Source: Desulfobacteraceae bacterium
Lineage (GTDB): Bacteria > Desulfobacterota > Desulfobacteria > Desulfobacterales > Desulfosarcinaceae
Length of the DNA stretch: 64,000 nucleotides
Direction of reading: 5' to 3'
Assembly: GCA_024230435.1 (NCBI GenBank)
Contig: JAAERL010000139.1
Coordinates: forward strand, 6,339-70,338
The position numbers and the translations under genes were made by a program. Positions within the stretch are counted from its first letter, which is position 1. Every line of letters begins with the position of its first letter. The notes under the pieces were generated by a model. It saw only the letters and a list, made by a program, of their open reading frames with translations. It had not been told where the DNA came from and ran no database searches. Below, in pieces: positions 1 through 64,000 of this stretch.

Positions 1-6
1 GAACAG

Positions 7-1128
7 TTACTGATTTTTTTTCTTTTTTCTGCTCTCTTTTTCCACTTGCAATAAAATCGTTCTACGATAAATCAGGATGCATGACAACAAGATAGGCGCC
101 ATGGCATACAAGGCGATATTAGCGGTTTTACGGTAGTCTTTTTTTAATAATTTTAGCTTATTAAATTCGAGTTGTAATTTAAAATCTCCGAAAGGCTTAA
201 CCGCATAGGTGGTTGGATTTATCGTGTAAACCTTAAATAACCGGGGGTCTGCCGCAAACACACGGTTTTGAGTTTTTGCAAGACTCTTGGGGCCTGCAAA
301 GCGCGGCAACTCAATACGTTTTAGCGGATAACCGTTTTTACCGTATACCATCAGATCTGTTTTATCCATGTATTGATCTGTGTTGAGCACCCACCAGGTA
401 TCGTTGGGTCCGTTAATCACGGCCACGGGAAAGATATTTTCCTTTTTAGACCATTTTGTGTGGCCGGGGATGTCATTTTCAAATGCCTCAAAGGCCAGGT
501 TATTGATTCGAATGCCTGCCACACTCAGATAAGATGTGTTTGCCACGCGGATTGAACCATCGTGGCGGGCCCACACGTCATTGGGGAAATGTAAATCCTG
601 TTCATCCAATATCCGGTGGCGTTGTCCGAAGGGCAGTTCATAGACTTCCAGGCTGTTGCTTGAAGAATCCGTAGTAAATAAAAGCTGATTATGCTCATCC
701 AGAAAGAAATCGAATTCTTTTTTGTTTTGACCTTTTAAAAAATAATAACTTTTACCGGTTTGGGGAAGATTTAAAACAACATTACAAGTAGTAAGATCCG
801 TATTGCATTTGTAGATTGTGCGTTGATAGCCGTCTCCTACCAGCAGATACATGTCTGACAAGGCTTGAAGATCAACGATCTGCCATTTAAGATCGTTATT
901 CAAGGCGTTTACAGTGTTGAGCAGCCGCCCAGCGGTATCCAACTGATACAAGGTCCTGTGCATATAAACGTAAACTCTGTCATGGCCGCAGGTGATGTGG
1001 ATGGGGCCTTTGATTGAGGTGGCCTTTTTATCCGCCCATAAACGCAAGGCCAAAGTCATGACCATACAGATTATGGCTAAAATGGCCAGAATTTTCAGGA
1101 AACGTTTGGATCGAAATAGCTTTTGCAA
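7..1128 (-). CDS. hypothetical membrane-anchored protein
   Basis: 373-aa ORF. It has an N-terminal hydrophobic helix (ILAILAIICMVMTLAL) and a C-terminal helix (IALYAMAPILLSCILIY) followed by a KKKKNQ tail. No family recognised. Confidence 0.5.
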   Translation of the reverse strand: MQKLFRSKRFLKILAILAIICMVMTLALRLWADKKATSIKGPIHITCGHDRVYVYMHRTLYQLDTAGRLLNTVNALNNDLKWQIVDLQALSDMYLLVGDGYQRTIYKCNTDLTTCNVVLNLPQTGKSYYFLKGQNKKEFDFFLDEHNQLLFTTDSSSNSLEVYELPFGQRHRILDEQDLHFPNDVWARHDGSIRVANTSYLSVAGIRINNLAFEAFENDIPGHTKWSKKENIFPVAVINGPNDTWWVLNTDQYMDKTDLMVYGKNGYPLKRIELPRFAGPKSLAKTQNRVFAADPRLFKVYTINPTTYAVKPFGDFKLQLEFNKLKLLKKDYRKTANIALYAMAPILLSCILIYRRTILLQVEKESRKKKKNQ

Positions 1129-1206
1129 AATATTACTCGCTACTGAGAAAGCATTGGATTAAGGGCCCCGGAAAAAATGTTTTATCCCAACTGACTTGTC
1201 TATCAA

Positions 1207-1275
1207 CTCGTCTTCTGCGTTGCGGGAAGCTGCGAATATCTCGATATGCACGGCTTCCCGCGCCTTGAATACGAG
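1207..1275 (-). repeat. divergent core hairpin of repeat family A
   Basis: CGTCTTCTGCGTT..GCGGGAAGC(1222-1230)..loop TGCGAATATCTCGATATGCAC..GCTTCCCGC(1253-1261)..GCGCCTTGAATACGA aligns with the inverted core of the full A copies. Flanks and loop are conserved, but the stem sequence is replaced. Confidence 0.5.
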
Positions 1276-1335
1276 CCCATATTCTGCGCCAATTGGGCAA
1301 AACAATTTTTCCGCGACCCTAATAATCATCATTGG

Positions 1336-2052
1336 TTAGGCTGTACTTTTTACTTTATTGAATCCGATACATCCGGTCATTGCTGCATGCTTGCGGGTTA
1401 GAGGATACTGGCGGCAGATATCCGGCTTAATGTCGTGAATGCCGCAAATCCATTTGTTTTTATGTGGTATTTTTTTTAAAAAAGGGCAACTTTTCAAATA
1501 GCGATTGGTTCCCGGCCGAATCCAGATCCGATAATCAAGCGTATTGTCTTTTCGATGAGTTATGCCGACAAATCGTAAAATGTCAAAACGTTGGGCCCGC
1601 CTCCAGCGCTCCACATCCTTTTCCGAGACTTCTTTGTGATAATCCAAAGTGTTACAGCAGCGGCCGCATTGACGGCAATGATAGCCGGACATGCCGGTTT
1701 CAAGGAAAATGCCTTCTGTGCCCGCAACTGCATCTTTGCCCGTCCACGCATTGGCTTGAAATACCCGGCTTGCCGCCTGGGCAAGTTGTTCCGGCCGGTC
1801 TTTCAGCGGCTCAATAGCATTGCACATATAATCGGCAAGAGCCGTTTGATCAAGCCAGAGCCTGGTGTTGTTTTGCCTTCGCACCCAGGCCCCGTTTCGT
1901 CCGGGATTGCGCACCAAAGCGCCTTCTTCACCGGCAACCAGACGCATAATACCACTAAAGAGCAGAAGTTGAGGATCATATTGCTTAAAGTCGATGCGAA
2001 TAGCTTCAAGGGCTTGGTCAAAAGTTAGAAAAATGATATCCGGCGCCGCCAT
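1336..2052 (-). CDS. YkgJ-family cysteine-cluster (CxxCxxCC) protein
   Basis: 238-aa ORF with CRQCGRCC, followed by further conserved Cys (SCPFL, WICGIHDIKPDICRQYP) typical of the UPF0153/YkgJ putative Zn/Fe-chelating family. Confidence 0.7.
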   Translation of the reverse strand: MAAPDIIFLTFDQALEAIRIDFKQYDPQLLLFSGIMRLVAGEEGALVRNPGRNGAWVRRQNNTRLWLDQTALADYMCNAIEPLKDRPEQLAQAASRVFQANAWTGKDAVAGTEGIFLETGMSGYHCRQCGRCCNTLDYHKEVSEKDVERWRRAQRFDILRFVGITHRKDNTLDYRIWIRPGTNRYLKSCPFLKKIPHKNKWICGIHDIKPDICRQYPLTRKHAAMTGCIGFNKVKSTA

Positions 2053-2125
2053 CTTAGCTCCTGTTGAAACGTTTTTAGTACACTGATTTTAGAGGATTAC
2101 TTTCGAGCTAACATTTCATGCGTTT

Positions 2126-2150
2126 AGAACCTGTTTGCCAAACAGGTTCT
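2126..2150. repeat. perfect 11-bp inverted repeat with 3-nt spacer
   Basis: AGAACCTGTTT-GCC-AAACAGGTTCT, about 75 nt upstream of the ykgJ-like start. The right arm matches the CCAAACAGGYTCT terminal motif of repeat family C. Confidence 0.6.
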
Positions 2151-2349
2151 TAGTGTTTTCGGCTTTTCAAGATTCTTATTTTACGGGTTTGACGAATGCC
2201 CGGCAAGAACTTTTATGATGTCAATATAAAAGCCGAAGTTGAACCCGCAATTTAAATTTTTATTTCTAATGTGAAAATGTATGATAAGTGAATCAAGTCC
2301 TGAAATAAAGTGATATTTAGTATTCATTCGCCAATGATGAATTTTTTGA

Positions 2350-2527
2350 TTAGGCGATTGGCGGAAAAGAATATACCATATTGGGCTTAGATTTTTTTTT
2401 CGTCTTCAAGGCCCGCCAAGTTTTGCTGATCAGTTTGCATACTTTACGTATTTGGGCTTTGGAATAACGCACAAGACGGGAAAAAAGACATACAAGATGG
2501 TATATTCTTTAACTGCAAATAGCCTTA
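2350..2527 (+). repeat. repeat family A, long copy A1 (MITE-like imperfect palindrome)
   Basis: TTAGGCGATTGGCGGAAAAGAATATACCA ... TGGTATATTCTTTAAC..AGCCTTAA termini, with internal paired arms TTTTTTCGTCTTC/ACAAGACGGGAAAAAA. Carries the 12-nt GTTTTGCTGATCA variant. Confidence 0.8.
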
Positions 2528-2658
2528 ACACTATTTACAGATATCAGGCTATTAATTCTTATGATAAGGATCTTGGAAGTTGCAAGCCACTGATTTTTGC
2601 ACTAACTGACGATCGGCAACGCCCATGATTCTAAGTCCAGGTTCAAAGGGGAGCATGT

Positions 2659-3459
2659 ATGCGATTCGGGGCTATGAATTTTCCGGTAATCTGTGTGATC
2701 GATGAGATAAATGCGATTGGGGAACTGGGTATGGACTATGTCGAGATAGCTATGGATCCGCCCCGGGCGCATTATACGCAGCTACAAGCCCAACAGTCCG
2801 CTATTCGTCGGGCATTGACATCTCATAATCTCGGTCTGGTATGTCATTTGCCAACGTTTGTCTTTACTGCGGATCTTGCTGACAGCATCAGGAAAGCGTC
2901 TGTCCAGGAGGTGATCGGCTCTCTTGAAACAGCCGATAGCCTTGGGGCTGAAAAAGTTGTTTTACATCCTGGCTGGATCGGCGGCTTGGCCATTCATGTA
3001 ATGGATCAGGCTCTGGAACTCGCCATGGATAGCCTGAACAAGATATCGCGCAGTGCCTCGGCGCTGGGTCTTACGGTTTGCGTGGAAAATATGTTCCCGC
3101 GGTTTGGGCCTTTTGTGGAAATCAGAACGCTTGAACCTGTTTTTTACGCTTTTCCTGAATTCAAATTTGTGCTGGATGTCGCCCATGCCCATATCGGGGA
3201 TAAATACGGCCGCCGTGCTCAGAATTTGATCGAGCGTTTCAGTTCCCGCCTGGCGCATGTACATATAAGCGATAATATGGGAATAAATGATGATCATCTG
3301 CCCGTAGGGGCGGGCACCGTTCGTTTCAAACCCATCATAAAAGCTCTTTGCCAAGCGGGATACAAGGATACCTTTACCCTTGAAATTTTTGTAGAAAAGC
3401 GCAAATTATTAATCAAAAGCCGTAATAAGCTGCTGGCGCTGATTGAAGAAAACAAATAA
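2659..3459 (+). CDS. sugar phosphate isomerase/epimerase (xylose-isomerase-like TIM barrel)
   Basis: 266-aa ORF. Motifs VVLHPGW, CVENM, LDVAHAHIG, HVHISDN and TLEIF are typical of the AP-endonuclease-2 / xylose isomerase-like TIM barrel family. Confidence 0.7.
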   Translation: MRFGAMNFPVICVIDEINAIGELGMDYVEIAMDPPRAHYTQLQAQQSAIRRALTSHNLGLVCHLPTFVFTADLADSIRKASVQEVIGSLETADSLGAEKVVLHPGWIGGLAIHVMDQALELAMDSLNKISRSASALGLTVCVENMFPRFGPFVEIRTLEPVFYAFPEFKFVLDVAHAHIGDKYGRRAQNLIERFSSRLAHVHISDNMGINDDHLPVGAGTVRFKPIIKALCQAGYKDTFTLEIFVEKRKLLIKSRNKLLALIEENK

Positions 3460-3496
3460 TTTAAAATTTCTAAACCGCTGCAGCGGCAAGCATATT

Positions 3497-4381
3497 TTAG
3501 ATAGTTTTTTTCACTATGTGATCCAGGGCCAGCTTGATCACCCGGGCGTTTTTTAAGATGCGGGTGTGGCCAAGCCCCTGTGTGGCAAACAAGCTTATGT
3601 GATCATTGATTATAACGGCTTGCCTGGTTTCCTCAAAGGCAATGGATGTATCGTTTTGGTCATGTATGACGAGTATTGGAAACCTCATAGTCTGAATAAT
3701 CTTAAACGGATCATGCCGGTTCAGGCTGTAACCATAGCGGTTTTCGTACTGGGCAATGAGGCGCTGGTAGATCTTTTCAGAAATATCATAACGCCTAAAC
3801 GCTGACAGCAGCATTTTTTCAAGTTTTAACGCCGGACAAATCAATACGGTCTTTATTTTTTGTTTCCGCCTGTATAGTGCATTGATTGCCGCCGAAGCCC
3901 CTAGTGAATGCCCGACAATTGCTTTTACCGCTGAACCGGTCTGTTTTAAGAGCGCTTCTGCGGCATCGGAGAATTCGAAATAGTTGGCTGTTTTACCATC
4001 AGAAAACCCATGAGCCGGGGCATCGAAGGCAATGGCGCGGCAACCACGGGATATGGTTTCGCGTATAAATCCGCCATATTGTAAAGCTCTGCCGTTCCAG
4101 CCGTGCACAAACAGGATGGCCGGCCCGGTTCCCCAGCTCCAGCAGCGTATTGTCTTTTTATTCACCCGGACACAAAAAGGGCGCCCTTTTGCCAATAAGT
4201 GTTTTTGATTCGAAGTCAGAGGATTCGATGAAGGTTTGAAAAACAACCGGTTAACCGCATAAGCGGTCAGGTGCGGTGCGGTGCGCCAGCTTAAGGTCAA
4301 AAGTAAAACGAAGAGTTTTATTTTAAAAATATCGTCACGAACGTTCGCACTTTTATATGTTAAGCTAACTCGATTAGTCAT
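3497..4381 (-). CDS. alpha/beta hydrolase
   Basis: 294-aa ORF with an oxyanion-region HGW(N)G (ILFVHGWNG) and the nucleophile elbow GHSLGAS. Confidence 0.75.
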   Translation of the reverse strand: MTNRVSLTYKSANVRDDIFKIKLFVLLLTLSWRTAPHLTAYAVNRLFFKPSSNPLTSNQKHLLAKGRPFCVRVNKKTIRCWSWGTGPAILFVHGWNGRALQYGGFIRETISRGCRAIAFDAPAHGFSDGKTANYFEFSDAAEALLKQTGSAVKAIVGHSLGASAAINALYRRKQKIKTVLICPALKLEKMLLSAFRRYDISEKIYQRLIAQYENRYGYSLNRHDPFKIIQTMRFPILVIHDQNDTSIAFEETRQAVIINDHISLFATQGLGHTRILKNARVIKLALDHIVKKTI

Positions 4382-4429
4382 TATTTTCCCCCTTAAGTGT
4401 TTAGGGTCTGTTTCCAGATGGAATTTAAT

Positions 4430-5011
4430 TTACCGGAAGCTATGTAATAATTTTTCAAATGCGGTTTGATAGCGCTTTTTGATGTCTGACTTATTAAGAA
4501 GTTTATAGTAAAGGTGAACACCCAACAGCAGGGAGTAAAATTCAAATGCGAATTGCTCACAGTCCGCATCTTTGCGGAACTCACCCGTGCCAACGGCTGA
4601 TTCGGCGATTTGCGCCAGACTCTCGATCCATAGCAATTGTTGTTTTAAAAGGAAATCTCTTACTTTTCCAGGCCGGTCTTTGTAGTCTGTACTGGCTGTT
4701 ACAAAGATGCATCCGCCGGTTAGGTTGCAGTCCCAGCTAATGTAATTATCCAATAATGCCATGATACGCGGTATACCGGCTTTGGTTCGAATTGCAGGGG
4801 TGATTACCTGCTGTGTAAACAGCATGCCGGCATGGTTTAAAATTTCAATTTGAAGGTTTTCCTTGGATTCAAAATGAGCAAACAAACCGCTTTTTGACAT
4901 GCTGGTTGCCTTTGCCAAAGCGCCAATACTTACATTTTCCAATCCGAGTTGACTTGCCATGTCAAGACCCGCATCCAATATAGTTAATTTTGTGTCTTGT
5001 CCTTTTGTCAT
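4430..5011 (-). CDS. TetR/AcrR family transcriptional regulator
   Basis: 193-aa ORF. The N-terminal HTH (ILDAGLDMASQLGLENVSIGALAKATSMSKSGLFAHFESKENL) is the canonical TetR_N pattern. Confidence 0.85.
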   Translation of the reverse strand: MTKGQDTKLTILDAGLDMASQLGLENVSIGALAKATSMSKSGLFAHFESKENLQIEILNHAGMLFTQQVITPAIRTKAGIPRIMALLDNYISWDCNLTGGCIFVTASTDYKDRPGKVRDFLLKQQLLWIESLAQIAESAVGTGEFRKDADCEQFAFEFYSLLLGVHLYYKLLNKSDIKKRYQTAFEKLLHSFR

Positions 5012-5022
5012 TTTGTAAAAAT

Positions 5023-5036
5023 AGAACGGCCGTTCT
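5023..5036. promoter_or_regulatory. candidate TetR operator (perfect 14-bp palindrome)
   Basis: AGAACGGCCGTTCT lies 12 nt upstream of the TetR start codon (5009-5011, minus strand), in the divergent region facing the 5416 hydrolase gene. Confidence 0.35.
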
Positions 5037-5211
5037 TTTCAGTCAAGACAATTTTTTACTTATTTTATAAATAGGTATGGATAAGTATATTCAGTGTTGA
5101 TATAAATCAGCGCTTGCCGCCAAGAAAACAATGCTTGATTTATTGCTTTTTCGATCCTTTATAGTTTTCGCCGCAACAGTGTTGCGTATTTTCCCGGATG
5201 CTAAAATTATT

Positions 5212-5250
5212 TTTTGCAGCCGATTTAATAATTCCCAAACAGGCTCTAAG
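5212..5250 (+). repeat. repeat family C right-end copy (solo or degenerate)
   Basis: TTTTGCAGCCGATTTAATAATTCCCAAACAGGCTCT (5212-5247) is identical over 36 nt to 57934-57969, just upstream of vgrG. Weaker similarity extends back to about 5165. Confidence 0.65.
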
Positions 5251-5415
5251 ATTATCCAGCAAGAATTTACGGTAATTTATAGCCGGGAGGAGTCACTATC
5301 CAATGACGAATTGGATATCATGGAGCAGTTAAAATTTCTGTTGCAAAAAAAACAATTATGCTGTTTTTTGGGCCTCGGGAGGCAAAGATGCCTAAGGCCC
5401 TTATAATCATATTTT

Positions 5416-6213
5416 ATGTCTTATTATAAAACACAAGACGGTTGCCGCCTTTATTATGAACTGCTTGGCGATGGTCCGGCAAAGCCTTTGATTACGTTTG
5501 TCAATGGTACGTTGCAAACAACTGTTTATTGGAAATTGGTGAGCAATGGCTTTACCGGCAGGTTTCGTATTTTATTGTATGATTGCCGGGGCCAGGGCGA
5601 AAGTGATATCGGGCAGTTGCCTTTATCTCTAAAACTGCACGCTTGTGATTTGAAAGATCTGCTTTTTGATTTAGACGTTAATGAAAGTATTGTGGTAGGT
5701 CTTAGCCACGGCGCCCGGACTGCATTGACTTTAGCGGATCAGGCTCCCGAACTGATTTCAAAAATGGTTCTGTGCAGTATTTCCACCAGTTCAAATTTCA
5801 GGGCTAAAATGATTGTACGTTCCTGGTATGAAATTCTTCAACGGCATAGACTTGATGCCATGGTTTGGGCTGCATTACCTTTTGTTTTCGGTACAAGATT
5901 TTTAAAAAAAAATGAAAAGCAGCTTGACCGGATCGTAAAAACCATTGTCCGGCGAAATAAAACAGATGCTCTGCGCCTTCACTTGGAGGCGATGCAAAAA
6001 TACACGCCACTGTCCTCGAATTTATACCCCATGCCGTTTCCGGTTCTGGTTCTTACCGGTGAAGATGACCCGCTGGTCACTGTACAAGGTGCACAACAGG
6101 TAGCAGATATCACCGGAGGGCGTCATGTGGAATTTAAAAATATGGGTCATTCTCTGGCTGCGGAGGATCCGGGGCAATTTGTTCAAATTGTGTACGAGTT
6201 CATAAATGGATAG
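5416..6213 (+). CDS. alpha/beta hydrolase
   Basis: 265-aa ORF. Nucleophile elbow GLSHGA, C-terminal MGHSLAAEDP histidine region, and a typical length for the fold. Confidence 0.75.
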   Translation: MSYYKTQDGCRLYYELLGDGPAKPLITFVNGTLQTTVYWKLVSNGFTGRFRILLYDCRGQGESDIGQLPLSLKLHACDLKDLLFDLDVNESIVVGLSHGARTALTLADQAPELISKMVLCSISTSSNFRAKMIVRSWYEILQRHRLDAMVWAALPFVFGTRFLKKNEKQLDRIVKTIVRRNKTDALRLHLEAMQKYTPLSSNLYPMPFPVLVLTGEDDPLVTVQGAQQVADITGGRHVEFKNMGHSLAAEDPGQFVQIVYEFING

Positions 6214-6238
6214 GAGTTTGGAAGTTAAAAAAAACACA

Positions 6239-7264
6239 TCACTCATACCAGCAAACATCTTCAGGGTTATATTCGAGCCAAATCCGGCGTCCCGGGTAGA
6301 ACTCGGTTGTGCAAACCTGTTCCGGTGTCAGCTCTACTGAAAACGTGTTTTTTCCAACAGTGACCCTGGCATTTATTCTACCGGTGGCTTTGTTCATATT
6401 CAGGCGCGTAAGGGTGCCTTTCAAAGAACACCTTTTTGAGTTGTCCGTATTTATCTTTGATTTTATTGTTAGGTTATTAGAAGATATGGCGGCTACTGCT
6501 TCACGGCTGTGCCCGGCAGCGGCGGCGGCAATAAAGTACTGGTTTTCAGTCATTTTTTTTGCCCAGCGGCCATCTTGCCGGAGTTTCCATGGGCCGAAAA
6601 TGAGCGTGGGTTGATTCGTACCCGCAATCCGGCCCCGGAAAAGATACACAACGCCGTTGCAGATATCCTGAAGCCACTGAATGTCATGGCTGCAAATCAC
6701 CAATGTTGTTTTCCATTCATGGTGGACTTTAAGTATGGCTTCTTTAATGAGTTGATTACTGGCTTCATCAACACTGGCCGTGGGCTCATCAAGCAGTAAC
6801 ACCTGGGGCCGCAGAACGAGCCTGGCGGCCAGAGCCGCGCGGCGGGCCTCTCCGCCGGATAATGCAAACCAGGGCCGTTGAGCAAAAGCGGCTGGCGGCA
6901 ATCCCACCCATTGCATTACGTTGTGGATTCTATCCGTGAGATGTTGCACATCCTTACGGGCGGCTAAGCCATAAGCGATGTTGCGGTAAACACTGCGTTT
7001 GAGAAGATGTGAGGCCTGGGGTAAAAGAGCAACCTGCCTGCGTAACGTTGTGTAACGTCCATTGGCCGTGTTGCCGCAAAACCGGATGCTGCCCTGCCAG
7101 GGCCTTTCGACAAATCCAAGCAAGCGCAGCATCGTGCTTTTGCCGCTGCCGTTGGGTCCGGCCAGGCCGATAATCGAATGCAAGCGGGTCTGCCATTGGC
7201 CGATACGCAATACCGTCCGGTTATTGTAACGATGATCAATATTTTTCAGTTCGTATAATTGCAT
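6239..7264 (-). CDS. ABC transporter ATP-binding protein with C-terminal TOBE-like domain (tungstate/molybdate type)
   Basis: Walker A GPNGSGKST, signature LSGGEARR and Walker B LLLDEPTASVD. The start is moved to MQLYELKN (ATG 7262-7264), 4 nt after the permease stop, rather than the overlapping 7300 start. Confidence 0.85.
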   Translation of the reverse strand: MQLYELKNIDHRYNNRTVLRIGQWQTRLHSIIGLAGPNGSGKSTMLRLLGFVERPWQGSIRFCGNTANGRYTTLRRQVALLPQASHLLKRSVYRNIAYGLAARKDVQHLTDRIHNVMQWVGLPPAAFAQRPWFALSGGEARRAALAARLVLRPQVLLLDEPTASVDEASNQLIKEAILKVHHEWKTTLVICSHDIQWLQDICNGVVYLFRGRIAGTNQPTLIFGPWKLRQDGRWAKKMTENQYFIAAAAAGHSREAVAAISSNNLTIKSKINTDNSKRCSLKGTLTRLNMNKATGRINARVTVGKNTFSVELTPEQVCTTEFYPGRRIWLEYNPEDVCWYE

Positions 7265-7268
7265 GGTG

Positions 7269-7955
7269 TTATTTTTGGCGCAGAAAGAAAACCATTCCAT
7301 TTACAAAGAAAGCAATTAGCAGTAAAATCAGCCCAAGCGCGATGCCGGTGGCAAACATGCCTTTTCCGGTCTCCAATGCAATGGCCGTTGTTATGGTGCG
7401 GGTCTGCCACTTAATGTTGCCGCCCACCATCATGGAGATGCCAACTTCTGTCATGACCCGGCCGTAGGCTGTCAGTGCAGCGGCAAGAATACCATGGCGA
7501 ACCTCCCACAGCGAGGTTAGAAGGATTTGATGCCGCCCTGCGCCTAATGACAATAGTGTGACGCGCAGGTTGCGGTCGGCGCTTTCCACGGCCGTTGCGC
7601 TCAAGGCGATGATTATAGGTAAAGCCAGAATGCTTTGACCAATCCCGATACCGGGTATGGAAAATAGCAGGCCCATGTGCCCTGCGGGTCCTTTCCTGCA
7701 AATTAATGCATAAACCAGCAGGCCTATAAAAACCGTAGGCAGGGCCAGTAAGGTATCTACAATCAGGCGCACATAGCGTTTGCCCGGAAAATGGAAATGT
7801 CCCAGTGCAAATCCGGCAGGCAGGCCAAGGACCAGGCTGGCAGCCATTGATCCTGATGAAACACGCAACGTTGTTGATATCGCCGAATAGGTTTCAGAAT
7901 CCCCGTTGAACAAAAGCTCGAATGCCTTGACCAGACCTTGTACAATAAAATCCAT
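7269..7955 (-). CDS. ABC transporter permease (TupB-like oxyanion permease)
   Basis: 228-aa polytopic ORF immediately upstream of the ATPase. Its size and sequence pattern resemble tungstate/molybdate-type permeases. Confidence 0.75.
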   Translation of the reverse strand: MDFIVQGLVKAFELLFNGDSETYSAISTTLRVSSGSMAASLVLGLPAGFALGHFHFPGKRYVRLIVDTLLALPTVFIGLLVYALICRKGPAGHMGLLFSIPGIGIGQSILALPIIIALSATAVESADRNLRVTLLSLGAGRHQILLTSLWEVRHGILAAALTAYGRVMTEVGISMMVGGNIKWQTRTITTAIALETGKGMFATGIALGLILLLIAFFVNGMVFFLRQK

Positions 7956-7958
7956 TTG

Positions 7959-8900
7959 TTAGGCCTGGACCGGTTGCTGGGTTTCGGATTCGGCGGCATT
8001 GGCAAACAGCATCTTACCGCTCATTGAAATATCATATCCGCTGTATCGCCCGGCCATTTTGTTAAAACGGGATTCATGCAGTATCGCTAAAAAATTCTGG
8101 ATGGGTTGATTGAAAAAATGTTCTTTTGGAATCAGTAAATCATAGCGTTCCCACCGCCAGGGGATAAAGTCCAACCCAAGTTGTTTGGCAACCGGTTGTA
8201 TTCCTGGCCCCGCATCGGCCTTAGCGTTGAGTATGGTCAGGCCAATATCAATATGGCGTGAAACTTCATGGTGGTATCCATTGAGTTGAGATCCTTTTAA
8301 ATCGGCGGTTTTTAATTCCTGATCGAATAATTGGCGTGTTCCGGCGCCAAGTTTGCGATTTACGATGCGAAGGCCAGGTTGTGCAAGATCTTTGACGTCT
8401 TTGATCCGGTGGGGATTTTTTTTTGCGACAATCAAACCCTGTTGGCGGTTGCAAAAGTTAACCAACACAGGTTCGGCATTCAGCATCTGACGGGCATATT
8501 CGAAATTATATTCGGAGCTGTTGTTTTGTAACAAATGGCTGGTCGCAATATGACACATTTTTTGCCTAAGAGCGCCTATGCCCCCCATGCTGCCGAGATT
8601 TCCGAAAACCGCCATGTTCTCAGGGTAGATACTGTTAAATAATTCAATGGCTTGATCAAGAAGAGGATCATTGCTTCCGGCAATAACCAACAGGCCGTCA
8701 AAGGGCGGCAGCTTTGAAGGCCTTTCCGGAAAATTAATGGTATTTGTCTCTATCCATTGATCCACCAAATGGCTGGGAAACAACCATTTGCCCGTCACTT
8801 TGGAAGCTGGCAGTTTTTTTTCAGCAATTAGGGCATAAACCATTTTTTCATTTACATTTAGATAGTTTGCCACTTCTTTGGTGGATAGCAGCTTGCTCAT
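7959..8900 (-). CDS. HTH (excisionase/MerR-type) DNA-binding domain fused to a periplasmic-binding-protein-like domain
   Basis: The N-terminus LSTKEVANYLNVNEKMVYALIAEKKLPASKVTGKWLF is an excisionase-family HTH. There is no signal peptide, and the remaining ~250 aa are PBP-like. Likely an oxyanion-responsive regulator of the adjacent transporter. Confidence 0.65.
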   Translation of the reverse strand: MSKLLSTKEVANYLNVNEKMVYALIAEKKLPASKVTGKWLFPSHLVDQWIETNTINFPERPSKLPPFDGLLVIAGSNDPLLDQAIELFNSIYPENMAVFGNLGSMGGIGALRQKMCHIATSHLLQNNSSEYNFEYARQMLNAEPVLVNFCNRQQGLIVAKKNPHRIKDVKDLAQPGLRIVNRKLGAGTRQLFDQELKTADLKGSQLNGYHHEVSRHIDIGLTILNAKADAGPGIQPVAKQLGLDFIPWRWERYDLLIPKEHFFNQPIQNFLAILHESRFNKMAGRYSGYDISMSGKMLFANAAESETQQPVQA

Positions 8901-9173
8901 GGAAACGTAGTCCCTTTTAATTTCTGTTAGAATTGCAGCTATATCTTATCTAAAGCTATACTTTATCTGTTTATGTTATTATTTTCAAAAAAGTTTTTTA
9001 AGGTACCAAAAAAAACAAAATGTGACAATATCGTATTGCCGCTTTCAATTGACAAAACAAGTCCGGACTTGATATGTTTCTGCATTGTCCATAGGCGGTA
9101 GTTCAAGTTGAATGACAAAATAGATTGCCATTTACGGTATCTATCTTCTCGTTGAGTTGTAAAGGGGGGTGCT

Positions 9174-9986
9174 ATGGCTGGTAAAATCACTACGGTTCTC
9201 GTCAGGAAAGAAGCCGAAGCCTACAATTCCCAGGGATTGCATAAAGAGGCGATTGACTTATACGGTAAATTGCTGGAAACCACTCCAAATATCGATCCTG
9301 ATTTAAAAAACATTATTGAAAACAGGATTAAAGGTATTACAGAAGAGATGAAGGGCTTTGAAGCCCAGCGCAGCAAAGCCTTAACGGCTTATGAAATCAA
9401 CAAGATCCGGCAAGGCTGGGGTGATAGGGCCAGTGAAGAGGAGCTTCTGGTTTGCGCTAAGGCCATGAGCCAGATGGGCGCTTATGACGAGGCTATGGTT
9501 GAATTCGAATCCTTGCTCTATAGAGGCGCGGATATGGCCGTTATTGCAGGCCCCATAACAAATTGCATGGTTCACTTACATGATGACGCGAATAAGTTTA
9601 ATGACGCCTTGAAAACGCTGATCGGTAAAGCCAGGCTGAATGATAAAAAAGCACTGCTTTTGAAATTAGCTGTTTCAAAAGAACTATTGAGGGAAAATCA
9701 TAAGGCCCACGTTGTTAAATTGTACAGCCAATTGCAAAACAATCCTCTTTTATCTGTTGATAAGGCATTGCAAATTAAAGAGTTTTTAGGAAAATACCAC
9801 TTTGTCCAAACCGATGAAAAATCAGAACCAAAAAAAGAAAAAGTGGTTAAAATTCGTATAGTTGAAGACAATCCTCCGAAATCATTTAACAAGATCAAAT
9901 CAATTTTTATTTTATTTCAAAACAGGTTGCTATCTTTTTTCAATTTTTTCAAAAACCGGCATTGCAACTTCGACAGTAAGCGGTAG
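9174..9986 (+). CDS. hypothetical protein with TPR-like helical repeats
   Basis: 270-aa ORF preceded by GGGGGG/GGTG RBS-like sequence. Has a TPR-like segment (EAEAYNSQGLHKEAIDLYGKLLETTPN). The C-terminal 40 aa are low complexity, so the end is uncertain. Confidence 0.45.
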   Translation: MAGKITTVLVRKEAEAYNSQGLHKEAIDLYGKLLETTPNIDPDLKNIIENRIKGITEEMKGFEAQRSKALTAYEINKIRQGWGDRASEEELLVCAKAMSQMGAYDEAMVEFESLLYRGADMAVIAGPITNCMVHLHDDANKFNDALKTLIGKARLNDKKALLLKLAVSKELLRENHKAHVVKLYSQLQNNPLLSVDKALQIKEFLGKYHFVQTDEKSEPKKEKVVKIRIVEDNPPKSFNKIKSIFILFQNRLLSFFNFFKNRHCNFDSKR

Positions 9987-10797
9987 GGGCAATGGATCAT
10001 TATTTCGTATTGTCTGATCGGGATATAATTCAAGTAAAAAGGGGCTGACGTTGTTTAAATCCAACACAGAAGTTGGGCAAATTAACAAAAACTTGATCAT
10101 TGAGTATGAGCTAATATTGCCCGTTTCGCATATCTTCATTTGAAAAGAGGCTTGGTGTAACATCATTGCGCAAGGTTAATGATGGTTTCTAAAATGCTCA
10201 GGCCGATGCAAGCGATTGAAAACATAATCAGCCAGTAAGTGTGTGTTGACATGTCATAGGCCTTACATTTAATGGCTGTAATGTGACTGCTCCCGGCAAT
10301 AAATTACCGGAAATTTTCGCCGGATAATCTTAAAACTAATGAAATGTGTTTCATTTTTATTTGAGCACTATAATACATCCAATAACAAAAATATTCGCCC
10401 CATACCTTATATTTTTTAAGCAATCAAACCTTTATTTATTTTGAGTTTTTCTGGAGCACATCGTTCATTTGTCAACGGTCACTATATTAGCGGCTGAGTC
10501 TTTTGGGCCAGGGCTGATTCACTTTCGGTCCTTGAGGCAAAGGTTGAACAGTGTTATTAGGTATTATTGGTTTTATTCATAACTACCGCTTTACGGGGGC
10601 TGGACATTGCAAATTAGCCGATTTTAATTGTTTTTAAGTCTGTTTTCAGCGGTTGTTGCAAAGTACGTGGATACAATGAACACTATATTTGTTGACGAGT
10701 ATTGAAACGAATTTAAATTTAGCGCAATCCAGGGGCATTTGTAACTTTTATGGCCTAAAATCAACAAGTGCCTGAATCTGAATTTGGATATTAGCTA

Positions 10798-12024
10798 ATG
10801 TTAGATAATTCAAGCGGAAAACAGTCAGAGCAGATGCACGCTAACATAACACGTTCCATTAGTCTGTCTGATAAAACAAGTATGAACATGTACCGGCAGA
10901 CGCCGGAACGCGGACCTAAGGTGCTATTTTTTTGCGGCGGTACAGCCTTACGAGCAGTGAGCGCCGAATTAGTTAATTTTACGCATAATTCCATTCATAT
11001 CATCACTCCCATCGATTCTGGCGGAAGTTCCGCTGTTTTAAAGGGAGCCTTTCAGATGCCCGCCATTGGCGATATCCGCAATCGGCTGATGGCCTTATCA
11101 GATCAGAAGTTTATTGGTGATTCGAAAATTATCGATTTTTTGAATTATCGCTTTCCAAAGGACCAGCAAAACAAACATTTGCGAACAATTTTTGACGAAA
11201 TGATATCCGGTTGCCATCACTTGGTTTCTCAGATTCCGGAATTTGAGAAAAAAATGATTCAAAAGCAGTTGGCTGACTTTCGTTGCGCAATGCCGGAATA
11301 TTTTGATTTAAGAGGAGCGTGTATCGGAAATTTGATCCTGGCCGGCGGATATCTCTCAAACCGCCGGCGTCTCAAGTCTATGATCAATATGTTTTCAAAG
11401 CTGGTAAATGCGCGCGGTATAGTTAGCCCCATTACTGATGAAAATCTGAATCTAGTCGCTGAACTCGAAGACGGGCGGCTCATTGTCGGGCAACATTTAA
11501 TCACGGGTAAGGAGGTTGCCCCCATCCGGGAAAAGGTCAAATCGGTATATTTATCTTTAGCAAACGGAGACCACAAGCCTGTTCAGATTTGCGTTGGGGA
11601 TAATATACGCAGCCTGATTGAGCAGGCGGATCTTATTTGCTACCCTATGGGCAGTTTTTTTTCCAGTCTAATTAGTAACTTGCTTCCAGAAGGGGTTGGC
11701 GGGGCAATCAGCAAAAACCGCTGTCCTAAAATTTTTATTCCAAGCACGGGTATTGACCCGGAATGTTATGGCATGACAGTTGCCGGCCAATTGGCATGCC
11801 TGCTCAAGTACCTTCGCCGCGATGACCCTGATAAGATAGATATCAGAGACGTTCTCGATTTCATTTTGGTTGATACAAAAAATGGCCTCTATCCGGGGAC
11901 GGTGGATATCGCAGATTTTAGGCGGCAGGGAATTCAAACAATTGACTGTCATATGGTGAGCAAGCGAAGCGATCCTATGATTGATGAAAAGTTGTTGGTG
12001 CCGATTTTACTCTCCCTGGTTTAA
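10798..12024 (+). CDS. CofD/YvcK (UPF0052) family protein, CofD-like
   Basis: VLFFCGGTALRAVS...ITPIDSGGSSAVLKGAFQMPAIGDIRNRLMAL matches the CofD-related pattern as I recall it for the 'GAK system CofD-like' subgroup. The start is uncertain, with alternative Met codons downstream. Confidence 0.65.
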   Translation: MLDNSSGKQSEQMHANITRSISLSDKTSMNMYRQTPERGPKVLFFCGGTALRAVSAELVNFTHNSIHIITPIDSGGSSAVLKGAFQMPAIGDIRNRLMALSDQKFIGDSKIIDFLNYRFPKDQQNKHLRTIFDEMISGCHHLVSQIPEFEKKMIQKQLADFRCAMPEYFDLRGACIGNLILAGGYLSNRRRLKSMINMFSKLVNARGIVSPITDENLNLVAELEDGRLIVGQHLITGKEVAPIREKVKSVYLSLANGDHKPVQICVGDNIRSLIEQADLICYPMGSFFSSLISNLLPEGVGGAISKNRCPKIFIPSTGIDPECYGMTVAGQLACLLKYLRRDDPDKIDIRDVLDFILVDTKNGLYPGTVDIADFRRQGIQTIDCHMVSKRSDPMIDEKLLVPILLSLV

Positions 12025-12726
12025 CATTGCTTTAATTTGCTTTAAGTCATTTTTTAGCCTGAATTTTTGTGGGAAAAAAATTGTACGTTTTTTTATCCTG
12101 TTTTTTAATTTTCGTTGACTGATTTTCTATTCATTTCGATTGTTACAGACCATTTCATTTTTGACCGCAATATAAAGATACTGATAGGTTTTTGAGTTCG
12201 CACCATATTTTTGAACAAGGTGATTTTTTGATCCTCGTTGAATTGATTTGAAAGTGCTCACAGTGATCGCTGCGAAGAGTCAAAATTAAAAATGCCGATT
12301 TCGATCATGGAGTGCAAATTTCGTAATTGCCCTTATTTACCGTTGAATCAGGCCTATATACTTGTTACTGTTTTGTCCGTGAGGTATTGGCGTTGTTGCT
12401 CCATATAAACTTGTATTAGGCTTCGAGTTTAAATATTAGCTCTTATGCTCAATACCGCCATGAAGCCTAGCCTTTATTGTTAGGAACAGTAAGTTAACTT
12501 CGGGTACCTAAATCCTACCAAGGCTTCAATAAAGAATCTTCCTTTAATACATGGAAGCTGTTCACACAGTGCACATTTTTTCTTCACGCAAGCGCTTACA
12601 TTACTGGAAATTAATACCTTAGACGGGTTTAATATCTGGTGCAGCATATATGTAACCCAGGGAGCGGAGCTATGCCTGGATTGCGGCAAGGACAGGTGTT
12701 TTACAGGATAATATTCAATTTCATTG

Positions 12727-12756
12727 TTGATGTCTCGCCTTTTTTGTTGGTATTAT
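12727..12756 (+). promoter_or_regulatory. candidate sigma70-type promoter upstream of ugd
   Basis: TTGATG, an 18-nt spacer, then TATTAT, about 60 nt upstream of the ugd ATG. Pattern match only. Confidence 0.25.
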
Positions 12757-12817
12757 CTCTAAGTTATTGATGCTACATTAAAATTAAAAAATAGCTGATA
12801 GTAAATAGGAGACACGA

Positions 12818-14143
12818 ATGAATTTGTGTATTGTTGGAACAGGTTATGTGGGATTGGTCACCGCTGCCTGTTTTGCCGAGATGGGCAATAATGTTCATTG
12901 CGTGGACATTAATCCGGCTGTTATCAATAAGCTTCAGGAGGGAATTATTCCCATTTACGAGCCGGGTCTTGAACAAATCGTTGTTCGTAACCGCGATGAT
13001 GGCCGATTGAACTTTACCACCAATTTGGCCGAAGGGCTTAAAGATGCGCTGTTTGTTTTCAATTGCGTGGGAACGCCTCCAAAAGACGATGGCAGCAGTG
13101 ATCTAAGCTATGTTTACCAGGTCGCCGCCGATATCGGAGATTTGATTGAGGACTACCTTATTGTAATTAATAAATCCACGGTTCCGGTAGGCACAGCCGA
13201 TGAGGTGCGCAGGATTATTTCCGGGAAGCTGCAAGCCAGGGGAATGAAAATTGATTTCGACGTGGTGTCCAATCCCGAATTTTTGAAGGAAGGCGATGCT
13301 GTCAATGATTTTATGAAGCCTGACCGTGTTGTGGTCGGAAGCGATAATATTCGAACAGCAAAACTGATGGAAGCCTTGTATGCGCCGTTTGCCAGGAGCC
13401 GCGATAAACTTATCACCATGGACATTCGAAGTGCCGAAATGACCAAATATGCCGCAAATTGCATGTTGGCGGCTAAAATATCGTTTATTAATGAAATTGC
13501 CAATATTTGTGAAAAAGTGGGCGCCGATGTCAACGACATCCGCAGGGGAATCGGTGCGGATCACCGAATCGGCTATCATTTCATTTATCCGGGTATTGGA
13601 TACGGCGGGTCTTGTTTTCCCAAGGATGTTAAAGCGCTGATTTCCACGGCCAAAGCGCAGGACTACAATCCGGAATTGCTTGAATCGGTTGATCTTGTAA
13701 ACAATCGCCAAAAATTACGGCTTGCGGGAAAAATCGTGGCTCATTTTGACTCTCAGCCTAATTTAAACAATAAATGTATCGCTGTATGGGGGCTGGCCTT
13801 TAAAGCAAACACCGATGATATTCGTGAATCGCCGTCAATTGCCATGATTGAAACACTAAAGGCGAAAGGCTTTAAAATTCGGGCCTATGACCCCGAAGCC
13901 GGTGAAAATGCACGTGCTTTGTTTGAGAACCAATCCGGTATTCAAATAGTGGATGATCAATACGAAACCCTTGAAGGCGCGGATGCGTTGGCCATTGTGA
14001 CGGAATGGAACCAGTTCCGCAATCCGGATTTTACCAAGATAAAAAAACAATTAAAAGCGCCGGTGATTTTTGACGGGCGAAATTTATATTCATCATCGTT
14101 GATGTTTGACTTAGGCTATACTTACTTTAGCATCGGCCGTTGA
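12818..14143 (+). CDS. ugd: UDP-glucose 6-dehydrogenase
   Basis: N-terminal Rossmann motif IVGTGYVGLVTAACFA and catalytic-Cys motif GYGGSCFPKDV. 441 aa, typical of the UDP-glucose/GDP-mannose dehydrogenase family. RBS AGGAGA precedes the ATG. Confidence 0.9.
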   Translation: MNLCIVGTGYVGLVTAACFAEMGNNVHCVDINPAVINKLQEGIIPIYEPGLEQIVVRNRDDGRLNFTTNLAEGLKDALFVFNCVGTPPKDDGSSDLSYVYQVAADIGDLIEDYLIVINKSTVPVGTADEVRRIISGKLQARGMKIDFDVVSNPEFLKEGDAVNDFMKPDRVVVGSDNIRTAKLMEALYAPFARSRDKLITMDIRSAEMTKYAANCMLAAKISFINEIANICEKVGADVNDIRRGIGADHRIGYHFIYPGIGYGGSCFPKDVKALISTAKAQDYNPELLESVDLVNNRQKLRLAGKIVAHFDSQPNLNNKCIAVWGLAFKANTDDIRESPSIAMIETLKAKGFKIRAYDPEAGENARALFENQSGIQIVDDQYETLEGADALAIVTEWNQFRNPDFTKIKKQLKAPVIFDGRNLYSSSLMFDLGYTYFSIGR

Positions 14144-14186
14144 TGCGCTTCGTTAATTGCTAAAATAGTTCAGGTTTTTAGAAATA

Positions 14187-14993
14187 ATGTCAGACACTGA
14201 AGTCATATCAATTATTATGGCCGCCGGGCGAGGCAGCCGCATGAAGGAATACAAGGGTAATAAAACATTGTTACCCTTGGTTCCCGGATCTTCTTACTTC
14301 GAAGGCCGGAAACCTATTTTACGCCATATTCTGAAAAATTTGCCTGCCGGGCCCAAGGCAATAGTCGTCAATCACTGCAAACGTGATGTTATGGCCGCCA
14401 CAAGCAACATGGATCTGAACTATTGCGAGCAAACTGTGCTCAATGGCACCGGCGGCGCCATTCTGGCAACAGAATCTTTTCTCGGAATGCAATCGTGCCC
14501 GCATGTCATTATCACTATGGGTGACGTGCCTTTTGTTAAACCGGAAACTTACCGGCTGCTAGTAGAGCAGCTCAAGCAGAATGATTTGGTAATTTTGGGA
14601 TTTCGTCCAATTGATAAAAAACAGTATGGCGTGCTGGAAATCGAATCCGGCCGCGTGAAAAAGATAACCGAATGGAAATACTGGAAAGACTATCCATCTG
14701 AAAAGCAGCAACAGTTGAACGTTTGCAATTCAGGTATTTATGCAGTGACAACACAAGCGCTTCGCAAATATCTTCCGGTTATGGCCATAAGGCCGGAAAT
14801 TGTTTACAAAGAAATCAATGGCAAACAAATTGCTATCGAGGAGTATTTTATCACAGATTTGATTGAGTACATGGTTCAAGACGGCCGAATCGCAGGTTAC
14901 TTCGAGGCCGGAGACGAAACCGAAACCATGGGGATTGATGATAAGGATTCATTGATCAAAGCTCAGCAGATCTTTAAAACCTTATCTGATTGA
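14187..14993 (+). CDS. sugar-phosphate nucleotidyltransferase (GlmU N-terminal-like, no hexapeptide domain)
   Basis: IIMAAGRGSRMK...KTLLPL is the NTP-transferase signature. The 268-aa length covers only the nucleotidyltransferase fold. Confidence 0.75.
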   Translation: MSDTEVISIIMAAGRGSRMKEYKGNKTLLPLVPGSSYFEGRKPILRHILKNLPAGPKAIVVNHCKRDVMAATSNMDLNYCEQTVLNGTGGAILATESFLGMQSCPHVIITMGDVPFVKPETYRLLVEQLKQNDLVILGFRPIDKKQYGVLEIESGRVKKITEWKYWKDYPSEKQQQLNVCNSGIYAVTTQALRKYLPVMAIRPEIVYKEINGKQIAIEEYFITDLIEYMVQDGRIAGYFEAGDETETMGIDDKDSLIKAQQIFKTLSD

Positions 14994-15040
14994 TTCAGGT
15001 TGATTTAGCGGCTTTAGCGCCGTGAACCATCAGTTGGACC

Positions 15041-15095
15041 GGCAGAATCGCCAGCATAATCAAACGCTAATTGCTATTATGCTGGCGAATCCGCC
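15041..15095. repeat. long intergenic stem-loop (20-nt arms, 18/20 paired, 15-nt loop)
   Basis: GGCAGAATCGCCAGCATAAT (15041-15060) pairs with ATTATGCTGGCGAATCCGCC (15076-15095). No T-tract follows. Confidence 0.6.
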
Positions 15096-15217
15096 GATCA
15101 ACCCGCGCCTGTTTGGCTCTTTGCAGTCCGGTGCGATTATTGATTGAGGTTTCTGGGCCATGCAGTCTCTACCGTGATTATCTCCAGCTTTGGTATCATA
15201 AGGATAAGTAAAGAATA

Positions 15218-15799
15218 ATGAATATTATAATCCCTAAAAAGATTCCTGAATGGTTACATGATGAGGTAAAGGAATATTTTATCACTTTACAATTTGAGCC
15301 AGAGACCATTTTAGATATTGGTGCGAATATAGGGGCATTCGCTTATCAGGCACACAGGAAATGGCCACAAGCTCAAATGGTTTGTTGCGAACCGATGCCA
15401 TTCAATGTTTGCTGCCTTCGACAAAATGTTTCTGCCACCAACACGACGATCATATCCGCAGCAGTCCGTGAGCATAGCGGAGTCGATGAGATATTCATCG
15501 GTAACAATTTTGTGACGGGCGGGTTTGTTGACTTTGGCAGGCAAACGCAGCGAAAAATTTTAGTTGAGTGCATCGCGGCAAAAGAATTACCTTCCTGCGA
15601 ACTATTGAAAATCGATACGGAAGGTTGTGAGGTAGAGATTTTAAAGAATCTTCTCTTAAACAAAACGCATGCAATTTTTATTGAGCATCACAGCCGAGCT
15701 GATGCGGAGACAATCAAAGCAATGCTGTCAACAGACTTTGACTTGATCGGTGGCGATTCTGGTAAAGCGATTGGGACGTTCAAATTCTTAAGGAGATGA
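15218..15799 (+). CDS. FkbM family methyltransferase
   Basis: ILDIGANIGAFAY (SAM-binding) and LLKIDTEGCEVEIL are the characteristic FkbM-family motifs. Confidence 0.8.
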   Translation: MNIIIPKKIPEWLHDEVKEYFITLQFEPETILDIGANIGAFAYQAHRKWPQAQMVCCEPMPFNVCCLRQNVSATNTTIISAAVREHSGVDEIFIGNNFVTGGFVDFGRQTQRKILVECIAAKELPSCELLKIDTEGCEVEILKNLLLNKTHAIFIEHHSRADAETIKAMLSTDFDLIGGDSGKAIGTFKFLRR

Positions 15800-16172
15800 A
15801 CGTTCCTAAGCCCGAGAATAAAAAGGGGCTTGGTTTTAATATCGTCTACTAACTATGAGGCATTCAGGCCATTGTTTGATATCTCGCTGAATCTATATAT
15901 TTTATTCAACAAAATCTATAAGCGTTGAATCACAATGGCTCAAGTTAAAACCAAGCCCATAAAAAGTTTTATCCGAAACCTGCTTTCCGCGCCACTTAAG
16001 GTGCAAAATCCCCGGTTTTGCTTGTCCTGATTTTTGTTTTTATTTTTTTAAGCCTTTGAAAAACATACCTAAATCCTACATGAAACACCTCGCGTGAACT
16101 TCCACGCTCTTTTTAAAAAAACAATCCTAAACAAATCGAGTTGTTGCGCTCATCTGTTGAGTTGAAGAATCT

Positions 16173-17170
16173 ATGAAAGAACGAAATGGGACAGTTTTGG
16201 TAATCGGCGGCACCGGCTATATTGGCAGCCATATGGTTAAGCTGCTAACCGAAAGCGGCCGTAAGCTGTTTGTGCTTGATGACCTTTCAACCGGCCATCG
16301 CAGTTTGTTAAACAGTTGTAAACATATTGTGGGAAAATTAGGCGATAGAGAGCTGCTAAAACACATTTTTAATGAAAATGAAATTATAGCGGTAATGCAT
16401 TTTGCTGCCTATTCGCTGGTGGGAGAGTCTGTTTCATCCCCATTGAAATACTATATAAACAATATCACTGAAACGATAGCTCTTCTTGAGGAGATGATAA
16501 ACCATGGGCCAATGAAATTTATCTTTTCCTCAACTGCGGCAGTCTATGGCGAGCCGAAACAAACACCAATCGTAGAAAATCATCCCTGTCGGCCAACCAA
16601 TCCTTATGGTTCGACGAAATTATGTATCGAAAAGCTGCTGAGACAATGCGATCAAGCGTATGGTTTGAAATTTATTTGCCTTCGTTATTCAATGCAGCCG
16701 GAGCAGATCCGTCTGCAACGATAGGAGAGATGCACTCGCCTGAAACTCATCTGATTCCATTGGTTCTAAAGAGCGCTATGTCCAATACGCCGATACAAAT
16801 TTTTGGGACCGACTACCCGACCCAAGACGGGACCTGTATACGTGATATGTACATGTCAATGAATTTAGCTCAGGCGCGTTTACTTGCCTTGGATGAGCTT
16901 TTGAATGATGGCCCGAGTCGTATTTACAATCTTGGCAATAATAGCGGCTATTCAGTACGCCAAGTTATTGAAGCCGCAAGATTGGTGACGGGCAAACGCA
17001 TTTACATAGTAGAAAAGTGCCGGCGGCCAGGCGACCCGGCGATTTTGGTTGTCAATGCAGACAAAATCAAACGGGAATTGAACTGGCGCCCTGTTTATAA
17101 GGACTTGGAAACTATTATCGAAACAGCATGGAAGTGGGAATTGTTTCGCAAATCGTCAAACCTCATCTGA
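16173..17170 (+). pseudogene. galE: UDP-glucose 4-epimerase, frameshifted
   Basis: Two overlapping ORFs (16173-16724 in frame 0, 16622-17170 in frame 2) together give a full GalE: VIGGTGYIGSH, the YGSTK catalytic YxxxK, and [19 protein letters not shown]. The expected [11 protein letters not shown] reads LRYS-MQPEQ because one T is missing in CGTTATTC at about 16687-16689. Confidence 0.8.
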
Positions 17171-17470
17171 TGCTTAGAGTTTGTATGGCAATTAATAAAT
17201 CGGAGATAAAAACGCGTAAGCGTTACAAAATAAAGCAAGTTTACGGTAATTGACCGCCTATTGATCTCAAATTTACGGCATTTTTGTCTTGCCCTCACAC
17301 TTTTTCGTCAAATTTATCCTGTTAACTGTTAATCCGATGTTTAAGTTTTTTCGTCACTATGTGTAAAAATGTCATGTAACTCCTTGATATTATGATAATA
17401 CAAAGCTTAATAGGTAAATTTTCAGATTTTATAAATTCAGGTGCTTAGCAAAAAACTTGAACATCAAGTG

Positions 17471-17636
17471 TTAAGGCGATTGGCGGAAAAGAATATACCA
17501 GATTGAGCAGGATTTTTTTTCGTCTTTAAGGCATGCCAAAGTTTGCATACTTTACGTATTCGAACCTATGGCATAACACACTATACGGGAAAAAAGGCAT
17601 GTAAGAAAATATATTATTTAACACAAATCGCCTAAG
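17471..17636 (+). repeat. repeat family A, long copy A2
   Basis: TTAAGGCGATTGGCGGAAAAGAATATACCAGATTGAGCAGGATTTTTTTTCGTCTT...AAATCGCCTAAG. Intergenic, between galE and wecB. Confidence 0.85.
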
Positions 17637-17858
17637 GTAAATTATATTCCCTTTCGAAAATTATCGCTCCTTTTTTTACTACCATCCACGTGGCCATTAG
17701 CAATACCGGCAAATCACCCATTTCAGCGATGGTAAGATTCTATCCAAAAATTCAAATAAATACTTCTATAGATATCAAGCATATCCATGTATTGACAATG
17801 ATGCTCTGGTAAAGAATTGCTTTCGCAGCTACAAAAAAATGACAATTTAAGCTAAAAC

Positions 17859-18959
17859 ATGGAAAAGAAACTGATTCATCTTATTTCTGCAGTCCGCCCC
17901 AATTTTATGAAAATTGCGCCTTTGTATCACGCCCTTTGCAAAGAACAATGGGTGCAAACTCAGATTATCCATACAGGCCAGCATTATGATGTGAATATGT
18001 CGGATGCTTTTTTTAGGGATTTAATGCTTCCCAAGCCGCATATGCATTTAGGAATCGGAAGCGGCACCCACGCAGAGCAGACTGGCAAAGTGATGATAGC
18101 CTATGAAAAAGTGTTGCAAAAAAAACAACCTGATCTGGTTATTGTCGTAGGTGATGTGAACTCTACAGTTGCTGTAACTTTAGCGGCGGTGAAACTCGGC
18201 GTTAAAGTAGCTCATTTGGAAGCCGGTTTACGGTCTTTCGATCGTGATATGCCCGAGGAGATTAACCGTATTGTTACGGATTCGCTTGCTGATATTTTAT
18301 GGACGCCCTCGCCCGACGGCGATGATAATTTAAAAAGAGAAGGTGTTGACGAGGAAAAAATAAAACGAGTCGGAAATATCATGATCGACTCTCTGGAAAT
18401 GCTTCGTCCAAAGATAGAACAGCAGGTTGCTTGTAAAGAATATGGTTTGGATGACCGGCCTTTTGGCGTAGTAACACTTCACAGGCCATCTAATGTAGAT
18501 AAACCTGAAGCATTAAAAGCAATAGCAAAATCGCTCAGTAAAATTGCCTGTACACTAAATTTGGTTTTTCCCGTTCATCCCAGGACCTACAAAAATCTCG
18601 AAAATTTCGATTGTTTGTCTTTATTAGAAAAAACCCGAAATTTACATCTGTTGAGCCCAATGGGATATATTCAGTTTATGAGTATTGTCTTTCGTTCAAA
18701 GCTGATCATTACCGACTCGGGGGGAATACAAGAAGAATCGACATATCTTGGCATCCCTTGTATTACGTTAAGATCGAACACTGAAAGACCGATTACCATA
18801 ACCCAGGGCACAAATAAATTGTGCGATCCGAATCAATTATTGGAAATGGCGGAATCCGCTATCAAGAACACGCGAGCAAAGAAACCGGGCATCGAGCTGT
18901 GGGACGGTAAGACGGCGCAAAGAGTTGTCGAATCAATCCGTGAGTATTTGTTTCGATAA
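17859..18959 (+). CDS. wecB: UDP-N-acetylglucosamine 2-epimerase (non-hydrolysing)
   Basis: RPNFMKIAPL, HTGQHYD, GSGTHAEQT, VGDVNST and ITDSGGIQEE are canonical WecB/MnaA motifs. 366 aa. Confidence 0.9.
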   Translation: MEKKLIHLISAVRPNFMKIAPLYHALCKEQWVQTQIIHTGQHYDVNMSDAFFRDLMLPKPHMHLGIGSGTHAEQTGKVMIAYEKVLQKKQPDLVIVVGDVNSTVAVTLAAVKLGVKVAHLEAGLRSFDRDMPEEINRIVTDSLADILWTPSPDGDDNLKREGVDEEKIKRVGNIMIDSLEMLRPKIEQQVACKEYGLDDRPFGVVTLHRPSNVDKPEALKAIAKSLSKIACTLNLVFPVHPRTYKNLENFDCLSLLEKTRNLHLLSPMGYIQFMSIVFRSKLIITDSGGIQEESTYLGIPCITLRSNTERPITITQGTNKLCDPNQLLEMAESAIKNTRAKKPGIELWDGKTAQRVVESIREYLFR

Positions 18960-18963
18960 GGGT

Positions 18964-19130
18964 TTTTGAAGCTGTAAAATTTCACTCTTGTTCATCTTGA
19001 TTTATATGCCTTTTGAATTCGTTTTTCTCTGTTGCTACGATGGGCAAAGACGGTGAGTATGCAATGATTTTTGTTTTTTGAAAACAAATCCAAAACCGGC
19101 GCAATAACGGTATATTTACAGCTTCAAAGG
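18964..19130 (+). repeat. repeat family B, copy B1 (second MITE-like imperfect palindrome)
   Basis: TTGAAGCTGTAAAATTTCAC...GAATTCGTTTTT...GAGTATGC...GAAAACAAATCCAAAACCGGCGCAATAACGGTATATTTACAGCTTCAAAGG. It starts 5 nt after the wecB stop and is homologous to 35023-35189 and 36858-37027. Confidence 0.75.
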
Positions 19131-19218
19131 CTCTTGGTGCGCCGATGGGCAGTGTTTGGCGGCACAAGCCCGTATTAGTTCAGTTTGTACCAGAGAGTAA
19201 TTTTAAACGAGGTAATTG

Positions 19219-19942
19219 GTGAAACACGTACGAAGTATTTTTGTGACGGGATTAATTGGTGTTTGCTTTTTTTTTGCCGGAACATTCATTTATGCTTTTA
19301 AAAAACAGTGTTCAGTGGAAAAAGACAACGCCTTTAACAAGTGATGAAGTGCTTTTCAATCCGGGAATGGGATTGTATCTTCATTTTTCTTCCTTCGATG
19401 CTGATGCGAATGAATGGTTTATGAAGATTTTAAATATCGTTTACTTTTGTACGTAATGGGCTGATCTTAGGCCCGCAGCTGAGAAAGAAGGGCGCCACAT
19501 GGTAATTACTATCTTAAAAATTCCGGCATATTTTATAACATCCGACAGCCAGCGTATTCCTATTGAAAGTAAATGGCGAAATGACGGTATGGCTCCAACT
19601 AATGGCAGCTATGTCGTAGAGTGGACGCTGCATAATTCAGAGGGCGAAATCGCCGCCTCGGCTCAGGTGCTTCCAGCCATACCCACGGCACAGTGGACGC
19701 CAGGAGAAGATATTGAATTATCATCAGTGCTTGAAGTGCCGGCCGGTTTGCCCGAAGGCGCTTACACAATCAAAGTGGCCTTGGTTTCTCCGGAGTCCGG
19801 TGAATATATCATGCTTGGTCTTGCAGGCCGGGACAGTGAAAAAAGATATAAATTATGCACGATCAATGGCTCGGACAAAGCTTTCATTAGCAAGGCCGGT
19901 TCAATTTATGAAGAGGCTTTCGAAAGCGGTTACGGTCAATAG
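19219..19942 (+). pseudogene. remnant of a DUF4874/DUF4832-like glycoside-hydrolase-fold gene
   Basis: A signal-anchor ORF from GTG 19219 ends at TGA near 19340. A shifted frame then gives LFNPGMGLYL...IVYFCT, an in-frame TAA (19454-19456), then WADLRP. The same frame continues into 19499-19942 with a DUF4832-type C-terminus. The total is far too short for the family, which implies an internal deletion. Confidence 0.45.
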
Positions 19943-20373
19943 AATGCTATTGAGCGAATGCATATTCGCATAAATTCACAGAAGGTTCATGAGACAAGCG
20001 GTTTAATGGATCTGTTAGCCCGGCGTTAAGCCACGCCACGATTCCGGTGACCGATAATGTTTCTTTGTTCGCTAAATGCAAATTGGCCGCCTGGATGCGT
20101 GTTGACGAGGTTTTTCCGGAAAAACGCGGCCCCTGCATGAAATTTGCCTTCAAAACGGCAGCAGGCAATTTTATATCTAATGCCAACACCAATTTTATGA
20201 TGTTACAAATCCGGGCCAATGGCAGCAAATGGTCTCTGTGGCCGAAGCGCCCGTAAATGCAGGCCAAATCATTTTGGCTGTTCGGACAGGTGAAAACTTT
20301 TTGATGTAAAACTGGAAATGGTTCAAGATTAATTCGTTAATCTGCTACGAGTGTATCGGTAAATAACATCAGC

Positions 20374-21834
20374 ATGTTGCTAAGTAAAAAATTTTCCCGC
20401 TTTAAGGGTAATCCCTGGAATGTTGTCCTTGTGACCGGAGGATCGGTACTTGGTCAAGGGATCGTGATCCTGGCGATGCCTTTTATCACAAGGCTTTATA
20501 CCCCTGAACAAATGGGAATATATGCGCTTTTTGTATCCATATTCAGTATTTTTTCCATCATTATCGCCCTGCATTACGAACTGGCGATACCGCTGCCTGC
20601 CTCTGACAAGGACAGCTTAACGATTCTTAGCCTGGGGATTTGGGTAACGCTGATATTTTCTATAGTTATTGGAATTATGGCCTTTATCTGCCGGTCATGG
20701 ATTATTTACCTGACTAAGGCGCCGCAGATTGGAAAATACTTTATATTAATTCCGTTTAGCCTGATGTTATCAGGGGCGATCATTCTTTTAACAACCTGGG
20801 CGATCAAAAAAAAAGCCTATAATGTAACGGCTGTATCAAAAAGCGCTAAGGGATTTGGCCAGGTTATTCCTCAGCTTGCCGGAGGATATCTCGGGTTTGG
20901 TGTTACCGGGTTGGTCGTAGGTCAGATTACAGGTCAGGTTGCTTCTTTGGCGGCTTTGTGGCGTGCGACAAAAGGATATCGTAAAAAGCCGGAAACAAAC
21001 CTGCAAAGCCTTTGGGAAAAGGCCAGGCAATATCGCAAATTTGCCATGATTACCACATGCTCCAGTCTTATAAATGCACTTTCGGCGCATTTGCCGGTCA
21101 TAATGCTGACATCTTTTTTTGGAGCAGACATTGCAGGGCTTTTCGCATTAAGTTACCGTGCGCTGCAAATGCCCATGAGATTTTTAGGGGCATCGATTTC
21201 CCAGGTGTTTTTCTCCATGGCATCTGAAGGTTACCGTTCGGGAAATCTTGCCAATGTTACCTGGAAAGTATTCAGGGCCGTTTTTGCTTTCAGCCTTCCG
21301 ACCTTTTTTTTTATTGCCTGTCTTTCGCCTTGGTTGTTCAAGGTAGCTTTTGGAAATCAATGGGAGCAGGCTGGAGTTTTTACACAGCTTCTGGCGCCGT
21401 GGCTGCTTTTTTCCTTTATTACGACACCGCTTTCTATTTTAGTCAGTGTCGTGCAGGAACAAAAAAAGGAATTCTTCTTCCAGATAGCTTATCTGGCATG
21501 TTTTTTGTGCTCAATGATAATCGGGCGCATGGCCGGTGAGGCTAAAATGGCTCTTGGGGTCCTCGGCGTTTTTGGCGGAACGCTTTTAATTGTAAAAACC
21601 TTCTGGATGTTGAGTATTTCCGGGATCAGGTTTTTAAAATTTTTCCGTTTTATGTGCACAGAAGGTTTGCTAAATATCGTGCCTTTCGGCGGGGCATTTT
21701 GGATGATGCAACATATTGCCGCACCTGAGGCGGGAGTAGCTTTATGCTCCTTGATTTTTCTTTTAATACATTTTTATAACTTCAAAATCAGAAATTTGTA
21801 CGGTTTTAACAATGCCCGGCAACTAAACGATTAA
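20374..21834 (+). CDS. wzx: oligosaccharide flippase (Wzx, MOP superfamily)
   Basis: 486-aa polytopic membrane ORF with a Wzx-type N-terminus (NVVLVTGGSVLGQGIVILAMPFITRLYTPEQMGIYALF). Located in the polysaccharide locus. Confidence 0.75.
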   Translation: MLLSKKFSRFKGNPWNVVLVTGGSVLGQGIVILAMPFITRLYTPEQMGIYALFVSIFSIFSIIIALHYELAIPLPASDKDSLTILSLGIWVTLIFSIVIGIMAFICRSWIIYLTKAPQIGKYFILIPFSLMLSGAIILLTTWAIKKKAYNVTAVSKSAKGFGQVIPQLAGGYLGFGVTGLVVGQITGQVASLAALWRATKGYRKKPETNLQSLWEKARQYRKFAMITTCSSLINALSAHLPVIMLTSFFGADIAGLFALSYRALQMPMRFLGASISQVFFSMASEGYRSGNLANVTWKVFRAVFAFSLPTFFFIACLSPWLFKVAFGNQWEQAGVFTQLLAPWLLFSFITTPLSILVSVVQEQKKEFFFQIAYLACFLCSMIIGRMAGEAKMALGVLGVFGGTLLIVKTFWMLSISGIRFLKFFRFMCTEGLLNIVPFGGAFWMMQHIAAPEAGVALCSLIFLLIHFYNFKIRNLYGFNNARQLND

Positions 21835-21842
21835 GGGTCGTG

Positions 21843-21900
21843 GAAGATGCGAATATACCACTGTTGCTTGCCCTTAAATTCGTTTTCGTTATGTTGTGTT
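21843..21900 (+). repeat. repeat family B, left half (B4), interrupted
   Basis: GGAAGATGCGAATATACCACTGTTGCTTGCCCTTAAATTCGTTTTCGTTATGTTG aligns with the left part of B3 and with the inverted B2. The matching right-end piece GCGCAATAACGTCTATATTAGC resumes at 22104, just after copy A3. Confidence 0.55.
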
Positions 21901-21937
21901 AATGTACGCAGACAATTAGTATATCAATTAATATATC

Positions 21938-22103
21938 TTTTAGTATGAACCCATCTTGTATGTCTTTTTTCCCGTCTTGTGCGTTATGCCAAAGATGCGA
22001 ATACGTTAAGTATGCAAACTGATCAGCAAAACTTTGGCGCGCCTTGAATACGAAAAAAAATCGAAGCTCAATCTGGTATATTCTTTTCCGTCAATCGCCT
22101 AAG
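21938..22103 (-). repeat. repeat family A, long copy A3 (inverted, one terminus degenerate)
   Basis: This is the reverse complement of the A consensus: ...CCCGTCTTGTGCGTTATGCCAAAGATGCGAATACGTTAAGTATGCAAACTGATCAGCAAAACTTTGGCGCGCCTTGAATACGAAAAAAAA...TGGTATATTCTTTTCCGTCAATCGCCTAAG. Confidence 0.8.
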
Positions 22104-22329
22104 CGCAATAACGTCTATATTAGCATCTTTTAAAGATCCTAACTTTTTTCAAGATTTACAGTTAGCGCTTATCCATATATTGCCTATCTTGCCTATCCGG
22201 CTTGCCCTATATCTTCGTTGCGCACCAAAAATTTATCTCCAAAATATTAACTCTCGGCATATCAATGCCCGGCATATCAATTACGATGCCTGTGGCAAAA
22301 TGTTTCTCATGCCTTGATATTGATCAATT

Positions 22330-23808
22330 TTGCCTATTTGCGCAAGGACATTAATTAAGGAAAAAGAGGTGTTTTCTACAATAGAATCATTGGCGCTGAT
22401 TAACTTTATTTTTTGCTGTGTCAGAACTTTCTGGTCGTTTTTCATTTCAAAACGGCTTATTGCCGGGAGCTGGTTTTTGATTACCTATCACTCCTTTTTT
22501 GTCTATATGCTGGTCAAATCAGGTGAAATTGTATGGTACAAAAATTTCGATGGCTCCAGGGTTATCCTGACTGATGAATTGTTAGGCTCGGTTTGTCTAT
22601 ACGTTACTGTTTTCAATTTGATTTTTTCTTTTGCCGATTCTTTTATCTATTTGCTGGTTAAACCCAAGAAATCACACGACTGGACTTTGGCCAAAGCTAA
22701 CCCTACGATTCGGAACATTACGGCGGTATACTTTCTATTCCTTTTTGGCGGTGCAGCATTGTACTATTTTAAAATGGCGGGAAAGGGGTATTTGGATTAT
22801 GTTGACTATGCCGGCTCGAATTGGCCTATTGTTTTTTTCTGGGCCGCAGCACCGTTGATTACTTTTAAGACGTTACAAAAACGCTATTTTCAAGCGTTTA
22901 TTGCATGCCTGCCCTATCTGCTTTTCGGGTATTATCTTCATGTAAGATCCTTTGTGTTGCTTTCACTGATTCCAGCCTTGGTAATTTTGATTTACCAGCA
23001 ATATTTCGGCCCCAATAAAAAAGCCATACTCCGAACGTTAGTGCTCATCGGAATCAGTCTTATCGTCTTGATTGGGACAAGCGTAATCATGACGTATAAC
23101 AAGCAAGCAGATACAGGAGGAGGCAAAAGAAAAGCAGAAGGCTTTTCACAATCACTGCCGGATGCAAGCTTGTCCAGGGGCATGGCCATTGTATTTGACG
23201 GCGTAAACCGCGGGCAAAAATATACGGGGTTAAACAGTATTAAAAAATATGTTTTAAATATTTTCTATCCATTTGTCATTCTGGCTAAAAGATTCGGCAT
23301 AATCGATAATACTAAAATCGTGGATACACCGGTTCACATGGCCAGGATGATTGAAGGTTTTTCTGAGCATTCCAAGCTTCTTTATCACTACCCAATGCTT
23401 TGGTACTCAGATGCGTATATCTCATTTGGCATGAATGGCTTGTCGCTGGCGGTTTTGTGGGCGTTTGTATTTGCGGTATGGGAGGCCGGCATCGCCAAAA
23501 GCCAATTTTTTTCAGCCATGTCGCTGCCTTTTTACATATGGCATAATTATATGATCATCAGGGGTGCTGTTGCAGGCGCTGCTGTTCCTTTATCTTACGC
23601 AGTTTATTTTGCAGCGATTGTAGCTTTCGTGTTCTGGAGCCTGCAAAAAATATCAAGCCCGTTTAAACCCGCTAAAGATCATTTCATGGATAGATATTAT
23701 TTCGAAGATGGAGACAACGATGAAGATTTTGAAGATTATCGCAACTCTGAGCGCCGGAGGAGCGGAAACGTTGGCGACCAATTTAGCGATCGAGTATTCA
23801 AAATGTAA
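22330..23808 (+). CDS. polytopic membrane protein, candidate O-antigen/EPS polymerase (Wzy-like)
   Basis: 492-aa ORF with many hydrophobic helices, positioned between wzx and the glycosyltransferases. No diagnostic motif. The start (TTG) is uncertain, and the acidic C-terminal tail overlaps the next gene. Confidence 0.45.
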   Translation: MPICARTLIKEKEVFSTIESLALINFIFCCVRTFWSFFISKRLIAGSWFLITYHSFFVYMLVKSGEIVWYKNFDGSRVILTDELLGSVCLYVTVFNLIFSFADSFIYLLVKPKKSHDWTLAKANPTIRNITAVYFLFLFGGAALYYFKMAGKGYLDYVDYAGSNWPIVFFWAAAPLITFKTLQKRYFQAFIACLPYLLFGYYLHVRSFVLLSLIPALVILIYQQYFGPNKKAILRTLVLIGISLIVLIGTSVIMTYNKQADTGGGKRKAEGFSQSLPDASLSRGMAIVFDGVNRGQKYTGLNSIKKYVLNIFYPFVILAKRFGIIDNTKIVDTPVHMARMIEGFSEHSKLLYHYPMLWYSDAYISFGMNGLSLAVLWAFVFAVWEAGIAKSQFFSAMSLPFYIWHNYMIIRGAVAGAAVPLSYAVYFAAIVAFVFWSLQKISSPFKPAKDHFMDRYYFEDGDNDEDFEDYRNSERRRSGNVGDQFSDRVFKM

Positions 23809-24883
23809 TGCCGATGTTAAATTTTTTTTAACTGCTGGTATTCGCGGCCATTTAGGCGAAAACTTGCATCAGCGCCTGACTGATAACGCAATTGAAGTGC
23901 TGGGAATTCAAAACCGCCGTCCGGCAAGAATATCAAACATAATCAAAATCGCCAGTATTTTAAATACCTGGAAACCCGATATCGTTCATTGCCATTTGTA
24001 CAGTTCAGAAATTGCATTAGCGCTTTCCCGGCCGTTTTGGAGAAATAAAAGACGCCCGTTGATGGTAAGAACACTGCACAGCACAAAAATTTCAGGCAGT
24101 AAATCGCCATGGATTGCAAACCGGGTACGGCGCATTTTTGATTGTTCAGTTGCCTGTTCCGTATCGGTAGAAGACTCTTACAAGGCGTTTTTCAATTGTT
24201 TGACAGACAATAAAGTGAATACCATTTCAAATGGATCCTGCTTAGCGTCAGATGCCCCGGCAGCAGATGAGAAGGCTTTTGCAAGACACGCTCTGGCCTT
24301 GGACGATGATTGTTTTGTCATTGTAAATGTAGGCGGGTTCCGAGGAAATTCCATTTGCGGTGCGCAAAAAGGTCATGATGTGCTTTTAAAAGCGTTGCCC
24401 GGGATTTTAAAGAAAAGGCAAAAGGTTTGCGTGCTTTTCGCCGGAGACGGTCCCTTGCTATCCGAAGCAAAACAGCTTGCATCACAATTGGCAGTTCGTC
24501 ATGCGGTTCGATTTTTAGGCAATGTGCCCGATCCCTGGCAATTGCTGCGTGCAGCCGATGTGTTTTGCATGCCATCGCGGCATGAAGGGCTTTCCATTGC
24601 ATTATTGGAGGCTGGCTCTATCGGTATTCCTGTTGTGGCGAGCAAGATCCCAGAGATCATCCGGATCTGCCCCGGTAAAAGCTGGGTGCTGTTTACCAAA
24701 AATGACACCGCAGCTCTTGAGAAGGCTTTGGAAACTGTGCTTCTAAATTATGAGACCTACAAGGAAGAAGCCAGCGAGGATGCAAAGGTAATACGAAACA
24801 AATACACTATAGAAAGATGTGCAGAGAGTTATTTAAACCTATTTCATGAGAAATCTAAACAAAGGCATTTAAATAAGCGATGA
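23720..24883 (+). CDS. glycosyltransferase family 4
   Basis: The start MKILKIIATLSAGGAETLA has a GGAGA RBS 8 nt upstream. The C-terminal GT4 region reads PSRHEGLSIALLEAGSIGIPVVAS (EX7E-type). Confidence 0.85.
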   Translation: MKILKIIATLSAGGAETLATNLAIEYSKCNADVKFFLTAGIRGHLGENLHQRLTDNAIEVLGIQNRRPARISNIIKIASILNTWKPDIVHCHLYSSEIALALSRPFWRNKRRPLMVRTLHSTKISGSKSPWIANRVRRIFDCSVACSVSVEDSYKAFFNCLTDNKVNTISNGSCLASDAPAADEKAFARHALALDDDCFVIVNVGGFRGNSICGAQKGHDVLLKALPGILKKRQKVCVLFAGDGPLLSEAKQLASQLAVRHAVRFLGNVPDPWQLLRAADVFCMPSRHEGLSIALLEAGSIGIPVVASKIPEIIRICPGKSWVLFTKNDTAALEKALETVLLNYETYKEEASEDAKVIRNKYTIERCAESYLNLFHEKSKQRHLNKR

Positions 24884-26094
24884 ACAAATCCCGGATTCTA
24901 TTGAATTTTCTCTGGCAGGGCGCTGGAGGAGGTGTTCAAAATGCTCTGAGTTTTATTGAAACGCTGAGCACGGTGGCGGATACCGGAAAATTTCACGTTA
25001 TTGCCCGCAAAGATTCCAATATCGCACGCAAAGCCATGGGCCTAGGCTATAGCTGTATGCAAATAAAAGGCAACGGCCCTGCTCGTTACCGCTTTTCCAT
25101 GTTCTGTAAATCCGAGTTTGAAAAGGAGCAGCTTTGTTTTACCTTTTTTGGTCCTCCTTTATTGGGCGCATGTGGGAATCTTATAAATATCTGTGGTGTT
25201 GCATACTCTTGGTTATATTATCCTGAAATAACTTTTTGGAAGCACTACCGCGGGCCTTTACGTTGGAAAAAAGAAATCAAGGCCCGGTCAAAAATGTATG
25301 CGCTGTCCTTTGCAGATTATTGGATTTTTGAAACCCGGACGCTGGCCCAACGGGCCATAGAGCTGGCGAACTATCCCGCCGAGCGTGTTGGTGTAGTGCG
25401 TATGACGCCGAGTTTACTGGTTCGCCCGGAGCGCGTAAAGCAAGGCGCTGCACGTATTTTTGATCAAAGTATCCCCAAGGGGTTCAGATTTTTATTTCTA
25501 GCGATGGCAACATCCAACAAGCGCATCCATCATGCTGCGGCAATTGCGGCTGAACTTAAAAAGATAACTGATAAGCCTTTTTCAATCGTTACCACAATGT
25601 CAACCGAATCCGCTTATTATAAAAAGGTTTCTCAGGCGTTTAATAAGCATAAAGTTTCAGAGCATTTGTGCAATCTGGGCCCATGTCCTTACGATCAGGC
25701 TGCTTGTCTCATAGAGGTCTGTGACTGCATGTGTTTGTTCAGCGTTTTGGAAAGTTTTAGTAACAACTTTGTCGAAGCATGGCAAATGCGAAAGCCTTTG
25801 GTGGCTACGGATAAGGATTGGAGCAGGTCAGTTGCGGGTCAAGCCGCGCTTTATGTCGATCCTGAACAGCCGGAGGCTACCGCCAGAAGCCTGGCTCAAC
25901 TTATCGAAGACGAAAACCGGCGCCGGACGCTGGTTCAAAATGGGGTAGACGCGTTGAAAAACTACCCTACTGCAGAACAAAAATGTAAACAGTATTTAGA
26001 GTGTATTCAAAAAGCATACACTCTTGGTAAATTAAATAAACAGGATCGCAAAAAAATCGAACGTTATAGCTGTTCTCGAAGGATATTAAAATAA
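24880..26094 (+). CDS. glycosyltransferase (GT1/GT4-like)
   Basis: ATGA start/stop overlap with the upstream GT. The C-terminal ESFSNNFVEAWQMRKPLVATD is an EX7E-like motif. Confidence 0.7.
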   Translation: MNKSRILLNFLWQGAGGGVQNALSFIETLSTVADTGKFHVIARKDSNIARKAMGLGYSCMQIKGNGPARYRFSMFCKSEFEKEQLCFTFFGPPLLGACGNLINICGVAYSWLYYPEITFWKHYRGPLRWKKEIKARSKMYALSFADYWIFETRTLAQRAIELANYPAERVGVVRMTPSLLVRPERVKQGAARIFDQSIPKGFRFLFLAMATSNKRIHHAAAIAAELKKITDKPFSIVTTMSTESAYYKKVSQAFNKHKVSEHLCNLGPCPYDQAACLIEVCDCMCLFSVLESFSNNFVEAWQMRKPLVATDKDWSRSVAGQAALYVDPEQPEATARSLAQLIEDENRRRTLVQNGVDALKNYPTAEQKCKQYLECIQKAYTLGKLNKQDRKKIERYSCSRRILK

Positions 26095-26132
26095 AAGTAA
26101 AACAGCACATGTGAGTTACGTTCGAAGTACGT

Positions 26133-26652
26133 ATGGAAATGATTTTTCACTTTTCACGCTATCGGTTGTGCAATTGGGTCAAGTCACAATTTTAGCGCTG
26201 CAGCGGCGCCAGGGCCGGTAAACGTGTCGTCTTTTATCCCGGCGCGCCTGGCCATCAGCAACGATGTAAAGTTTGCAAAAGACATTATTATCACCACCGG
26301 TGGTGGCGTATGTTTTGGAGATCGGGCTATGGCGGGGCATTGCACCCGGATTTATTCCGGACACAAGACAATTTTGAAAGTCGGCAATTTTTTTTTCATG
26401 CCGAATATGAACGCAAACCTGTTCGCATTGCAGAAGAAGTGTGGATAGGAGCCAGCAGTTCTGTTTTGCCGAGGGTAACGCCTTCGCTAAGGCGCGGCCG
26501 TGGCGAGTGGAACTGTAGTGACCAAAAATATTGCAGCCAACACCATAGCGGACGGTGTCCCTGCAAAATTAATAAAAAAAAGCAAATCTTCAGGTGGACG
26601 CTATGAAACAAATATTACAAAATCTTCGCAGCGGGAAAACTACTATAAATGA
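26133..26652 (+). pseudogene. hexapeptide-repeat (LbH) sugar O/N-acetyltransferase, multiple frame disruptions
   Basis: LbH-type sequence is spread over frames. AIGCAIGSS..ISNDVKFAKDIIITTGGGVCFGDRAMAGHCTRIYSGH is in one frame and KPVRIAEEVWIGASSSVLP in another. The text then returns to the first frame for AAVASGTVVTKNIAANTIADGVPAKLIKK, with stops between. Boundaries are approximate. Confidence 0.6.
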
Positions 26653-28786
26653 GGTTCCTGCTCCTGCGCCGGACAAAAACCGGCTGTTAATCCATACCCG
26701 CAAGACATTGATTTCGGCAGGCACGGAAAAAATGCTTGTTGAGTTCGGACAAGCGTCCTTGATCGGCAAGGCAAAGGCCCAACCGGAGAAGGTCAGGCAA
26801 GTTCTGGACAAAATACGCAGTGACGGATTACTGCCGACCATCGAAATGGTGTTTAACCAGCTCGATGAACCTTTGCCTTTGGGGTATTGCAATGCCGGTA
26901 CCGTGCTTGAAGTCGGGGAGCAAGTTATTGGATTCAAACCGGGCGACCGGGTTGTTTCAAATGGCCCCCATGCCGAGCTGGTGAGCGTGCCGCCGCTGTT
27001 ATGTGAAAAAATACCTGAAAACGTCTCCGATGAACATGCCGCCTTTACGGTTTTGGCAAGTATAGGGTTGCAAGGAATTCGGCTGGCAAAACCAGGATTG
27101 GGCGAGACCATCGTTGTTTATGGGCTGGGATTGATCGGTCTGATCACAGTGCAGCTTTTAGCTGCAAACGGCTGTAATGTCATCGGCATTGATATCAATA
27201 AGGAACGTATGGCGCTGGCCGAGCAATTCGGGGTCAAAACCGTTGATGCCAAAGGCGGCGTTAATCTTGTCACTGCTGTTTATTCATTAACAAAGGGGCG
27301 CGGCGCCGATGCTGTTATAATTACCGCCTCGGCTAAAGGAAACGAAATTATTCACCAATCGGCTCAAATCAGCCGCAAGCGCGGACGGATCGTGTCGGTG
27401 GGAGTCGTGGGAATGAACTTGAACCGGGCTGATTTTTATGAAAAGGAGCTGAGGTTTCAAGTTTCCTGTTCTTACGGTCCCGGACGCTATGATGATGCTT
27501 ATGAACAAGAAGGCAATGACTACCCTATTGGCTTTGTGCGTTGGACCGAACAGCGTAATTTCGAAGCCGTGCTTGACATGTTGAGTACGCAACGTTTGAA
27601 GCTGGACAGTTTAATCACCCATCGCATACCGATTGGAAAAGCAGATCAAGCCTATAAAACCATACAGAAAAATTCCTCAGCGTTAGGGGTAATCCTCGAT
27701 TATCCGGCTGTTGCGGATCAGTCCAGAACGGTAACTGTCACGAGCAGCCCCTTGAAAACTCATGGCAAGGCCGTTGTCGGGATCATCGGTGCGGGCAATT
27801 TTGCAAAAATGACTTTGGTTCCGACCCTTTCCAAAACATCCGTCCGCATTGAATACATCGCCGCACGAAGCGGCAGTTCTGTTCAGCATTTGGCCGAAAA
27901 GTACAAGATCACCCAAGCTGTGACCGACTACAAAATAATGCTCGATGATCCTAAGCTGAGCGCGGTTATCATCGCAGTAGGGCATGATCTTCATGCCCGG
28001 CTTATTTGTGAAGCCCTGGCAGCGGGCAAGCATGTATTTGTAGAAAAACCCCTGGCCTTGAACACCAATGAAGTGATGGAGGTTTTAAAGGCCATGGACA
28101 ACGCCCCCAAAAATTATCTGATGGTTGGCTTCAACCGCAGGTTCAGTGCGCATATAATGAAAATGAAATCCTTGCTCAAAGGCCGCAGTGAGCCACTGGC
28201 AATGAACTACACTGTAAATGCGGGATATATCCCTAAGCATGTTTGGGTTCAGGATACTGTTCGCGCAGGAGGACGCATCATCGGTGAGGCCTGCCATTTT
28301 ATCGACCTGATGGTTTGGCTGACCGATTCTCTGGTGTGCTCGGTGGCGGCGCAAAAGATGGGAGGCTCCGTATCTGTTAAAGAGGATAAAATGGCCATCA
28401 GCCTTGGATTTGAGGATGGGTCGGTGGGAACGATTAATTACTTTGCCAACGGATCGAAGAATTATCCCAAGGAGCAACTGGAAGTTTTTTCCGATCAAAG
28501 AATTTTAAAGCTGGATAATTTTCGTAAGACTTCCGGATACGAATTTGATGGATTTAAAAACTTCAAAACAACCCGCCCGGACAAGGGGCACAGAGAACAA
28601 TTTGCCGCTTTTATAAAAATAATCGAAGAAGGCGGCAATTCGATTATTCCTATTGAGCAAATCGTAAATGTCTCTTTGGCCAGTTTTGCTGCTGAAGCAG
28701 CAGCCGATGATAAACGGACCATTGATTTGGAAAAACGCTATTCACGTGTAATAGAGCAGCTTTCGCGTTTGTATGAATCCTATTAA
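26603..28786 (+). CDS. bi-domain oxidoreductase (N-terminal Zn-type alcohol dehydrogenase/MDR plus C-terminal Gfo/Idh/MocA)
   Basis: The N-terminal half has the MDR pattern (GYCNAGTV, GDRVVSNGPHAE, VYGLGLIGL Rossmann). The C-terminal half has a Gfo/Idh/MocA Rossmann (VGIIGAGNFA) and EKPLALN. ATG 26603 is preferred over GTG 26594 because of the AGGTGGA RBS. Confidence 0.85.
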   Translation: MKQILQNLRSGKTTINEVPAPAPDKNRLLIHTRKTLISAGTEKMLVEFGQASLIGKAKAQPEKVRQVLDKIRSDGLLPTIEMVFNQLDEPLPLGYCNAGTVLEVGEQVIGFKPGDRVVSNGPHAELVSVPPLLCEKIPENVSDEHAAFTVLASIGLQGIRLAKPGLGETIVVYGLGLIGLITVQLLAANGCNVIGIDINKERMALAEQFGVKTVDAKGGVNLVTAVYSLTKGRGADAVIITASAKGNEIIHQSAQISRKRGRIVSVGVVGMNLNRADFYEKELRFQVSCSYGPGRYDDAYEQEGNDYPIGFVRWTEQRNFEAVLDMLSTQRLKLDSLITHRIPIGKADQAYKTIQKNSSALGVILDYPAVADQSRTVTVTSSPLKTHGKAVVGIIGAGNFAKMTLVPTLSKTSVRIEYIAARSGSSVQHLAEKYKITQAVTDYKIMLDDPKLSAVIIAVGHDLHARLICEALAAGKHVFVEKPLALNTNEVMEVLKAMDNAPKNYLMVGFNRRFSAHIMKMKSLLKGRSEPLAMNYTVNAGYIPKHVWVQDTVRAGGRIIGEACHFIDLMVWLTDSLVCSVAAQKMGGSVSVKEDKMAISLGFEDGSVGTINYFANGSKNYPKEQLEVFSDQRILKLDNFRKTSGYEFDGFKNFKTTRPDKGHREQFAAFIKIIEEGGNSIIPIEQIVNVSLASFAAEAAADDKRTIDLEKRYSRVIEQLSRLYESY

Positions 28787-30914
28787 AGCATATAAAAATG
28801 TGCTGATTTTAAAAAAATATATGGGCCTGCCGTGGATAATATATAGACTTTATTATATTTTTTTAGTCCGTAGCGGTTTTCTCCGGATTAAAATGCCCAA
28901 GCCCGGTCAAAAAAAAGGCCGTAAAAGCTTCAATGTGTCCGGCGGATTTGATGTTGATACGTGTCACAAGGTTTTGCTGGATAAGAGTGAGAAATTCTTT
29001 TTCAACAGCCGTCAAAAAAAAACGTATCAATCGATGTTTAATAACTGGGACCTTGAGCAAGATCCCATTGCTCAGTCAGATGAGCTGGAAGAGGGGATTT
29101 TCCGGTATTTTTCATGGAAACGCCAATTTGTTGGCCTTTTGCCGGATTGGCATCGGAACCCGTTCACCAATCAAGTGTATCCAAATGGCCTGCACTGGAG
29201 TCAAATACCAGATTTTAAAAACGGTGATATCAAGATGGTTTGGGAGATCAACCGTTTTGACTGGGTCTATGTGCTGGTAAGAGCTTACTGGCGTACCGGT
29301 AACAAAGACTATCCGGAGCTGTTTTGGCGCCTGGTCAATCACTGGATTAGGCAAAATCCCGTAAATACGGGTGTGAACTGGAAGTGCGGTCAGGAGATCG
29401 GTTTGCGTCTGATGGCCCTTTGCTTTGGATTGTATGGATTTTTGGACCATGCTGAAACCCTGCCTGAAAATATTCTCTCTCTTTATGAACTGGTTTATCA
29501 TTCAGCCGTGCGTATTGAAAAAAATATTCACTACGCCATAAGCCAGAAAAACAATCATGCCATTAGCGAAGCTGCGGCCCTGTTTACCACGGCACTGCTG
29601 TTTAACGAATTCAAAGAAGCAAATAGATGGGAGACAAAGGCGCGCCGTTTGCTCGAACAGCTCTGCCGCCGGTTGATTTATGATGATGGGTCTTTTGCTC
29701 AGCATTCAGTCAATTACCACCGTATGATGCTTCAGCTTTATTTGTGGGTGATCCGCCTGGCTCAGCTAAATGACAAGCCCTTTGACCGCGCCGTGATTGA
29801 AAGAGTCAAATCGGCGGGCAATTGGCTTTTTCAGATTTTGAATCTATCTGACGGCCGGGTTCCGTATTACGGTCAAAATGACGGAGCCTATATCATGCAG
29901 CTCAATACCTGCGGTTACAAGGATTTTAGACCGGTGATAAACGCAGTTTACTATTTGGCTCATGGGCGGCGTTGTCTTTCCAATGGACCTTGGGACGAGG
30001 ATTTGTTCTGGTTTTTTGGACCCGATAGCATTAATTCAAAAAATGATAAGCCTGTGCAGCAAAACATGAATGCCCAATTAGGCGGGTATTACACCCTGCG
30101 CTCGCACAGCGGCTTTGCTTTTACCCGCAGTGCAAATTACCGTCATCGTCCCGGCCAGGCCGATTTATTACATGTTGATTTGTGGTGGCAGGGACAAAAT
30201 ATTGCCATCGATCCGGGCACACGCACCTATAACGCAGCTGAGCCCTGGAATAATCCTTTTGCGCATACAGCCTATCACAATACTGTTTCGGTAAACGGTA
30301 AGGACCAGATGGATCGTCTGGGTCGATTTTTATGGGCGCCGTGGCCCTTATGCAGCGGCAAATTCTTGGAAAGATTTGACAATAAACATACCGTCCAGAT
30401 ATGGATGGGCAGCCACAGCGGTTATAGCCGCAATCAAAAACAAATCAGCCATCAGCGAGCCATTATCAATATCAGCTGCGACCGGTGGCTGGTACTGGAC
30501 TGGTTATCTTCACAGCAAGAAAATCTTTATCGGTTGCATTGGCTGCTGGAAGATTTCCCTTTTAAGTGGGATGCCGGTGCAAATCATATGCGCCTGGAAA
30601 CCCCCAAAGGCTTCTATCACCTTTGTTTAGGCGTTTTTGGAGGTCAGGCAAAAAGTTCTTTTGTCAGGGCCGATGAGGCAACGCCAAGGGGCTGGCAGGC
30701 GCCTTATTATTCGATGATTAAACCCGTCTTGTCAGTGGATATGACGTCCACGGATCAAGACGTGATTTTTTGGAGCTATTTTACCCCGGCAATTAAGTCC
30801 GTCTCCCAACAAGAACAGCGGTTGGTTATTTGTGATTCCAAGTACACCCTGTCTGTTCATTTTAATGCTTGGGCCCGGTTACCGGAATTTGAGTTTTCAG
30901 ATATGGGAGAATAA
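28773..30914 (+). CDS. heparinase II/III family protein (alginate-lyase-like N-domain)
   Basis: Motifs WHRNPF, WEINRFDW, NWKCGQEIGLRLMAL, NNHAISEAAAL, HSVNYH, ADLLHVDLW and AYHNTVSVNG are typical of the heparinase II/III-like proteins found in O-antigen/EPS loci. Confidence 0.8.
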   Translation: MNPIKAYKNVLILKKYMGLPWIIYRLYYIFLVRSGFLRIKMPKPGQKKGRKSFNVSGGFDVDTCHKVLLDKSEKFFFNSRQKKTYQSMFNNWDLEQDPIAQSDELEEGIFRYFSWKRQFVGLLPDWHRNPFTNQVYPNGLHWSQIPDFKNGDIKMVWEINRFDWVYVLVRAYWRTGNKDYPELFWRLVNHWIRQNPVNTGVNWKCGQEIGLRLMALCFGLYGFLDHAETLPENILSLYELVYHSAVRIEKNIHYAISQKNNHAISEAAALFTTALLFNEFKEANRWETKARRLLEQLCRRLIYDDGSFAQHSVNYHRMMLQLYLWVIRLAQLNDKPFDRAVIERVKSAGNWLFQILNLSDGRVPYYGQNDGAYIMQLNTCGYKDFRPVINAVYYLAHGRRCLSNGPWDEDLFWFFGPDSINSKNDKPVQQNMNAQLGGYYTLRSHSGFAFTRSANYRHRPGQADLLHVDLWWQGQNIAIDPGTRTYNAAEPWNNPFAHTAYHNTVSVNGKDQMDRLGRFLWAPWPLCSGKFLERFDNKHTVQIWMGSHSGYSRNQKQISHQRAIINISCDRWLVLDWLSSQQENLYRLHWLLEDFPFKWDAGANHMRLETPKGFYHLCLGVFGGQAKSSFVRADEATPRGWQAPYYSMIKPVLSVDMTSTDQDVIFWSYFTPAIKSVSQQEQRLVICDSKYTLSVHFNAWARLPEFEFSDMGE

Positions 30915-30918
30915 CTAT

Positions 30919-32157
30919 ATGAATATTTTACTAATTCACCAGGCCTTTGTATCACCCGGCGAAGCCGGCGGAACTAGGCATTATGAGTTCGCCAGGCAAA
31001 TCGTTGATAAGGGGCATCGGTTCAAAATTATCGCCAGTGACACGCAGTACCTGACCGGCGAAAAATTGACGAAAAAAAAACGGTTGATTCAGCATAGAAA
31101 TGAAAAGGGTGTGGATATTTTTATAGCTTACACCTGTGCCAGCATCCACCGCAACTATATCTGGCGTGTTGTTTCATTTTTAAGTTTTATGTTCACCAGT
31201 GTTTTAGCAGGAGTATCGGCCGGAAAAGCCGACTTGGTTATGGGCACGTCACCACCGATTTTTCAGGCGCTTTCATCCTGGGCAATTGCAAGGGTTAGAA
31301 AAGTTCCGTTTGTCCTGGAAATCAGGGACCTGTGGCCGGAATTCGCCATTGATATGGGTATTTTAAAAAATTCTGTCATTATAGAATTAGCCCGCCTTTT
31401 GGAAAAATTTCTCTATGCACAGGCCGATCATATTATCGTCAATTCTCCGGCCTACAGGGATTATCTGAATGAGAAAGCCGGTGTGCCGCTAAAAAAGATT
31501 ACTCTGGTTCCCAACGGGGTAGATCCAAAGATGTTCTCAAAAAATGACGATGCCGACTGGGTGCGCCAAACGTATAACCTTAAAGATCATTTTGTAGTCA
31601 CCTATGCAGGCGCCATTGGAGCCGCTAATGATCTATCGATTCTGCTCAAAGCGGCCAAACAATTTAAAAAAGACGATTCTGTACGGTTTTTGATCGTTGG
31701 CGATGGAAAGCTTCGCCGCGAACTGGAAAATAAGGCCAAACAATTAAAACTTGAAAACGTTGTTTTCACCGGCGCGCTGCCAAAATCGAAAATGCCGTCG
31801 ATCATGGCTGCCTCGGATGCCTGTACGGCGGTTTTGAAAAATATTCCGATGTTCAAGACCACGTATCCGAATAAAGTGTTTGACTACATGGCTGCGGCAA
31901 GGCCCACTATATTAGCTATCGATGGGGTGATTCGGCAAGTTGTGGAAAAAGCCGGAGGCGGAATTTTCGTACCGCCCGGCGATTCCGAAGCGCTAGCTGA
32001 CGCGGTTCGAAAACTATCGCAGAATAAAACCCAGGCAAAAAAAATGGGCGATGCCGCCAAAAAGTACGTTACGGAAAACTTTAACCGTAAAAATCATGCC
32101 GAGCTTTTTGCCAAAACGTTATTAAGTGTGAAAAATGCGCGCAAAGAGACTCTTTGA
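30919..32157 (+). CDS. glycosyltransferase family 4 (WbuB-like)
   Basis: The start MNILLIHQAFVSPGEAGGTRHYEF has a GGGAGA RBS at 30905-30910. Typical WbuB-type N-terminus and GT4 C-terminal half. Confidence 0.85.
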   Translation: MNILLIHQAFVSPGEAGGTRHYEFARQIVDKGHRFKIIASDTQYLTGEKLTKKKRLIQHRNEKGVDIFIAYTCASIHRNYIWRVVSFLSFMFTSVLAGVSAGKADLVMGTSPPIFQALSSWAIARVRKVPFVLEIRDLWPEFAIDMGILKNSVIIELARLLEKFLYAQADHIIVNSPAYRDYLNEKAGVPLKKITLVPNGVDPKMFSKNDDADWVRQTYNLKDHFVVTYAGAIGAANDLSILLKAAKQFKKDDSVRFLIVGDGKLRRELENKAKQLKLENVVFTGALPKSKMPSIMAASDACTAVLKNIPMFKTTYPNKVFDYMAAARPTILAIDGVIRQVVEKAGGGIFVPPGDSEALADAVRKLSQNKTQAKKMGDAAKKYVTENFNRKNHAELFAKTLLSVKNARKETL

Positions 32158-32725
32158 TCTGCTTGCCGGATCAGCACTATTTTTTCTTGCATCACCACTG
32201 CTTGTCATGATTTCGTTGCTCATTCGGACCTATATGGGCAAACCGGTTTTTTTTAAGCAGTTAAGGCCCGGTTACAAGGCAAAGCCTTTTTATATGATTA
32301 AATTCAGAACGATGGGGGAGTATTTCGATGCAAATGGCGGACTTTTGCCGGACGCTGAACGTCTGACGAGGCTTGGAAGGTTTTTGCGGTCGAGTTCGCT
32401 GGACGAATTGCCCGGGCTTTTTAATGTTATAAAAGGCAGTATGAGCCTGGTGGGCCCAAGGCCGCTTCTGATGCAATACCTGGATCGTTATACCCTTGAA
32501 CAGGCGCGCAGGCATGATGTCAAACCCGGTCTTACCGGATGGGCCCAAGTAAACGGGCGTAATGCCATCAGTTGGGAAGAAAAGTTCAAATTGGATATCT
32601 GGTATGTTGATAATGCTTGCCTTTGGGCCGACATCATGATTATTCTACAGACATTAAAAAAGGTATTTCAGCGGGATGGCATCAGCCATCCCGGAGAGGC
32701 TACGATGGCGGAATTCAACCCCTGA
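32135..32725 (+). CDS. small monotopic phosphoglycosyl (sugar) transferase, PglC/WbaP C-terminal type
   Basis: MRAKRLFDLL, KPVFFKQLRPG, FYMIKFRTM, DELPGLFNVIKGSMSLVGPRP are the bacterial sugar transferase family hallmarks. Confidence 0.9.
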   Translation: MRAKRLFDLLAGSALFFLASPLLVMISLLIRTYMGKPVFFKQLRPGYKAKPFYMIKFRTMGEYFDANGGLLPDAERLTRLGRFLRSSSLDELPGLFNVIKGSMSLVGPRPLLMQYLDRYTLEQARRHDVKPGLTGWAQVNGRNAISWEEKFKLDIWYVDNACLWADIMIILQTLKKVFQRDGISHPGEATMAEFNP

Positions 32726-32755
32726 TGTATTGCTCCTGAACATCATGAAAAAAAA

Positions 32756-33445
32756 GTGAAACATAATAGTTTGTTTTTTTCCGTGAAATCTGTACTTAAA
32801 CGTTTTATATTTTTGCTTCGAAATTTTTTGTTTTTTTTATTCTGCATAACTTTTCTACAAGCGATTTATTATCACTATATTTATTATTTGCCGCAACCGC
32901 TTGAACAAGCCGATGCCGTTGTTGTTTTTTATGGAGGCAAGGGGCGAGCGGCAAAAGGATATGAGCTCTTAAACCTCGGTTATGCGAAATTTGGCATTTT
33001 TTCTCCTGCTAAAGAAGAAAAGCTTTACAAAGAAAAAAATCGATATGAGCTTGGAGCAGACGTGTCTTTTTTGGTCGAAACAAAGGCGCGGACAACCTAT
33101 GAAAACGCCTTGTATACCAGCAACATTATAACATCTACAGGTTTATCCTCGGTTATTCTGGTGACTTCACGCTCGCATATGCCCAGATCCTATTTTTTGC
33201 TCAAGTGCCTGTTAATAGGTAAAAATATTCCAATTCAACGGGTCTGGCCGGCAGTCAAACAAAAGCCCATGCAAGCCCGAGCGCGTTTTATGCGAAATGA
33301 AAAAGCGCTTTTGAATGAGATGACGCAATTATGGGGCAGTTTGATCGAGCTTGGTTACCATAAACTAACGGGAAAACTCCTGGACCGCAGTTTCAGAAGT
33401 TCAAAGATTATCCGGCGTATGGAAGACACGATCCGCCTGAAATAG
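32756..33445 (+). CDS. DUF218 (YdcF/ElyC-like) domain protein
   Basis: N-terminal TM helix, then ADAVVVFYGG...TTYENALYT...VILVTSRSHMPRS, the DUF218 pattern. GTG start is uncertain. Confidence 0.6.
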   Translation: MKHNSLFFSVKSVLKRFIFLLRNFLFFLFCITFLQAIYYHYIYYLPQPLEQADAVVVFYGGKGRAAKGYELLNLGYAKFGIFSPAKEEKLYKEKNRYELGADVSFLVETKARTTYENALYTSNIITSTGLSSVILVTSRSHMPRSYFLLKCLLIGKNIPIQRVWPAVKQKPMQARARFMRNEKALLNEMTQLWGSLIELGYHKLTGKLLDRSFRSSKIIRRMEDTIRLK

Positions 33446-33544
33446 TGTCTATCCATAAATGGCCGATTTGCCTGATATTTTTGTCAGATTGAAAAATTTT
33501 GTCCACTCAATATCGCCCTGGGCATATCAATTACCCATCGTAAA

Positions 33545-33568
33545 TTTTTTCCCGCCAATCGCCTAAGG
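33545..33568 (-). repeat. solo terminus of repeat family A
   Basis: TTTTTTCCCGCCAATCGCCTAAGG is the reverse complement of the A left terminus. It lies about 37 nt upstream of the aminotransferase ATG. Confidence 0.55.
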
Positions 33569-33605
33569 CGCTCAAGTACGAAACCCTAAAGAAATTATAC
33601 AAATT

Positions 33606-34793
33606 ATGTCCGAAAAAAAACGGCTATTTCTTTCACCTCCCCATATGGGCGGTGAAGAACTCAACTATGTTAAGCAAGCCTTTGAAAGTAACTACATTGC
33701 GCCTTTGGGCCCCATGGTGGATGCTTTTGAAGAGGCGATAAAGGAAAAAACCGGATTTACCAATGCCGTAGCCCTTGCCAGTGGAACCGCGGGCTTGCAT
33801 CTGGCTTTGCGGAATTTGGGAGTTGGTCCGGCTGATGAAGTCTTTGCTTCAACCCTTACGTTCATTGGCAGCGTGTCACCAATTGTCTTTCAACGCGCAA
33901 GGCCGGTTTTTATCGACTCTGATCTGCAAACGTGGACCCTTGACCCTGAACTGCTGGCTCAGGAGTTGCATTGTTGTCAAAAGCGCGGACGGTTGCCAAA
34001 GGCTGTAATACCAACGGATTTGTATGGCCAGTGTGCTGATATTGATAAAATCCTGGCTATATGCGACAGCTACGGCGTTGCTGTCATATCAGACTCGGCG
34101 GAATCTCTGGGTGCGCTCTATCAGGGCAGACATGCAGGCCTGGGAGCCAAAGCCGCCGTGTTTTCATTTAACGGGAACAAGATTATCACAACTTCCGGCG
34201 GCGGAATGCTGGTATCCGATGAAGCCCGATTCATAGAAAAAGCAAGATTCTTATCCCAGCAGGCCAGGGATAATGCCCCGCACTACCAGCATTCGCAAAT
34301 CGGTTATAATTATCGTATGAGCAATATTGCGGCTGCGATCGGCCTGGGTCAGCTTGAATGCCTGGACCAGCGCATTGCCCGTAAACGGGAAATTTTCAGG
34401 TACTATAAAAGTGCGTTAGACGATTTGCCGGGTATTTCTTTCATGCCCGAAGCCCGCTATGGGCGCAGCAACTATTGGTTAACGGTAATGCTCGTTAATC
34501 CGGCTAAATTTGGCGCTGATACGCATACCATCCGTTTAGCTCTCGAAGAACATAATATCGAATCACGTCCTGTCTGGAAACCCATGCATCTTCAACCGGT
34601 TTTTTCAATCATTGAAGATGAGACTAAACACCATCATACTACTTTGGAAAAATGCCCTGCAAGGGCGGTTGGCGGACATGTAGCCGAGGCGCTCTTTAAA
34701 AACGGGCTATGCCTGCCGTCCGGTACGGCTTTGAGTGAAAGACAATTAGAAAGCATCGTCATGCGGATTCGCAGACTGCATGGCGTTAATTAA
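33606..34793 (+). CDS. DegT/DnrJ/EryC1/StrS family PLP-dependent sugar aminotransferase
   Basis: YVKQAFESNYIAPLGP, ALASGTAGLHLAL, FSFNGNKIITTSGGGML (PLP lysine) and YNYRMSNIAAAIGLGQL are present. 395 aa. Confidence 0.9.
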   Translation: MSEKKRLFLSPPHMGGEELNYVKQAFESNYIAPLGPMVDAFEEAIKEKTGFTNAVALASGTAGLHLALRNLGVGPADEVFASTLTFIGSVSPIVFQRARPVFIDSDLQTWTLDPELLAQELHCCQKRGRLPKAVIPTDLYGQCADIDKILAICDSYGVAVISDSAESLGALYQGRHAGLGAKAAVFSFNGNKIITTSGGGMLVSDEARFIEKARFLSQQARDNAPHYQHSQIGYNYRMSNIAAAIGLGQLECLDQRIARKREIFRYYKSALDDLPGISFMPEARYGRSNYWLTVMLVNPAKFGADTHTIRLALEEHNIESRPVWKPMHLQPVFSIIEDETKHHHTTLEKCPARAVGGHVAEALFKNGLCLPSGTALSERQLESIVMRIRRLHGVN

Positions 34794-34955
34794 GGCGATT
34801 GGCGGAAAAGAATATACCAGATTGAGCAGGATTTTTTTTCGTATTCAAGGCGTGCCAAAGTTTGCATACTTAACGTATTCGCATCTTTGGCATAACGCAG
34901 AAGACGGGAAAAAAGACATACAAGATGGTATATTCTTTAACAGAAATCGCCTAAG
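34790..34955 (+). repeat. repeat family A, long copy A4
   Basis: TTAAGGCGATTGGCGGAAAAGAATATACCAGATTGAGCAGG...GATGGTATATTCTTTAACAGAAATCGCCTAAG. Its first bases contain the aminotransferase TAA stop (34791-34793). Confidence 0.85.
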
Positions 34956-35013
34956 GCGATTGGCGGAAAAAAAGACATACAAGATGGTTATTATTTGCCG
35001 CAAACCGCCTAAG
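34951..35013 (+). repeat. repeat family A, short form (internally deleted), tandem to A4
   Basis: CTAAGGCGATTGGCGGAAAAAAAGACATACAAGATGGTTATTATTTGCCGCAAACCGCCTAAG shares the CTAAG junction with A4. It has the same deletion architecture as 55710-55771. Confidence 0.7.
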
Positions 35014-35022
35014 CATTAGCAT

Positions 35023-35189
35023 CCTGGAAGCTGTAAATATACCGTAATTTGACCGGATCTGAATTCGTTTTTAAAAGTAAAGATCAGAGTATGCTTACCG
35101 CCTGTAAGCATTAGCGCAACATAACGAAAACGAATTCAAAAGGACATATAAATCAAGGCAAGCAACGGCGGGATACTTGAAGCTTCCAA
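35023..35189 (-). repeat. repeat family B, copy B2 (inverted relative to B3)
   Basis: CCTGGAAGCTGTAAATATACCGTAATTTGACCGGATCTGAATTCGTTTTT...GAAAACGAATTCAAAAGGACATATAAATCAAGGCAAGCAACGGCGGGATACTTGAAGCTTCCAA. Its reverse complement aligns along the whole length of 36858-37027. Confidence 0.75.
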
Positions 35190-35271
35190 CACCCAAACAG
35201 ATTTACAAACATGATATTTTAAAAAGGTTTGAAACAAGTCCTTTTTGAATCCAGAATAGAGGAGTTCAAGT

Positions 35272-36840
35272 ATGAGTACTTTGCCAAAACCTAATCCCTG
35301 GTGGATGCCTGTTATGCTAATTGCAGCAGCTTTAATATATAGCTACCGGGCGACAATTGATGGGTTGGTTCATCAATGGCTAAATAATGATGACTATTCA
35401 CATGGGATGCTCATTGTTCCCATTTGTATATACTTAGCCTGGCAGCGCCACGATCAGCTCGCGCAAACGCCCAGGTACACAGACTGGCGCGGTTTGCCAT
35501 TGCTGGTATTTTCGGTTGTGACATTTGTTTTGGGCGAGCTGGGCGCTGAGGTCTTTACCACGCGAATATCCCTGATTTTATGCTTTATCGCATCATTGTG
35601 GCTGCTTTATGGATTTGAGGTGATCAGGGTTCTGACGTTTCCCCTGGCGTTTTTGTTCATGATGTTGCCTTTGCCAGGCCTAATTTATCGCAATATTACG
35701 TTTCCTTTACAATTGATATCTTCCAAATGGTCGGTGAAATTTTTGCAGCTTTGTGGAATGATGGCTTACGCAGAGGGCAATATTATCGATTTGGGCTACG
35801 CGCAGTTTCAGGTGGTTGAAGCGTGCAGCGGACTGCGCTTTATTCTTGCGTTGTTTACCCTGGGAATATTTTTTGCGTTCTGGACCCCCAAGCCCCTTTG
35901 GAAGCGTGTTATATTGGTGGCCGCTACCGTTCCCATTGCCATGATCGCCAATATCATGCGCATTGCCGGAACCGGGTTGCTTGCAAAATTTTGGGGCGAG
36001 ACTGCCGCGCAAGGCTTTTTTCATAGCTTTTCCGGCTGGGGCATATTTATGATCAGTTTTATTTTTTTTTTCGGACTGAATGTGTTTTTAGGGCTTTTTT
36101 CCAAAGATAACGAATATGTTGAAAAAAAAAAGGCCGCTAAGAATATCGAAAATAAGAATATCGAAAAAAAGAATATCGAAAAAACCAATTCAAAGAATGC
36201 CGCCATTGCCATAACCGCCCTTGGATTGACTCTTTTATTGATCTTAACGGCGCCGTCGGTGGCGGACTTTTTTGGCAAGGTGCCGCCACAATCATTAAAA
36301 AAACCTCTTAAATCTTTTCCACTTAAGATACAAGGCCGCACCGGCACAGTAAAAATAATGGATCCCTTATTATGGAAGAGGGTCGGCGGGCAGCAATATT
36401 TTATGGCTGATTATCGCACAACCGGCAAACCGTTGATTAGTTTTTATGTAGCTTATTATGAATATCAACGCAAAGGCGGTGATTTTATTCATAGCCCCAA
36501 ACTTTGTCTGCCCGGATCCGGTTGGTATATTGAAACGAGTGATAAACGCGTGATCAGCAACGAGCAAGCCGGGCTTGAATTTAAAGAGATGATAGCCCAA
36601 AGGCTAGGCCGCAAACAGTTGGTCTATTATTGGTATCAGGGGCGCAGCCGCAATTTTACAAACGAGTTTGCCGCCAAATTCTGGATGGTGTGGGATGGCA
36701 TATGGCGTCGCCGCACCGATGGAGCTCTTGTAAGAGTTATTACTTCCATAACAGACGGCCAGCCGCTAAATCAGTCCCGCAAGGTTTTAGATCGGTTCGC
36801 TTTGGATGTTTCAGAGCAATTAAATCAATTTTTGCCCTAA
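35272..36840 (+). CDS. exosortase (EpsH-type) fused to C-terminal EpsI-family domain
   Basis: Exosortase hallmarks: NDDYSHGMLIVP, VVEACSGLRF (catalytic Cys) and ANIMRIAGTG (Arg). After a KNIE-repeat linker comes an EpsI-type domain with HSPKLCLPGSGW. RBS GAGGAG is upstream. Confidence 0.85.
   Translation: MSTLPKPNPWWMPVMLIAAALIYSYRATIDGLVHQWLNNDDYSHGMLIVPICIYLAWQRHDQLAQTPRYTDWRGLPLLVFSVVTFVLGELGAEVFTTRISLILCFIASLWLLYGFEVIRVLTFPLAFLFMMLPLPGLIYRNITFPLQLISSKWSVKFLQLCGMMAYAEGNIIDLGYAQFQVVEACSGLRFILALFTLGIFFAFWTPKPLWKRVILVAATVPIAMIANIMRIAGTGLLAKFWGETAAQGFFHSFSGWGIFMISFIFFFGLNVFLGLFSKDNEYVEKKKAAKNIENKNIEKKNIEKTNSKNAAIAITALGLTLLLILTAPSVADFFGKVPPQSLKKPLKSFPLKIQGRTGTVKIMDPLLWKRVGGQQYFMADYRTTGKPLISFYVAYYEYQRKGGDFIHSPKLCLPGSGWYIETSDKRVISNEQAGLEFKEMIAQRLGRKQLVYYWYQGRSRNFTNEFAAKFWMVWDGIWRRRTDGALVRVITSITDGQPLNQSRKVLDRFALDVSEQLNQFLP
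36139..36183 (+). repeat. in-frame 15-nt tandem repeat x3 in the exosortase/EpsI linker
   Basis: AAGAATATCGAAAAT / AAGAATATCGAAAAA / AAGAATATCGAAAAA encodes KNIEN-KNIEK-KNIEK. Confidence 0.9.
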
Positions 36841-36857
36841 AATTGATTTTTTCCGGG

Positions 36858-37027
36858 CCTGGAACCTGGCAAATATTCCCACTGTTGCTTGCCTTGATCC
36901 ATATGACCTTTAGAATCCGTTTTCGCCTGTTACGCCAATTGATACAGCCAATGAGTATACACTCATCTTCGTTTATTGAAAACGAATCCGAATCCGGCGC
37001 AATAACGGTAAAATTGCAGCTTCCAGG
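36858..37027 (+). repeat. repeat family B, copy B3
   Basis: CCTGGAACCTGGCAAATATTCCCACTGTTGCTTGCCTTGATCCATATGACC...GAGTATAC...GAAAACGAATCCGAATCCGGCGCAATAACGGTAAAATTGCAGCTTCCAGG. It starts 18 nt after the exosortase stop. Confidence 0.75.
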
Positions 37028-37049
37028 ACTTTCTGGATTGGAGTAACAA

Positions 37050-38990
37050 TTGAAACTATTCGATATTGAGAAATGGATAAATCATCCCATAGCCATAAGC
37101 GCCGTCAATAGGGTTTTACCCTTTCGCTTTTTCATCAATATCATTCTTCACTGCACGATTTTTATATTAAACTATTATTATTGCATTATTTTGCTTGAGG
37201 GAATGATATTTGACTGGACTGTTATTAAATTTATGGGGGTTCCCCTTTTACCATTGCTGGCGGTAAAGCTAATTGTGTTTCAATGGCATGATTTGTATAG
37301 AGGTTTGTGGCGCTATGTAAGCTTCGAAGATCTGACCAATATCATTCGCGCCGTCATTATCAGTTCTTTTACGGTTTATATCATGGGTTTAATTTGGCCG
37401 TTGGTAGCAGTGGCCGAAGAACTCTATATACTTGATGCCGCGTTTTGCATTCTTTGCTGCGGCGGGCTTCGAGCCCTGGTCCGCAATTTTCGCGAATTTT
37501 ATTTCCAGGGAGCAATCGGAGAAAAACAAAAGAGAATTTTGCTGGTTGGCCCTATTAACAGGGTTCAGCCGATTTTGAAAGATTTCCTCGGTGACCCCTT
37601 GCGCCGGTACATACCGCTTGCAGTAGTAGATCCGGGGAAAAAAAATTATGTTAACCTTGTTCGCATTTGTGATGTGCCTGTTTTTACTATTGACAGGCTC
37701 TTGAAATACAAAAAGCACTACAAAGCCGCTGATTCCATAGTTATTTGCTGGCCGGGAAGCACCCGGCGCCAAATGGACCCGCTTATAGACCGGCTCAAAT
37801 CCATGTCAATACCGTTTAAGATTATCCCCCATTTTGAAGATATCCTTGATAACCGGGTCAGTATCAGCGATATCCGGGAGGTGGAAATTCAAGATTTACT
37901 GGAACGTGATCCGGTAAATCTTCAAATGGACAAAATTAGCGCTTATTTGGAAGGAAAAACCATTCTGGTTACCGGCGGCGCAGGGTCCATCGGTTCTGAA
38001 ATTTGCCGTCAGGTAGCCGCTTTTAAACCTAAACGTCTTGTGGTGGTGGAACGCTGTGAAAACAGTTTGTGTGATTTGATCAGGGAGTTCCGCCGCTGGT
38101 TTGCCTCCATCGATTTGAATGCTACCGTATCCACGGTAAACGATTATCAAGGCCTTGTTGCAATAATGCGCAAGCATAAAGTGGACGTGGTTTTTCACGC
38201 TGCGGCATATAAACACGTGCCGTTGATGGAAAAAGTGCCTATTGAAGCTGCTTATAACAATATCGAGGGTACATACAACGCTGCTTTGGCGGCGATTCAA
38301 GCCGGTGTCCAGCGTTTTGTTTTGATTTCATCGGACAAAGCCGTCAACCCCACAAATGTGATGGGGGTTACAAAACGAATTGCAGAAATGATTGTTCAAA
38401 GCCTTTCGAACAATAAAACAAAATTTATGACCGTAAGGTTCGGCAATGTATTAGGTTCGGCAGGCAGTGTTATCCCTTTATTCAAAAAGCTGATTAAAAA
38501 CGGCGGCCCATTAACGGTAACGCATAAGAATATAGAACGATTTTTTATGACCATTCCTGAAGCCGTTCAGCTTGTGCTTCAAGCCGGGTGCATGGGCACG
38601 GGCGGAGAGATTTTTGTATTGGATATGGGCAAGCCTGTCCGCATTTTAAATCTGGCTGAAAAATTAATAACACTTTCCGGCAAAAGACCTTATGAAGATA
38701 TTGACATCGTTTTCACGGGGCTGCGTCCGGGCGAGAAAATGTATGAGGAATTGTTCAATAGTAACGAACAGCATCTGCCCACTTCGCATCCGCGCATCCG
38801 GTCTGCTGTTTGCAACATTGTGGAAGCAAAATTTATAGAAGATCAGATTTTTCAGATTCGAAAACTGATTCGCGCCAAAAAGGAAAAGCAGTTGCAGGAT
38901 AAATTTTTAGAATTGGTTCCAGGATATATCCCTTCAGAAATTTCGGGAAGTACAATGCCCGATAGCCCGCAAAAAATTTGGGTAAATTAA
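37050..38990 (+). CDS. membrane-anchored polysaccharide biosynthesis protein CapD/PglF/WbpM type (UDP-GlcNAc 4,6-dehydratase family)
   Basis: N-terminal TM helices, an SDR Rossmann LVTGGAGSIGSE, AAYKHVPLME and SSDKAVNPTNVMGVTKR are present. 646 aa. The TTG start is uncertain. Confidence 0.85.
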   Translation: MKLFDIEKWINHPIAISAVNRVLPFRFFINIILHCTIFILNYYYCIILLEGMIFDWTVIKFMGVPLLPLLAVKLIVFQWHDLYRGLWRYVSFEDLTNIIRAVIISSFTVYIMGLIWPLVAVAEELYILDAAFCILCCGGLRALVRNFREFYFQGAIGEKQKRILLVGPINRVQPILKDFLGDPLRRYIPLAVVDPGKKNYVNLVRICDVPVFTIDRLLKYKKHYKAADSIVICWPGSTRRQMDPLIDRLKSMSIPFKIIPHFEDILDNRVSISDIREVEIQDLLERDPVNLQMDKISAYLEGKTILVTGGAGSIGSEICRQVAAFKPKRLVVVERCENSLCDLIREFRRWFASIDLNATVSTVNDYQGLVAIMRKHKVDVVFHAAAYKHVPLMEKVPIEAAYNNIEGTYNAALAAIQAGVQRFVLISSDKAVNPTNVMGVTKRIAEMIVQSLSNNKTKFMTVRFGNVLGSAGSVIPLFKKLIKNGGPLTVTHKNIERFFMTIPEAVQLVLQAGCMGTGGEIFVLDMGKPVRILNLAEKLITLSGKRPYEDIDIVFTGLRPGEKMYEELFNSNEQHLPTSHPRIRSAVCNIVEAKFIEDQIFQIRKLIRAKKEKQLQDKFLELVPGYIPSEISGSTMPDSPQKIWVN

Positions 38991-39194
38991 TATCTTAATC
39001 AATCGAGTAAGGTTTTTTGATTGCAGGGTAGAACCTTCGTTGAGCATTAGGTGCCGGTAAACCGCAAATATTGCGCTGTACATGTTGAACCTGAGGCTGA
39101 TCGCTATGTTTTTTTGACACAAACCAGCTGAAGGTATAGCGAAAAATAGTCTTATTTTTTCTATTCTTAAAAAATCCACTAACTGAAGATAATA

Positions 39195-40934
39195 ATGATG
39201 AATTATATTCCGCAAAGAAAATACCGGGATGATATTGATGGCCTTCGCGCACTTGCAGTTCTATCTGTAATTGTATTTCATTTGGGATATTTACCAAATG
39301 GTTTTTTAGGTGTAGATGTCTTCTTTGTTATAAGCGGATATTTGATAACAGGGATAATATACAATGAAATTAAGAAGAATAACTTTTCCATAGTAAATTT
39401 TTATATCAGAAGAATTAGAAGAATAATTCCACTTTCGATATTCATTGTATTGATTTCTTTGATAATTGGTATATTTACCATGCTGCCGGATGATTTGGAA
39501 AATCTTTCACAATCCGCATTTGCGACAAATTTATTTGGTAACAATATCCTTCAAGCTATTACGACGAAAAACTATTGGGATGTGGTAAACGAATACAAAC
39601 CCTTGATGCATACCTGGAGCCTGGGGATTGAAGAGCAATATTATTTTTTTTACCCTTTGCTGATCCTGGTTATTAAAAAAAAAATAGACAAATGGCTATT
39701 GCCCCTGTTGTTTTTTTTAACGGTAATTTCGTTGGGTTTATATTTTTTGCCATTTAGAGAGCACGAGAAATTTTACCTGATTCCGTTCAGATTTTATGAG
39801 CTGTCATTAGGCGGCATTGCTGCGATTTGGATGCAAAACAAAGTTATTGACCATGTCTTCTCCACTGTTTTAATATTTGCCCTAATTGCCATGCTGTGCT
39901 TTAAGTTTTTCCTGCTTCCGGACAGCATAGTTTTGCCAATCACCATCGTTTTAACCTTAGGTGTACTTGTTTCGGCAAACAGTAAAAGTAAAATGGGTTC
40001 TTTTATTTTAGAAAATTTCTTATTTGTGGGCATTGGAAAAATCAGTTTTAGCTTGTACATGTGGCACCAGGTTTTACTTGCCTTTACGCGATATTTTTGG
40101 GTTCAGGAACTCCGCGCGATTCACTTGGTCATATTGGTTATTTTAACATTTGCTCTTTCGATTTTAACCTACCATCTGATTGAGCAGCCATTTCGGAACA
40201 AAAATACAGTAAGTATCCGTGTCCTTTTAATAACAGTATGTTCGGCTTTTGCAGTTACCAGTGCAGCATCATTTTACATCTATTTTAAATCTGGCGTTTT
40301 AAAGGATGTTCCGGAGCTCGGTATCAGTAAGTCACAGGCTAAAAGAAAATTTCACACATTGTACAATCGCCGCATATTTGAATATGATGACAACTTTACT
40401 TCGAAAGATAAAATCAAAGTCCTTGTGGTTGGTGATAGTTTCGGACGTGATTGGGCCAATGTTTTATTGGAATCAAAACACAAAGATAAGTTGGAAATTT
40501 CATATTTTTTTAAATTAGAAAATTACATGGAACTTAAAGATAGAGCGCAAAAGGCAGATATTGTATTTTGGTCAAGGCCAAGACTGAAGTCTGTTCAAGA
40601 GTTAGGGATTGATAAAAGTAAAATGTGGGCGGTCGGAACTAAAAATTTTGGAAATAGTAACGGTATATTTTACAACTATAAGGGCGATGACTACTATATG
40701 CAAAGAACCCAAATGGAAAGTGGTTTATGGGAAGAAAATGAAATTTTAAAGCAGCAGTGGGGAAACAGGCTTATCGATTATATTGAGAAGGTAACTGATG
40801 ATAATAAAACAGTTCCTGTGTTTACACCTCTTGGTAAATTTATTAGCCAGGATTGCAGGCATTTAACCCAGTCAGGAGCTAAGTATTTTGCTCAATTGTT
40901 TAAAGATGATTTGGCGTTAATTTTGAAAAAGTAA
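39195..40934 (+). CDS. acyltransferase family 3 (OafA/YrhL-like) with C-terminal SGNH-like domain
   Basis: IDGLRALAVLSVIVFH...GVDVFFVISGYLIT is the acyltransferase_3 signature. Multiple TM helices follow, and the C-terminal soluble domain has VLVVGDSFGRDW. The gene is visibly AT-rich. Confidence 0.85.
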   Translation: MMNYIPQRKYRDDIDGLRALAVLSVIVFHLGYLPNGFLGVDVFFVISGYLITGIIYNEIKKNNFSIVNFYIRRIRRIIPLSIFIVLISLIIGIFTMLPDDLENLSQSAFATNLFGNNILQAITTKNYWDVVNEYKPLMHTWSLGIEEQYYFFYPLLILVIKKKIDKWLLPLLFFLTVISLGLYFLPFREHEKFYLIPFRFYELSLGGIAAIWMQNKVIDHVFSTVLIFALIAMLCFKFFLLPDSIVLPITIVLTLGVLVSANSKSKMGSFILENFLFVGIGKISFSLYMWHQVLLAFTRYFWVQELRAIHLVILVILTFALSILTYHLIEQPFRNKNTVSIRVLLITVCSAFAVTSAASFYIYFKSGVLKDVPELGISKSQAKRKFHTLYNRRIFEYDDNFTSKDKIKVLVVGDSFGRDWANVLLESKHKDKLEISYFFKLENYMELKDRAQKADIVFWSRPRLKSVQELGIDKSKMWAVGTKNFGNSNGIFYNYKGDDYYMQRTQMESGLWEENEILKQQWGNRLIDYIEKVTDDNKTVPVFTPLGKFISQDCRHLTQSGAKYFAQLFKDDLALILKK

Positions 40935-40962
40935 TGTCTGGCCAGCTTTCAAGTTTTTTGAA

Positions 40963-41129
40963 TAAGGAGATTGGCGGAAAAGAATATACCAGATTGGCCT
41001 CGATTTTTTTTCGTCTTCAAGGCGTGCCAAAGTTTGCATACTTTACGTATTCGCACCTTTGGCATAACTTAAGAAGACGGGAAAAAAGACATGCAAGATG
41101 GTATATTCTTTAACTGTAAATTGCTTTAG
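40963..41129 (+). repeat. repeat family A, long copy A5
   Basis: TAAGGAGATTGGCGGAAAAGAATATACCAGATTGGCCTCGATTTTTTTTCGTCTTCAAGGCGTGCCAAAGTTTGCATACTTTACGTATTCGCACCTTTGGCATAAC...GATGGTATATTCTTTAACTGTAAATTGCTTTAG. Confidence 0.85.
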
Positions 41130-41216
41130 CAAAAAGCCTATGCCATTTTCTGATTTTAAATATATACCTTTTAATTAGAGATGAGAAATATAACTAAAAG
41201 ATAATAGGTGGAGAAA

Positions 41217-43625
41217 ATGAGAGAAAATATTAACCTTTTAAGGTCAATAATTGTATTAGCTGTAATTGCTGTTTTTTGCGGCTGTGCTACAAAAGAGGAA
41301 AAAACTGAAAAGTTTTACAATAAAGGCAAAGCGTATTACGATAAGAAAGATTATGGAAATGCCCGCCTGTCCTTGAAAAACGCAATACAGATCGATCCAA
41401 AAAATGCTAACGCATATTTATTGTTGGGAACGGTAGAACTTGAAGAAGAAAACATCCAGAAGGCCTTTGGCTATTTTAACAAAGCCACCAATCTTAATCC
41501 TGAACTGATAGAGGGCCATTTGCAGATAGGCCGAATTTATTTGGCATCCGGTTCCTTGGATGATGCCAGTGATAAAGTCAATTTCGTTTTGGGAAAACAA
41601 CCCCAAAGCCAAAGCGCCTTGCTTCTCAAGGCAGGTGTTTTGATGGCGCAAAGTTCCCTTGAAAAGGCAAAGCCGATTCTGGAAAAATTGATGGCGGAAG
41701 GTTTTAAAGAGCCGGAAGTCTATCTGATGATGGGCTCTATTGAAAATAAAGAAGACAGCTATGAGGCGGCTGAAAAAGTACTAAAAGAGGGCATACAGGA
41801 AAATCCCAGGAGCATCAATTTGCGGGCTTCCTTGGTCAGATTGTATAGCCATATGCAAGAATATGAAAAGTCCGTAGACGTTGTTAAAAAGGTCATCGAG
41901 ATTGAACCGGAAAAAAATTATCACAAAATCGAGCTGGCCAATCTTTATTGGAAAATGGACAAAAAAACGGAAGTCAAATCGCTTTTTAATAAAATTATCG
42001 CCGCCGATCCCAATGATGAAAATCTCCGGATATCTTTGGCTAATTTTTATAAGGAAAGGGACAGCAATGATTTAGCCGAAGAAATAATAAAAACCGGATT
42101 GGAATATAATTCTGACAGTCTGATGTATCGCCTAGGACTGAGCAAAATATACCTGGAACACCGTAAGATGGACAAAGCACAAGCCATAGTCGAAGAGTGT
42201 TTGACGCTGGTTAAGGATCAAGAAGATCAACAGCTTCTTAAAGCAAAACTTGCATTGGCTGGAATACATTTCAATAAAGCGGAATTGGAAATAGCCGAGG
42301 AGTACGTTGATCAAATTCTGGCCGCAAGCTCAAACTATGAAGACGCGCAATTTTTAAAAGGACGCATCTACCTGAAACGTTCCGATGCTCAGAATGCTGT
42401 CAATTGTTTTCGCAATGTCGTTGCCTCTGACCCCAATGGAGTTAGAGGATTTTTATTCCTTGCGCAAGCGCATCTTTTGAAAAAAGAAAAAGATTTGGCC
42501 AAAGATGCTCTATCCTCCGCTTTAAAACAAAATCCCCAGGCTTTCGAGCTTCGCGTGGCGCTTGCCAGGATTTATATATCGGAAGATGATTTGGAATCGG
42601 CTGAAGCAGAGCTTAGAAAAAATATTGATCAAAATCCGGGTCGACTTCAAGCATATGGAGAGCTGGGTGATTTTATGTCATCCGTTGAAAAATATTCAGA
42701 GGCCGAGCAAGTTTTCCGGTCAATAATTGAAAAAGCCCCTAAAATACCGGCAGGTTATATGAAGCTAAGGGATCTGTATGCGGTACAAAAAAGCTGGTCC
42801 AAAGCAGTCAGCGTCATGGAAGAAGGCTATGAGCGCATGCCTGAATCAGATGCTATGTTTACAGCCATTTGCCGTACGTGTCTTGCCGCCGGAGATGCCG
42901 ATAAGGCAGAAAAAATCGCTAAAGAACGAATCAATATGAATAAAAACGACGCCCTGGCGCATAATCTTCTGGGCGAAATTTACATGTATAAGAAAAAATA
43001 TAGCGAGGCTGAAAACTCTTTTAACAAGGCAGTTACTCTAAATTCCGAATGGCCTGAAGCGCATAACAATCTGGCTAAGTCTTATCTGAAGCAAGGTAAG
43101 GAAAAAGAGGCCGTTACCACTTTTTACAAATCAATAAAAAATAATCCGGCCAACCCTTCTGCATATATGACTCTTGCTTATATTTATCAATTAAAGAAAG
43201 AGTATGAAAAAGTAGAAAACGTATACGAACAGGCTTTGAAGGCCTTGCCCGATCTCTGGGTAGCCGCAAATAATCTCGCCTTTTTGATGATTGAAGAAAA
43301 TGAAGATGCAAGCAAGTATGAAAGGGCGATTAAACTTGCCGAAAAAGCGCTTACCTATAACCCTGACAGTCCGGAAATAATGGATACCATTGGATGGGCT
43401 TACTATAAAAAGGGAGATATGGAAATGGCCGTTACCGAGTTGGAAAAAGCTTTGGCCAAGGCGCCCGAAAATCCCACAATCAACTATCACATCGGCATGG
43501 CCTTGATCGAAGCAAACCGGTTAGTCGAAGCACGGGAAAAACTTGAAAACGCATTAAAGGGTGATCAAGACTTTCCGGAAAAAGATAAAGCAAAAAAAGC
43601 ACTGAGTACATTGGAAGCCGGGTAA
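41217..43625 (+). CDS. prsT: PEP-CTERM system TPR-repeat lipoprotein (PrsT-like)
   Basis: Lipoprotein signal with lipobox (AVIAVFCGC) followed by about 780 aa of TPR repeats. This size and architecture match the TPR lipoprotein marker of exosortase/PEP-CTERM loci. ATG 41217 is preferred because of the AGGTGGAG RBS. Confidence 0.75.
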   Translation: MRENINLLRSIIVLAVIAVFCGCATKEEKTEKFYNKGKAYYDKKDYGNARLSLKNAIQIDPKNANAYLLLGTVELEEENIQKAFGYFNKATNLNPELIEGHLQIGRIYLASGSLDDASDKVNFVLGKQPQSQSALLLKAGVLMAQSSLEKAKPILEKLMAEGFKEPEVYLMMGSIENKEDSYEAAEKVLKEGIQENPRSINLRASLVRLYSHMQEYEKSVDVVKKVIEIEPEKNYHKIELANLYWKMDKKTEVKSLFNKIIAADPNDENLRISLANFYKERDSNDLAEEIIKTGLEYNSDSLMYRLGLSKIYLEHRKMDKAQAIVEECLTLVKDQEDQQLLKAKLALAGIHFNKAELEIAEEYVDQILAASSNYEDAQFLKGRIYLKRSDAQNAVNCFRNVVASDPNGVRGFLFLAQAHLLKKEKDLAKDALSSALKQNPQAFELRVALARIYISEDDLESAEAELRKNIDQNPGRLQAYGELGDFMSSVEKYSEAEQVFRSIIEKAPKIPAGYMKLRDLYAVQKSWSKAVSVMEEGYERMPESDAMFTAICRTCLAAGDADKAEKIAKERINMNKNDALAHNLLGEIYMYKKKYSEAENSFNKAVTLNSEWPEAHNNLAKSYLKQGKEKEAVTTFYKSIKNNPANPSAYMTLAYIYQLKKEYEKVENVYEQALKALPDLWVAANNLAFLMIEENEDASKYERAIKLAEKALTYNPDSPEIMDTIGWAYYKKGDMEMAVTELEKALAKAPENPTINYHIGMALIEANRLVEAREKLENALKGDQDFPEKDKAKKALSTLEAG

Positions 43626-43727
43626 TCCGCTTGTTTTTGAATGCGCGGCATAGGTGCGAAGATAACCGATAACCCGTACCGCTTTGAAAACTATGAAAAG
43701 TAAAATATGTTAAAAAATGGTGAAATT

Positions 43728-44336
43728 ATGAAGTATTCAAAATTCAACGCAATTAAAGTGAGTCTTATGAGTTTGCTGGTGCTAATCTTTGCGGTTTCAT
43801 TTGTTGTGCCCGGATGGGCCGATGGTGAATCTACAGCAAAGAGAGCCAATAGACAATACAGGGTCGGGGTAGGCGATGTATTGATTCTGTCGGTTTGGAA
43901 AGATAGTAATTTAACTCGATCGGTTATCGTGCTGCCCGATGGTACGCTTTCTTTCCCATTGGTTGGACGCATTCAGGCCGAAGGAAGAACCCTGATTGCA
44001 ATCAAGAACGAGATAACCAAGCTTCTTACCAAGTATATACCCGCACCCACGCTGTCCATAGAAGTCTCCAAGGTAAACAGCATGGTGATTTATGTGGATG
44101 GTAAGGTTAACAGGCCTGGCCGATTCGAAATTGCAGACAATATAAATGTCTTGCAGGCTTTGTCGCTGGCAGGAGGATTGAATGCATTTGCTCAGAAAAG
44201 CGATATACGTATTTTCAGGGAAACTTCATCATCAGGAACCAAAATGTATAAATTTAATTACAAGAGTGTTGTAAGCGGCCGTAATTTAGAAAACAACATC
44301 AAACTGAAACGCGGAGACATTATTGTCGTTCCATAA
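43728..44336 (+). CDS. polysaccharide export protein (Wza/EpsE-type, short PEP-CTERM-locus form)
   Basis: Signal peptide, then YRVGVGDVLILSVW, the Poly_export motif (PDGTLSFPLVGRIQAEGRT), and a SLBB-like C-terminus (GDIIVVP). The alternative start 43707 is possible. Confidence 0.8.
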   Translation: MKYSKFNAIKVSLMSLLVLIFAVSFVVPGWADGESTAKRANRQYRVGVGDVLILSVWKDSNLTRSVIVLPDGTLSFPLVGRIQAEGRTLIAIKNEITKLLTKYIPAPTLSIEVSKVNSMVIYVDGKVNRPGRFEIADNINVLQALSLAGGLNAFAQKSDIRIFRETSSSGTKMYKFNYKSVVSGRNLENNIKLKRGDIIVVP

Positions 44337-44359
44337 AGCGTGAAAAGGGGTTCAAGGTC

Positions 44360-45637
44360 ATGAAAAAATTAAATGAACTGTTGGCGGATGTAGTGTTTTC
44401 GAAAAAATTGTCCCTTGCGATGGTGCTTATTGGGCTGATTTTCGCAATTTGCCCCCGGGTATTTGCCGATCCGCCCTATCGTGTCGTGCCAGCCCTGACA
44501 TTAAAGCAAGTTTATAACGATAATATTTATTTGAGCGCCGGAGAAAAAACGCATGATTTTATTACCACTGTTTCTCCGAAATTTTCCATAGGTTATGAAA
44601 CCGAACGCACCGAAGCGGACTTTAGCTTACTCGTGGATATTCATCGTTACTTAAACGAAGATCAACTGAACAACTCTGACCAGACTTTGGACGGCCTTTT
44701 CAAGCACCAGGTCACGCCCAGTTGGGCAATCAATCTTGGAGGCGGGTATAAAATTGATTCACTCAGCGAAAGCGATATTGATGATAGCGGCCTGGTGCAA
44801 AGTGCAGGAGAGCGCAGAAATTGGAATTATGATATCGGCACCGAAATACAGATGACTGACAGAACATCGCTGGAAGCGATTTTTTCGAATGAATTCACGG
44901 ACTATGACGTTGAGACAACACCTGACCTGAAGAGCTATACCACTTCTCTGGCTTTAAATAGGATCTTTACCGAGCGGGTAGTTGGATTTATTCAAACAAG
45001 CTGGAGCCATATCATTTATACCGGGCAATATAATCCGGCTCCTTATGAATTTGTTGATCAAGAGGTGATCTATGACAGCTACGCGCTTATTCTTGGCTCC
45101 AAGATCAGTATCAACGAAAAGGTTGCCCTGAACGCTAATGCAGGTTACCGGTTGACACAATTTGAAGAAAACCGGCAAGGTGAAGTAACGGTGGGCCCAT
45201 TAACCGGTACCTATGAAGAAGTAACTGAAAATGGTTACCAAAATTTATTGGCAAATGTATCGTTTGTATTTGCAAATGAAAAAGTGACTTCCAAGATAGG
45301 CGCGGGATACGACTTTTTACCGGCTTCGGGTCAGACTTACAATACAAACCGGGTGAGCCTGAATGCCAGCGTGGATAAAAAGCTCAGGGAAAATTGGCAA
45401 ATCGGAGCAGGCGCTTATTATTTCTATAACAAGAGCGTGGATAAACAAGTCCAAACCGAATCGATTGATCAAATTACCCTAAAGGCAAATTCCTATCTGC
45501 AATATATCTTCAACAAAGACTGGAGTCTTAAATTAAATTATCAAAACACGGTGATAAGAAATCTTAATACGGATACGAAAGCAATACAAAATCAGTTGAT
45601 GCTTTTGTGTCTGTGGCAGCATAATCTGTTGGAATAA
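44360..45637 (+). CDS. outer-membrane beta-barrel protein associated with PEP-CTERM/EPS loci
   Basis: Signal peptide (…CPRVFA/DPP), an alternating amphipathic beta-strand pattern, and the N-terminal L.Q.YNDNIYL motif recalled from the PEP-CTERM-associated OMP family. Confidence 0.55.
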   Translation: MKKLNELLADVVFSKKLSLAMVLIGLIFAICPRVFADPPYRVVPALTLKQVYNDNIYLSAGEKTHDFITTVSPKFSIGYETERTEADFSLLVDIHRYLNEDQLNNSDQTLDGLFKHQVTPSWAINLGGGYKIDSLSESDIDDSGLVQSAGERRNWNYDIGTEIQMTDRTSLEAIFSNEFTDYDVETTPDLKSYTTSLALNRIFTERVVGFIQTSWSHIIYTGQYNPAPYEFVDQEVIYDSYALILGSKISINEKVALNANAGYRLTQFEENRQGEVTVGPLTGTYEEVTENGYQNLLANVSFVFANEKVTSKIGAGYDFLPASGQTYNTNRVSLNASVDKKLRENWQIGAGAYYFYNKSVDKQVQTESIDQITLKANSYLQYIFNKDWSLKLNYQNTVIRNLNTDTKAIQNQLMLLCLWQHNLLE

Positions 45638-46031
45638 TTAATATCGAGTTTGACTAAAAAATTGTGAAAATGAAAAGGTCAGGCCATGGCGCAAACTGCG
45701 GGGGTTGAACCTGTCTTTGCAGCTTGATTCATGTGAACCATAGTGTCGAAATGTTATAGCTGATTCAAGTTAGAGTCTTGTACGGCCCTTAAACGGGTTA
45801 CAGGTAAAATTCGCAATATAGAGTTTATTTTCGCATAAGTCTACAAGTGTTCAGATCGCATTATAGCGGGTATATTCCACCTTTTACACAAGACAGGTTC
45901 AAGCATCGCAACTGGTCGTTGAAAACATGGAATAGGCCGGAAAAGCCGTTAAAATCCAATCCAAAGCTTTGAAAATTTCATGTTTTTAAGCTCTATAGAC
46001 GTCAAATGTGTGAAAGCAAGGAGCGACAATT

Positions 46032-47249
46032 ATGGTAAGGAAAAAAGTTATGCTGCATGGGAGGCCGCGAAGTAAAACAGCGAAATCTTTTTGCATGTTT
46101 TGTATCACGGTTTTCTTTCTATTGGTATTGGCGATAGACTCGCATGCCTTTGAAACAGGCGACAATTTTGTCCCGCATAACACGGCGAGTAGGTTTATGA
46201 GGCGCTACGAGCAGATGGGCAACAATGAACACATCACCTATCCTGTCCGCGTCTATGGTACGGGAATTTCCGATATCGAAGCGGAGGAATTTATTGAGCA
46301 TATGTCGGTGGCGGTGTCCTACATGACGGAAAGTATGTACAATCATTATGGTTTTATGGTCAAGAGTGTCACTTTTACTCTCGAAGCAAATAGTGAAGGT
46401 CCCAGCACATCAGGTGATCCAATGCCGTTAAATATTCAGGTTGGAAACCCATGGGCAATGGGTTATGCAAACAATAATCTCTTTTTGCCCGAATCCTGGG
46501 CGCTTAACCCTGATTATACGACTTCTGGACTATATCATGAATTTGCTCATCATTTCTTGCTTCGTCACCTTGACTTAAACGACGGGTATTTTCCTCGTTC
46601 CACGATGGACACTCCTAGTGGCGATGTTCCGACAGAATACCTCTGTTGGGGGGGAGACGATCTGGCAGGAGCGATACATATGTGGCGTTATACCAATGAT
46701 CCAGATGCGCCTCAGTGTCCAGAGTTTTACACCCTGGAGACTGTCGGAGTTACTTCTGGGAGTTTTCCCGATGCACAACCCTACCCCGAAGGTACATGGA
46801 GATGCGATCCAGACAGGGAAGATCGGTATGGAATGCAGCTTCAAAACATAGAGGACGGAAGATGCGTGGAAGGACCAGATAGCAATGATGGGACAAATGC
46901 CTCAATGGCTGCCTGCAATTATGAAGACACCAAACAGCAATGGGATTTGCTGGCAGATGACGATGGCTCTTTCCGGATCAGAAACGTTGACAACGGTAAG
47001 TGTATGCAAGTAAGAGACGGATCCCTTTCAAGTGGGGCAATCATCGAACAACACACATGTAACGCCGCAACTTCGGATGATGCAATACAAAAATTCTACC
47101 CGATTGCTGATGGAAGTGGTAATTACTCGCTTCGCGTAGAATTGGGCGGGCGGTTTGTCGAAGTTTCTGGTGACGGCGTCATTCAAGAAACCCCCAATGG
47201 CGCTAATATCCAAAGATGGAACATATCGTCTGACATTGATACAGAATAG
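46032..47249 (+). CDS. secreted HExxH metallopeptidase-like protein with C-terminal ricin-type beta-trefoil lectin domain
   Basis: Signal peptide, HEFAHH (nt 46536-46553), and a C-terminal ~130 aa with three QxW-like repeats (KQQWDL, IQKFYP, IQRWNI) plus GKCM/GRCV motifs. RBS AAGGAG is upstream. Confidence 0.6.
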   Translation: MVRKKVMLHGRPRSKTAKSFCMFCITVFFLLVLAIDSHAFETGDNFVPHNTASRFMRRYEQMGNNEHITYPVRVYGTGISDIEAEEFIEHMSVAVSYMTESMYNHYGFMVKSVTFTLEANSEGPSTSGDPMPLNIQVGNPWAMGYANNNLFLPESWALNPDYTTSGLYHEFAHHFLLRHLDLNDGYFPRSTMDTPSGDVPTEYLCWGGDDLAGAIHMWRYTNDPDAPQCPEFYTLETVGVTSGSFPDAQPYPEGTWRCDPDREDRYGMQLQNIEDGRCVEGPDSNDGTNASMAACNYEDTKQQWDLLADDDGSFRIRNVDNGKCMQVRDGSLSSGAIIEQHTCNAATSDDAIQKFYPIADGSGNYSLRVELGGRFVEVSGDGVIQETPNGANIQRWNISSDIDTE

Positions 47250-47595
47250 ATAAGAACTTGCTTTTTACGCTGTCGCTCCGAAAAATTAGATTCGGCGATT
47301 TTTTCAACAGGTTTTTGCTGAAAAATATGTATAGTGATCCAATTTTAGGCCTCTTTACCTCTGGGAAGATTCTGTGACACCTCAACCAAACTACTTTATA
47401 CTCAAAATTCTTATTCATAAATTCATAAATAATTAGCATTTCGGCGCCGGGATAGCAAACTTCGACTGCATTGAACTTATCGAAAAGTTTTTCAAGCGCA
47501 GCATTTGCAGCAGGCCTTGATGCATTATATAAATTACTTTTTTTAGCCTTTTTGGATGCGCTATAATATAAGTTTTCTTTAAAATTCAATGTCAT
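47203..47595 (-). CDS. hypothetical protein (doubtful)
   Basis: This 130-aa ORF is the only one in the 340-nt gap between convergent and divergent neighbours. It overlaps both neighbours' ends, and no family is recognised. Confidence 0.2.
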   Translation of the reverse strand: MTLNFKENLYYSASKKAKKSNLYNASRPAANAALEKLFDKFNAVEVCYPGAEMLIIYEFMNKNFEYKVVWLRCHRIFPEVKRPKIGSLYIFFSKNLLKKSPNLIFRSDSVKSKFLSILYQCQTICSIFGY

Positions 47596-47606
47596 ATAGG
47601 TGTCAC

Positions 47607-49187
47607 ATGGGCAATGTTTCCGAACACAGACAAGCAGCGCTTTCGTTAAAAGACTATATCACTATTCTAAAGCGCCGTAAGCGCACTTTTATTATTCCGG
47701 TTATTATTGCTTTGGTTATGGCCTGTGTTTTGGCAATCATGTTGCCTGCTACCTATAAGTCCAGCGCGACCATTCTGATTGAGGAGCAGGAAATACCGAG
47801 TGATTTTGTAAGTGCAACGGTAACCAGTTATGCCGAACAGAGAATTGAGCAGATAAACCAGCGTATTATGAGCACCAACCGGTTAAGCAAAATTATTGAA
47901 CAGTTCGATCTTTATCATGATATACGGCAGAGCCTGGCTACCGAGGAAATTGTCGAAAGGATGCGCGATGCTGTCAATCTGCGCCAAATCAGCGCTGAAG
48001 TGGTTGACCGCCGTACCGGACGTCCAACCACCGCAACAATTGCTTTTGAACTCTCTTTCATGGGCAGAGAAATCCCTGATACTGTGCAAAGAGTAACCAA
48101 TACCCTGGTATCTTTATATCTTCGGGAGAATTTGGAGGTTCGGGAGCGCCAAAGCTCTGAAACTACAAAATTTCTTAAGGATGAAATAGAGCGTGTAAAA
48201 AAAGACCTGCTGAAAGTTGAAGAAGACCTGTCTAAATTCAAAGGAAAACACGTTAATGCTTTACCCGAATTAATGCAAGCCAATACCCAGTCGCTGAGTT
48301 ATGTGGAGCGAAATATTGAACGAGCCCAAGAACAGCTTCGCTCCTTGCAGGAAAGGAAGAGCACATTGCAGGCGGAACTTTCCTCTGTCTCCCCTTATGA
48401 AGGTACGAGCAACAATGAGCTTGAGATAATGGAAAATCAGCTTGCGGAGCTGCGATCGAAGTTCTCGGATAAACACCCGGATGTTATCAATAAATATCAT
48501 GCTGTTGAGGCTTTAAAAAAGAGACTCGAATCGCAAAAGGGACAAGAAACTGCCGAACATGCCAGTAACCCGGCATATGTAACGCTGTCATCCGAATTAT
48601 CCGGTGTCAAGTCCCAGATTAAATCCATGAATAATCAAATCACATCGCTTAACAAAGAACGGGAAAAATATGAGAAGCGAATACAAGAAACTCCGGCAGT
48701 GGAGCAAGAATACAACAATTTAGTATCCGATCAGAGACATAAAAAGGCCAAAATGTCTGATTTGACGCAAAAATATATGGATGCAAAAGTTGCCTATGGT
48801 CTTGAAAAAGGTCGAAAGGGCGAGCGTTTTACCCTGATTGATCCGCCGCGTGTTCCTAAAAAGCCGTTTAAACCGAATCGGCTTGCCATTTTGATAATTG
48901 GAGTGATGTTAGGGCTCGGCGTTGGTTCAGGGTTGACATTATTAAAGGAATTTATGGATGATTCGATTCGGGATGCCGAGATGTTGATAGATTCGACCGG
49001 CATCCCGGTTTTGGGCACTATCCCCACAATCATCACTCCGCAGGATAAACGCCGGCTAAAAGTAAAAAGGAAGATAACGGCTTTTTGCGTTTGCCTGGTC
49101 CTTATTATCGGGGTAATCGTGTTTCATTTCCTGGTGATGGATTTAAGTGTTTTATGGGCGAAAATTGAGCGTAAGTTCATGATATAA
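47607..49187 (+). CDS. polysaccharide chain-length determinant (Wzz/GumC-type, PEP-CTERM-locus subfamily)
   Basis: LKDYITILKRRKRTFIIPV plus an N-terminal TM, a long coiled-coil periplasmic region, and a C-terminal PKKPFKPNRLAILIIGVMLGLGVG TM. ATG 47607 is preferred (AGGTG RBS); 47589 is also possible. Confidence 0.85.
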   Translation: MGNVSEHRQAALSLKDYITILKRRKRTFIIPVIIALVMACVLAIMLPATYKSSATILIEEQEIPSDFVSATVTSYAEQRIEQINQRIMSTNRLSKIIEQFDLYHDIRQSLATEEIVERMRDAVNLRQISAEVVDRRTGRPTTATIAFELSFMGREIPDTVQRVTNTLVSLYLRENLEVRERQSSETTKFLKDEIERVKKDLLKVEEDLSKFKGKHVNALPELMQANTQSLSYVERNIERAQEQLRSLQERKSTLQAELSSVSPYEGTSNNELEIMENQLAELRSKFSDKHPDVINKYHAVEALKKRLESQKGQETAEHASNPAYVTLSSELSGVKSQIKSMNNQITSLNKEREKYEKRIQETPAVEQEYNNLVSDQRHKKAKMSDLTQKYMDAKVAYGLEKGRKGERFTLIDPPRVPKKPFKPNRLAILIIGVMLGLGVGSGLTLLKEFMDDSIRDAEMLIDSTGIPVLGTIPTIITPQDKRRLKVKRKITAFCVCLVLIIGVIVFHFLVMDLSVLWAKIERKFMI

Positions 49188-49251
49188 ATTAGGCAATTAG
49201 AAATTACTGACTTTGGAGCGAACAAAGTGACAGTCAAATGCCAAACAGGCT

Positions 49252-49429
49252 CTAAGGCGATTGGCGGAAAAAGCATAGCATCTTAACAGATACCATATTG
49301 GGCTTAGATTTTTTTTCGTCTTCAAGCCATGCCAAAGTTTGCTGATCAGTTTGCATGTTTAAAGTATTCGCAGCATTGGCATAACACAAAAGACGGGAAA
49401 AAAGACATGCTTAACACAAATCGCCTAAG
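49252..49429 (+). repeat. repeat family A, long copy A6 (variant arms), abutting a family C terminus
   Basis: The sequence reads CCAAACAGGCTCTAAGGCGATTGGCGGAAAAAGC...ATACCATATTGGGCTTAGATTTTTTTTCGTCTTCAAGCCATGCCAAAGTTTGCTGATCAGTTTGCAT...AAATCGCCTAAG, where the first 11 nt (49241-49251, CCAAACAGGCT) are the abutting family C terminus. Confidence 0.8.
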
Positions 49430-49530
49430 TTCGCGCCGGTCCATAAATGTCCAATTGCGCCGATGGATACAAGTTGATTGCAAATTAGGTCATTGTGGCA
49501 GCGGTGGCAGGGTAAAAGGAACATATACTC

Positions 49531-50322
49531 ATGGTTGACATGGTCAAGGTTTTTGAACAGCACGCACAGCAGCGCAAATCGTTGGTTGTACGAGGGGCCA
49601 AGTACGGTTCTGATTCAATGCAACTGCAAGGTTTAACAGGTATTGTATCTCCAACATATTCAGTTTCCAGAACTGTGGAGATTGATTGGCGCGCAATTGA
49701 ACAGTATCGATGTATCGGATTTATACCCGAAGCTGAACAAAACGATTATTATAAAATGCTGCGCGCCCAGATCAGCAAGCGATTGCAAGCAATCAATGGC
49801 AACACGATGATGATCACTAGTCTTCACCCGGGTGAGGGCAAGACTCTGACGGCCATCAACCTGTCGGCCATGTTTGCAAAGGAGTTTCATCGAACGGTTT
49901 TGCTGGTGGACGCGGATTTGCGTAAACAATCCATTCAACATTATTTTGGATTCAAGGGGCATCGAGGATTGGGGGATTATCTTTTGGATAGTTGCCCAAT
50001 CGAGGATATTATTGTCTGGCCCCAAATTGAAAAATTGACTCTTATCTCCGGCGGAAAAACATTCACGGAGAGTGCGGAATTGCTCAATTCACTGTATATG
50101 CGGGCTTTGGCGGAAGAAATGAAAAATCGTTACAAGGACCGGTATGTGATATTTGATGTGCCGCATTTGTTAGGCATGGCGGACGCTGTTGAATTTTCAT
50201 CAAGTGTGGACGGTATCATTATTGTAGTGGCTGAAGGAAAAACTCCCCAGTCTGATGTTCGCAGGGCTTTAAGTTTAATTCCACGCAATAAAATACTTGG
50301 GTTTGTGTTTAACAAAACATAG
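49531..50322 (+). CDS. BY-kinase-fold P-loop ATPase (EpsG-like, exopolysaccharide/PEP-CTERM locus tyrosine autokinase family)
   Basis: Walker A ITSLHPGEGKTLTAINLS, Walker A' LLVDADLRK and Walker B-like YVIFDVPH. 263 aa, located downstream of the chain-length determinant. Confidence 0.8.
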   Translation: MVDMVKVFEQHAQQRKSLVVRGAKYGSDSMQLQGLTGIVSPTYSVSRTVEIDWRAIEQYRCIGFIPEAEQNDYYKMLRAQISKRLQAINGNTMMITSLHPGEGKTLTAINLSAMFAKEFHRTVLLVDADLRKQSIQHYFGFKGHRGLGDYLLDSCPIEDIIVWPQIEKLTLISGGKTFTESAELLNSLYMRALAEEMKNRYKDRYVIFDVPHLLGMADAVEFSSSVDGIIIVVAEGKTPQSDVRRALSLIPRNKILGFVFNKT

Positions 50323-50480
50323 TTGAAAATAGAGTTTTTCCCGCACGGTTATTTATTTGATTCCCATTTCTTAGATTTTGGCATCTTCCACGCGCCATAG
50401 ATCATAATGGCCAAAGTTATAGCCAAACAAAAAATTTACAAATAAAAATTAGAAAAATATAAGGCGATTTATTGTAAAAA

Positions 50481-50514
50481 GGTCATGCGCCTCAGGCGCA
50501 TGGCCTTTTTTTTT
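50481..50514. terminator. bidirectional rho-independent terminator
   Basis: GGTCATGCGCC-TCA-GGCGCATGGCC hairpin (11-bp stem with one G-U pair) followed by T9 on the plus strand and preceded by A5. It sits between convergent genes ending at 50322 (+) and 50577 (-). Confidence 0.7.
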
Positions 50515-50576
50515 CAATTTAGGCGATTGGCCGTAAAGCCCGGAAGCTTTAGCTTTGGCAGTACGTCAACCGAGCG

Positions 50577-52940
50577 TCAAGCGTTACAGGAGTTAATCAC
50601 ATTAGTGAGTTTTTCCGACAAGACAACCAGAGAAAATGGTTTTTGAAGGAAACCGTAGGCTCCGGCTTTCAGGAGTTTTTTGACGGGCTCATCGATTGCG
50701 TATCCGCTGCATAATATAATTTTCAGATTGGGGCGTATGGCAATCAGTTTATGAAACAGCTTGTCACCGTCAATGTCCGGCAACCGCATATCCAGCAAGA
50801 CCGCGTCAATAACGCCTTGATAGGATTCCAATAAATCAGTGGCCTGCTGACCGGTGGCCGCTCCCAACGGTTTGTAGTTCAAACGCGATAACCGTTGATG
50901 GATCGCTTTCATTAATTGGGTTTCATCTTCCACTACTAAAATTGTGGCGCCTTGTCCATTTGAAGTTTCTGCGGGCGGATCAATTTTGGGGCTACGGGCC
51001 GGCTGAACCTTAGGCAGATAGATGCGAACGTTTGTTCCCTTGGCTGGTTTTGATTCAATGTTGAGCCAGCCGCCGTGGCAGTCGATGATGCCATAAACGG
51101 CGCTGAGACCCAGGCCGCGCCCGATAAATTTTGTCGTGAAAAAGGGATCAAAAACTTTTTTGAGGGTGTTTTCGTCCATACCGCAGCCCTCATCGGAAAC
51201 TTCAAGCAATACGTATTGTCCCGCGGTCAGTTTTGGATGGTCCGTTAATTGGTTTGCGGAAAAATTTTCATTGCGAGCACAAACCCGGATACGGCCCGGA
51301 CCCTCTGTAGCCTCGGCCGCATTTTTCACCAATGCCAGCAAAACCATCTGCAATTGTGTTGTATCCGCGTTTACAAATCCCGTATTCGTTGACAAGTCCG
51401 TTTCAATGCGGATATTGCCGGGAACATTTTCGCGGATCAGGCTCAATGCGCTGTCCACAAATTCCGCCAGGTTTATATGATGTGCTTCGTATTGCCCTCC
51501 CTTTGCATAGGCGAGCAATTGTTGGGTCAAATTGGCCATTCGTTTCACCTGCTCGAAGATAGCCGAAATATTTTCGGATGATTTTCCAATTTTTTTTATA
51601 TCCATATGCAACAGTTCGACATAACCTACCAATCCGGCCAGGGCATTATTGAATTGATGCGCCACTCCGCCGGCCAGTGTGGCGATGGAATCCAATCTGC
51701 GGGCTTCCATGATTTGGGCCTGCAGTTGTTTATAATCGGTAATGTCGAAAATGATTCCCTGCAGCGCGGAGCTTTCACCGTTGATGCAGCAAATGTTTTG
51801 AGCATGCTCGCGCACCCAGCGCAATTGCCCCTTAATATCCTGAATACGATATTCAATGGAAAGAAATTTTTCTTCTTTTGCGTTGATGTCCGAGCGCATG
51901 GTATCAAAAATGTGTCTGTCATTGGGGTAGATAAGTTCTTGCCATGCCGGCTCGGCTTTTTGAAGGTCATCGATGCTGTAGCCGGTAATCGATTCCACGG
52001 CGCCGTGAAAAAAAATGGGGGTGCCATCGGTCTTTTGCTGATAAGCGATCCCTTTCAGGCTTTGAATAAAGGATCGGAAGCGGGCTTCACTGTTCTTTAA
52101 AGCTACTTCGGCAAGTTTGCGTTCCGTGATATCACTTAGAATAATGAGTGTTTGGGGTTGGCCCTTATTGGGGTCGAAAATCGATTTGGCCTCTATCTGG
52201 GCCTCAAATTTGGAACCATCTGTCCGGTGCATGGTTATTTCGCAACTAATGGAATGGTTTTCCCGGATTGCGTTAACGCAGCATGCATAGGAGTCAATAT
52301 TTTCCGGAGCGACAAAATTTATAAAGGGTTGCTGATCCAACTCACCCGGTTTTTTTTGCAACAGTTCGGCTGCCCTGTGATTCGCCTCAATAATTAATCC
52401 CGCACTGTCAACGGTTACGTAGCTCACCGGGGCATTATGATACAGATCCTGGTAACGGTGGCGTGACGATTCCAATGCCTTTTGGGTTATGCGCAATTCC
52501 TGGTTTTGGTCTTCAAGGCTATCCTGGCGATTTTGAAGCTGCTCCATCAACCGGTCGTTTTCATTTACCAGTCGCCCGTGTTCAAGGGCCATGGCGGTAA
52601 CCCGCAAAAGATCGGAGCGGCTTTGAGGTTTGGTCAAAAAATCATAAGCACCTAAATCTTTAAGTGCCAACACCGCCATATCTAAAGTGGCGTGACCGGT
52701 TAGAATGATAACAGGAACATTGGGGGTAATTGATTTAATGGTCTTTAAAACATCCATGCCGTCCATGCCCGGCATGCGGATATCCGTGATTACACAGTCG
52801 GCATGGTGTTTTTTGAACAGTTCGACAGCCTCATCGCCTCTTGAAGCGCAACTGACCTTATAGCCGGCTTTGCTGAGGATTTTTTGTAACACCTCTAAAA
52901 CATCGGATTCATCGTCAGCAACGATAATATGTTGCGCCAT
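50577..52940 (-). CDS. hybrid sensor histidine kinase/response regulator (REC-coiled coil-PAS-PAS-HisKA-HATPase-REC)
   Basis: N-terminal REC (IIVADDE...ITDIRMPGMDG), two PAS-like regions, an H-box GGVAHQFNNAL, the G-boxes DEGCGM and GRGLGLS, and a C-terminal REC (ILVVEDE...LLDMRLPDIDG). Confidence 0.9.
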   Translation of the reverse strand: MAQHIIVADDESDVLEVLQKILSKAGYKVSCASRGDEAVELFKKHHADCVITDIRMPGMDGMDVLKTIKSITPNVPVIILTGHATLDMAVLALKDLGAYDFLTKPQSRSDLLRVTAMALEHGRLVNENDRLMEQLQNRQDSLEDQNQELRITQKALESSRHRYQDLYHNAPVSYVTVDSAGLIIEANHRAAELLQKKPGELDQQPFINFVAPENIDSYACCVNAIRENHSISCEITMHRTDGSKFEAQIEAKSIFDPNKGQPQTLIILSDITERKLAEVALKNSEARFRSFIQSLKGIAYQQKTDGTPIFFHGAVESITGYSIDDLQKAEPAWQELIYPNDRHIFDTMRSDINAKEEKFLSIEYRIQDIKGQLRWVREHAQNICCINGESSALQGIIFDITDYKQLQAQIMEARRLDSIATLAGGVAHQFNNALAGLVGYVELLHMDIKKIGKSSENISAIFEQVKRMANLTQQLLAYAKGGQYEAHHINLAEFVDSALSLIRENVPGNIRIETDLSTNTGFVNADTTQLQMVLLALVKNAAEATEGPGRIRVCARNENFSANQLTDHPKLTAGQYVLLEVSDEGCGMDENTLKKVFDPFFTTKFIGRGLGLSAVYGIIDCHGGWLNIESKPAKGTNVRIYLPKVQPARSPKIDPPAETSNGQGATILVVEDETQLMKAIHQRLSRLNYKPLGAATGQQATDLLESYQGVIDAVLLDMRLPDIDGDKLFHKLIAIRPNLKIILCSGYAIDEPVKKLLKAGAYGFLQKPFSLVVLSEKLTNVINSCNA

Positions 52941-53159
52941 ACCGCCTCTTTGGATTGCCCCTTATTAAAAACTGCGGGAAAGAATCCAGGACAAGAATGC
53001 CGAATTCAAAAAGCGGGTCTGATTGAGGGACCATATTGGTTTATGTTATTGCAGTTGCCTGATTAACAATAGATATTAATCAGACTGGCGGAAGAATTCA
53101 AGTCTTGATCAGATTTATTGCTTTTTTGCATTAATTTTTCTTTTTTTTAATACCCTGCT

Positions 53160-53238
53160 TTAAGGCGATTTATGTTAAATAATATACCATATTGGGTATA
53201 GCATATTGGGATTAGATTTTTTTGCGCCAATCGCCTAA
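53160..53238. repeat. repeat family A, short hairpin form (termini only)
   Basis: TTAAGGCGATTTATGTTAAATAATATACCATATTGGG...TTAGATTTTTTTGCGCCAATCGCCTAA. Confidence 0.65.
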
Positions 53239-53307
53239 CAAGCAAATACTTGATGCTTTTTGCCGCCAGCAAAAGGCGCTGGTCTAAATTCGGTATGATT
53301 TTTTTCA

Positions 53308-53399
53308 GTGTCCAGATTTAAGTGTCCAGATTTAAGTGTCCAGATTTAAGTGTCCAGATTTAAGTGTCCAGATTTAAGTGTCAGGATTTAAGTGTCAGG
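53308..53399. repeat. 14-bp tandem repeat, about 6.5 units
   Basis: GTGTCCAGATTTAA occurs as 5 perfect units (53308-53377), then the variant GTGTCAGGATTTAA and a partial GTGTCAGG. Non-coding, in a divergent intergenic region. Confidence 0.95.
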
Positions 53400-53664
53400 C
53401 AAAACCGGTCACAATGCAAAAAATAGGGCACAGTACAGATAGAAAAATAGAATTTTTTTTGATTTTGCAGTATTTGTCATAAAACTGCGTCTGTTTCCGA
53501 AGCCGTGGCCGAGTCTTTCGAAATCCGGGTTGAGTATAATGTTTGTCAGTGTTAATCGAGTTGTAAAACTCAAAAAAATTAATTTTTCTATTCCAGCTAT
53601 TAACGCCTATTGCATAAAAAAACTTGAGTATTGCTGTGTGTTTTGTTTTATAAAGTTTTTAGGA

Positions 53665-53752
53665 TTAGGCGATTGGCGAAAAAAAATGTATCATATTGTA
53701 CGGAAAAAAAGACAAGCAAGATGGTATTCTCTTTGATTGCAAATCGTTTAAG
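53665..53752 (+). repeat. repeat family A, short form
   Basis: TTAGGCGATTGGCGAAAAAAAATGTATCATATTGTACGGAAAAAAAGACAAGCAAGATGGTATTCTCTTTGATTGCAAATCGTTTAAG. Confidence 0.65.
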
Positions 53753-53952
53753 AGTTTTGGAGGCTGCAAATCACCCCTTCCCACATGTTTTTGAATTCGT
53801 TTTTTCTGATGCATTAACAGGCTCTTAGCTCAAACGTATGTCACACGGCATGTAAAACGCATTTCTGTGGTACCTATTTTTCGAGCGTTTTGATTTAGGC
53901 CGGATTTTCCAATTCCTGAATAATCACTAAATACTTTAAATAGAAAAAAACT

Positions 53953-55647
53953 ATGACAGATAATATTAAAAATCAGACATTGGTAAATTTTATCGGCAAA
54001 AAGGCATATCTGGTCAAATATCCCGTAGAGTCATTTTCAAAGCCGATTTCAATTTTTGCCGAAAAGACCTACATTGGTAACGATCCTGACAATGCGGTTT
54101 ATATTCCTAGCACGGGCGTATCCGAAAAACATGCGGTTATTACCAAAATTGAAGAGCATTTTTATCTGACCGATAACGCATCCCGGCTTGGAACGTATTT
54201 GAATGGGAACAAGGTTCAGGAAAAGCGTCTGACGCATCATGACAGACTTACCATTGGCGGCCAAAGTTATTTGTTTTTACTGGAATTGGGCCACTCAGAT
54301 GATTCGGCGCTGGATACCCTTTTTACGGCTACGGATACAATTTCCCTCAGTGAAGAAGAAATCGATTTTTCCGAACTTTTGGCTCAAAACGCCGACAGCG
54401 CCGCACGCGGGTTATTCAGGCAAACCGATACGGATCATTATAGCCAAACGTCTAGTTCGGACAGGGCATATCAACGATTGTCCCTTTTGTATCAACTCAG
54501 TGAAAAATTGCGTTCCACAAGGGATCTTGACGATATTTTAGAAAAGGGCCTCGATCTGATTTTTCAAGCGATTCCAGCAGCGTCATGTTCGCTGATTATG
54601 CTTAAATCCCCCATTGAAGGCTCGCTGGAAGTTCGGGCATTTAAAACCCTTAACAGCCGTCATGGCGCCAGCACCGGCGAAGTGCTCAACATCAGCCGCA
54701 CCTTGCTCGATTGGGTTCTTACGGAAAAAATTGCCCTGGTCAGCCAGGATGTGACCGAAGACATGCGCCTGGAAGAATCTGAGTCCATACGAATCCAAAA
54801 TGTTAATTCAATTATTTGCGTTCCCATGATTCGCCAAGAAAAGGTCGTTGGCGTGCTGTATGTGGATTCGAACACCGTGATCAATCCTCTGGTGCAAGAA
54901 GATGCTATTTTTGCCGCTGCCGTAGCCAATGAAATGGCTCTTTGTATTGAAAATACACGGCTCCAGCAACAGGCCCTTCGAAATGAACGCATGGCCGCCA
55001 TCGGCATGACAGTTGCGAATTTAGCACACAATATCAGAAATTTAATCGCCCTGAACCAAAGCGCGGTTGATCTTATGGGGATGCATTTAAGCAAAATTGA
55101 CAATCCAAAAATTAAAAAGAACTGGCAATGGATCAAACAAAGCTTTGACGGCATTAACCAATTATCATTTGGAATGCTCGAATATGCCAAGGCAGATAAG
55201 ATTGTACTTGAACTGACCGATATCAACCAGATGATTAACAGCGCCCGCGGCTTAATTGTTCGCGATGGCATTGAGTTTGATTTTCAGTTAGCGCCTGAAA
55301 ACCCGAAATGGATGATAGACTCGACTCAGTGTCACCGGGCGCTGTTGAATCTGGTGGTTAACGCCATACATGCGGTAAAAGACTGCGAAAAAGCACAAAT
55401 CAGAATATTTACGAAATTAGATGAAGGCAACCGTTTGATTATCGGAGTTACGGATAATGGGTGCGGTATTATGCCGGAAAAACAGGAAAAGGTTTTTCAA
55501 CTGTTTTTTACCACCAAAGGCACGGAAGGTACGGGGCTGGGGCTGCCGATGGTCCAAAAGCTTATCGAGCGAATGGGCGGCGAACTCACATTTAATTCAA
55601 AGGCGGGGATAGGCTCTGTTTTCAAAATGGTTTTTTCAAAAAACTGA
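53953..55647 (+). CDS. FHA domain - GAF domain - histidine kinase
   Basis: FHA pattern (TYIGNDPDNAVYIPSTGVSEKHAVI...FYLTDNASRLGTYLNGNKV...LTHHDRLTIGGQSYLF), a central GAF-like region, an H-box NLAHNIRNL, and an ATPase domain with DNGCGI and GTGLGLPMV. Confidence 0.85.
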   Translation: MTDNIKNQTLVNFIGKKAYLVKYPVESFSKPISIFAEKTYIGNDPDNAVYIPSTGVSEKHAVITKIEEHFYLTDNASRLGTYLNGNKVQEKRLTHHDRLTIGGQSYLFLLELGHSDDSALDTLFTATDTISLSEEEIDFSELLAQNADSAARGLFRQTDTDHYSQTSSSDRAYQRLSLLYQLSEKLRSTRDLDDILEKGLDLIFQAIPAASCSLIMLKSPIEGSLEVRAFKTLNSRHGASTGEVLNISRTLLDWVLTEKIALVSQDVTEDMRLEESESIRIQNVNSIICVPMIRQEKVVGVLYVDSNTVINPLVQEDAIFAAAVANEMALCIENTRLQQQALRNERMAAIGMTVANLAHNIRNLIALNQSAVDLMGMHLSKIDNPKIKKNWQWIKQSFDGINQLSFGMLEYAKADKIVLELTDINQMINSARGLIVRDGIEFDFQLAPENPKWMIDSTQCHRALLNLVVNAIHAVKDCEKAQIRIFTKLDEGNRLIIGVTDNGCGIMPEKQEKVFQLFFTTKGTEGTGLGLPMVQKLIERMGGELTFNSKAGIGSVFKMVFSKN

Positions 55648-55709
55648 TAGCGGTCTCAAATCCATAACACTATATTTGCGGCTTAACGGAACCCTGAAAG
55701 AGCGCAAGA

Positions 55710-55771
55710 TAAGGCGATTGGCGGAAAAAAGACAAACAAGATAGTATATTCTCTAACACAAATCGCCAAAG
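55710..55771 (+). repeat. repeat family A, short form
   Basis: TAAGGCGATTGGCGGAAAAAAGACAAACAAGATAGTATATTCTCTAACACAAATCGCCAAAG has the same deletion architecture as 34951-35013. Confidence 0.7.
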
Positions 55772-55814
55772 AGCTTGTTTGCTAAAATCTTCTATTTTCC
55801 AAACAGGCTCTAAG
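55768..55814. repeat. repeat family C, minimal form (termini only)
   Basis: AAAGAGCTTGTTTG, 17 nt, then CCAAACAGGCTCTAAG. It overlaps the end of the adjacent short A copy. Confidence 0.55.
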
Positions 55815-55847
55815 AGCCCCTTAAAAAAAAGGGGAGGAGAAAATCCC

Positions 55848-57527
55848 ATGACGCCAATGGATCGTATCAAAGCGCTACTCAACACTATTTACGGCGCGCA
55901 GGCCGCTGGCGCCGTATTTGATAAAATTTTACCGGTTATTGAAAAATATTCAGTTCAAAAGCGTAAAAAAGAAACTTTTTTTTCTCACCAAGATGTGATT
56001 CTGATCACTTATGCGGACTCGCTCAACAATCAGGGGAGCCCGGCGCTGGAAACACTGCGCCACTTTGCAAAGCAATACCTTAAAGAAACTATCAGCGATA
56101 TTCACTTTCTGCCTTTTTTCCCATACTCCTCGGATGACGGATTCTCGGTTATGGATTTTTGCCAAATTCGTCCCGATTTAGGCAACTGGGATGATGTGCA
56201 AGCCATCGGCCGGGATTTCGGCCTGATGTTTGATTTTGTCGTCAATCATTTTTCATCCCAAAGCCAATGGTTCAAAAACTACCTGGAGGCAAAGCCGGGA
56301 TTTGAACACTTTGCCATCGAGGTTGACCCTTCGGCCGATTTGTCCCTGGTTACAAGGCCAAGATCGTTACCTGTTTTATCCGAGTATAAAAAAAACGATG
56401 GTCAAACGGTTCATCTGTGGACCACATTCAGCGAAGATCAAATTGATTTGAATTATTGCAGCCCGGATGTGCTTGCAACGATGATTGATGTTTTGCTGTT
56501 TTATACGTCAAAGGGAGCTACGATCCTTAGAATGGACGCGATTGCCTATTTGTGGAAACAAATCGGCACAACATGTATTCACCTTGCCCAAACCCATGAT
56601 ATGGTAAAGCTTTTCCGGGCTGTATTAGATCTGGTTGCCCCGGATGTCATCATTATAACTGAAACCAATGTGCCCCATGCTGAAAACATCACGTATTTCG
56701 GAGATGGACGCAATGAAGCCCAAATGGTTTACAATTTTACGCTGCCTCCATTGCTGCTTTATACGTTTCTGGAACAAGATGTTTGCATGTTGTCACAATG
56801 GGCCAAAGGATTATCGCTTGAGCCGGAAAACAATACCTTTTTTAATTTTACCGCCTCCCATGATGGAATTGGCGTCCGGCCCCTGGAAGGGATTTTGCCC
56901 TCCAGCGAAATTGAAAAACTCATCAATGCCGCCAACCGCTGCGGCGGCAATGTGTCCTGGAAACAAAATTCAGATGGCTCGCAAAGCCCATATGAATTGA
57001 ATATTACCTATCTCGACGCTATTTTGGCAGACCAAAGCTCTGAAAAAACGGAAAAATTTTTGGCCTCCCAGGCGATTCAATACGTTTTGCCAGGCGTGCC
57101 GGCCACTTATATCCACAGCTTATTAGGTTCGAGAAACTGGCAAGAAGGTGTTTTGGAAACATCCAGAGCAAGGAGCATCAATCGTGAAAGGCTATGGGTC
57201 GAGGATGTGATCAGGCAACTGAACAATCCGGAATCCTTTCGAGCGCGGATTTTTTTCCCCTACCTGGAGTTAATCCGGATCCGGCGCAAGCAAAAGGCCT
57301 TTAATCCCAATGCAGGCTTTGAGATCCTTGATCTGGATTCAAAACTATTTTGCATTAAACGCCATTGTGAAACCCAAACAATTTACGCCATCACAAATAT
57401 TTCATCCCAGCCGGTTTCGGTAGATCTGCCCGTGCAAAAATCAAAAGATCTGATTACAGGACAGATTGCAGAGGCAACGTCCTTTAAGCTCAAACCGTAT
57501 CAATACGTGTGGCTTGAACAAAAATAA
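55848..57527 (+). CDS. GH13 sucrose phosphorylase-family sugar phosphorylase
   Basis: Motifs ILITYADSL, HFLPFFPYSSDDGFSVMDF, FDFVVNHFS, ILRMDAIAYLWK, IIITETNVPH and FTASHDGIGVRP are present. The start MTPMDR has a GGGGAGGAGA RBS at 55831-55840. Confidence 0.85.
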   Translation: MTPMDRIKALLNTIYGAQAAGAVFDKILPVIEKYSVQKRKKETFFSHQDVILITYADSLNNQGSPALETLRHFAKQYLKETISDIHFLPFFPYSSDDGFSVMDFCQIRPDLGNWDDVQAIGRDFGLMFDFVVNHFSSQSQWFKNYLEAKPGFEHFAIEVDPSADLSLVTRPRSLPVLSEYKKNDGQTVHLWTTFSEDQIDLNYCSPDVLATMIDVLLFYTSKGATILRMDAIAYLWKQIGTTCIHLAQTHDMVKLFRAVLDLVAPDVIIITETNVPHAENITYFGDGRNEAQMVYNFTLPPLLLYTFLEQDVCMLSQWAKGLSLEPENNTFFNFTASHDGIGVRPLEGILPSSEIEKLINAANRCGGNVSWKQNSDGSQSPYELNITYLDAILADQSSEKTEKFLASQAIQYVLPGVPATYIHSLLGSRNWQEGVLETSRARSINRERLWVEDVIRQLNNPESFRARIFFPYLELIRIRRKQKAFNPNAGFEILDLDSKLFCIKRHCETQTIYAITNISSQPVSVDLPVQKSKDLITGQIAEATSFKLKPYQYVWLEQK

Positions 57528-57556
57528 AAAAAAATAGATAGCAATTATCTTAAAAA

Positions 57557-57602
57557 GGGCCAATTGGGTTAGATCAAACTATCAATCCAATTGGCCCTTT
57601 TT
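57557..57602 (+). terminator. rho-independent terminator
   Basis: GGGCCAATTGG (57557-57567) pairs with CCAATTGGCCC (57587-57597) around a 19-nt loop, followed by TTTTT. It lies 30 nt after the phosphorylase stop. Confidence 0.6.
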
Positions 57603-57805
57603 ATATGGTAATAGCTTCAAGCCTTCTATGAAGTTGACGATCACTTCGAATAATGCTAACTCATCGCTTTTGTTAAAAAAGCGATGCAACAGAAAAATCA
57701 TTATACTTTTTGTTCACAATTGGGGAAATTGCGAAACGGCTGCGGAACCGAACCTGACAGATATGGAACCTGCCTGCAAAAAGCCGCACGCGACACGAAA
57801 TGCTT

Positions 57806-57972
57806 TTAGAGCTTGTTTGGGAAATAGAAAATTTAGCGAAAAAGTGCGAGGGCGAGGTCAAAATGTCTCAAATTTGAAATGAATAGCCGGTCTATTTGTC
57901 GAAAATTTGCGTCATTTTGGACCGTTCCCGCGCTTTTGCAGCCGATTTAATAATTCCCAAACAGGCTCTTAA
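57806..57972 (+). repeat. repeat family C, full copy (about 167 bp, terminal inverted repeats)
   Basis: The left end TTAGAGCTTGTTTGGGAAAT is inverted relative to the right end AATTCCCAAACAGGCTCTTAA. The right 36 nt are identical to 5212-5247. The element ends 18 nt before the vgrG ATG. Confidence 0.65.
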
Positions 57973-57990
57973 ACTTCACCGGAGGTTTAT

Positions 57991-60900
57991 ATGCTCACAC
58001 TCAACGCCAATGAGTCCCGGTTCTTGTTCAGGATTCTGGAAAAAGACTTTCTCGTTATCAGCTTTAACGCATCAGAGTCGGTATCAAATCTGTATGAAGT
58101 AAAATTGGAATTGGCGGCAAAGGACAACATCACTATAGATGATTTTTTAGGCAAGCCGTGCCTGCTGACAATAAAAGGCGACAAAGGCGGGCGCTATTTT
58201 CACGGCATGACCTTCAAAATCATAAAAGCGGGTTACAACGGATCTTTTTATTTATATAAGGTTACCGTGACTGCAATGGCCGCTTTGCTCGAACTGCGCA
58301 AGGATTGCCGGATATTTCAGGATCTGACCGTACCCGAAATCGTTACCCAGGTCATGAAAAACGCCGTAATTCCCCCCGATCTTTACGAGTTCAGGCTGGT
58401 AACCAAGTACCCCAAACGCGAATACTGTGTCCAGTACCGCGAAACCGATCTTCGCTTCATAAAACGGTTGCTGGCCGAAGAAGGCATCTTTTTCTTTTTT
58501 GAACACCAGCGCGACAGGCACCTGATGGTTTTTGGCGACAGCCAAGTCAATTATATGCCCATTGCCGGCAATAGTAAAATCTGCTTAAACCCCGGCGGCT
58601 CGATGGTGGCCGAACAAGAAGCCATCATCGCCTTTAAATGCACAAAGAGCCTAACACCTGGCAGCTACAGCATGTCCGATTATGATTTTGAAAAACCGTC
58701 CGTAGACCTGTACACATGCAGCCAGGCAAAAGAAAACACAGATTTTGCCTGTTATCAGTACCCAGGCAACTACACCGACCGCAAACACGGCGAACGGTTG
58801 AGCCGGGTGCGCCTGGAACAAAAGAGCTTAAAAGCCAGGCAGGCAAAAGGCAAAAGCGTGGTCGTACGCTTTGTGCCGGGTTTTACCTTTCGTGTCCAGG
58901 ATTCGTTTACCGGCAATATCGAAAACACTTACCTGCTTACCCAAATCAGCCATGACGGCCAACAGCCCCAGGTGCTGGCCGAAACAAGCTCCGGCTCACA
59001 AGGGTCAAGCTATGTCAATGAATTTACCGCCGTGCCAGACAGCGTAACCATCCGGCCCGGCTTCGCAGACCTGAAAAAACCTTACATGCCCGAAAACCAG
59101 ACTGCCGTCGTCACCGGTGCAAAGGGCGAAGAAATATACACCGACAGCTACGGCCGCGTAAAAGTGCAATTTCACTGGGACCGGTATGGCAATTACGACG
59201 AAAAAAGCTCGTGCTGGATACGCGTGGGCCAGACGCTGGCAGGCGACGGCTGGGGAAGCCTGTACATTCCGCGCATCGGCCAGCAGGTCCTTGTCTCGTT
59301 TTTTAACAATGATCCCGACCGGCCCATCATTACCGGCTGCCTTTACCACGGAGCCAATGTTGCGCCCTATAAATTGCCCGAACAAAAGACCGTCTCTACC
59401 ATGAAAAGCATGTCGTCTCCCGGCAAAAAAGGCTTCAATGAATTACGGTTTCAGGACCGCAAAGGCTATGAGCAAATCTTTATCCACGGCGAAAAAGACA
59501 TGGACCTGCGGGTTAAAAACGACCGGCGCACCTTTACAGGCAACAACGAGCACACCATCGTGGAAAATGACCGCTATGAGCAAATTAACAATTGCCATCA
59601 CCAGATCATAAAATCCCATAAAATCAAGCAGGTAGACGGCTCCGAATCCCTGACAACCGGCCGTGATTACCAGCACGGCGCCGGAGCCAACTACGCGGTC
59701 AAAGCCGAAGGCAAAATGCATGTCAAGGCCGGATCATCGGCGGTGTTTGAATCTAAAGAATCGGTAACCCTTAAAGTAGGCGCCGCCTTTATTACCGTAG
59801 ACGGCAGCGGTGTCACATTTTCAGGCGCTGATGTCAATTTAAACGGCTCGTCAGCATCGCCGGGCTCAGTTGGAGCAATCAATGTAAAATTGCCCATAAC
59901 CGCCGAGGCCGCCGCCAACGCCCGCCCCGGAAACGTTGAAGCCAACCGGGCCGCTGCCGTGCAGCCTGTTCAGATCCCGCAAGTTAAGTCGGCGCCGTAT
60001 ATTCCAACGCCGTCAGCGGCTTTGGAACCAGCACCGAAAGCCTCATTTTTTTCCGGGCCCCAGGAAATCAAGCACAAGCTGGCCTTAGAAATCGCCGGGA
60101 CAAATACCCGCAACCTTGCAGGCCAATTTTATGTCTTTTCGGAAAACGGCTTTGAAAAACGCCACGGACTCATTGGCGACACAGATGACCACCGGATGGA
60201 AATTTTTATCGATGACCTGCCCGAAGACGACTACCGGTTGGCTTATGAAATAAACGGCATGAAAATCCCCCTCGACCTGAACAACGCCCTTGTCACCTGC
60301 GCCGAAAACGAAAAAAGCGACTGCTGGGAAACTATCCTGGTCCCGATCGTGCCCCGAACCTACAACAGCATCGAGCTTGACCGCCAGGAAGATCACTGCG
60401 ATTGCCCGCGCCAAAACGGATACCTTTACATCTTTGTAAACGGCTTCTTGTGGCGCGAACTGCAAGCCCAAAAACAAGGTCTGTTCAAAGACGTTGACCT
60501 GGCAAATTACAAAACCAAAGACGAACGCATCGCCAGCGGCGCCGAACACGGCTCTATCCTTGTACCTTTTCAGGTAAACGGCGTAAGGCCCGAAATTCAA
60601 ATCTGCTTCTCCGAAGTCCAGTGGTCCTGGGACCAGGTCACCGCCTTAGGCGGTATGGACCCAGAGGACATCCGCCATGAAAAAGGCCTGCAGGCCCAGC
60701 CCTGCGAGGACACCGCAAAAGCAGCCGAATACCGCAGCCAGCGCCTCCAGGTCATCGATTTAAAAGATTACCCCTTCTTTGACCTTAGCTCTTGCACCAC
60801 TATCGGTTTTACCGAAGAAACAAACGCAGACGGCGCAGCGCTTCGCCCGGACCTTGCCGAGTACCAGCAAGCCAAACTGCCCGTTGTGTACCTGCACGAC

Positions 60901-63504
60901 TCGCTGGCCATCGCCGAGTCCCTGCTCGAAGACTATCACGACACGCTTGATCAGTTTCAACAGGTGATCGCGGATCTTCCAAAGCTCGAAAACCTTAAAA
61001 ATCCCGACCCGGCAGTGGCTTCAATGAGTGAACAGGAAAAACAGTACTACTTTAAATCAGCCGCTCTAGCCTACCGCGTCTTTTTCGACAGCCAAACCAC
61101 GGCAAATAAAAAAATGCTCCAGACCGAAGCCATAGAAGAGTTGACGCAAAGCTTCGGCAAAGGCCAGGGCAACTCCATTTTCGGCGGCGGCTTAGGCGAC
61201 TATTCCAAAAAAATGAGCGCTTCCAAACGGCCCAAAATTTTTGAAACCTGCGAAAAACAACTCGACCGCGCAACCCTTGAAGACATCTTACAGGTTGAGA
61301 AAAGAAAAGACTTGCGGACCAAATTGCGCCAAATAAAAACCATCCTGGCCGGTTTTCTCGGCGACACCGTATATGAAAAACCCGCAACAAGCCTGCACCC
61401 CGATTTTATCGGCGTCAACGCCATGCTCAAAGACTTTGCCAACCTCAACGGCAAAGCCTACGGCTTGCTCTGGGCCAAAGCAAACGGGCTATACGGCTTT
61501 TTAAACCACGAGCCCTGCGCCGAAGACCCCGACCTGGACCTTGCAAAAAACATCGCAGCCGAAAGACCCCAAAAAGCCGATCAGGACCCCGGTGTGGCCT
61601 ATTTAAACCGCGTACTATCGGCCGAACACCCCATGCACGCCTGCCTGTTTCCGCCAGACAGCCCTGAATTCGACCTGGCAAACCCGGACTCCGGCCCTGC
61701 GCCCGGACCCGAACCGGCCGACGGCAGCGGGCATTTTCGCCCCGGAGCCTTTGCCATAGCCGTAGACGAATCCGGTAAAGACCAACCGGCAGACAGCAAA
61801 ATTAAAGCAGCCGCGGATTTAACCAAACAATCCGTAGCCTCGCTCATATTGTTTTTCCAACGCCAATGGGCAGCCCTTAAAAAAACCAAACAAACCATAC
61901 GGCTCAACAGCCTGTTTCGCCTTGCAAAAGCCACGCACGCACCGGAGCTGGCGCAAATGCAAACCCTGCCCCCGGGCAGCGTCATCGACCTCGGACCGGA
62001 CGGCGAACACATAATTGCCGGAATAAACAGCCTGAACGTTAAAGGCGTAATAGACACAAAAAAAGACTTTCTAAATGCCCGGCCCGGAAGCTCAACCAAC
62101 CCTGCTTTTGCGCAAAACCAATGCACTATCTACGACCCCAAAACCGGCAAGCCCATCGGCAGCGTCAACCTCGGACAGCTCGGCGTTGAAAAATACAAAG
62201 GCGCACCCATAGAAAAAGTTACCCGCAAACAAGCACTGAAACTATTTGGCCAAGTCATCGAAAAAGAAGGCAACCTCCTTTTAAAAACCAACATCGATGT
62301 TGTCGTATTCCCCAAAAAAAACGAAGTTGCCTTGAAACTCCACAACCCGGAGTATAAAGCCTCCCCCAGCGCCACCCTCGCCTCAAAAGGCCTCCACGCC
62401 GTACGCAAGGGTCTGCCGCCGCTAGTGGCGGTACTGGAGGTGATGAACTTAAGTAGGGCTGCACATGCTTTCTTATTTCAAACGGATGGGTGGGCAAAAA
62501 ATCTATCAATCTTTGCAGCGAGCATGGCCGGCCTTACTCATTGCACCCTGGACGCCATGTGCGCCATTGCCGGAGAAGATGCCGTGGTTAACAGGTTAAA
62601 TGGGTTAAGACCCAGCTTGGGAGAATTTATATTCAAAACAGAAATCAATCTTTTTGGGCACCAGGTTACGGTGTTCAACGCCACAGCCGCTATCATTTCA
62701 GTTGTCAGCGGCGTCCTGCACGCCTGGGATATGATCGACAGCATCAGCGCCGAAGACTATGACTCCGCCACGGGTTACGGCATTGCCGCAGCCGGATCGT
62801 TTGCCCTGGCGCTGACCACTATCGGGGCTTCATCCGCTAAAGCGGGAACCTTTCTTTTCTCTTTAGGCCCCTGGGGCTGGGCCTGCATGGCGGTCTGCTT
62901 CATCGGGGCGTCCATCGCAATTGCCTGCAAGGATACGGACCTGGAAAAATGGGCCAAGCACGGCCCCTTTGCCCTGGATCATGACGACCGGTGGACCCAT
63001 CAGTATGCGTCAAAAGATTCACGGTTTGCCCTGGAAGGCTTAATGGGCCACATGCTCACCCCCAGCGTAAAGATGGCCTACACACAAAACACAGGCCCGG
63101 AAAGCACTTTTCCCGACTCCGTTGTGGAGTGCTATGCGCCCGGATTCGAGTCAGGAGAAAGCGAGCTTGTTGTTCACACGTCAATGGAAAAAACTTACAA
63201 AGCCGATCCCATCATGGGCCGCCCTCAAGATGGCCCCGAAGATTCCGGGCAAGCAATGCAAACGCCTTACCGCATCGAGCAAATCACCAATGATTCACAA
63301 AGTCAGGTCATTGGCGCACGTTTTTATTACAAGGGGTTGGGCCCGGTAAAAACCTGCAGATGGCGCACACGGGTAAGGCATATAAACAAGGAAAATATCA
63401 CCCTTCCCGCGCTTTTGGGCGAAAAAGACGATTACAAGAAAACTGCCATTGAAACCATGCAAAAAGGCTGGGTTTACGCGGAACTTTGGGGAGAAGATAA
63501 TTAA
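57991..63504 (+). CDS. vgrG: type VI secretion VgrG spike protein with ~1200-aa C-terminal VasX-like membrane-toxin extension
   Basis: The N-terminal ~640 aa is canonical VgrG: FRILEKDF..YRETDLRFIKRLLAEEGIFFFFEH, then gp5 OB GRVKVQFHWDR, WIRVGQTLAGDGWGSLYIPRIGQQVLVSFFNNDPDRPIITGCLYH, then beta-helix repeats. After aa ~640 come a Pro/Ala linker, GYLYIFVNGFLWRELQ and LPVVYLHDSLAIAESLLEDY, and a hydrophobic helix cluster at nt ~62400-62940. RBS GGAGG is upstream. Confidence 0.9.
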   Translation: MLTLNANESRFLFRILEKDFLVISFNASESVSNLYEVKLELAAKDNITIDDFLGKPCLLTIKGDKGGRYFHGMTFKIIKAGYNGSFYLYKVTVTAMAALLELRKDCRIFQDLTVPEIVTQVMKNAVIPPDLYEFRLVTKYPKREYCVQYRETDLRFIKRLLAEEGIFFFFEHQRDRHLMVFGDSQVNYMPIAGNSKICLNPGGSMVAEQEAIIAFKCTKSLTPGSYSMSDYDFEKPSVDLYTCSQAKENTDFACYQYPGNYTDRKHGERLSRVRLEQKSLKARQAKGKSVVVRFVPGFTFRVQDSFTGNIENTYLLTQISHDGQQPQVLAETSSGSQGSSYVNEFTAVPDSVTIRPGFADLKKPYMPENQTAVVTGAKGEEIYTDSYGRVKVQFHWDRYGNYDEKSSCWIRVGQTLAGDGWGSLYIPRIGQQVLVSFFNNDPDRPIITGCLYHGANVAPYKLPEQKTVSTMKSMSSPGKKGFNELRFQDRKGYEQIFIHGEKDMDLRVKNDRRTFTGNNEHTIVENDRYEQINNCHHQIIKSHKIKQVDGSESLTTGRDYQHGAGANYAVKAEGKMHVKAGSSAVFESKESVTLKVGAAFITVDGSGVTFSGADVNLNGSSASPGSVGAINVKLPITAEAAANARPGNVEANRAAAVQPVQIPQVKSAPYIPTPSAALEPAPKASFFSGPQEIKHKLALEIAGTNTRNLAGQFYVFSENGFEKRHGLIGDTDDHRMEIFIDDLPEDDYRLAYEINGMKIPLDLNNALVTCAENEKSDCWETILVPIVPRTYNSIELDRQEDHCDCPRQNGYLYIFVNGFLWRELQAQKQGLFKDVDLANYKTKDERIASGAEHGSILVPFQVNGVRPEIQICFSEVQWSWDQVTALGGMDPEDIRHEKGLQAQPCEDTAKAAEYRSQRLQVIDLKDYPFFDLSSCTTIGFTEETNADGAALRPDLAEYQQAKLPVVYLHDSLAIAESLLEDYHDTLDQFQQVIADLPKLENLKNPDPAVASMSEQEKQYYFKSAALAYRVFFDSQTTANKKMLQTEAIEELTQSFGKGQGNSIFGGGLGDYSKKMSASKRPKIFETCEKQLDRATLEDILQVEKRKDLRTKLRQIKTILAGFLGDTVYEKPATSLHPDFIGVNAMLKDFANLNGKAYGLLWAKANGLYGFLNHEPCAEDPDLDLAKNIAAERPQKADQDPGVAYLNRVLSAEHPMHACLFPPDSPEFDLANPDSGPAPGPEPADGSGHFRPGAFAIAVDESGKDQPADSKIKAAADLTKQSVASLILFFQRQWAALKKTKQTIRLNSLFRLAKATHAPELAQMQTLPPGSVIDLGPDGEHIIAGINSLNVKGVIDTKKDFLNARPGSSTNPAFAQNQCTIYDPKTGKPIGSVNLGQLGVEKYKGAPIEKVTRKQALKLFGQVIEKEGNLLLKTNIDVVVFPKKNEVALKLHNPEYKASPSATLASKGLHAVRKGLPPLVAVLEVMNLSRAAHAFLFQTDGWAKNLSIFAASMAGLTHCTLDAMCAIAGEDAVVNRLNGLRPSLGEFIFKTEINLFGHQVTVFNATAAIISVVSGVLHAWDMIDSISAEDYDSATGYGIAAAGSFALALTTIGASSAKAGTFLFSLGPWGWACMAVCFIGASIAIACKDTDLEKWAKHGPFALDHDDRWTHQYASKDSRFALEGLMGHMLTPSVKMAYTQNTGPESTFPDSVVECYAPGFESGESELVVHTSMEKTYKADPIMGRPQDGPEDSGQAMQTPYRIEQITNDSQSQVIGARFYYKGLGPVKTCRWRTRVRHINKENITLPALLGEKDDYKKTAIETMQKGWVYAELWGEDN

Positions 63505-63506
63505 AA

Positions 63507-64000
63507 ATGGATATCGAAACAATCATCAAAAACGGCTATTATGGACCCCATGCCTACAACAGCAACACTGTTGACGATCTACCGCCCATAGACAACAGCG
63601 GATTGCGCAAAACAACGCGCATGGCTCGCAAAACCGCTTTGCCCAGGCGCACCTGCGTTCAGTGCACTGAATTATTAGCTGCCGACCGGCCGTATACTAT
63701 TGAAGCTCTTAATTCAGATAACCCGGAAATAAAAAAATTGATCAATGCCCCCGGCCATGAAATGCAATTTTGGCAGTCGTTGAGCAACCCAAGGGCTATT
63801 GTGGACGTGTTAACCAGAGCGTTTTGTTTTTTCATGTGGATCGGATTGATTGGTGTACCTATTTTTTCGATATTAGTTTTACTCATAAAACCAGACAGGC
63901 TCTTAGAACCCAAATATTACGTTTTTTTTGTTGGGCCATATGCTGTCTGTGCCCTTTTACATTACACAGGCAAATACGTCCTGAAAAAAGATTGGGTCAA
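63507..64000 (+). CDS. small membrane protein, candidate cognate immunity protein (partial, runs off window)
   Basis: The ATG lies 2 nt after the vgrG stop. The frame is open to the window end (164 codons, absent from the ORF track because no stop is reached). Two predicted TM helices (FCFFMWIGLIGVPIFSILVLLI; YYVFFVGPYAVCALLHY). Confidence 0.5.
   Translation, partial: MDIETIIKNGYYGPHAYNSNTVDDLPPIDNSGLRKTTRMARKTALPRRTCVQCTELLAADRPYTIEALNSDNPEIKKLINAPGHEMQFWQSLSNPRAIVDVLTRAFCFFMWIGLIGVPIFSILVLLIKPDRLLEPKYYVFFVGPYAVCALLHYTGKYVLKKDWV

What the first reader, a model, noticed from the sequence alone, without database searches (positions are those of the whole stretch)
1207..1275. Compensatory stem replacement in a divergent family A core implies selection for the hairpin
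The fragment at 1207-1275 aligns with the inverted core of family A. The flanks CGTCTT.TGCGTT and GCGCCTTGAATACGA and the loop TGCGAATA...ATGCA are conserved. The apical stem, however, is GCGGGAAGC/GCTTCCCGC in place of the GCCAAAG/CTTTGGC pair of the other copies. Both arms have changed together so that pairing is preserved. Covariation of this kind is what one expects from a structure under selection, either an RNA stem-loop or a DNA hairpin recognised by a protein such as a Y1 transposase.
Basis: seen in the sequence. Interest (0 to 1): 0.6.

Follow-up and report, generated by a model that had tools for sequence, protein, structure and literature searches.

The report
Covarying hairpin core of a MITE
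The flagged stem is the centre of a complete 157-base mobile repeat (a MITE), and related copies in dozens of bacterial genomes keep the hairpin's pairing while changing its sequence, more stably on one strand, so a single-stranded fold has been preserved in the spreading element rather than for the host.

Summary
Window 1207-1275 matches the family A core, with conserved flanks and loop and a fully replaced but still paired apical stem.

It is not a lone divergent fragment. It is the centre of an intact 157-nt element (1163-1319, flanked by TAA/TAA). I call its family S: about 34 copies, a sister of the roughly 500-copy family A. Both families have terminal inverted repeats and 3-bp TAA/TTA target duplications, so both are DDE-type MITEs.

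A covariance model of the core finds relatives in 38 of 65 genomes of the same family and 54 of 151 of the order. A motif scan finds them in other phyla too. Across 47 elements, 48 of 55 pairs show compensatory changes. The internal loop CAAGGC/CAAC(G/A)C stays nearly unchanged.

The fold is strand-specific:
- G·U outnumbers A·C about 3-6 to 1.
- The forward strand folds better in 47 of 47 elements, by a mean of 18.8 kcal/mol.

Copies within this genome decay neutrally and show no orientation bias. Selection therefore acts on the spreading element lineage, not on each copy.

A Y1 transposase is not supported. The mobilising transposase, and whether the fold matters as RNA or as ssDNA, remain unknown.

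An earlier report of this scan (e1-3007476) already described this MITE family on this window.

The parts
1160..1162 (.). Target-site duplication TAA, left copy
   Evidence: It repeats at 1320-1322. Genome-wide, the two flanking trinucleotides are identical in 15 of 18 full S copies and 188 of 238 full A copies: TAA/TAA 94, TTA/TTA 93, mixed TAA/TTA only 21.
1163..1319 (-). Complete 157-nt MITE of family S (GGGCCCCGG...CCGCGACCC). The conserved forward orientation is on the window's minus strand.
   Evidence: About 34 nhmmer hits in the genome, 18 of them full length. The minus strand folds as RNA at -82.3 kcal/mol (z -9.6); the plus strand folds at -56.8 (z -4.75).
1163..1190 (.). Terminal inverted repeat, window-left end (GGGCCCCGGAAAAAATGTTTTATCCCAA)
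   Evidence: It pairs with 1292-1319 in the predicted fold. It is conserved among S copies.
1292..1319 (.). Terminal inverted repeat, window-right end (TTGGGCAAAACAATTTTTCCGCGACCC)
   Evidence: Same as for the left terminal repeat.
1209..1273 (-). Central core hairpin, which is the finding itself. It matches covariance model R1.
   Evidence: 79.2 bits, E 3e-20, with all 66 model positions matched.
1209..1215 (.). Basal stem of the core (CGTCTTC). It pairs with 1267-1273 (GAATACG) with one mismatch.
   Evidence: In relatives this stem covaries: CGTTTTC/GAAAACG, CGGCTGC/GCAGCCG, CGTCACC/GGTGACG and others. 6 of its 7 pairs carry double changes.
1216..1221 (.). One side of the conserved internal loop (TGCGTT; AACGCA on the forward strand)
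   Evidence: CAAC(G/A)C is nearly invariant across about 60 genomes, while both neighbouring stems vary.
1222..1230 (.). Apical stem arm GCGGGAAGC
   Evidence: It forms a perfect 9-bp pairing with 1253-1261. All 9 pairs of this helix covary across genomes.
1231..1250 (.). Apical mini-hairpin TGC-GA-ATAT-CTCG-ATAT-GCA
   Evidence: The mini-stem is ATAT/ATAT here and ATAC/GTAT in family A, a compensated change. In the 43-sequence alignment (A3), all 4 pairs of this helix carry double changes.
1253..1261 (.). Apical stem arm GCTTCCCGC
   Evidence: Partner of 1222-1230.
1262..1266 (.). Other side of the conserved internal loop (GCCTT; AAGGC on the forward strand)
   Evidence: CAAGGC is almost invariant in alignments A4 and A5.
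1267..1273 (.). Basal stem of the core, 3' arm (GAATACG)
   Evidence: Partner of 1209-1215.
1320..1322 (.). Target-site duplication TAA, right copy
2353..2524 (+). Family A MITE copy, flanked by TTA at 2350-2352 and 2525-2527. It is a long-loop variant.
   Evidence: The core at 2401-2478 matches R1 at 45.4 bits.
17521..17587 (+). Core of a family A copy
   Evidence: R1 55.0 bits.
21973..22052 (-).
   Evidence: R1 59.4 bits; sequence.
34840..34906 (+). Core of a family A copy
   Evidence: R1 78.6 bits.
41012..41079 (+). Core of a family A copy
   Evidence: R1 61.6 bits on the plus strand against 23.5 on the minus strand.
49317..49395 (+). Core of a family A copy (long-loop variant)
   Evidence: R1 49.1 bits.

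Best explanation
The flagged stem is helix 3 of the central hairpin of a non-autonomous cut-and-paste transposon (a MITE). The whole 157-nt element is one long interrupted hairpin: terminal inverted repeats, two stems, a conserved asymmetric internal loop, the flagged 9-bp stem and a small apical hairpin.

Shown here:
- The element has inverted termini and a 3-bp TAA/TTA target duplication.
- It belongs to a superfamily concentrated in one order (Desulfobacterales, judging by the record titles of relatives) and found sporadically in other phyla.
- Across that superfamily the stems keep pairing through compensatory changes, while the internal loops keep their sequence.
- The fold is better on one strand, because G·U/G·T is tolerated and A·C is not.
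- Resident copies in this genome decay neutrally and lie in either orientation.

Inferred:
- The constraint acts on the element's own ability to keep spreading, not on a service to the host.
- The most likely role is a single-stranded fold of the forward strand that brings the two termini together, with the conserved loops serving as protein contacts.
- The element would be moved by a transposase supplied in trans. The 3-bp duplication suggests an IS5 / PIF-Harbinger-like DDE enzyme.

Whether the folded molecule is ssDNA (my slight preference, since the element has no promoter of its own and no orientation bias) or RNA is not settled.
For: MITE anatomy:
- The element is 157 nt with inverted termini, in about 34 S copies and about 497 A copies.
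- Flanking trinucleotides are identical in 188 of 238 A copies and 15 of 18 S copies, almost always TAA or TTA.
- IS5 and PIF/Harbinger elements make 3-bp duplications (PMC4122938).

Distribution of the core:
- 38 of 65 genomes of the same family and 54 of 151 of the order.
- 3 of 151 genomes in an even sample of the phylum, counting G000 itself and one same-order genome.
- Named hits in Gamma- and Betaproteobacteria, Nitrospinota, Ignavibacteria and Atribacteria MAGs.

Covariation:
- Core alignment A3: 87.6% paired against 72.3% shuffled, score 0.436 against 0.146.
- Full-length MAFFT alignment A5: 91.7% against 71.3%, score 0.567 against 0.191, 48 of 55 pairs with double changes, 0 of 500 shuffles.

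Strand specificity:
- In a sample chosen only by unpaired motifs, 52 G·T cells against 9 A·C. Collapsed to 16 families, that is 28 events against 8, p 0.0012.
- In the arms, which the model never saw, 87 against 28. In a conserved tandem U·G, 62 against 1. 35 pairs have more G·T than A·C, against 7 the other way.
- The forward strand is more stable in 47 of 47 elements, by a mean of 18.8 kcal/mol.
- In the unbiased sample it is more stable in 88 of 98 with RNA parameters and 91 of 98 with DNA parameters.

Neutral decay of resident copies:
- In family A, 50 G·T against 58 A·C private changes, and 2 compensated cells.
- Orientation relative to co-directional flanking genes is 52 same against 43 opposite.
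- Orientation relative to the GC-skew strand is 133 against 145.
Against: - No autonomous element with matching termini was found in this assembly or in three complete relatives. The transposase assignment therefore rests on the duplication length alone.
- No DDE transposon is known to need a folded single strand.
- Family A is the most prolific family here, yet it has the weakest fold and little strand asymmetry: a mean difference of -4 kcal/mol, with the forward strand better in 183 of 243 copies. A strong strand-specific fold is therefore not required for a burst.
- The sequences are related, so the shuffle counts are not probabilities.
Confidence: 0.6

Rival explanations
1. The element carries a functional structured RNA. 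The forward strand is transcribed, either from neighbouring genes or from an unrecognised promoter. The hairpin with its conserved loops then acts as RNA, for example as a protein-binding or RNase III-processed module, or as a regulator of the parent transposon.
For: - The variation is typical of RNA. U·G, U-A and C-G interchange at a conserved tandem wobble with almost no C·A.
- Internal loops stay invariant between covarying helices.
- There is a large RNA-energy gap between the strands.
- MITE-like repeats with compensatory changes at the RNA level are known, such as bcr1 of Bacillus (PMC3184786).
- The window copy lies in the same direction as both flanking genes, 14 nt after a stop codon, so a read-through transcript would contain the stable fold.
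Against: - By eye I found no promoter-like hexamer pair in the consensus. The promoter scan tool was not run.
- Copies lie in either orientation relative to genes, 52 against 43.
- Resident copies accumulate G·T and A·C equally and are not compensated. This argues against a host-level RNA function for each copy.
- There is no Rfam match, even at E up to 1.
- The strand asymmetry also holds with DNA energy parameters.
Confidence: 0.2
2. Folding is not selected at all. The two arms change together for other reasons: both ends must bind the same co-evolving transposase, replication template switching or arm-to-arm conversion in palindromes copies one arm onto the other, and different families were born as separate palindromes.
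For: - Template switching can produce multi-base compensatory changes in a single event (PMC8794818).
- Within family S the two stem alleles (GGG/CCC and GCA/TGC) differ at two adjacent pairs, and mixed, mismatched copies are common: at least 8, against 10 perfect ones.
- Hybrid S/A elements show that copies recombine.
- Terminal repeats are expected to co-vary with their transposase.
Against: - These processes are strand-symmetric, so they should give equal G·T and A·C. The observed ratio is 3-6 to 1, and the same strand is more stable in 47 of 47 elements.
- Arm-copying would erase asymmetric loops. Yet CAAGGC/CAAC(G/A)C and ATTGCGCCGGA/GACAAGCAAGAT persist across the order and in other phyla.
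- Pairing is kept along the whole 157 nt, far from the termini, with 16 or more different stem sequences.
Confidence: 0.15
3. The hairpin is a REP-like or IS200/IS605-type single-strand DNA site recognised by a Y1 (HUH) transposase.
For: - The genome has 38 matches to the Y1 transposase family.
- Seven of them lie within 130 nt of an A or S element, where I estimate about 1.4 would by chance from element density (my arithmetic, not a formal test).
- One intact Y1 gene (G000:C351:17950-18366) is bracketed by two inverted A copies.
- The fold is strand-specific, as for IS200/IS605 ends.
Against: - The elements have terminal inverted repeats and 3-bp target duplications. Y1 transposition makes neither.
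- The left ends of this genome's IS200/IS605 elements carry different hairpins, such as CCCGGTAATTTATTGCCGGG and CCGATTCAATTCGG, unlike the MITE core.
- At C1065 the reading frame of the Y1 gene runs straight into an A element, and at C628 and C1131 the Y1 match is cut off where an A element begins.
- There is no GTAG/CTAC REP signature.
Confidence: 0.04

Closest known systems
ERIC / IRU elements of Enterobacteriaceae (about 127-bp MITE-like imperfect palindromes)
   Same: Both are short, non-coding, whole-length imperfect palindromes. Both are high-copy, intergenic, often sit at the 3' ends of genes, and are co-transcribed into stable stem-loops. Both are conserved across genera (PMC3184786, PMC10969869).
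   Different: ERIC is flanked by TA (PMC3184786), whereas this element is flanked by a 3-bp TAA/TTA duplication. The sequence and host range differ. The strand-specific G·U signature and invariant internal loops shown here have not, to my knowledge, been reported for ERIC.
bcr1 repeats of the Bacillus cereus group (about 155 bp)
   Same: The size is similar. bcr1 is a mobile repeat with direct repeats. It is reported to be transcribed and to keep its RNA fold through compensatory base-pair changes (PMC3184786).
   Different: bcr1 has 5-bp direct repeats and a cruciform-like fold with two independent stem-loops, and it is restricted to one group of species. The element here is a single long hairpin with a 3-bp TWA duplication, found across an order and in other phyla. 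Its transcription was not tested.
MITEs of the IS5 / PIF-Harbinger superfamily (Tourist-like in eukaryotes; IS1031/IS427/ISL2-type in bacteria)
   Same: Both have a 3-bp target duplication (PMC4122938). From my own knowledge, the TWA target and termini beginning GG are also typical. Both insert in AT-rich intergenic sites.
   Different: No IS5-type element with matching termini was found, so membership rests on the duplication alone. A conserved, covarying central hairpin is not a described feature of that group.
Correia (NEMIS) elements of Neisseria
   Same: Both are 100-160-bp MITEs with long inverted repeats and a functional central module. Correia has an IHF site, and its transcripts fold and are cut by RNase III (PMC10969869).
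   Different: Correia duplicates TA. Its centre is a dsDNA IHF site, and it carries promoters. The stem here only partly resembles the IHF consensus, in some families, and I saw no promoter.
Folded single-strand recombination sites: integron attC, IS200/IS605 ends (an analogy of mechanism only; from my own knowledge)
   Same: In both, the structure is conserved while the stem sequence varies. Both have conserved unpaired bases, and one strand folds better than the other.
   Different: Those systems make no target duplication and use tyrosine or HUH enzymes. attC has RYYYAAC...GTTRRRY at its ends and sits in cassette arrays. None of this applies here.

Membership tests
MITE (non-autonomous DDE-type transposon) | Terminal inverted repeats | tested here: met
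   GGGCCCCGGAAAAAATGTTTTATCCCAA at 1163-1190 pairs with 1292-1319. The termini are conserved among S copies and present in relatives in other genomes.
MITE (non-autonomous DDE-type transposon) | Target-site duplication of fixed length | tested here: met
   The window copy has TAA on both sides. Flanking trinucleotides are identical in 188 of 238 A copies and 15 of 18 S copies. TAA/TAA 94 and TTA/TTA 93, against 21 mixed TAA/TTA pairs.
MITE (non-autonomous DDE-type transposon) | Small, non-coding, dispersed in many copies | tested here: met
   The element is 157 nt, and only spurious 47-57-aa frames overlap it. The genome holds 531 non-overlapping A and S hits, 77.8 kb or 1.3% of the assembly.
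MITE (non-autonomous DDE-type transposon) | An autonomous insertion sequence with the same termini | tested here: inconclusive
   None was found in G000, G051, G065 or G073, or in about 1.1 Mb of fetched loci. The assemblies are fragmented, and the partner may live in other genomes.
IS5 / PIF-Harbinger-derived MITE | 3-bp duplication, typically TWA | tested here: met
   The 3-bp duplication of IS5 and PIF/Harbinger elements is stated in PMC4122938.
IS5 / PIF-Harbinger-derived MITE | Termini shared with an IS5-family transposase gene | tested here: inconclusive
   The DDE_Tnp_1 loci of G000 lack the termini. DDE_Tnp_4 is absent from G000 and G051. The six insertion-sequence regions of G051 that I examined have unrelated termini.
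REP / REPIN with RAYT (Y1 transposase) | Short (20-40 nt) palindrome with a GTAG/CTAC end, no target duplication, and a RAYT gene flanked by the repeats | tested here: not met
   The element is 157 nt with inverted termini and a 3-bp duplication, and it has no GTAG signature. The Y1 genes of G000 have other end hairpins, and some are interrupted by A elements.
IS200/IS605-derived palindrome-associated elements | Sub-terminal hairpins like those of a resident IS200/IS605; no inverted termini; no duplication | tested here: not met
   The left-end hairpins of resident IS200/IS605 copies differ from the MITE core. Duplications are present.
Any Rfam RNA family | Match to a curated covariance model | tested here: not met
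   The window has no hit at gathering thresholds. Six loci carrying elements have no relevant hit at E up to 1.
ERIC / IRU | 127-bp consensus, TA flanks, enterobacterial hosts | tested here: not met
   The flanks here are TAA/TTA, not TA (ERIC's TA is given in PMC3184786). The length is 157 nt. Direct alignment to the ERIC consensus was not done.
Integron attC site | RYYYAAC at the 5' end and GTTRRRY at the 3' end, in a cassette array beside an integrase | tested here: not met
   By inspection of the sequence, the TTAGGC-like and GCCTAA-like ends are in the opposite order, vary as TAA or TTA with the duplication, and the copies are dispersed.

The most novel reading that the evidence does not exclude
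This cross-phylum MITE superfamily depends on a strand-specific folded single strand. There are two possible forms. In one, a DDE-type miniature transposon is excised or captured as a folded ssDNA hairpin, with the covarying stems bringing its ends together and the invariant CAAGGC/CAAC(G/A)C loop serving as the protein contact. In the other, the MITE is a vehicle for a roughly 66-nt structured RNA module, not present in Rfam, that spreads between phyla. Either would be a new link between cut-and-paste MITEs and single-strand structure.
Probability: 0.3. Interest if true: 0.8.

Novelty: new member of a known kind. Interest (0 to 1): 0.5.

Why it matters
MITEs are often noted to fold into hairpins, but this is usually treated as a by-product of their inverted repeats. 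This case gives unusually clean comparative evidence that the fold itself is preserved. Helices covary around near-invariant loops, G·U is tolerated where A·C is not, and one strand is always the more stable, across dozens of genera and several phyla. Individual insertions, by contrast, decay neutrally.

That pattern separates selection on the element from selection for the host. It also makes a concrete question testable: does a cut-and-paste MITE need a single-stranded fold, as DNA or as RNA, in order to move?

On the practical side:
- The element is not in Rfam.
- It fragments assemblies, lying within 200 nt of 141 contig ends in this genome.
- A covariance model of its core is a sensitive marker for it.

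Tried and rejected
Searches that found nothing:
- Rfam at gathering and permissive thresholds.
- Plain BLAST of A and S elements in 40 relatives gave almost nothing. The covariance model was needed.
- An autonomous partner, sought four ways: termini outside MITEs in G000; DDE_Tnp_1 and DDE_Tnp_4 loci in G000 and G051; solitary termini in three complete relatives; split cores and extra termini in all fetched loci. None was found.
- Plasmid collection by blastn.
- Viral contigs by pattern.
- Empty-site comparison with the same-genus genome G001. Only 83 nt aligned, so it was uninformative.
- Orientation bias relative to genes and to the GC-skew strand in G000. None was found.

Ideas considered by inspection and dropped:
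- Intrinsic terminator. The hairpin is preceded by a T-run and followed by an A-run in both orientations, and these pair with each other.
- Sigma-54 promoter. Family A has TGGCAC but no -12 TTGC, and the motif is absent from S.
- Sigma-70 promoter in the arms.
- IHF site. Some stems contain ATCAA, but the full consensus is absent and the stem is not conserved.
- dif/Xer site. GCATA..TATG is too short a resemblance.
- K-turn.
- Integron attC.

Statistics set aside:
- The first G·U against A·C count, on the best model hit per genome (64 against 18), was set aside because it is biased by the model's scoring. It was replaced by samples that do not depend on the stems.
- The strand counts of model hits in complete genomes were not used, because only a capped subset of candidates is scored.

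Full report
**What is at the site.**
- Aligned with six family A copies of the window, the flanks CGTCTT.TGCGTT and GCGCCTTGAATACGA and the loop TGCGAATA...ATGCA line up. The arms GCGGGAAGC (1222-1230) and GCTTCCCGC (1253-1261) replace GCCAAAG and CTTTGGC.
- The small inner stem also changes with compensation: ATAC/GTAT in A, ATAT/ATAT here.
- BLAST similarity to A is borderline (E 0.009). A covariance model of the core scores the site at 79.2 bits, E 3e-20, on the minus strand; this site's core was among the model's training sequences, so that score is not independent evidence.

**It is not a fragment.**
- BLAST of 1196-1290 against the whole assembly found 26 matches at E 1e-8 or better, 82-100% identical. 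The assembly is 6.13 Mb in 1239 contigs, and the window is G000:C139:6339-70338.
- Extending these copies shows a complete element of 157 nt, GGGCCCCGG...CCGCGACCC, at window 1163-1319. Its ends are inverted repeats of each other.
- nhmmer finds 531 non-overlapping elements: 497 A and 34 S, of which 243 and 18 are full length. Together they make up 77.8 kb, and they lie within 200 nt of 141 contig ends.
- A third, small family is also present, with CGTTTTC..GCGTCAATGG..CATTGACGC..GAAAACG.
- Hybrids with an S left half and an A right half exist.

**How it moves.**
- The three bases on either side of full-length copies are identical in 188 of 238 A copies and 15 of 18 S copies. TAA/TAA occurs 94 times, TTA/TTA 93 times, and mixed TAA/TTA pairs only 21 times.
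- If the flanks were independent, half would be mixed. This is therefore a true 3-bp duplication of a TWA target, used in both orientations. The window copy has TAA at 1160-1162 and 1320-1322.
- Inverted termini plus a fixed-length duplication define a DDE-type MITE. A 3-bp duplication is the mark of IS5 and PIF/Harbinger elements (PMC4122938).
- I could not find the autonomous partner. I checked G000, three complete relatives, and about 1.1 Mb of fetched loci. It was also absent from plasmids and viral contigs.

**The covariation test.**
- I wrote the core in a fixed 'forward' orientation: 5' CGTMTTC-AAG-GC-[9-bp stem]-..TGC-ATAC-loop-GTAT..-[stem']-AAC-GC-A-GAAGACG 3'. The window copy is on the minus strand in this orientation.
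- From 30 sequences I built covariance model R1.
- R1 finds the core in 38 of 65 genomes of the same family, several with dozens of copies. It finds it in 54 of 151 genomes and 42 of 110 genera of the order. In an even sample of the phylum it finds it in only 3 of 151, counting G000 itself and one same-order genome.
- An exact-motif scan of one genome per species returned at least 118 stretches. Besides Desulfobacterales (for example Desulfosarcina variabilis), the hits include Sedimenticola and other gamma- and betaproteobacterial MAGs, Nitrospinota, Ignavibacteria, Atribacteria, Syntrophaceae and Desulfobulbaceae.
- Some of these are complete MITEs of the same build, and a few are chance matches in coding sequence.
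- One copy per genome gives these figures:

| Alignment | Cells paired | Shuffled | Covariation score | Shuffled score |
|---|---|---|---|---|
| Core, 43 sequences | 87.6% | 72.3% | 0.436 | 0.146 |
| Full length, 47 elements, MAFFT | 91.7% | 71.3% | 0.567 | 0.191 |

- In the core, the flagged helix has double changes at all 9 pairs, the basal helix at 6 of 7, and the apical one at 4 of 4.
- Over the full length, RNAalifold predicts one long hairpin of 55 pairs, 48 with double changes. No shuffle of 500 reaches any measure, and slid partners score 0.134 at most.
- Between the covarying helices the unpaired stretches CAAGGC and CAAC(G/A)C hardly vary. A second asymmetric loop (ATTGCGCCGGA opposite GACAAGCAAGAT) is also conserved.
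- The sequences are related, so the shuffle counts are not probabilities. The number of distinct stem sequences is still large, at 16 families or more in one sample.

**One strand is preferred.**
- A palindrome kept only as duplex DNA should show G·T and A·C mismatches equally, since each is the other read on the opposite strand.
- My first count used the best model hit per genome (64 against 18). It is biased by the model's scoring, so I repeated it three ways:
  1. On elements chosen only by unpaired motifs: 52 against 9 cells. Collapsed to 16 families and distinct events, 28 against 8, p 0.0012.
  2. In the arms, which the model never saw: 87 against 28. 35 pairs have more G·T than A·C, against 7 the other way.
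  3. At a conserved tandem wobble next to the core: U·G 62, Watson-Crick 28, A·C 1.
- Folding energies agree:

| Sample | Forward strand more stable | Mean difference |
|---|---|---|
| 47 elements, RNA parameters | 47 of 47 | 18.8 kcal/mol |
| S copies in G000 | 18 of 18 | 25.7 kcal/mol |
| Motif-defined sample, RNA parameters | 88 of 98 | 11.2 kcal/mol |
| Motif-defined sample, DNA parameters | 91 of 98 | 4.5 kcal/mol |

- The window element folds at -82.3 kcal/mol (z -9.6) on the minus strand, against -56.8 (z -4.75) on the plus strand.
- Family A is the exception, with a mean difference of only 4 kcal/mol.

**Who is selected.**
- Within this genome, family A copies behave as neutral relics. 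At stem positions, private changes give 50 G·T against 58 A·C, with 2 compensated cells. This sets aside one subfamily-defining polymorphism carried by 146 copies.
- Elements lie in the same or the opposite direction to co-directional neighbours 52 against 43 times.
- They favour gaps between convergent genes (64) and co-directional genes (95) over divergent ones (14).
- They show no bias relative to the GC-skew strand, 133 against 145.
- Within family S, the flagged stem has two perfect alleles: GGG/CCC in 4 copies, including the window's, and GCA/TGC in 6. At least 8 copies are mismatched. The alleles are spread over two sub-lineages.
- The constraint is therefore visible between families and genomes, not among resident copies. 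It acts on lineages that go on spreading, not on a service to the host.

**Rival readings.**
- *A functional RNA.* This fits the RNA-like pattern of variation. It is weakened by the lack of orientation bias, the neutral decay of copies, the absence (by eye) of a promoter, and the fact that DNA parameters show the same asymmetry.
- *By-products without selection on folding* (co-evolving termini, template switching as in PMC8794818, separate palindromic births). These are strand-symmetric and would erase asymmetric loops, so they cannot explain the G·T excess or the conserved loops. Template switching may still be the source of multi-base replacements.
- *The Y1 idea.* I tested it directly.
  - G000 has 38 Y1_Tnp matches, seven of them within 130 nt of an element.
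  - One intact Y1 gene is bracketed by two inverted A copies.
  - The IS200/IS605 ends in this genome carry unrelated hairpins, however. At C1065 the reading frame of the Y1 gene runs straight into an A element, and at C628 and C1131 the Y1 match is cut off where an A element begins.
  - Y1 transposition makes no target duplication.
  - The proximity looks like nested insertion among mobile-element remnants.

**Comparison with known elements and limits.**
- The element is a MITE by every feature that could be tested, except for the missing partner.
- It resembles ERIC (whole-length palindrome, 3' gene ends) and bcr1 (compensatory changes). It differs from both in its duplication, hosts and fold (PMC3184786, PMC10969869). 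It is absent from Rfam.
- An earlier report of this scan (e1-3007476) had already called family A a cross-phylum hairpin MITE inserting at TAA/TTA, and my results agree.
- This report adds four things: the flagged site is an intact sister family, the formal covariation result, the invariant loops, and the strand asymmetry.
- Two questions stay open. Is the folded molecule RNA or ssDNA? Which transposase moves the element?

Noticed in passing
G000:C525:2467-2821; G000:C967:4619-4973; G000:C287:37129-37483: These are chimeric elements. The left half is family S, up to or into the shared core. The rest is family A sequence or other DNA. This suggests recombination between families within the conserved core.
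   Followed up: partly
G000:C60, C402, C405, C538, C587, C739, C751 (for example C402, core at reverse-complement positions 27796-27861 as listed): A third small family, about 7-8 copies, shares the same core plan but has different stems: CGTTTTC/GAAAACG and GCGTCAATGG/CCATTGACGC. One copy in C1045 has CGTCTGC/GCAGACG.
   Followed up: partly
That family may be an old, decayed relative of the same superfamily.
   Followed up: no
window 2418-2430, 22020-22032, 49334-49346, and about 100 genomic copies: Many family A copies carry a 12-13-nt insertion (TGCTGATCAGTT, containing the palindrome TGATCA) between stem 3 and the apical mini-hairpin. The top of the hairpin therefore tolerates insertions.
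   Followed up: no
window 34949-35012: A partial second A terminus starts directly at the TAA duplication of the copy at 34790-34948. This is either a tandem or a nested insertion.
   Followed up: no
window 5212-5296, 10283-10332, 57934-57969: The repeats TTTTGCAGCCGATTTAATAATTCCCAAACAGGCTCT and TAAGATTATCCAGC..CCGG resemble the left end of an IS200/IS605 family seen at G000:C1065, C274, C697 and C1229 (TTTAAGATTATCCAGTGAGAATTCCCGGTAATTTATTGCCGGG). They may be solo ends or miniature derivatives of that Y1 transposon.
   Followed up: partly
G000 genome-wide: There are 38 Y1_Tnp matches. About 14 of them are short C-terminal pieces (profile positions about 83-121), suggesting a repeated deletion derivative of an IS200/IS605 element. 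Seven matches lie within 130 nt of an A or S MITE.
   Followed up: partly
G051:C1 (complete 7.6-Mb relative): The left terminus of the local MITE family points to the plus strand 16 times and to the minus strand 37 times among the listed matches with 2 mismatches, with no obvious switch along the chromosome. This is unexplained. G000 shows no such bias relative to GC skew.
   Followed up: partly
L170:6510-6561 (MAG: Acutalibacteraceae bacterium, JAZPYF010000078.1): A core-like motif occurs inside a tandemly repeated unit of roughly 100 nt in a Firmicutes MAG, without the usual arms. It could be a chance match or a distant, rearranged relative.
   Followed up: no
G000 assembly: A or S elements lie within 200 nt of 141 of 2478 contig ends. 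The MITEs are therefore one cause of the assembly's fragmentation (1239 contigs).
   Followed up: yes
   Followed up: no

Follow-up and report, generated by a model that had tools for sequence, protein, structure and literature searches.

Family A, the repeat found between genes throughout the 64,000-nt Desulfobacteraceae stretch analysed here (the window), is a new family of MITE, i.e. a familiar kind of element and not a dedicated gene switch. Most probably (we put it at about 0.8) it is a non-autonomous DNA transposon that inserts at TWA, is moved in trans by an IS5/PIF-Harbinger-type DDE enzyme and keeps its hairpin for the sake of propagation.

Family A is represented in the window by seven full-length copies, four with internal deletions and several fragments, where none would be expected by chance; the covariance model finds at least 13 copies, and the local density is ~1 copy per 5 kb. 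The terminal 19-mer, with up to 2 mismatches allowed, occurs 12 times (0.00 expected). The canonical unit, with the ends GGCGATT…AATCGCC, is exactly 157 bp long; the length ranges from 157 to 172 bp in the window and is 157 bp in most copies elsewhere. The refined bounds given below leave out the 3-bp flanks. All six long copies of the preliminary description were recovered at their places by nhmmer (E 1e-52 to 1e-59) in agreement with the covariance model, and its four short forms are real as well. Its statement that the repeat occupies almost every intergenic gap was too strong, as family A is present in ~12 of the ~24 gaps that reach 130 nt or more (counted from the ORF list).

The 172-bp copy at 2353..2524 (+) carries a 12-nt internal insert, is flanked by a TTA duplication (2350-2352 and 2525-2527) and lies in the divergent promoter region 5' of a sugar-phosphate isomerase/epimerase-like gene. 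The copy at 17475..17632 (+, 158 bp, TAA on either side) sits between split galE and wecB and has a decayed stem (-37.8 kcal/mol). At 21935..22099 (-) the right terminus is gone and the orientation is opposite to that of the flanking genes. The best preserved copy, 34794..34951 (+, 158 bp, 160.5 bits with the covariance model), uses the stop codon of an aminotransferase gene as its left TAA (34791-34793), and its right TAA occupies 34952-34954. It is abutted by an internally deleted copy of 55 bp at 34955..35009 (+, covariance model); the TAA between them is common to both, and the right flank of the shorter copy is again TAA. The copy 5' of prsT (40966..41125, +) has TAA on the left and a degenerate right terminus. 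The arms of 49256..49426 (+, TAA on either side), which has chain-length determinant and tyrosine-kinase genes as neighbours, one on each side, are rearranged by a 14-nt insertion in the left arm and a deletion in the right arm. The 12-nt indel already described among the copies is seen in those starting at 2353, 21935 and 49256.

The remaining internally deleted copies are located at 53164..53235 (-, 72 bp, TTA on either side; 19-mer scan and covariance model), 53668..53748 (+, 81 bp, degenerate termini; nhmmer and covariance model) and 55713..55767 (+, 55 bp; covariance model), the last having the same deletion junction as 34955..35009. Solo left-terminus fragments were found at 33538..33568 (-; nhmmer and terminal 19-mer scan) and, weakly, at 50516..50538 (+; nhmmer and 19-mer scan with 2 mismatches). 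The fragment proposed earlier at 33545-33568 therefore stands, and that at 50460-50530 shrinks to the latter interval. A third one, 1207-1275, does belong to the family but is no fragment: it is part of a complete copy (157 bp) from a divergent subfamily at 1163..1319 (-; covariance model 87 bits, E 1.4e-21) with the termini GGGTCGCGGAAAAA…TTTTTTCCGGGGCCC, TTA flanks at either end and a predicted fold of -82 kcal/mol.

A second type of hairpin repeat, designated family B, is found at 36858..37027 (-; covariance model E 0.004) and 19001..19132 (-; covariance model). It has the internal core ATTGCGCCGGATT…TTCGTTTTCAA / GCATAC / AACAG.GAAAACG in common with family A and differs in the termini; it is probably a distant relative. 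The core is kept and the ends are changed both in family B and in the divergent copy 1163-1319, and within family A the internal core is conserved at least as well as the termini, which is unusual if the ends alone matter.

The 3-bp direct duplication TAA or TTA around family A is concordant at 33 and discordant at 4 unique sites (p = 1e-6). Since flanks belonging to the inverted repeat would be discordant, TWA represents a duplicated target. The insertion is demonstrated directly by a comparison of filled and empty sites: an unrelated ~105-nt repeat is intact at loci L102 and L052 and interrupted at L115, where the filled site reads GCT-TAA-[157 bp]-TAA-GTTGG. The base before T-W-A tends mildly to be a pyrimidine and the one following it a purine. 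Family A also possesses the terminal inverted repeats that, like a target-site duplication, characterize MITEs, its arms matching over ~25 nt at each end. The conserved ends are slightly asymmetric (left GGCGATTGGCGGAAAAG, right GGCGATTTCTGTCAAAG); the conservation of the left terminus is inflated by ascertainment, because this terminus served as the search pattern in both collection scans.

The high local density might suggest that family A is no transposon but debris of local duplication or recombination, or else a host repeat of the REP/BIME type. This is extremely improbable and is already contradicted by the copies in other phyla, by the insertion caught inside another repeat and by the flanks and TWA duplication that each copy has of its own. 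REP/BIME are 20-40-nt GC-rich stem-loops, RAYT-associated and without duplication (PMC3184786). Family A, a 157-bp unit with a target-site duplication, resembles REP units neither in length nor in sequence, and this identity was rejected.

Outside the window, full-length copies were found in Desulfosarcina cetonica, a Desulfatitalea MAG, a Methylococcaceae MAG, Lamprobacter and uncultured Gammaproteobacteria; the hosts include Chromatiaceae and other Gammaproteobacteria. Family A is also present on 85 metagenome contigs, two samples having it on at least 60 contigs, and several genomes contain deletion derivatives of 42-120 nt. The copies are dispersed over unrelated sites beside housekeeping genes, as expected of a MITE: the neighbours include the bamA-skp spacer, a P-type ATPase, xerD and proB, and the flanking ORFs span 200 different Pfam families. 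The earlier idea of a dispersed, non-coding, MITE-type palindrome is thus borne out, and the copies are not confined to the locus in which they were first noticed. In five of five syntenic XrtD exosortase loci of relatives family A is absent; the gene junctions there overlap or measure 26-116 nt, compared with 343-478 nt for the window gaps holding copies.

The proposed terminal inverted repeats and internal pairings indeed form one long hairpin spanning the element (-63.8 kcal/mol, z = -9.6). Across subfamilies 93% of cells are paired, with double (compensatory) changes in 28 of the 55 pairs; none of 500 shuffles reached the observed covariation, and slid controls were paired at 42-49%. The covariation extends over the entire length and not the ends alone, and the asymmetric internal loops are kept in all subfamilies. 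Of 34 substitutions in young copies, 22 hit paired positions (70% expected), and 15 of 20 disrupt a pair. Decay after a recent insertion is neutral, which suggests that the constraint acts on propagation and not on a host function at each locus.

The preliminary description had assigned to both ends an outward extended -10-like motif, TGGTATATT, possibly acting as a portable promoter. This motif is not conserved: in other subfamilies it is replaced by CTTGTATTC, CATGCATTC, GGACCATTC or GGTAACTTT, and since each replacement is matched by a change in the opposite arm, it is the pairing that is conserved and not a -10 box. One such motif does face the next plus-strand gene, but this holds trivially for any palindrome. 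A consensus promoter scan did not call the TGGTATATT site and found sites at the level of shuffles only, and the conserved TTGACA of the right end is accompanied by a -10-like hexamer in the flank, correctly spaced, in only 1 of 46 sites. On these grounds a sigma-70 portable promoter was rejected. More broadly, family A could regulate the exosortase/EPS cluster in cis, either through an outward promoter at TGGTATATT or as an RNA-processing or terminator hairpin maintained for expression. The fit of TGGTATATT to an extended -10 would agree with this, as would the stable hairpin that an operon transcript would carry and the position of most window copies between co-directional genes, whose orientation they share in 7 cases vs 2. 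However, outside the window the orientation is the same in ~8 cases and opposite in 6, the contexts elsewhere are unrelated to EPS, and the syntenic EPS loci lack the element. Together with the lack of motif conservation, the background-level promoter scan, the hybrid-promoter test and the neutral decay of young copies, this makes a regulatory role very unlikely.

With its 157-172 bp (42-120 bp in the deletion forms) family A stays below the upper limit of ~300 bp usual for MITEs, has no coding capacity and is too short for a transposase. As stated before, the window contains no transposase, and a search revealed no integrase there either. No transposase cluster was found across 117 family A loci, no pair of termini enclosed a transposase, and beyond solo termini lie ordinary genes. 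The search proposed earlier for a transposase with matching ends gave no counterpart: no autonomous IS with family A termini was found in the window, the 117 loci or the plasmid and viral collections. The plasmid collection had no family A match at all, nor had 5,426 E. coli genomes (20,395 records, blastn). The element does not match a catalogued RNA family: Rfam gave no hit at or above the gathering threshold over the window, only chance-level miRNA/sRNA hits (E at least 1.3) in a further search and no match for one metagenome copy. Looking up the terminal 12- and 13-mers in full texts led to unrelated papers only, and the literature searched contains no description matching family A.

The PIF/Harbinger-IS5 (PHIS) superfamily prefers TAA/TTA targets. 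Canonical Harbinger elements, relatives of the prokaryotic IS5 family, generate TSDs of 3 bp (PMC12730594). Family A shows this 3-bp TWA duplication and resembles Tourist-type MITEs further in being short, non-coding, bounded by terminal inverted repeats and high in copy number. It differs from them in that the whole element covaries as a hairpin, and in that neither a transposase nor an autonomous relative could be found, so that a single feature, the TWA duplication, points to this class. In the proposed mechanism a DDE transposase of IS5/PIF-Harbinger type would recognise the conserved, slightly asymmetric ends in trans. The insertion at T-W-A with duplication of 3 bp is itself shown by the data. 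So is the spread of the element, in Desulfobacterota as well as Gammaproteobacteria, to chromosomal sites that have nothing in common, with internally deleted and half copies left behind. In the Desulfobacteraceae MAG it has colonised intergenic junctions of an XrtD-exosortase polysaccharide operon, junctions that are tight and element-free in relatives. The full-length hairpin may be needed for propagation and not for any host function at the single sites, as suggested by compensatory change between subfamilies and neutral decay of single insertions; effects on flanking genes (hairpins in polycistronic mRNA, chance promoters) would be a by-product.

In 36 of 37 copies folding of the top strand is favoured by ~16 kcal/mol over that of the bottom strand, and paired columns contain 48 G·T vs 12 A·C (27 vs 12 without the two conserved wobble columns), a modest bias (about p = 0.02) whose cells are not independent. 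Neither observation is predicted by a purely double-strand DDE mechanism. The copies have no orientation bias relative to host genes, and host transcription therefore does not explain the asymmetry. Function of integron attC sites and IS200/IS605 ends needs one strand folded as an imperfect hairpin with conserved unpaired bases; attC sites are placed 3' of each cassette in an array adjoining intI. Family A resembles them in its better folding top strand and its conserved asymmetric loops, whereas it is flanked by TWA duplications and lies outside cassette arrays. An identity with attC was rejected in view of these duplications, the ordinary operons occupied (bamA-skp, EPS cluster) and the window free of integrase. 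It is conceivable that the folded single strand itself is the substrate, i.e. that an HUH/Y1 or tyrosine-recombinase-type enzyme or an RNA/ssDNA intermediate acts on the top-strand hairpin, recognised through its internal loops and T·G wobbles as in attC or IS200/IS605 ends, with the termini secondary. The strand asymmetry, the wobble excess, the covariation over the entire length, the loops conserved in all subfamilies, the core outlasting the termini in copy 1163-1319 and family B and the lack of orientation bias agree with this. It is nevertheless unlikely, as the clean 3-bp duplication is the signature of staggered double-strand DDE cleavage, the wobble bias is modest and no candidate enzyme is seen near any copy. 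To our knowledge IS200/IS605, IS91 and integron cassettes make no target duplication. A doubtful, combined possibility is that the top-strand hairpin, with its asymmetric loops and two invariant T·G wobbles, is the true enzyme substrate of a hairpin-dependent mobile element with a 3-bp TSD, its duplex termini being secondary. We know of no bacterial transposon family described with this combination; if true, it would account both for a core more durable than the termini (copy 1163-1319, family B) and for the exact length of 157 bp kept across phyla.

Among known MITEs, ERIC is conserved across genera, intergenic and often co-transcribed, duplicates TA, varies in length through internal deletions and insertions and has, as far as we know, no parent IS. 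It is a non-coding imperfect palindrome of ~127 bp classed as a MITE (PMC3184786). Family A is likewise a non-coding imperfect palindrome between genes with length variants. It differs in size (157 vs 127 bp), in its 3-bp TWA instead of TA duplication, in its hosts (Desulfobacterota and non-enteric Gammaproteobacteria) and in having no sequence similarity. Identity with ERIC was rejected, the blastn search of the 20,395 E. coli records, in which the ERIC consensus is present, being blank. Correia / NEMIS elements are hairpin-forming MITEs of ~100-155 bp between the genes of Neisseria and are not known outside this genus; they duplicate TA and are reported to carry outward promoters and RNase III sites. 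They were the model behind the earlier promoter idea and share with family A the intergenic, hairpin-forming nature, but the promoter-like motif of the latter is not conserved. Chunjie of Geobacter uraniireducens has 178-235 bp, 21-bp TIRs and 9-bp direct repeats (PMC3184786). Like family A, it is a deltaproteobacterial MITE whose RNA is predicted to fold very stably (2008); family A differs by its 157 bp and 3-bp TWA duplication.

A name and a covariance model are now available for a repeat strewn through the genomes of sulfate reducers of environmental importance and of several Gammaproteobacteria. As many copies lie at contig ends, it visibly fragments the assemblies of two metagenome samples. 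The long, odd spacers in the exosortase/EPS operon are transposon scars and not regulatory architecture, which should temper regulatory readings of such clusters. Across phyla the length is strict and compensatory evolution spans the full element, yet each insertion decays neutrally, which makes family A a clean natural case in which one can ask what the movement of a MITE needs beyond its terminal repeats.

All six long family A copies claimed in the preliminary description were recovered by direct-repeat scan, alignment and profile search of the window (E 1e-52 to 1e-59), and the 19-nt terminal motif of the family occurs there 12 times with at most two mismatches against 0.00 expected from shuffles. 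The list was refined with the covariance model built later in the analysis, which places full-length copies at 2353-2524, 17475-17632, 21935-22099 (minus strand), 34794-34951, 40966-41125 and 49256-49426. A sequence formerly regarded as a fragment is real but complete: according to the same model it is a seventh full-length copy of 157 bp from a divergent subfamily (1163-1319, minus strand). Internally deleted copies are found at 34955-35009, 53164-53235 (minus strand), 53668-53748 and 55713-55767, and fragments of a terminus at 33538-33568 and 50516-50538. The repeats had been said to fill almost every intergenic gap; counted from the ORF list, about half of the larger gaps carry one.

With genes for UDP-glucose dehydrogenase, WecB, a flippase, glycosyltransferases and a LegC-type aminotransferase, as well as for the exosortase XrtD, PrsT, Poly_export, a chain-length determinant and a tyrosine kinase, the window is a polysaccharide/exosortase locus. 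After the EPS genes come two histidine kinases, a sucrose-phosphorylase-like gene and VgrG. No transposase is among the genes identified, as had been noted from the sequence. The XrtD has an identical public entry named "Desulfobacteraceae bacterium" (a MAG), and its next relative is 56% identical. Immediately upstream of the copy at 17475, galE (UDP-glucose 4-epimerase) is split into overlapping ORFs corresponding to its N- and C-terminal halves (16173-16724 and 16622-17170); this is either a pseudogene created by a frameshift or an error of the MAG assembly. The VgrG (57991-63504) is very long (1837 aa) and its C-terminal extension matches a T6SS effector of the BTH_I2691 family; this segment is GC-richer (about 50-54%) and has a reversed GC skew. 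The histidine-kinase genes at 50577-52940 (minus strand) and 53953-55647 are each bracketed by inward-facing family A termini, and the bracketed spans (50522-53235 and 53668-55767) resemble a composite unit, most likely through coincidence between separate short copies. The divergent region between these two genes, flanked by two short copies, also holds a tandem array (53303-53396) of 6.7 units of the 14-nt sequence TTTAAGTGTCCAGA with 96% match.

The earlier structural description is correct. The best copy forms one long hairpin (-63.8 kcal/mol, z = -9.6 against shuffles). Pairing was analysed on an alignment of 13 diverse copies with 55 base pairs. In this alignment 93% of the cells are paired and 28 of the 55 pairs have changes on both sides, values reached by none of 500 column shuffles; when the partners are slid by 1-3 columns, pairing falls to 42-49%. 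Four blocks are conserved in sequence, namely the two termini, an internal block and the apical GCATA. The two termini differ consistently from each other (left GGCGATTGGCGGAAAAG; right, read inward, GGCGATTTCTGTCAAAG), and two T·G wobbles in the internal block TTCGTCTTCAAGGCG / AACGCAGAAGACGGG are nearly invariant. These conserved asymmetries show that the subfamilies go back to a single asymmetric ancestor and did not arise time and again as perfect fold-backs. Folding of the top strand is on average 16 kcal/mol more favourable than that of the bottom one, with 36 of 37 distinct copies showing this preference, and the paired columns hold 48 G·T against 12 A·C (27 against 12 without the two wobble columns).

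The window contains a second hairpin repeat, family B, in two minus-strand copies (19001-19132 and 36858-37027) that are 75% identical to each other. It shares with family A the core ATTGCGCCGGATT…TTCGTTTTCAA, GCATAC and AACAG.GAAAACG; its termini are unlike those of family A, there are no clear TWA (TAA or TTA) flanks, and it scores weakly with the family A model (E 0.004 and 0.03). Such a pattern is suggestive of a superfamily in which the core is conserved and the ends vary. Three near-perfect intergenic hairpins with sequences unrelated to family A lie at 15033-15102 (70 nt, -41 kcal/mol), 57540-57616 (77 nt, -38 kcal/mol) and 57816-57961 (146 nt, -52 kcal/mol). The source genome seems to be rich in palindromic intergenic elements.

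Outside the window the family A unit is strikingly uniform. Among the unique intact copies there, 27 are exactly 157 bp long, from GGCGATT to AATCGCC, and the 3 bp next to either end read TAA or TTA. Flanks belonging to the palindrome would read TAA at the left and TTA at the right. The flanks observed match directly (33 concordant against 4 discordant pairs, binomial p = 1e-6) and therefore represent a target-site duplication. It is followed by a purine in 26 of the 33 sites and preceded by a pyrimidine in 20. Filled and empty sites can be compared in an unrelated repeat of ~105 nt (…CCCGGCTTAAGTTGG…), which is intact in two loci outside the window (L102, 1086-1190; L052, 1131-1232) and is split by family A in a third (L115, 1250-1333 region) as …GCT-TAA-[157-bp element]-TAA-GTTGG…. 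In locus L060 (5-24) the nesting of the two is reversed. This repeat is itself MITE-like, has the termini CCAACTTAAGCCGGGACAA…TTGTCCCGGCTTAAGTTGG and belongs to the same metagenome organism. In the window, the left TAA of the copy at 34794 doubles as the aminotransferase stop codon. Five syntenic XrtD loci of relatives carry no copy; there the aminotransferase and xrtD overlap or are 26 nt apart, against 478 nt in the window, and the Wzz-kinase junction measures 60-116 nt, against 343 nt. The loci L090/L002 and L047/L018 gave no usable orthologous empty site, their DNA being too diverged.

Deletion derivatives of family A span 42-120 nt, and the 55-nt form has an identical junction in the window and in Desulfatitalea. 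There are also half copies ending at or near the hairpin apex; four internal left-arm halves (L112, ~1149-1250; L043, 2727-2830; L056, 1362-1460; L086, 2578-2690) stop at the apex or within ~15 nt of it. Such ends would be expected if cleavage or deletion in vivo affected the centre of the palindrome.

Copies confined to this one locus would have pointed to local duplication; the family is instead dispersed. A scan of species-representative genomes by the terminal motif gave at least 32 matches, and among the matches listed are true members of the family from Desulfosarcina cetonica (JCM 12296, NZ_BBCC01), a Desulfatitalea MAG (JABDRH01, at least 6 contigs), a Methylococcaceae MAG, Lamprobacter modestohalophilus, an uncultured gammaproteobacterium of 68% GC and another Pseudomonadota MAG. 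Metagenomes yielded 85 contigs, mostly from two samples, many with the copy at a contig end, as is expected of a high-copy repeat. Viral contigs, plasmids and E. coli genomes gave no match. The neighbouring genes in these sources have nothing to do with polysaccharide synthesis (examples are the bamA-skp spacer, a P-type ATPase, xerD and proB), and the 138 ORFs flanking family A contain 200 different Pfam families. Family A has inserted with TWA duplication and has dispersed across distant hosts. Its GC content roughly follows that of the host, 0.37-0.40 for the copies in the 43% GC window and 0.52-0.57 for those compared in contigs of 58-68% GC (L009, L087, L035), which suggests that it has resided in each lineage for long and was not transferred very recently.

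Elements of the IS5 / PIF-Harbinger type prefer TAA/TTA targets. A DDE transposase of this type, acting in trans, may move family A. Canonical Harbinger elements, which are relatives of IS5, generate duplications of 3 bp (PMC12730594). ORF clustering over 117 family A loci gave no transposase cluster, and a Pfam scan of the 138 flanking ORFs no recurring transposase family. Termini paired at a distance of 0.3-4 kb belong to separate short copies and bracket only two histidine-kinase genes; the ORFs behind solo termini, inspected by eye, are DnaJ-like, Nuo-like, toxin-antitoxin and similar, with no transposase. A parent IS was found neither in plasmids nor in viral contigs. The strand asymmetry and the full-length covariation fit poorly with recognition of duplex ends only, and both the copy at 1163-1319 and family B keep the core while changing the termini. 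The main rival reading, that the folded single strand and not just the duplex ends is the substrate of mobilisation, draws on these features; we consider it unlikely.

A regulatory interpretation is not supported. The portable outward promoter proposed at TGGTATATT does not hold up: the motif is not conserved, a consensus promoter scan did not call the site and gave counts at shuffle level, and the stretch GAATATACC / GGTATATTC is among the most strongly covarying helices, being replaced in other subfamilies by GAATGCATG/CATGCATTC, GAATGGTCC/GGACCATTC and CAAAGTTACC/GGTAACTTTG. The subfamily found in the window may contain a promoter by chance. In most subfamilies an outward-facing TTGACA is present at the right end; a hybrid promoter was rejected, as TANNNT follows at 16-18 nt spacing in only 1 of 46 unique right flanks. 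A sigma-54 promoter or enhancer for PrsK/PrsR was dismissed because TGGCAT/TTGCAT, examined by eye, lack -24/-12 spacing and family A is not EPS-specific.

Family A works like the hairpin MITEs of ERIC, Correia or Chunjie type (PMC3184786). Identity with ERIC is ruled out by the absence of matches in E. coli and with Chunjie of Geobacter by its description (9-bp direct repeats, 178-235 bp length); REP and attC sites were likewise ruled out. The Rfam search suggested in the preliminary description gave no match at the gathering threshold or in relaxed mode, so family A is no catalogued ncRNA family. Literature searches with the terminal 12- and 13-mers, and others on MITEs of Desulfobacteraceae or Desulfosarcinaceae, returned nothing relevant. 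Family A is a real and well-defined MITE family that, judged by the Rfam, text and E. coli searches, is apparently undescribed. It stands out by its host range, its strict length and its structural covariation, yet its kind is already known.

The level at which the hairpin is selected can be seen from its decay. Among 20 full-length copies of the dominant metagenome subfamily, 22 of 34 distinct substitutions fall in paired positions (70% expected, p = 0.57) and 15 of 20 break a pair, so inserted copies decay neutrally. The window copies have decayed too, with folds from -61 down to -31 kcal/mol. Copies in the window share the orientation of the flanking genes by 7 to 2. Elsewhere the ratio is about 8 to 6 by GC3-weighted ORF calls, without clear bias; simple calls were unreliable in GC-rich contigs. 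Taken together, the neutral decay, the weakened folds and the orientation counts show that the constraint on the hairpin acts in the propagating lineage of family A and not through a function for the host at individual loci.

Follow-up and report, generated by a model that had tools for sequence, protein, structure and literature searches.

Evolved VgrGs are known from V. cholerae (VgrG1-ACD and VgrG3) and P. aeruginosa (VgrG2b), and their extensions are enzymes of ~300–500 aa (actin cross-linking, peptidoglycan hydrolase, metallopeptidase). The category of specialised VgrGs has been described (PMC9602870). Toxins of the VasX family, including V. cholerae VasX, P. putida Tke5 (PDB 9R8G) and P. 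aeruginosa Ptx2 (PDB 9qpv), begin with a MIX-type N-domain and a large helical scaffold, followed by about five Gly/Ala-rich hydrophobic helices and a beta-rich C-terminus, described as a beta-rich or Ig-like domain in Tke5 and Ptx2; a gene for an immunity-type membrane protein comes directly after the toxin gene. Family members are loaded through a DUF4123 (Tap) adaptor; according to recent structures, the MIX domain binds Tap and Tap binds VgrG. Such toxins have been reported to act from the periplasm, to dissipate the proton-motive force and to relocate their transmembrane domain (TMD) (PMC13133200 for Tke5, and the description of Ptx2).

Here, a DNA stretch of 64,000 nucleotides (hereafter the window) was analyzed, in which an ORF of 1837 aa (57991..63504, + strand) runs intact from end to end, starting with an ATG preceded at 7 nt by GGAGG, a good ribosome-binding site. 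A sequence-only reading of the window had described a textbook VgrG start of ~640 aa followed by a stop-free continuation of ~1200 aa, and both statements were borne out. Pfam identified Phage_GPD (aa 29–325, 273.6 bits), Phage_base_V (aa 384–452, 56.1 bits) and Gp5_trimer_C (aa 469–578, 93.1 bits), and the models TIGR03361 (aa 16–520, 580.8 bits versus a cut-off of 186, E 2.3e-174) and TIGR01646 (396.9 bits versus 121.8, E 1.4e-118) were matched. With curated cut-offs so far exceeded, aa 1–~620 represent, by sequence, a complete VgrG (TssI), in line with the NCBI annotation of the protein, MCP4745158.1, as VgrG. As in specialised (evolved) VgrGs, a toxin extension homologous to stand-alone T6SS toxins continues in frame past the beta-helix. 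The reading favored here, to which we assign a probability of roughly three in four, is that the gene encodes an evolved T6SS spike in which a flexible Ala/Pro linker of ~75 residues connects a complete VgrG to a full-length membrane-depolarising toxin of the VasX/BTH_I2691 family, which would be delivered by a T6SS encoded elsewhere and neutralised by the downstream membrane protein, the function being assigned by analogy with VasX, Tke5 and Ptx2. The features of the locus are collected in Table 1.

Table 1. Features of the vgrG-toxin locus, in window coordinates
Feature	Position (nt)	Strand	Basis
170-nt imperfect hairpin directly upstream of the vgrG RBS	57804..57973	+	Inverted repeats I1/I2, RNA fold
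VgrG spike module (aa 1-619): gp27-like hub, gp5 OB fold, beta-helix	57991..59847	+	Pfam, TIGR03361, TIGR01646
Ala/Pro-rich flexible linker (aa 620-694)	59848..60072	+	Composition, pLDDT <50, unalignable between fused relatives
N-terminal effector domain (aa 695-940): beta-sandwich, then MIX-like/VasX_N region	60073..60810	+	Pfam VasX_N, motifs, AF2
Alpha-helical scaffold (aa ~953-1320)	60847..61950	+	AF2 helices at extension residues 313-680; within the full-length Ptx2 (9qpv) Foldseek match
Low-confidence, poorly conserved insert (aa 1331-1443)	61981..62319	+	pLDDT <50 at extension residues 691-803
Predicted membrane-inserting (pore-forming) helical domain (aa 1459-1657)	62365..62961	+	Five Gly/Ala-rich hydrophobic segments; long AF2 helices at extension residues 819-1017
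C-terminal beta-rich domain (aa 1692-1833)	63064..63489	+	AF2 strands at extension residues 1052-1193
Candidate cognate immunity gene, 5' part (164 codons)	63507..64000	+	Synteny, hydrophobicity; runs past the window end

A Pro/Ala-rich linker after the VgrG had been noted beforehand, and was corroborated by composition (21% Ala and 13.6% Pro over aa 620–700) and by pLDDT values below 50 at extension residues 1–50 (aa 641–690) of the AF2 model. The linker could not be aligned among fused relatives, whereas the parts on both sides of it could. Because the sequence derives from a MAG contig, the fusion might be an artefact, produced by mis-assembly of, or a stop-removing indel between, an adjacent vgrG and a stand-alone effector gene; in the Marinobacter loci L059 and L060 an effector ORF directly follows the vgrG ORF in a different frame, so that a single indel would be enough to make a fusion. 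However, the same VgrG-toxin fusion was found on three independent contigs from two other samples, at 35–51% identity, with linkers comparable in length and character and a shared restart motif (HKLA[LV]E[IV]AG). Identity to the window protein in fused relatives was 51% and 37% for the VgrG halves and 50% and 34% for the toxin halves, similar values indicating that the halves diverged in parallel. In addition, an unusual GC3 is nearly equal in the VgrG (60.5%) and toxin (60.3%) halves. With these observations the chance of an artefact becomes very slight, and on comparative sequence grounds the fusion is real and maintained. In two of the three other fused relatives the ORF is broken inside the hydrophobic domain, most likely by assembly indels, with gene decay as an alternative; in L062, the PGI and immunity genes are split as well, pointing to assembly indels rather than specific decay.

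MIX effectors are characterized by the motifs shhPhR, hRxGhhYhh and hhF/YSxxxWS/T, with an invariant GxxY (PMC12909789, PMC9602870). In the window protein, the third motif fits exactly (ICFSEVQWS, aa 871–879) and the invariant GxxY is present as GYLY at aa 810–813; the central motif contains one extra residue (PRQNGYLYIF) and is exact in relatives (PRQGYIYIF, PRPGWIYIY), and the first is only approximate (LVPIVPR). Residues G810, Y813 and QWSW were invariant or nearly so in alignments of 23–25 homologues. By these sequence motifs the protein belongs with the MIX effectors. Two stretches previously quoted as VasX/BTH_I2691-type motifs were both present, GYLYIFVNGFLWRELQ beginning at aa 810 and LPVVYLHD at aa 963. 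The first falls within a match to Pfam VasX_N (PF20249, aa 809–924) that scored just below threshold (25.7 bits versus GA 27, E 1.4e-5); PF20249 is also listed for this protein in the database's precomputed annotation. Modelled alone with AF2, the N-domain reached a pLDDT of 89.1 and a pTM of 0.87. A Foldseek search of this model against the PDB returned no match at E <= 0.001, and Ptx2 and Tke5 were absent among the 50 matches listed, so the designation MIX fold is based on the motifs and the sub-threshold Pfam match.

The cluster of Gly/Ala-rich hydrophobic helices that had been placed at nt ~62400–62940 was recovered as five Kyte-Doolittle segments (aa 1478–1496, 1507–1526, 1557–1579, 1593–1616 and 1627–1647; nt 62422–62931). 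Thus, as in the VasX family, about five hydrophobic helices in the C-terminal third are followed by a beta-rich domain, and the number of predicted TM segments equals that of Tke5. The profile search suggested for the extension did return both VasX_N and BTH_I2691, in each case under the curated cut-off. BTH_I2691_fam (NCBIfam NF041559) scored 53.1–54.2 bits versus a cut-off of 150 (E 1e-14 to 2e-14), the match joining aa 1469–1673 to profile positions 653–844 of 858 only; 20 of the 23 aligned relatives matched it as well (best E 1.6e-24). Scores below cut-off for both models indicate a distant relative rather than a textbook member.

Structure prediction, also suggested at the outset, was in agreement. 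When the AF2 model of the extension (pLDDT 70.9, pTM 0.63) was compared with the PDB by Foldseek, the sole significant match was P. aeruginosa Ptx2 (9qpv; E 2e-8, probability 1.00), over 1276 alignment columns with 11% identity and low TM-scores (0.27/0.30). In overall fold the extension is therefore like a solved VasX-family member, at a low TM-score; according to the description of Ptx2, the TMD position in AF models of the family departs from that seen by cryo-EM. PDB searches by sequence retrieved no VasX-family structure with the single sequence, and only VgrG and PAAR-like entries with a 23-sequence profile, via the N-terminal domains of the relatives; the link to Ptx2 came from the fold search alone. 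The toxin part aligned over its full length with full-length stand-alone homologues, the consensus of alignment A1 being mostly undefined across the insert of aa 1331–1443. Combined, profiles and model support the assignment of aa 695–1837 as a distant member of the VasX/BTH_I2691 family of pore-forming T6SS toxins. Two parts are additional with respect to VasX, Tke5 and Ptx2, namely the beta-sandwich preceding the MIX-like region and the insert of ~110 residues. Taken with the conserved immunity-type gene downstream, the profile matches, the Ptx2 fold match and the helix cluster uphold the original description of an orphan evolved VgrG carrying a VasX-like membrane toxin of ~1200 aa.

The locus shares with evolved VgrGs a complete core, an effector placed after the beta-helix, a location outside the core cluster and an immunity gene where antibacterial. 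By contrast to their enzymatic extensions, its extension is a multi-domain membrane-inserting toxin of ~1140 aa that keeps its own cargo-type N-domain. It also differs from the VasX family in being fused to VgrG, and the Tap loading typical of that family was not reflected at the locus, as no DUF4123 was found among the ORFs searched in the window. A VgrG fusion was present in four of 170 collected relatives, all in one clade and all at orphan loci, and is thus much rarer than fusion to the PAAR-like DUF4150 (PF13665), found in 27 of the 170; the species-representative set returned 61 loci. Unfused relatives in the toxin's clade were adjacent or fused to DUF4150, with DUF2169 in one locus, and the upstream ORFs examined in relatives yielded no DUF4123. 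A metagenome scan with the N-domain of the fused clade (alignment A3) yielded seven loci, none VgrG-fused and six with a PAAR-like gene directly upstream. DUF4150 partners or fusions (P0006 and P0013–P0016, P0014 being a 'DUF4150 domain-containing protein [Desulfuromonas sp. KJ2020]') belong to the same toxin and immunity families, with 29–37% identity to the window toxin. They share with it a spike component 5' of the MIX-like N-domain, fused or encoded immediately upstream, which is a PAAR-like tip protein in these relatives and VgrG in the window. The proposal that fusion removes an adaptor requirement consequently needs adjusting, since the usual partner in this clade is PAAR-like DUF4150 and not a DUF4123 adaptor.

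The sequence-only reading had named no characterised example of such an architecture. No experimental characterisation of a VgrG-VasX-type fusion was found in the literature searched, but novelty had been overstated: in the 2026 Tke5 paper, VgrG is among the N-terminal domains listed with BTH_I2691 (PMC13133200). Although rare, the fusion is made of two familiar components and is already in the literature.

P0002 and P0011 share 95% identity up to aa 967, across VgrG, linker and N-domain, and are unrelated beyond, which indicates that the N-domain travels with the delivery module while the toxin is swappable. Retention of the N-domain despite the fusion to VgrG, together with its movement with VgrG when the toxin is exchanged, raises the possibility, which we regard as doubtful, that the MIX-like domain does an adaptor-independent job, for instance in toxin release or transfer at the membrane of the target, with a VgrG trimer carrying three self-shielded membrane toxins of ~130 kDa without Tap or a PAAR-like chaperone. 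A natural, intact fusion that retains a MIX-like domain would offer a ready test of non-docking roles, and would show the upper size of a membrane toxin carried by a spike; otherwise, it would be one more, unusually large specialised VgrG effector.

The candidate immunity ORF is separated from the vgrG stop by 2 nt, and its product contains a strong TM segment (aa ~101–130) followed by a second hydrophobic stretch. Its identity to the corresponding ORFs behind the fused relatives is 52% in L062 and 29% in L063. Among Pfam families none was matched; an iterative HMM gathered an immunity-type membrane-protein family present in 35 loci, in most cases directly 3' of an effector homologue, with tandem arrays being frequent (seven copies in L008, six in L038). 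By sequence and synteny, the ORF from 63507 is a candidate cognate immunity gene encoding an immunity-type membrane protein. This bears on whether the toxin targets eukaryotic cells such as grazers instead of bacteria, as the history of VasX summarised in PMC13133200 and the general insertion of family members into lipid membranes might suggest. A conserved, often tandem immunity-type gene directly downstream is a signature of antibacterial effectors, and Tke5 and Ptx2, which act from the periplasm, are themselves antibacterial. An exclusively eukaryotic target is accordingly quite improbable, a dual activity being possible.

No Hcp, PAAR, DUF4123, DUF2169, DUF1795 or TssA-M was found among the other 40 ORFs of at least 150 aa in the window or in 10 small intergenic ORFs, mostly the largest, as had been read from the sequence alone; the firing apparatus is therefore assumed. 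Hand counts of GC made earlier were exact (56.7% at 60001–60060 and 75% at 61681–61740), but the gene-wide contrast had been overstated: the gene has 52.1% GC (GC3 60.3%) versus 43.1% (GC3 ~47%) for the rest of the window, the acyltransferase gene having 34.8%. The genes of the relatives have 57–62% GC, near that of their own flanks (56–60%). A GC content above that of its surroundings, with closest relatives in genomes of 56–60% GC, points to probable horizontal acquisition of the cassette from a Desulfobacterota donor of higher GC. Absence of T6SS core and accessory genes from 64 kb, foreign base composition, a simple scan of 57400–58100 that revealed no sigma-70-like promoter, and the disrupted ORFs of two fused relatives could also indicate an inactive relic, never fired in a genome without a working T6SS. 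We consider this unlikely, because the 5.5-kb ORF is intact and its whole toxin part aligns with full-length homologues, a good ribosome-binding site precedes it and the immunity ORF is closely coupled to it, all four fused members as well as the stand-alone relative P0003 are found as a rule in orphan vgrG-effector islands, and the splits in L062 are better ascribed to assembly.

In the favored scenario of a functional evolved spike, the VgrG part would form a trimer at the end of the Hcp tube, with the T6SS genes lying in another part of the genome and the covalent fusion standing in for the non-covalent PAAR-like DUF4150 loader of relatives in its clade. Firing would carry the toxin, composed of MIX-like N-domain, helical scaffold, buried hydrophobic helical domain and beta-rich C-terminal domain, into the periplasm of a Gram-negative neighbour. 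Its hydrophobic helices would then come away from the scaffold and enter the inner membrane, where an ion-conducting pore would form and the proton-motive force would collapse, while the downstream membrane protein would guard the producer and its kin. Such loci would represent orphan spike-toxin-immunity cassettes of Desulfobacterota that move between genomes of differing GC.

Upstream of the gene, the scan of 57400–58100 showed no intrinsic terminator, Rfam-type RNA families were detected neither there nor in the whole window, and a possible sigma-54 promoter was rejected by eye, as the GG/GC spacing was wrong. The hairpin preceding the ribosome-binding site folds with -81.3 kcal/mol (z = -6.08), and its 3' arm is repeated exactly at 5212–5247; a 5'-UTR structure and a repeat element are both possible readings, and it is perhaps part of the gene unit.

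The fused gene is a single ORF of 1837 codons with an ATG start, preceded at 7 nt by GGAGG. Its product is deposited as MCP4745158.1, 'MAG: type VI secretion system tip protein VgrG [Desulfobacteraceae bacterium]', from a contig of 70,678 nt. The VgrG part was found to be complete in Pfam, with Phage_GPD (aa 29–325), Phage_base_V (aa 384–452) and Gp5_trimer_C (aa 469–578), and scored 580.8 bits against TIGR03361, far over the cut-off of 186, bearing out the textbook spike described in the sequence-only reading. The Pro/Ala-rich linker described there was likewise recovered: aa 620–700 contain 21% Ala and 13.6% Pro, and the region is disordered in the AF2 model.

The extension (aa 695–1837) is a distant homologue of the VasX/BTH_I2691 family of toxins, to which VasX of V. 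cholerae, Tke5 of P. putida and Ptx2 of P. aeruginosa belong. VasX_N (Pfam) matched aa 809–924 (E = 1.4e-5; 25.7 bits, below the gathering score of 27), and the C-terminal part of BTH_I2691_fam (NCBIfam) matched aa 1469–1673 (E = 2e-14; 53 bits, cut-off 150); the affiliation proposed earlier was thus recovered with both models, in each case below the curated cut-off. BTH_I2691_fam was also matched by 20 of 23 aligned relatives (best E 1.6e-24), and when 1.84 billion representatives were searched exhaustively, 418 clusters passed E ≤ 1e-3, 63 of them with E ≤ 1e-30. PDB sequence searches retrieved no structure of the VasX family. The AF2 model of aa 641–1837 (mean pLDDT 70.9, pTM 0.63) starts with the disordered linker. 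An N-domain rich in beta structure and an extended helical stretch follow, then an insert modelled at low confidence, very long helices across the hydrophobic segments and, at the C-terminus, a beta domain. Ptx2 and Tke5 are described as built in this order, with a MIX domain ahead of the scaffold and the TMD, and a C-terminal domain that is Ig-like or beta-rich. The helix cluster predicted at nt ~62400–62940 was resolved into five hydrophobic segments (Table). When the model was compared with the PDB by Foldseek, the sole significant match was Ptx2 (9qpv; E = 2e-8, probability 1.00), at TM 0.27/0.30 and 11% identity. Such low TM values are to be expected of flexible proteins with several domains; the Ptx2 authors report that AlphaFold puts the TMD outside the scaffold, in contrast to the cryo-EM structure.

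Both VasX-type motifs quoted in the sequence-only reading were located, the first at aa 810 and the second at aa 963. MIX motifs are defined as shhPhR, hRxGhhYhh and hhF/YSxxxWS/T, with an invariant GxxY (PMC12909789, PMC9602870). The window protein has an exact third motif, ICFSEVQWS, and its GYLY supplies the GxxY; the central motif carries one extra residue, being exact in relatives, and the motif residues are invariant or nearly so across alignments of relatives. Modelled alone, the N-domain (aa 695–940) reached a pLDDT of 89.1 and, despite this confidence, had no significant match in the PDB, so that the MIX fold stays putative.

Fusion to VgrG is rare. Among 170 collected relatives, four, including the window protein, carry an N-terminal VgrG (P0001, P0002, P0005 and P0011) and 27 a PAAR-like DUF4150; the remaining 139 had neither by BLAST. 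No VgrG fusion was found in 61 genome and seven metagenome loci. Identity to the window protein is 51% (P0002, P0011) and 37% (P0005) for the VgrG halves, and 50% (P0002) and 34% (P0005) for the toxin halves; P0011 matches the toxin side through the N-domain only. In all four fused proteins HKLA[LV]E[IV]AG marks the restart beyond the linker. The parallel divergence of the two halves indicates a single old, maintained fusion and counts against an assembly join. P0002 and P0011 (loci L062 and L064), from one metagenome (JGI sample 3300076802), are 95% identical up to aa 967, just past a conserved LPVVYLHD motif, and unrelated beyond. VgrG, linker and N-domain therefore act together as a delivery module whose toxin can be exchanged. 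The genes downstream of the two also differ, that of P0011 giving a faint DUF6708 match. In two fused loci, L062 (751–7225, holding P0002) and L063 (10001–16826), the ORF breaks inside the hydrophobic domain, with the rest of the toxin encoded by the ORF that follows; PGI and immunity genes are also split in L062, which makes assembly indels the more likely explanation. L063 also has, after its immunity gene, a second fragment of an effector N-domain that shares 54% identity with aa 806–918 of the window protein.

The ORF immediately downstream of the fusion encodes a strong TM segment and matched no family in Pfam. It is 52% and 29% identical to the ORFs downstream of the fused relatives in L062 and L063, respectively. 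An iterative HMM search over 73 loci, seeded with the 328-aa L063 protein, gathered 63 ORFs in 35 loci, most of them a few to ~100 nt from the end of an effector homologue and several in tandem (seven copies in L008, six in L038), a pattern typical of T6SS immunity genes. Arrays of 3–7 paralogues lie downstream of the effector at L008 13013–22747, L038 13555–20372 and L007 13016–17798; among those of L008 sits the C-terminus of a second, truncated effector.

Unfused toxins have a PAAR-like DUF4150 gene directly upstream in L007, L009, L010, L013 and L065–L070, with DUF2169 and vgrG further upstream in L013, and no DUF4123 was detected among the tested upstream ORFs of relatives. VasX, Tke5 and Ptx2, by contrast, are loaded by the DUF4123 adaptor Tap. 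The earlier proposal that fusion dispenses with a VasX-type adaptor therefore has to be amended: the loader that the fusion replaces is PAAR-like and not Tap. In Marinobacter loci L059 (2–4359) and L060, the effector ORF directly follows vgrG in another frame with a 45-nt overlap and no adaptor gene between; the C-terminal half of this VgrG is 45% identical to that of the window, and the layout could represent an unfused precursor.

By analogy with Tke5, Ptx2 and VasX, the spike, as a trimer bearing three ~130-kDa extensions, would carry the toxin into a neighbour's periplasm, where the hydrophobic helices would leave the scaffold, insert into the inner membrane and leak ions, with loss of the proton-motive force; the downstream membrane protein would provide self-protection. 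In the sequence-only reading the architecture was not known to have been characterised. No experimental work on a VgrG–VasX-type fusion was found in the literature, but VgrG is listed among the N-terminal domains of the 61 architectures reported for the BTH_I2691 family in the Tke5 paper (PMC13133200), and PAAR–MIX fusions have been described (PMC5666596); the fusion was thus correctly identified, and its architecture is rare and already catalogued. Its main use would be as a natural test of the role of the MIX-like domain where docking is unneeded.

The gene is an orphan. Pfam scans of the other 40 ORFs of at least 150 aa in the window and of 10 small intergenic ORFs, mostly the largest, identified sensor kinases, an amylase and an exosortase/EPS locus but, in agreement with the sequence-only reading, none of the Hcp, PAAR, adaptor and TssA-M families. 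The other three fused genes, and that of P0003, the closest stand-alone relative, are also orphans amid housekeeping genes. The GC counts made by hand on two single lines (60001 and 61681) were exact on recount. GC of the gene is 52.1%, as against 43.1% in the remainder of the window (34.8% in the acyltransferase gene), and GC3 is 60% versus ~47%, being ~60% in both the VgrG and toxin halves, ~47% in neighbouring genes and 48% in the immunity fragment. Fused and closest stand-alone relatives have 57–62% GC, near their flanks (56–60%). The GC3 contrast and the high-GC relatives fit horizontal acquisition of the cassette from a donor of higher GC, followed by partial amelioration.

Table. Coordinates of the fusion and of other features of the window
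Feature	Position (nt)	Strand	Remarks
VgrG–toxin fusion	57991–63504	+	
Hydrophobic segments	62422–62931	+	five, aa 1478–1647
Candidate immunity ORF	from 63507	+	2 nt past vgrG stop; continues beyond window end; from translation
Hairpin	57804–57973		170 nt, imperfect; directly upstream of vgrG RBS
Repeat of hairpin 3' arm	5212–5247		exact; intergenic, upstream of hydrolase gene at 5416
Further copies of hairpin core	49241–49253; 55799–55811		
Palindromic element	2356; 17478; 34797; 40969; ~49255		~135 nt; intergenic
Palindromic element	22069	−	~135 nt; intergenic
Large polysaccharide locus	~10800–50300		Wzz/GNVR, Poly_export, glycosyltransferases, heparinase II/III-like protein, 805-aa TPR protein
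Exosortase EpsH + DUF3485	35272–36840		inside polysaccharide locus
Secreted-looking ricin-lectin/CDtoxinA-like protein	46032–47249		inside polysaccharide locus
Split NAD-dependent epimerase/GDP-mannose dehydratase gene	16173–16724; 16622–17170		overlapping ORFs
1.4-kb gap	18960–20373		sole ORF 19499–19942, 147 aa

The split epimerase/dehydratase gene is either a pseudogene with a frameshift or the product of an indel in the assembly, and the sole ORF of the 1.4-kb gap, which matches a C-terminal portion of DUF4832, probably represents the remains of a gene. The hairpin upstream of the fusion (RNA fold z = −6.08) matched no Rfam family; its 36-nt 3' arm (TTTTGCAGCCGATTTAATAATTCCCAAACAGGCTCT) and its core (CCAAACAGGCTCT) recur in the window. 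The hairpin may be either a repeat element or a shared regulatory site. A distinct, near-perfect palindromic element occupies at least six intergenic gaps, several copies lying upstream of genes of the EPS/exosortase locus. Its 28-nt core gave 5 matches versus 0 expected, and the copy at 40975–41140 folds at −59.9 kcal/mol (z = −7.3). The element matched no Rfam family and resembles a family of MITE- or REP-like repeats; part of the copy at 34797 is duplicated in tandem.
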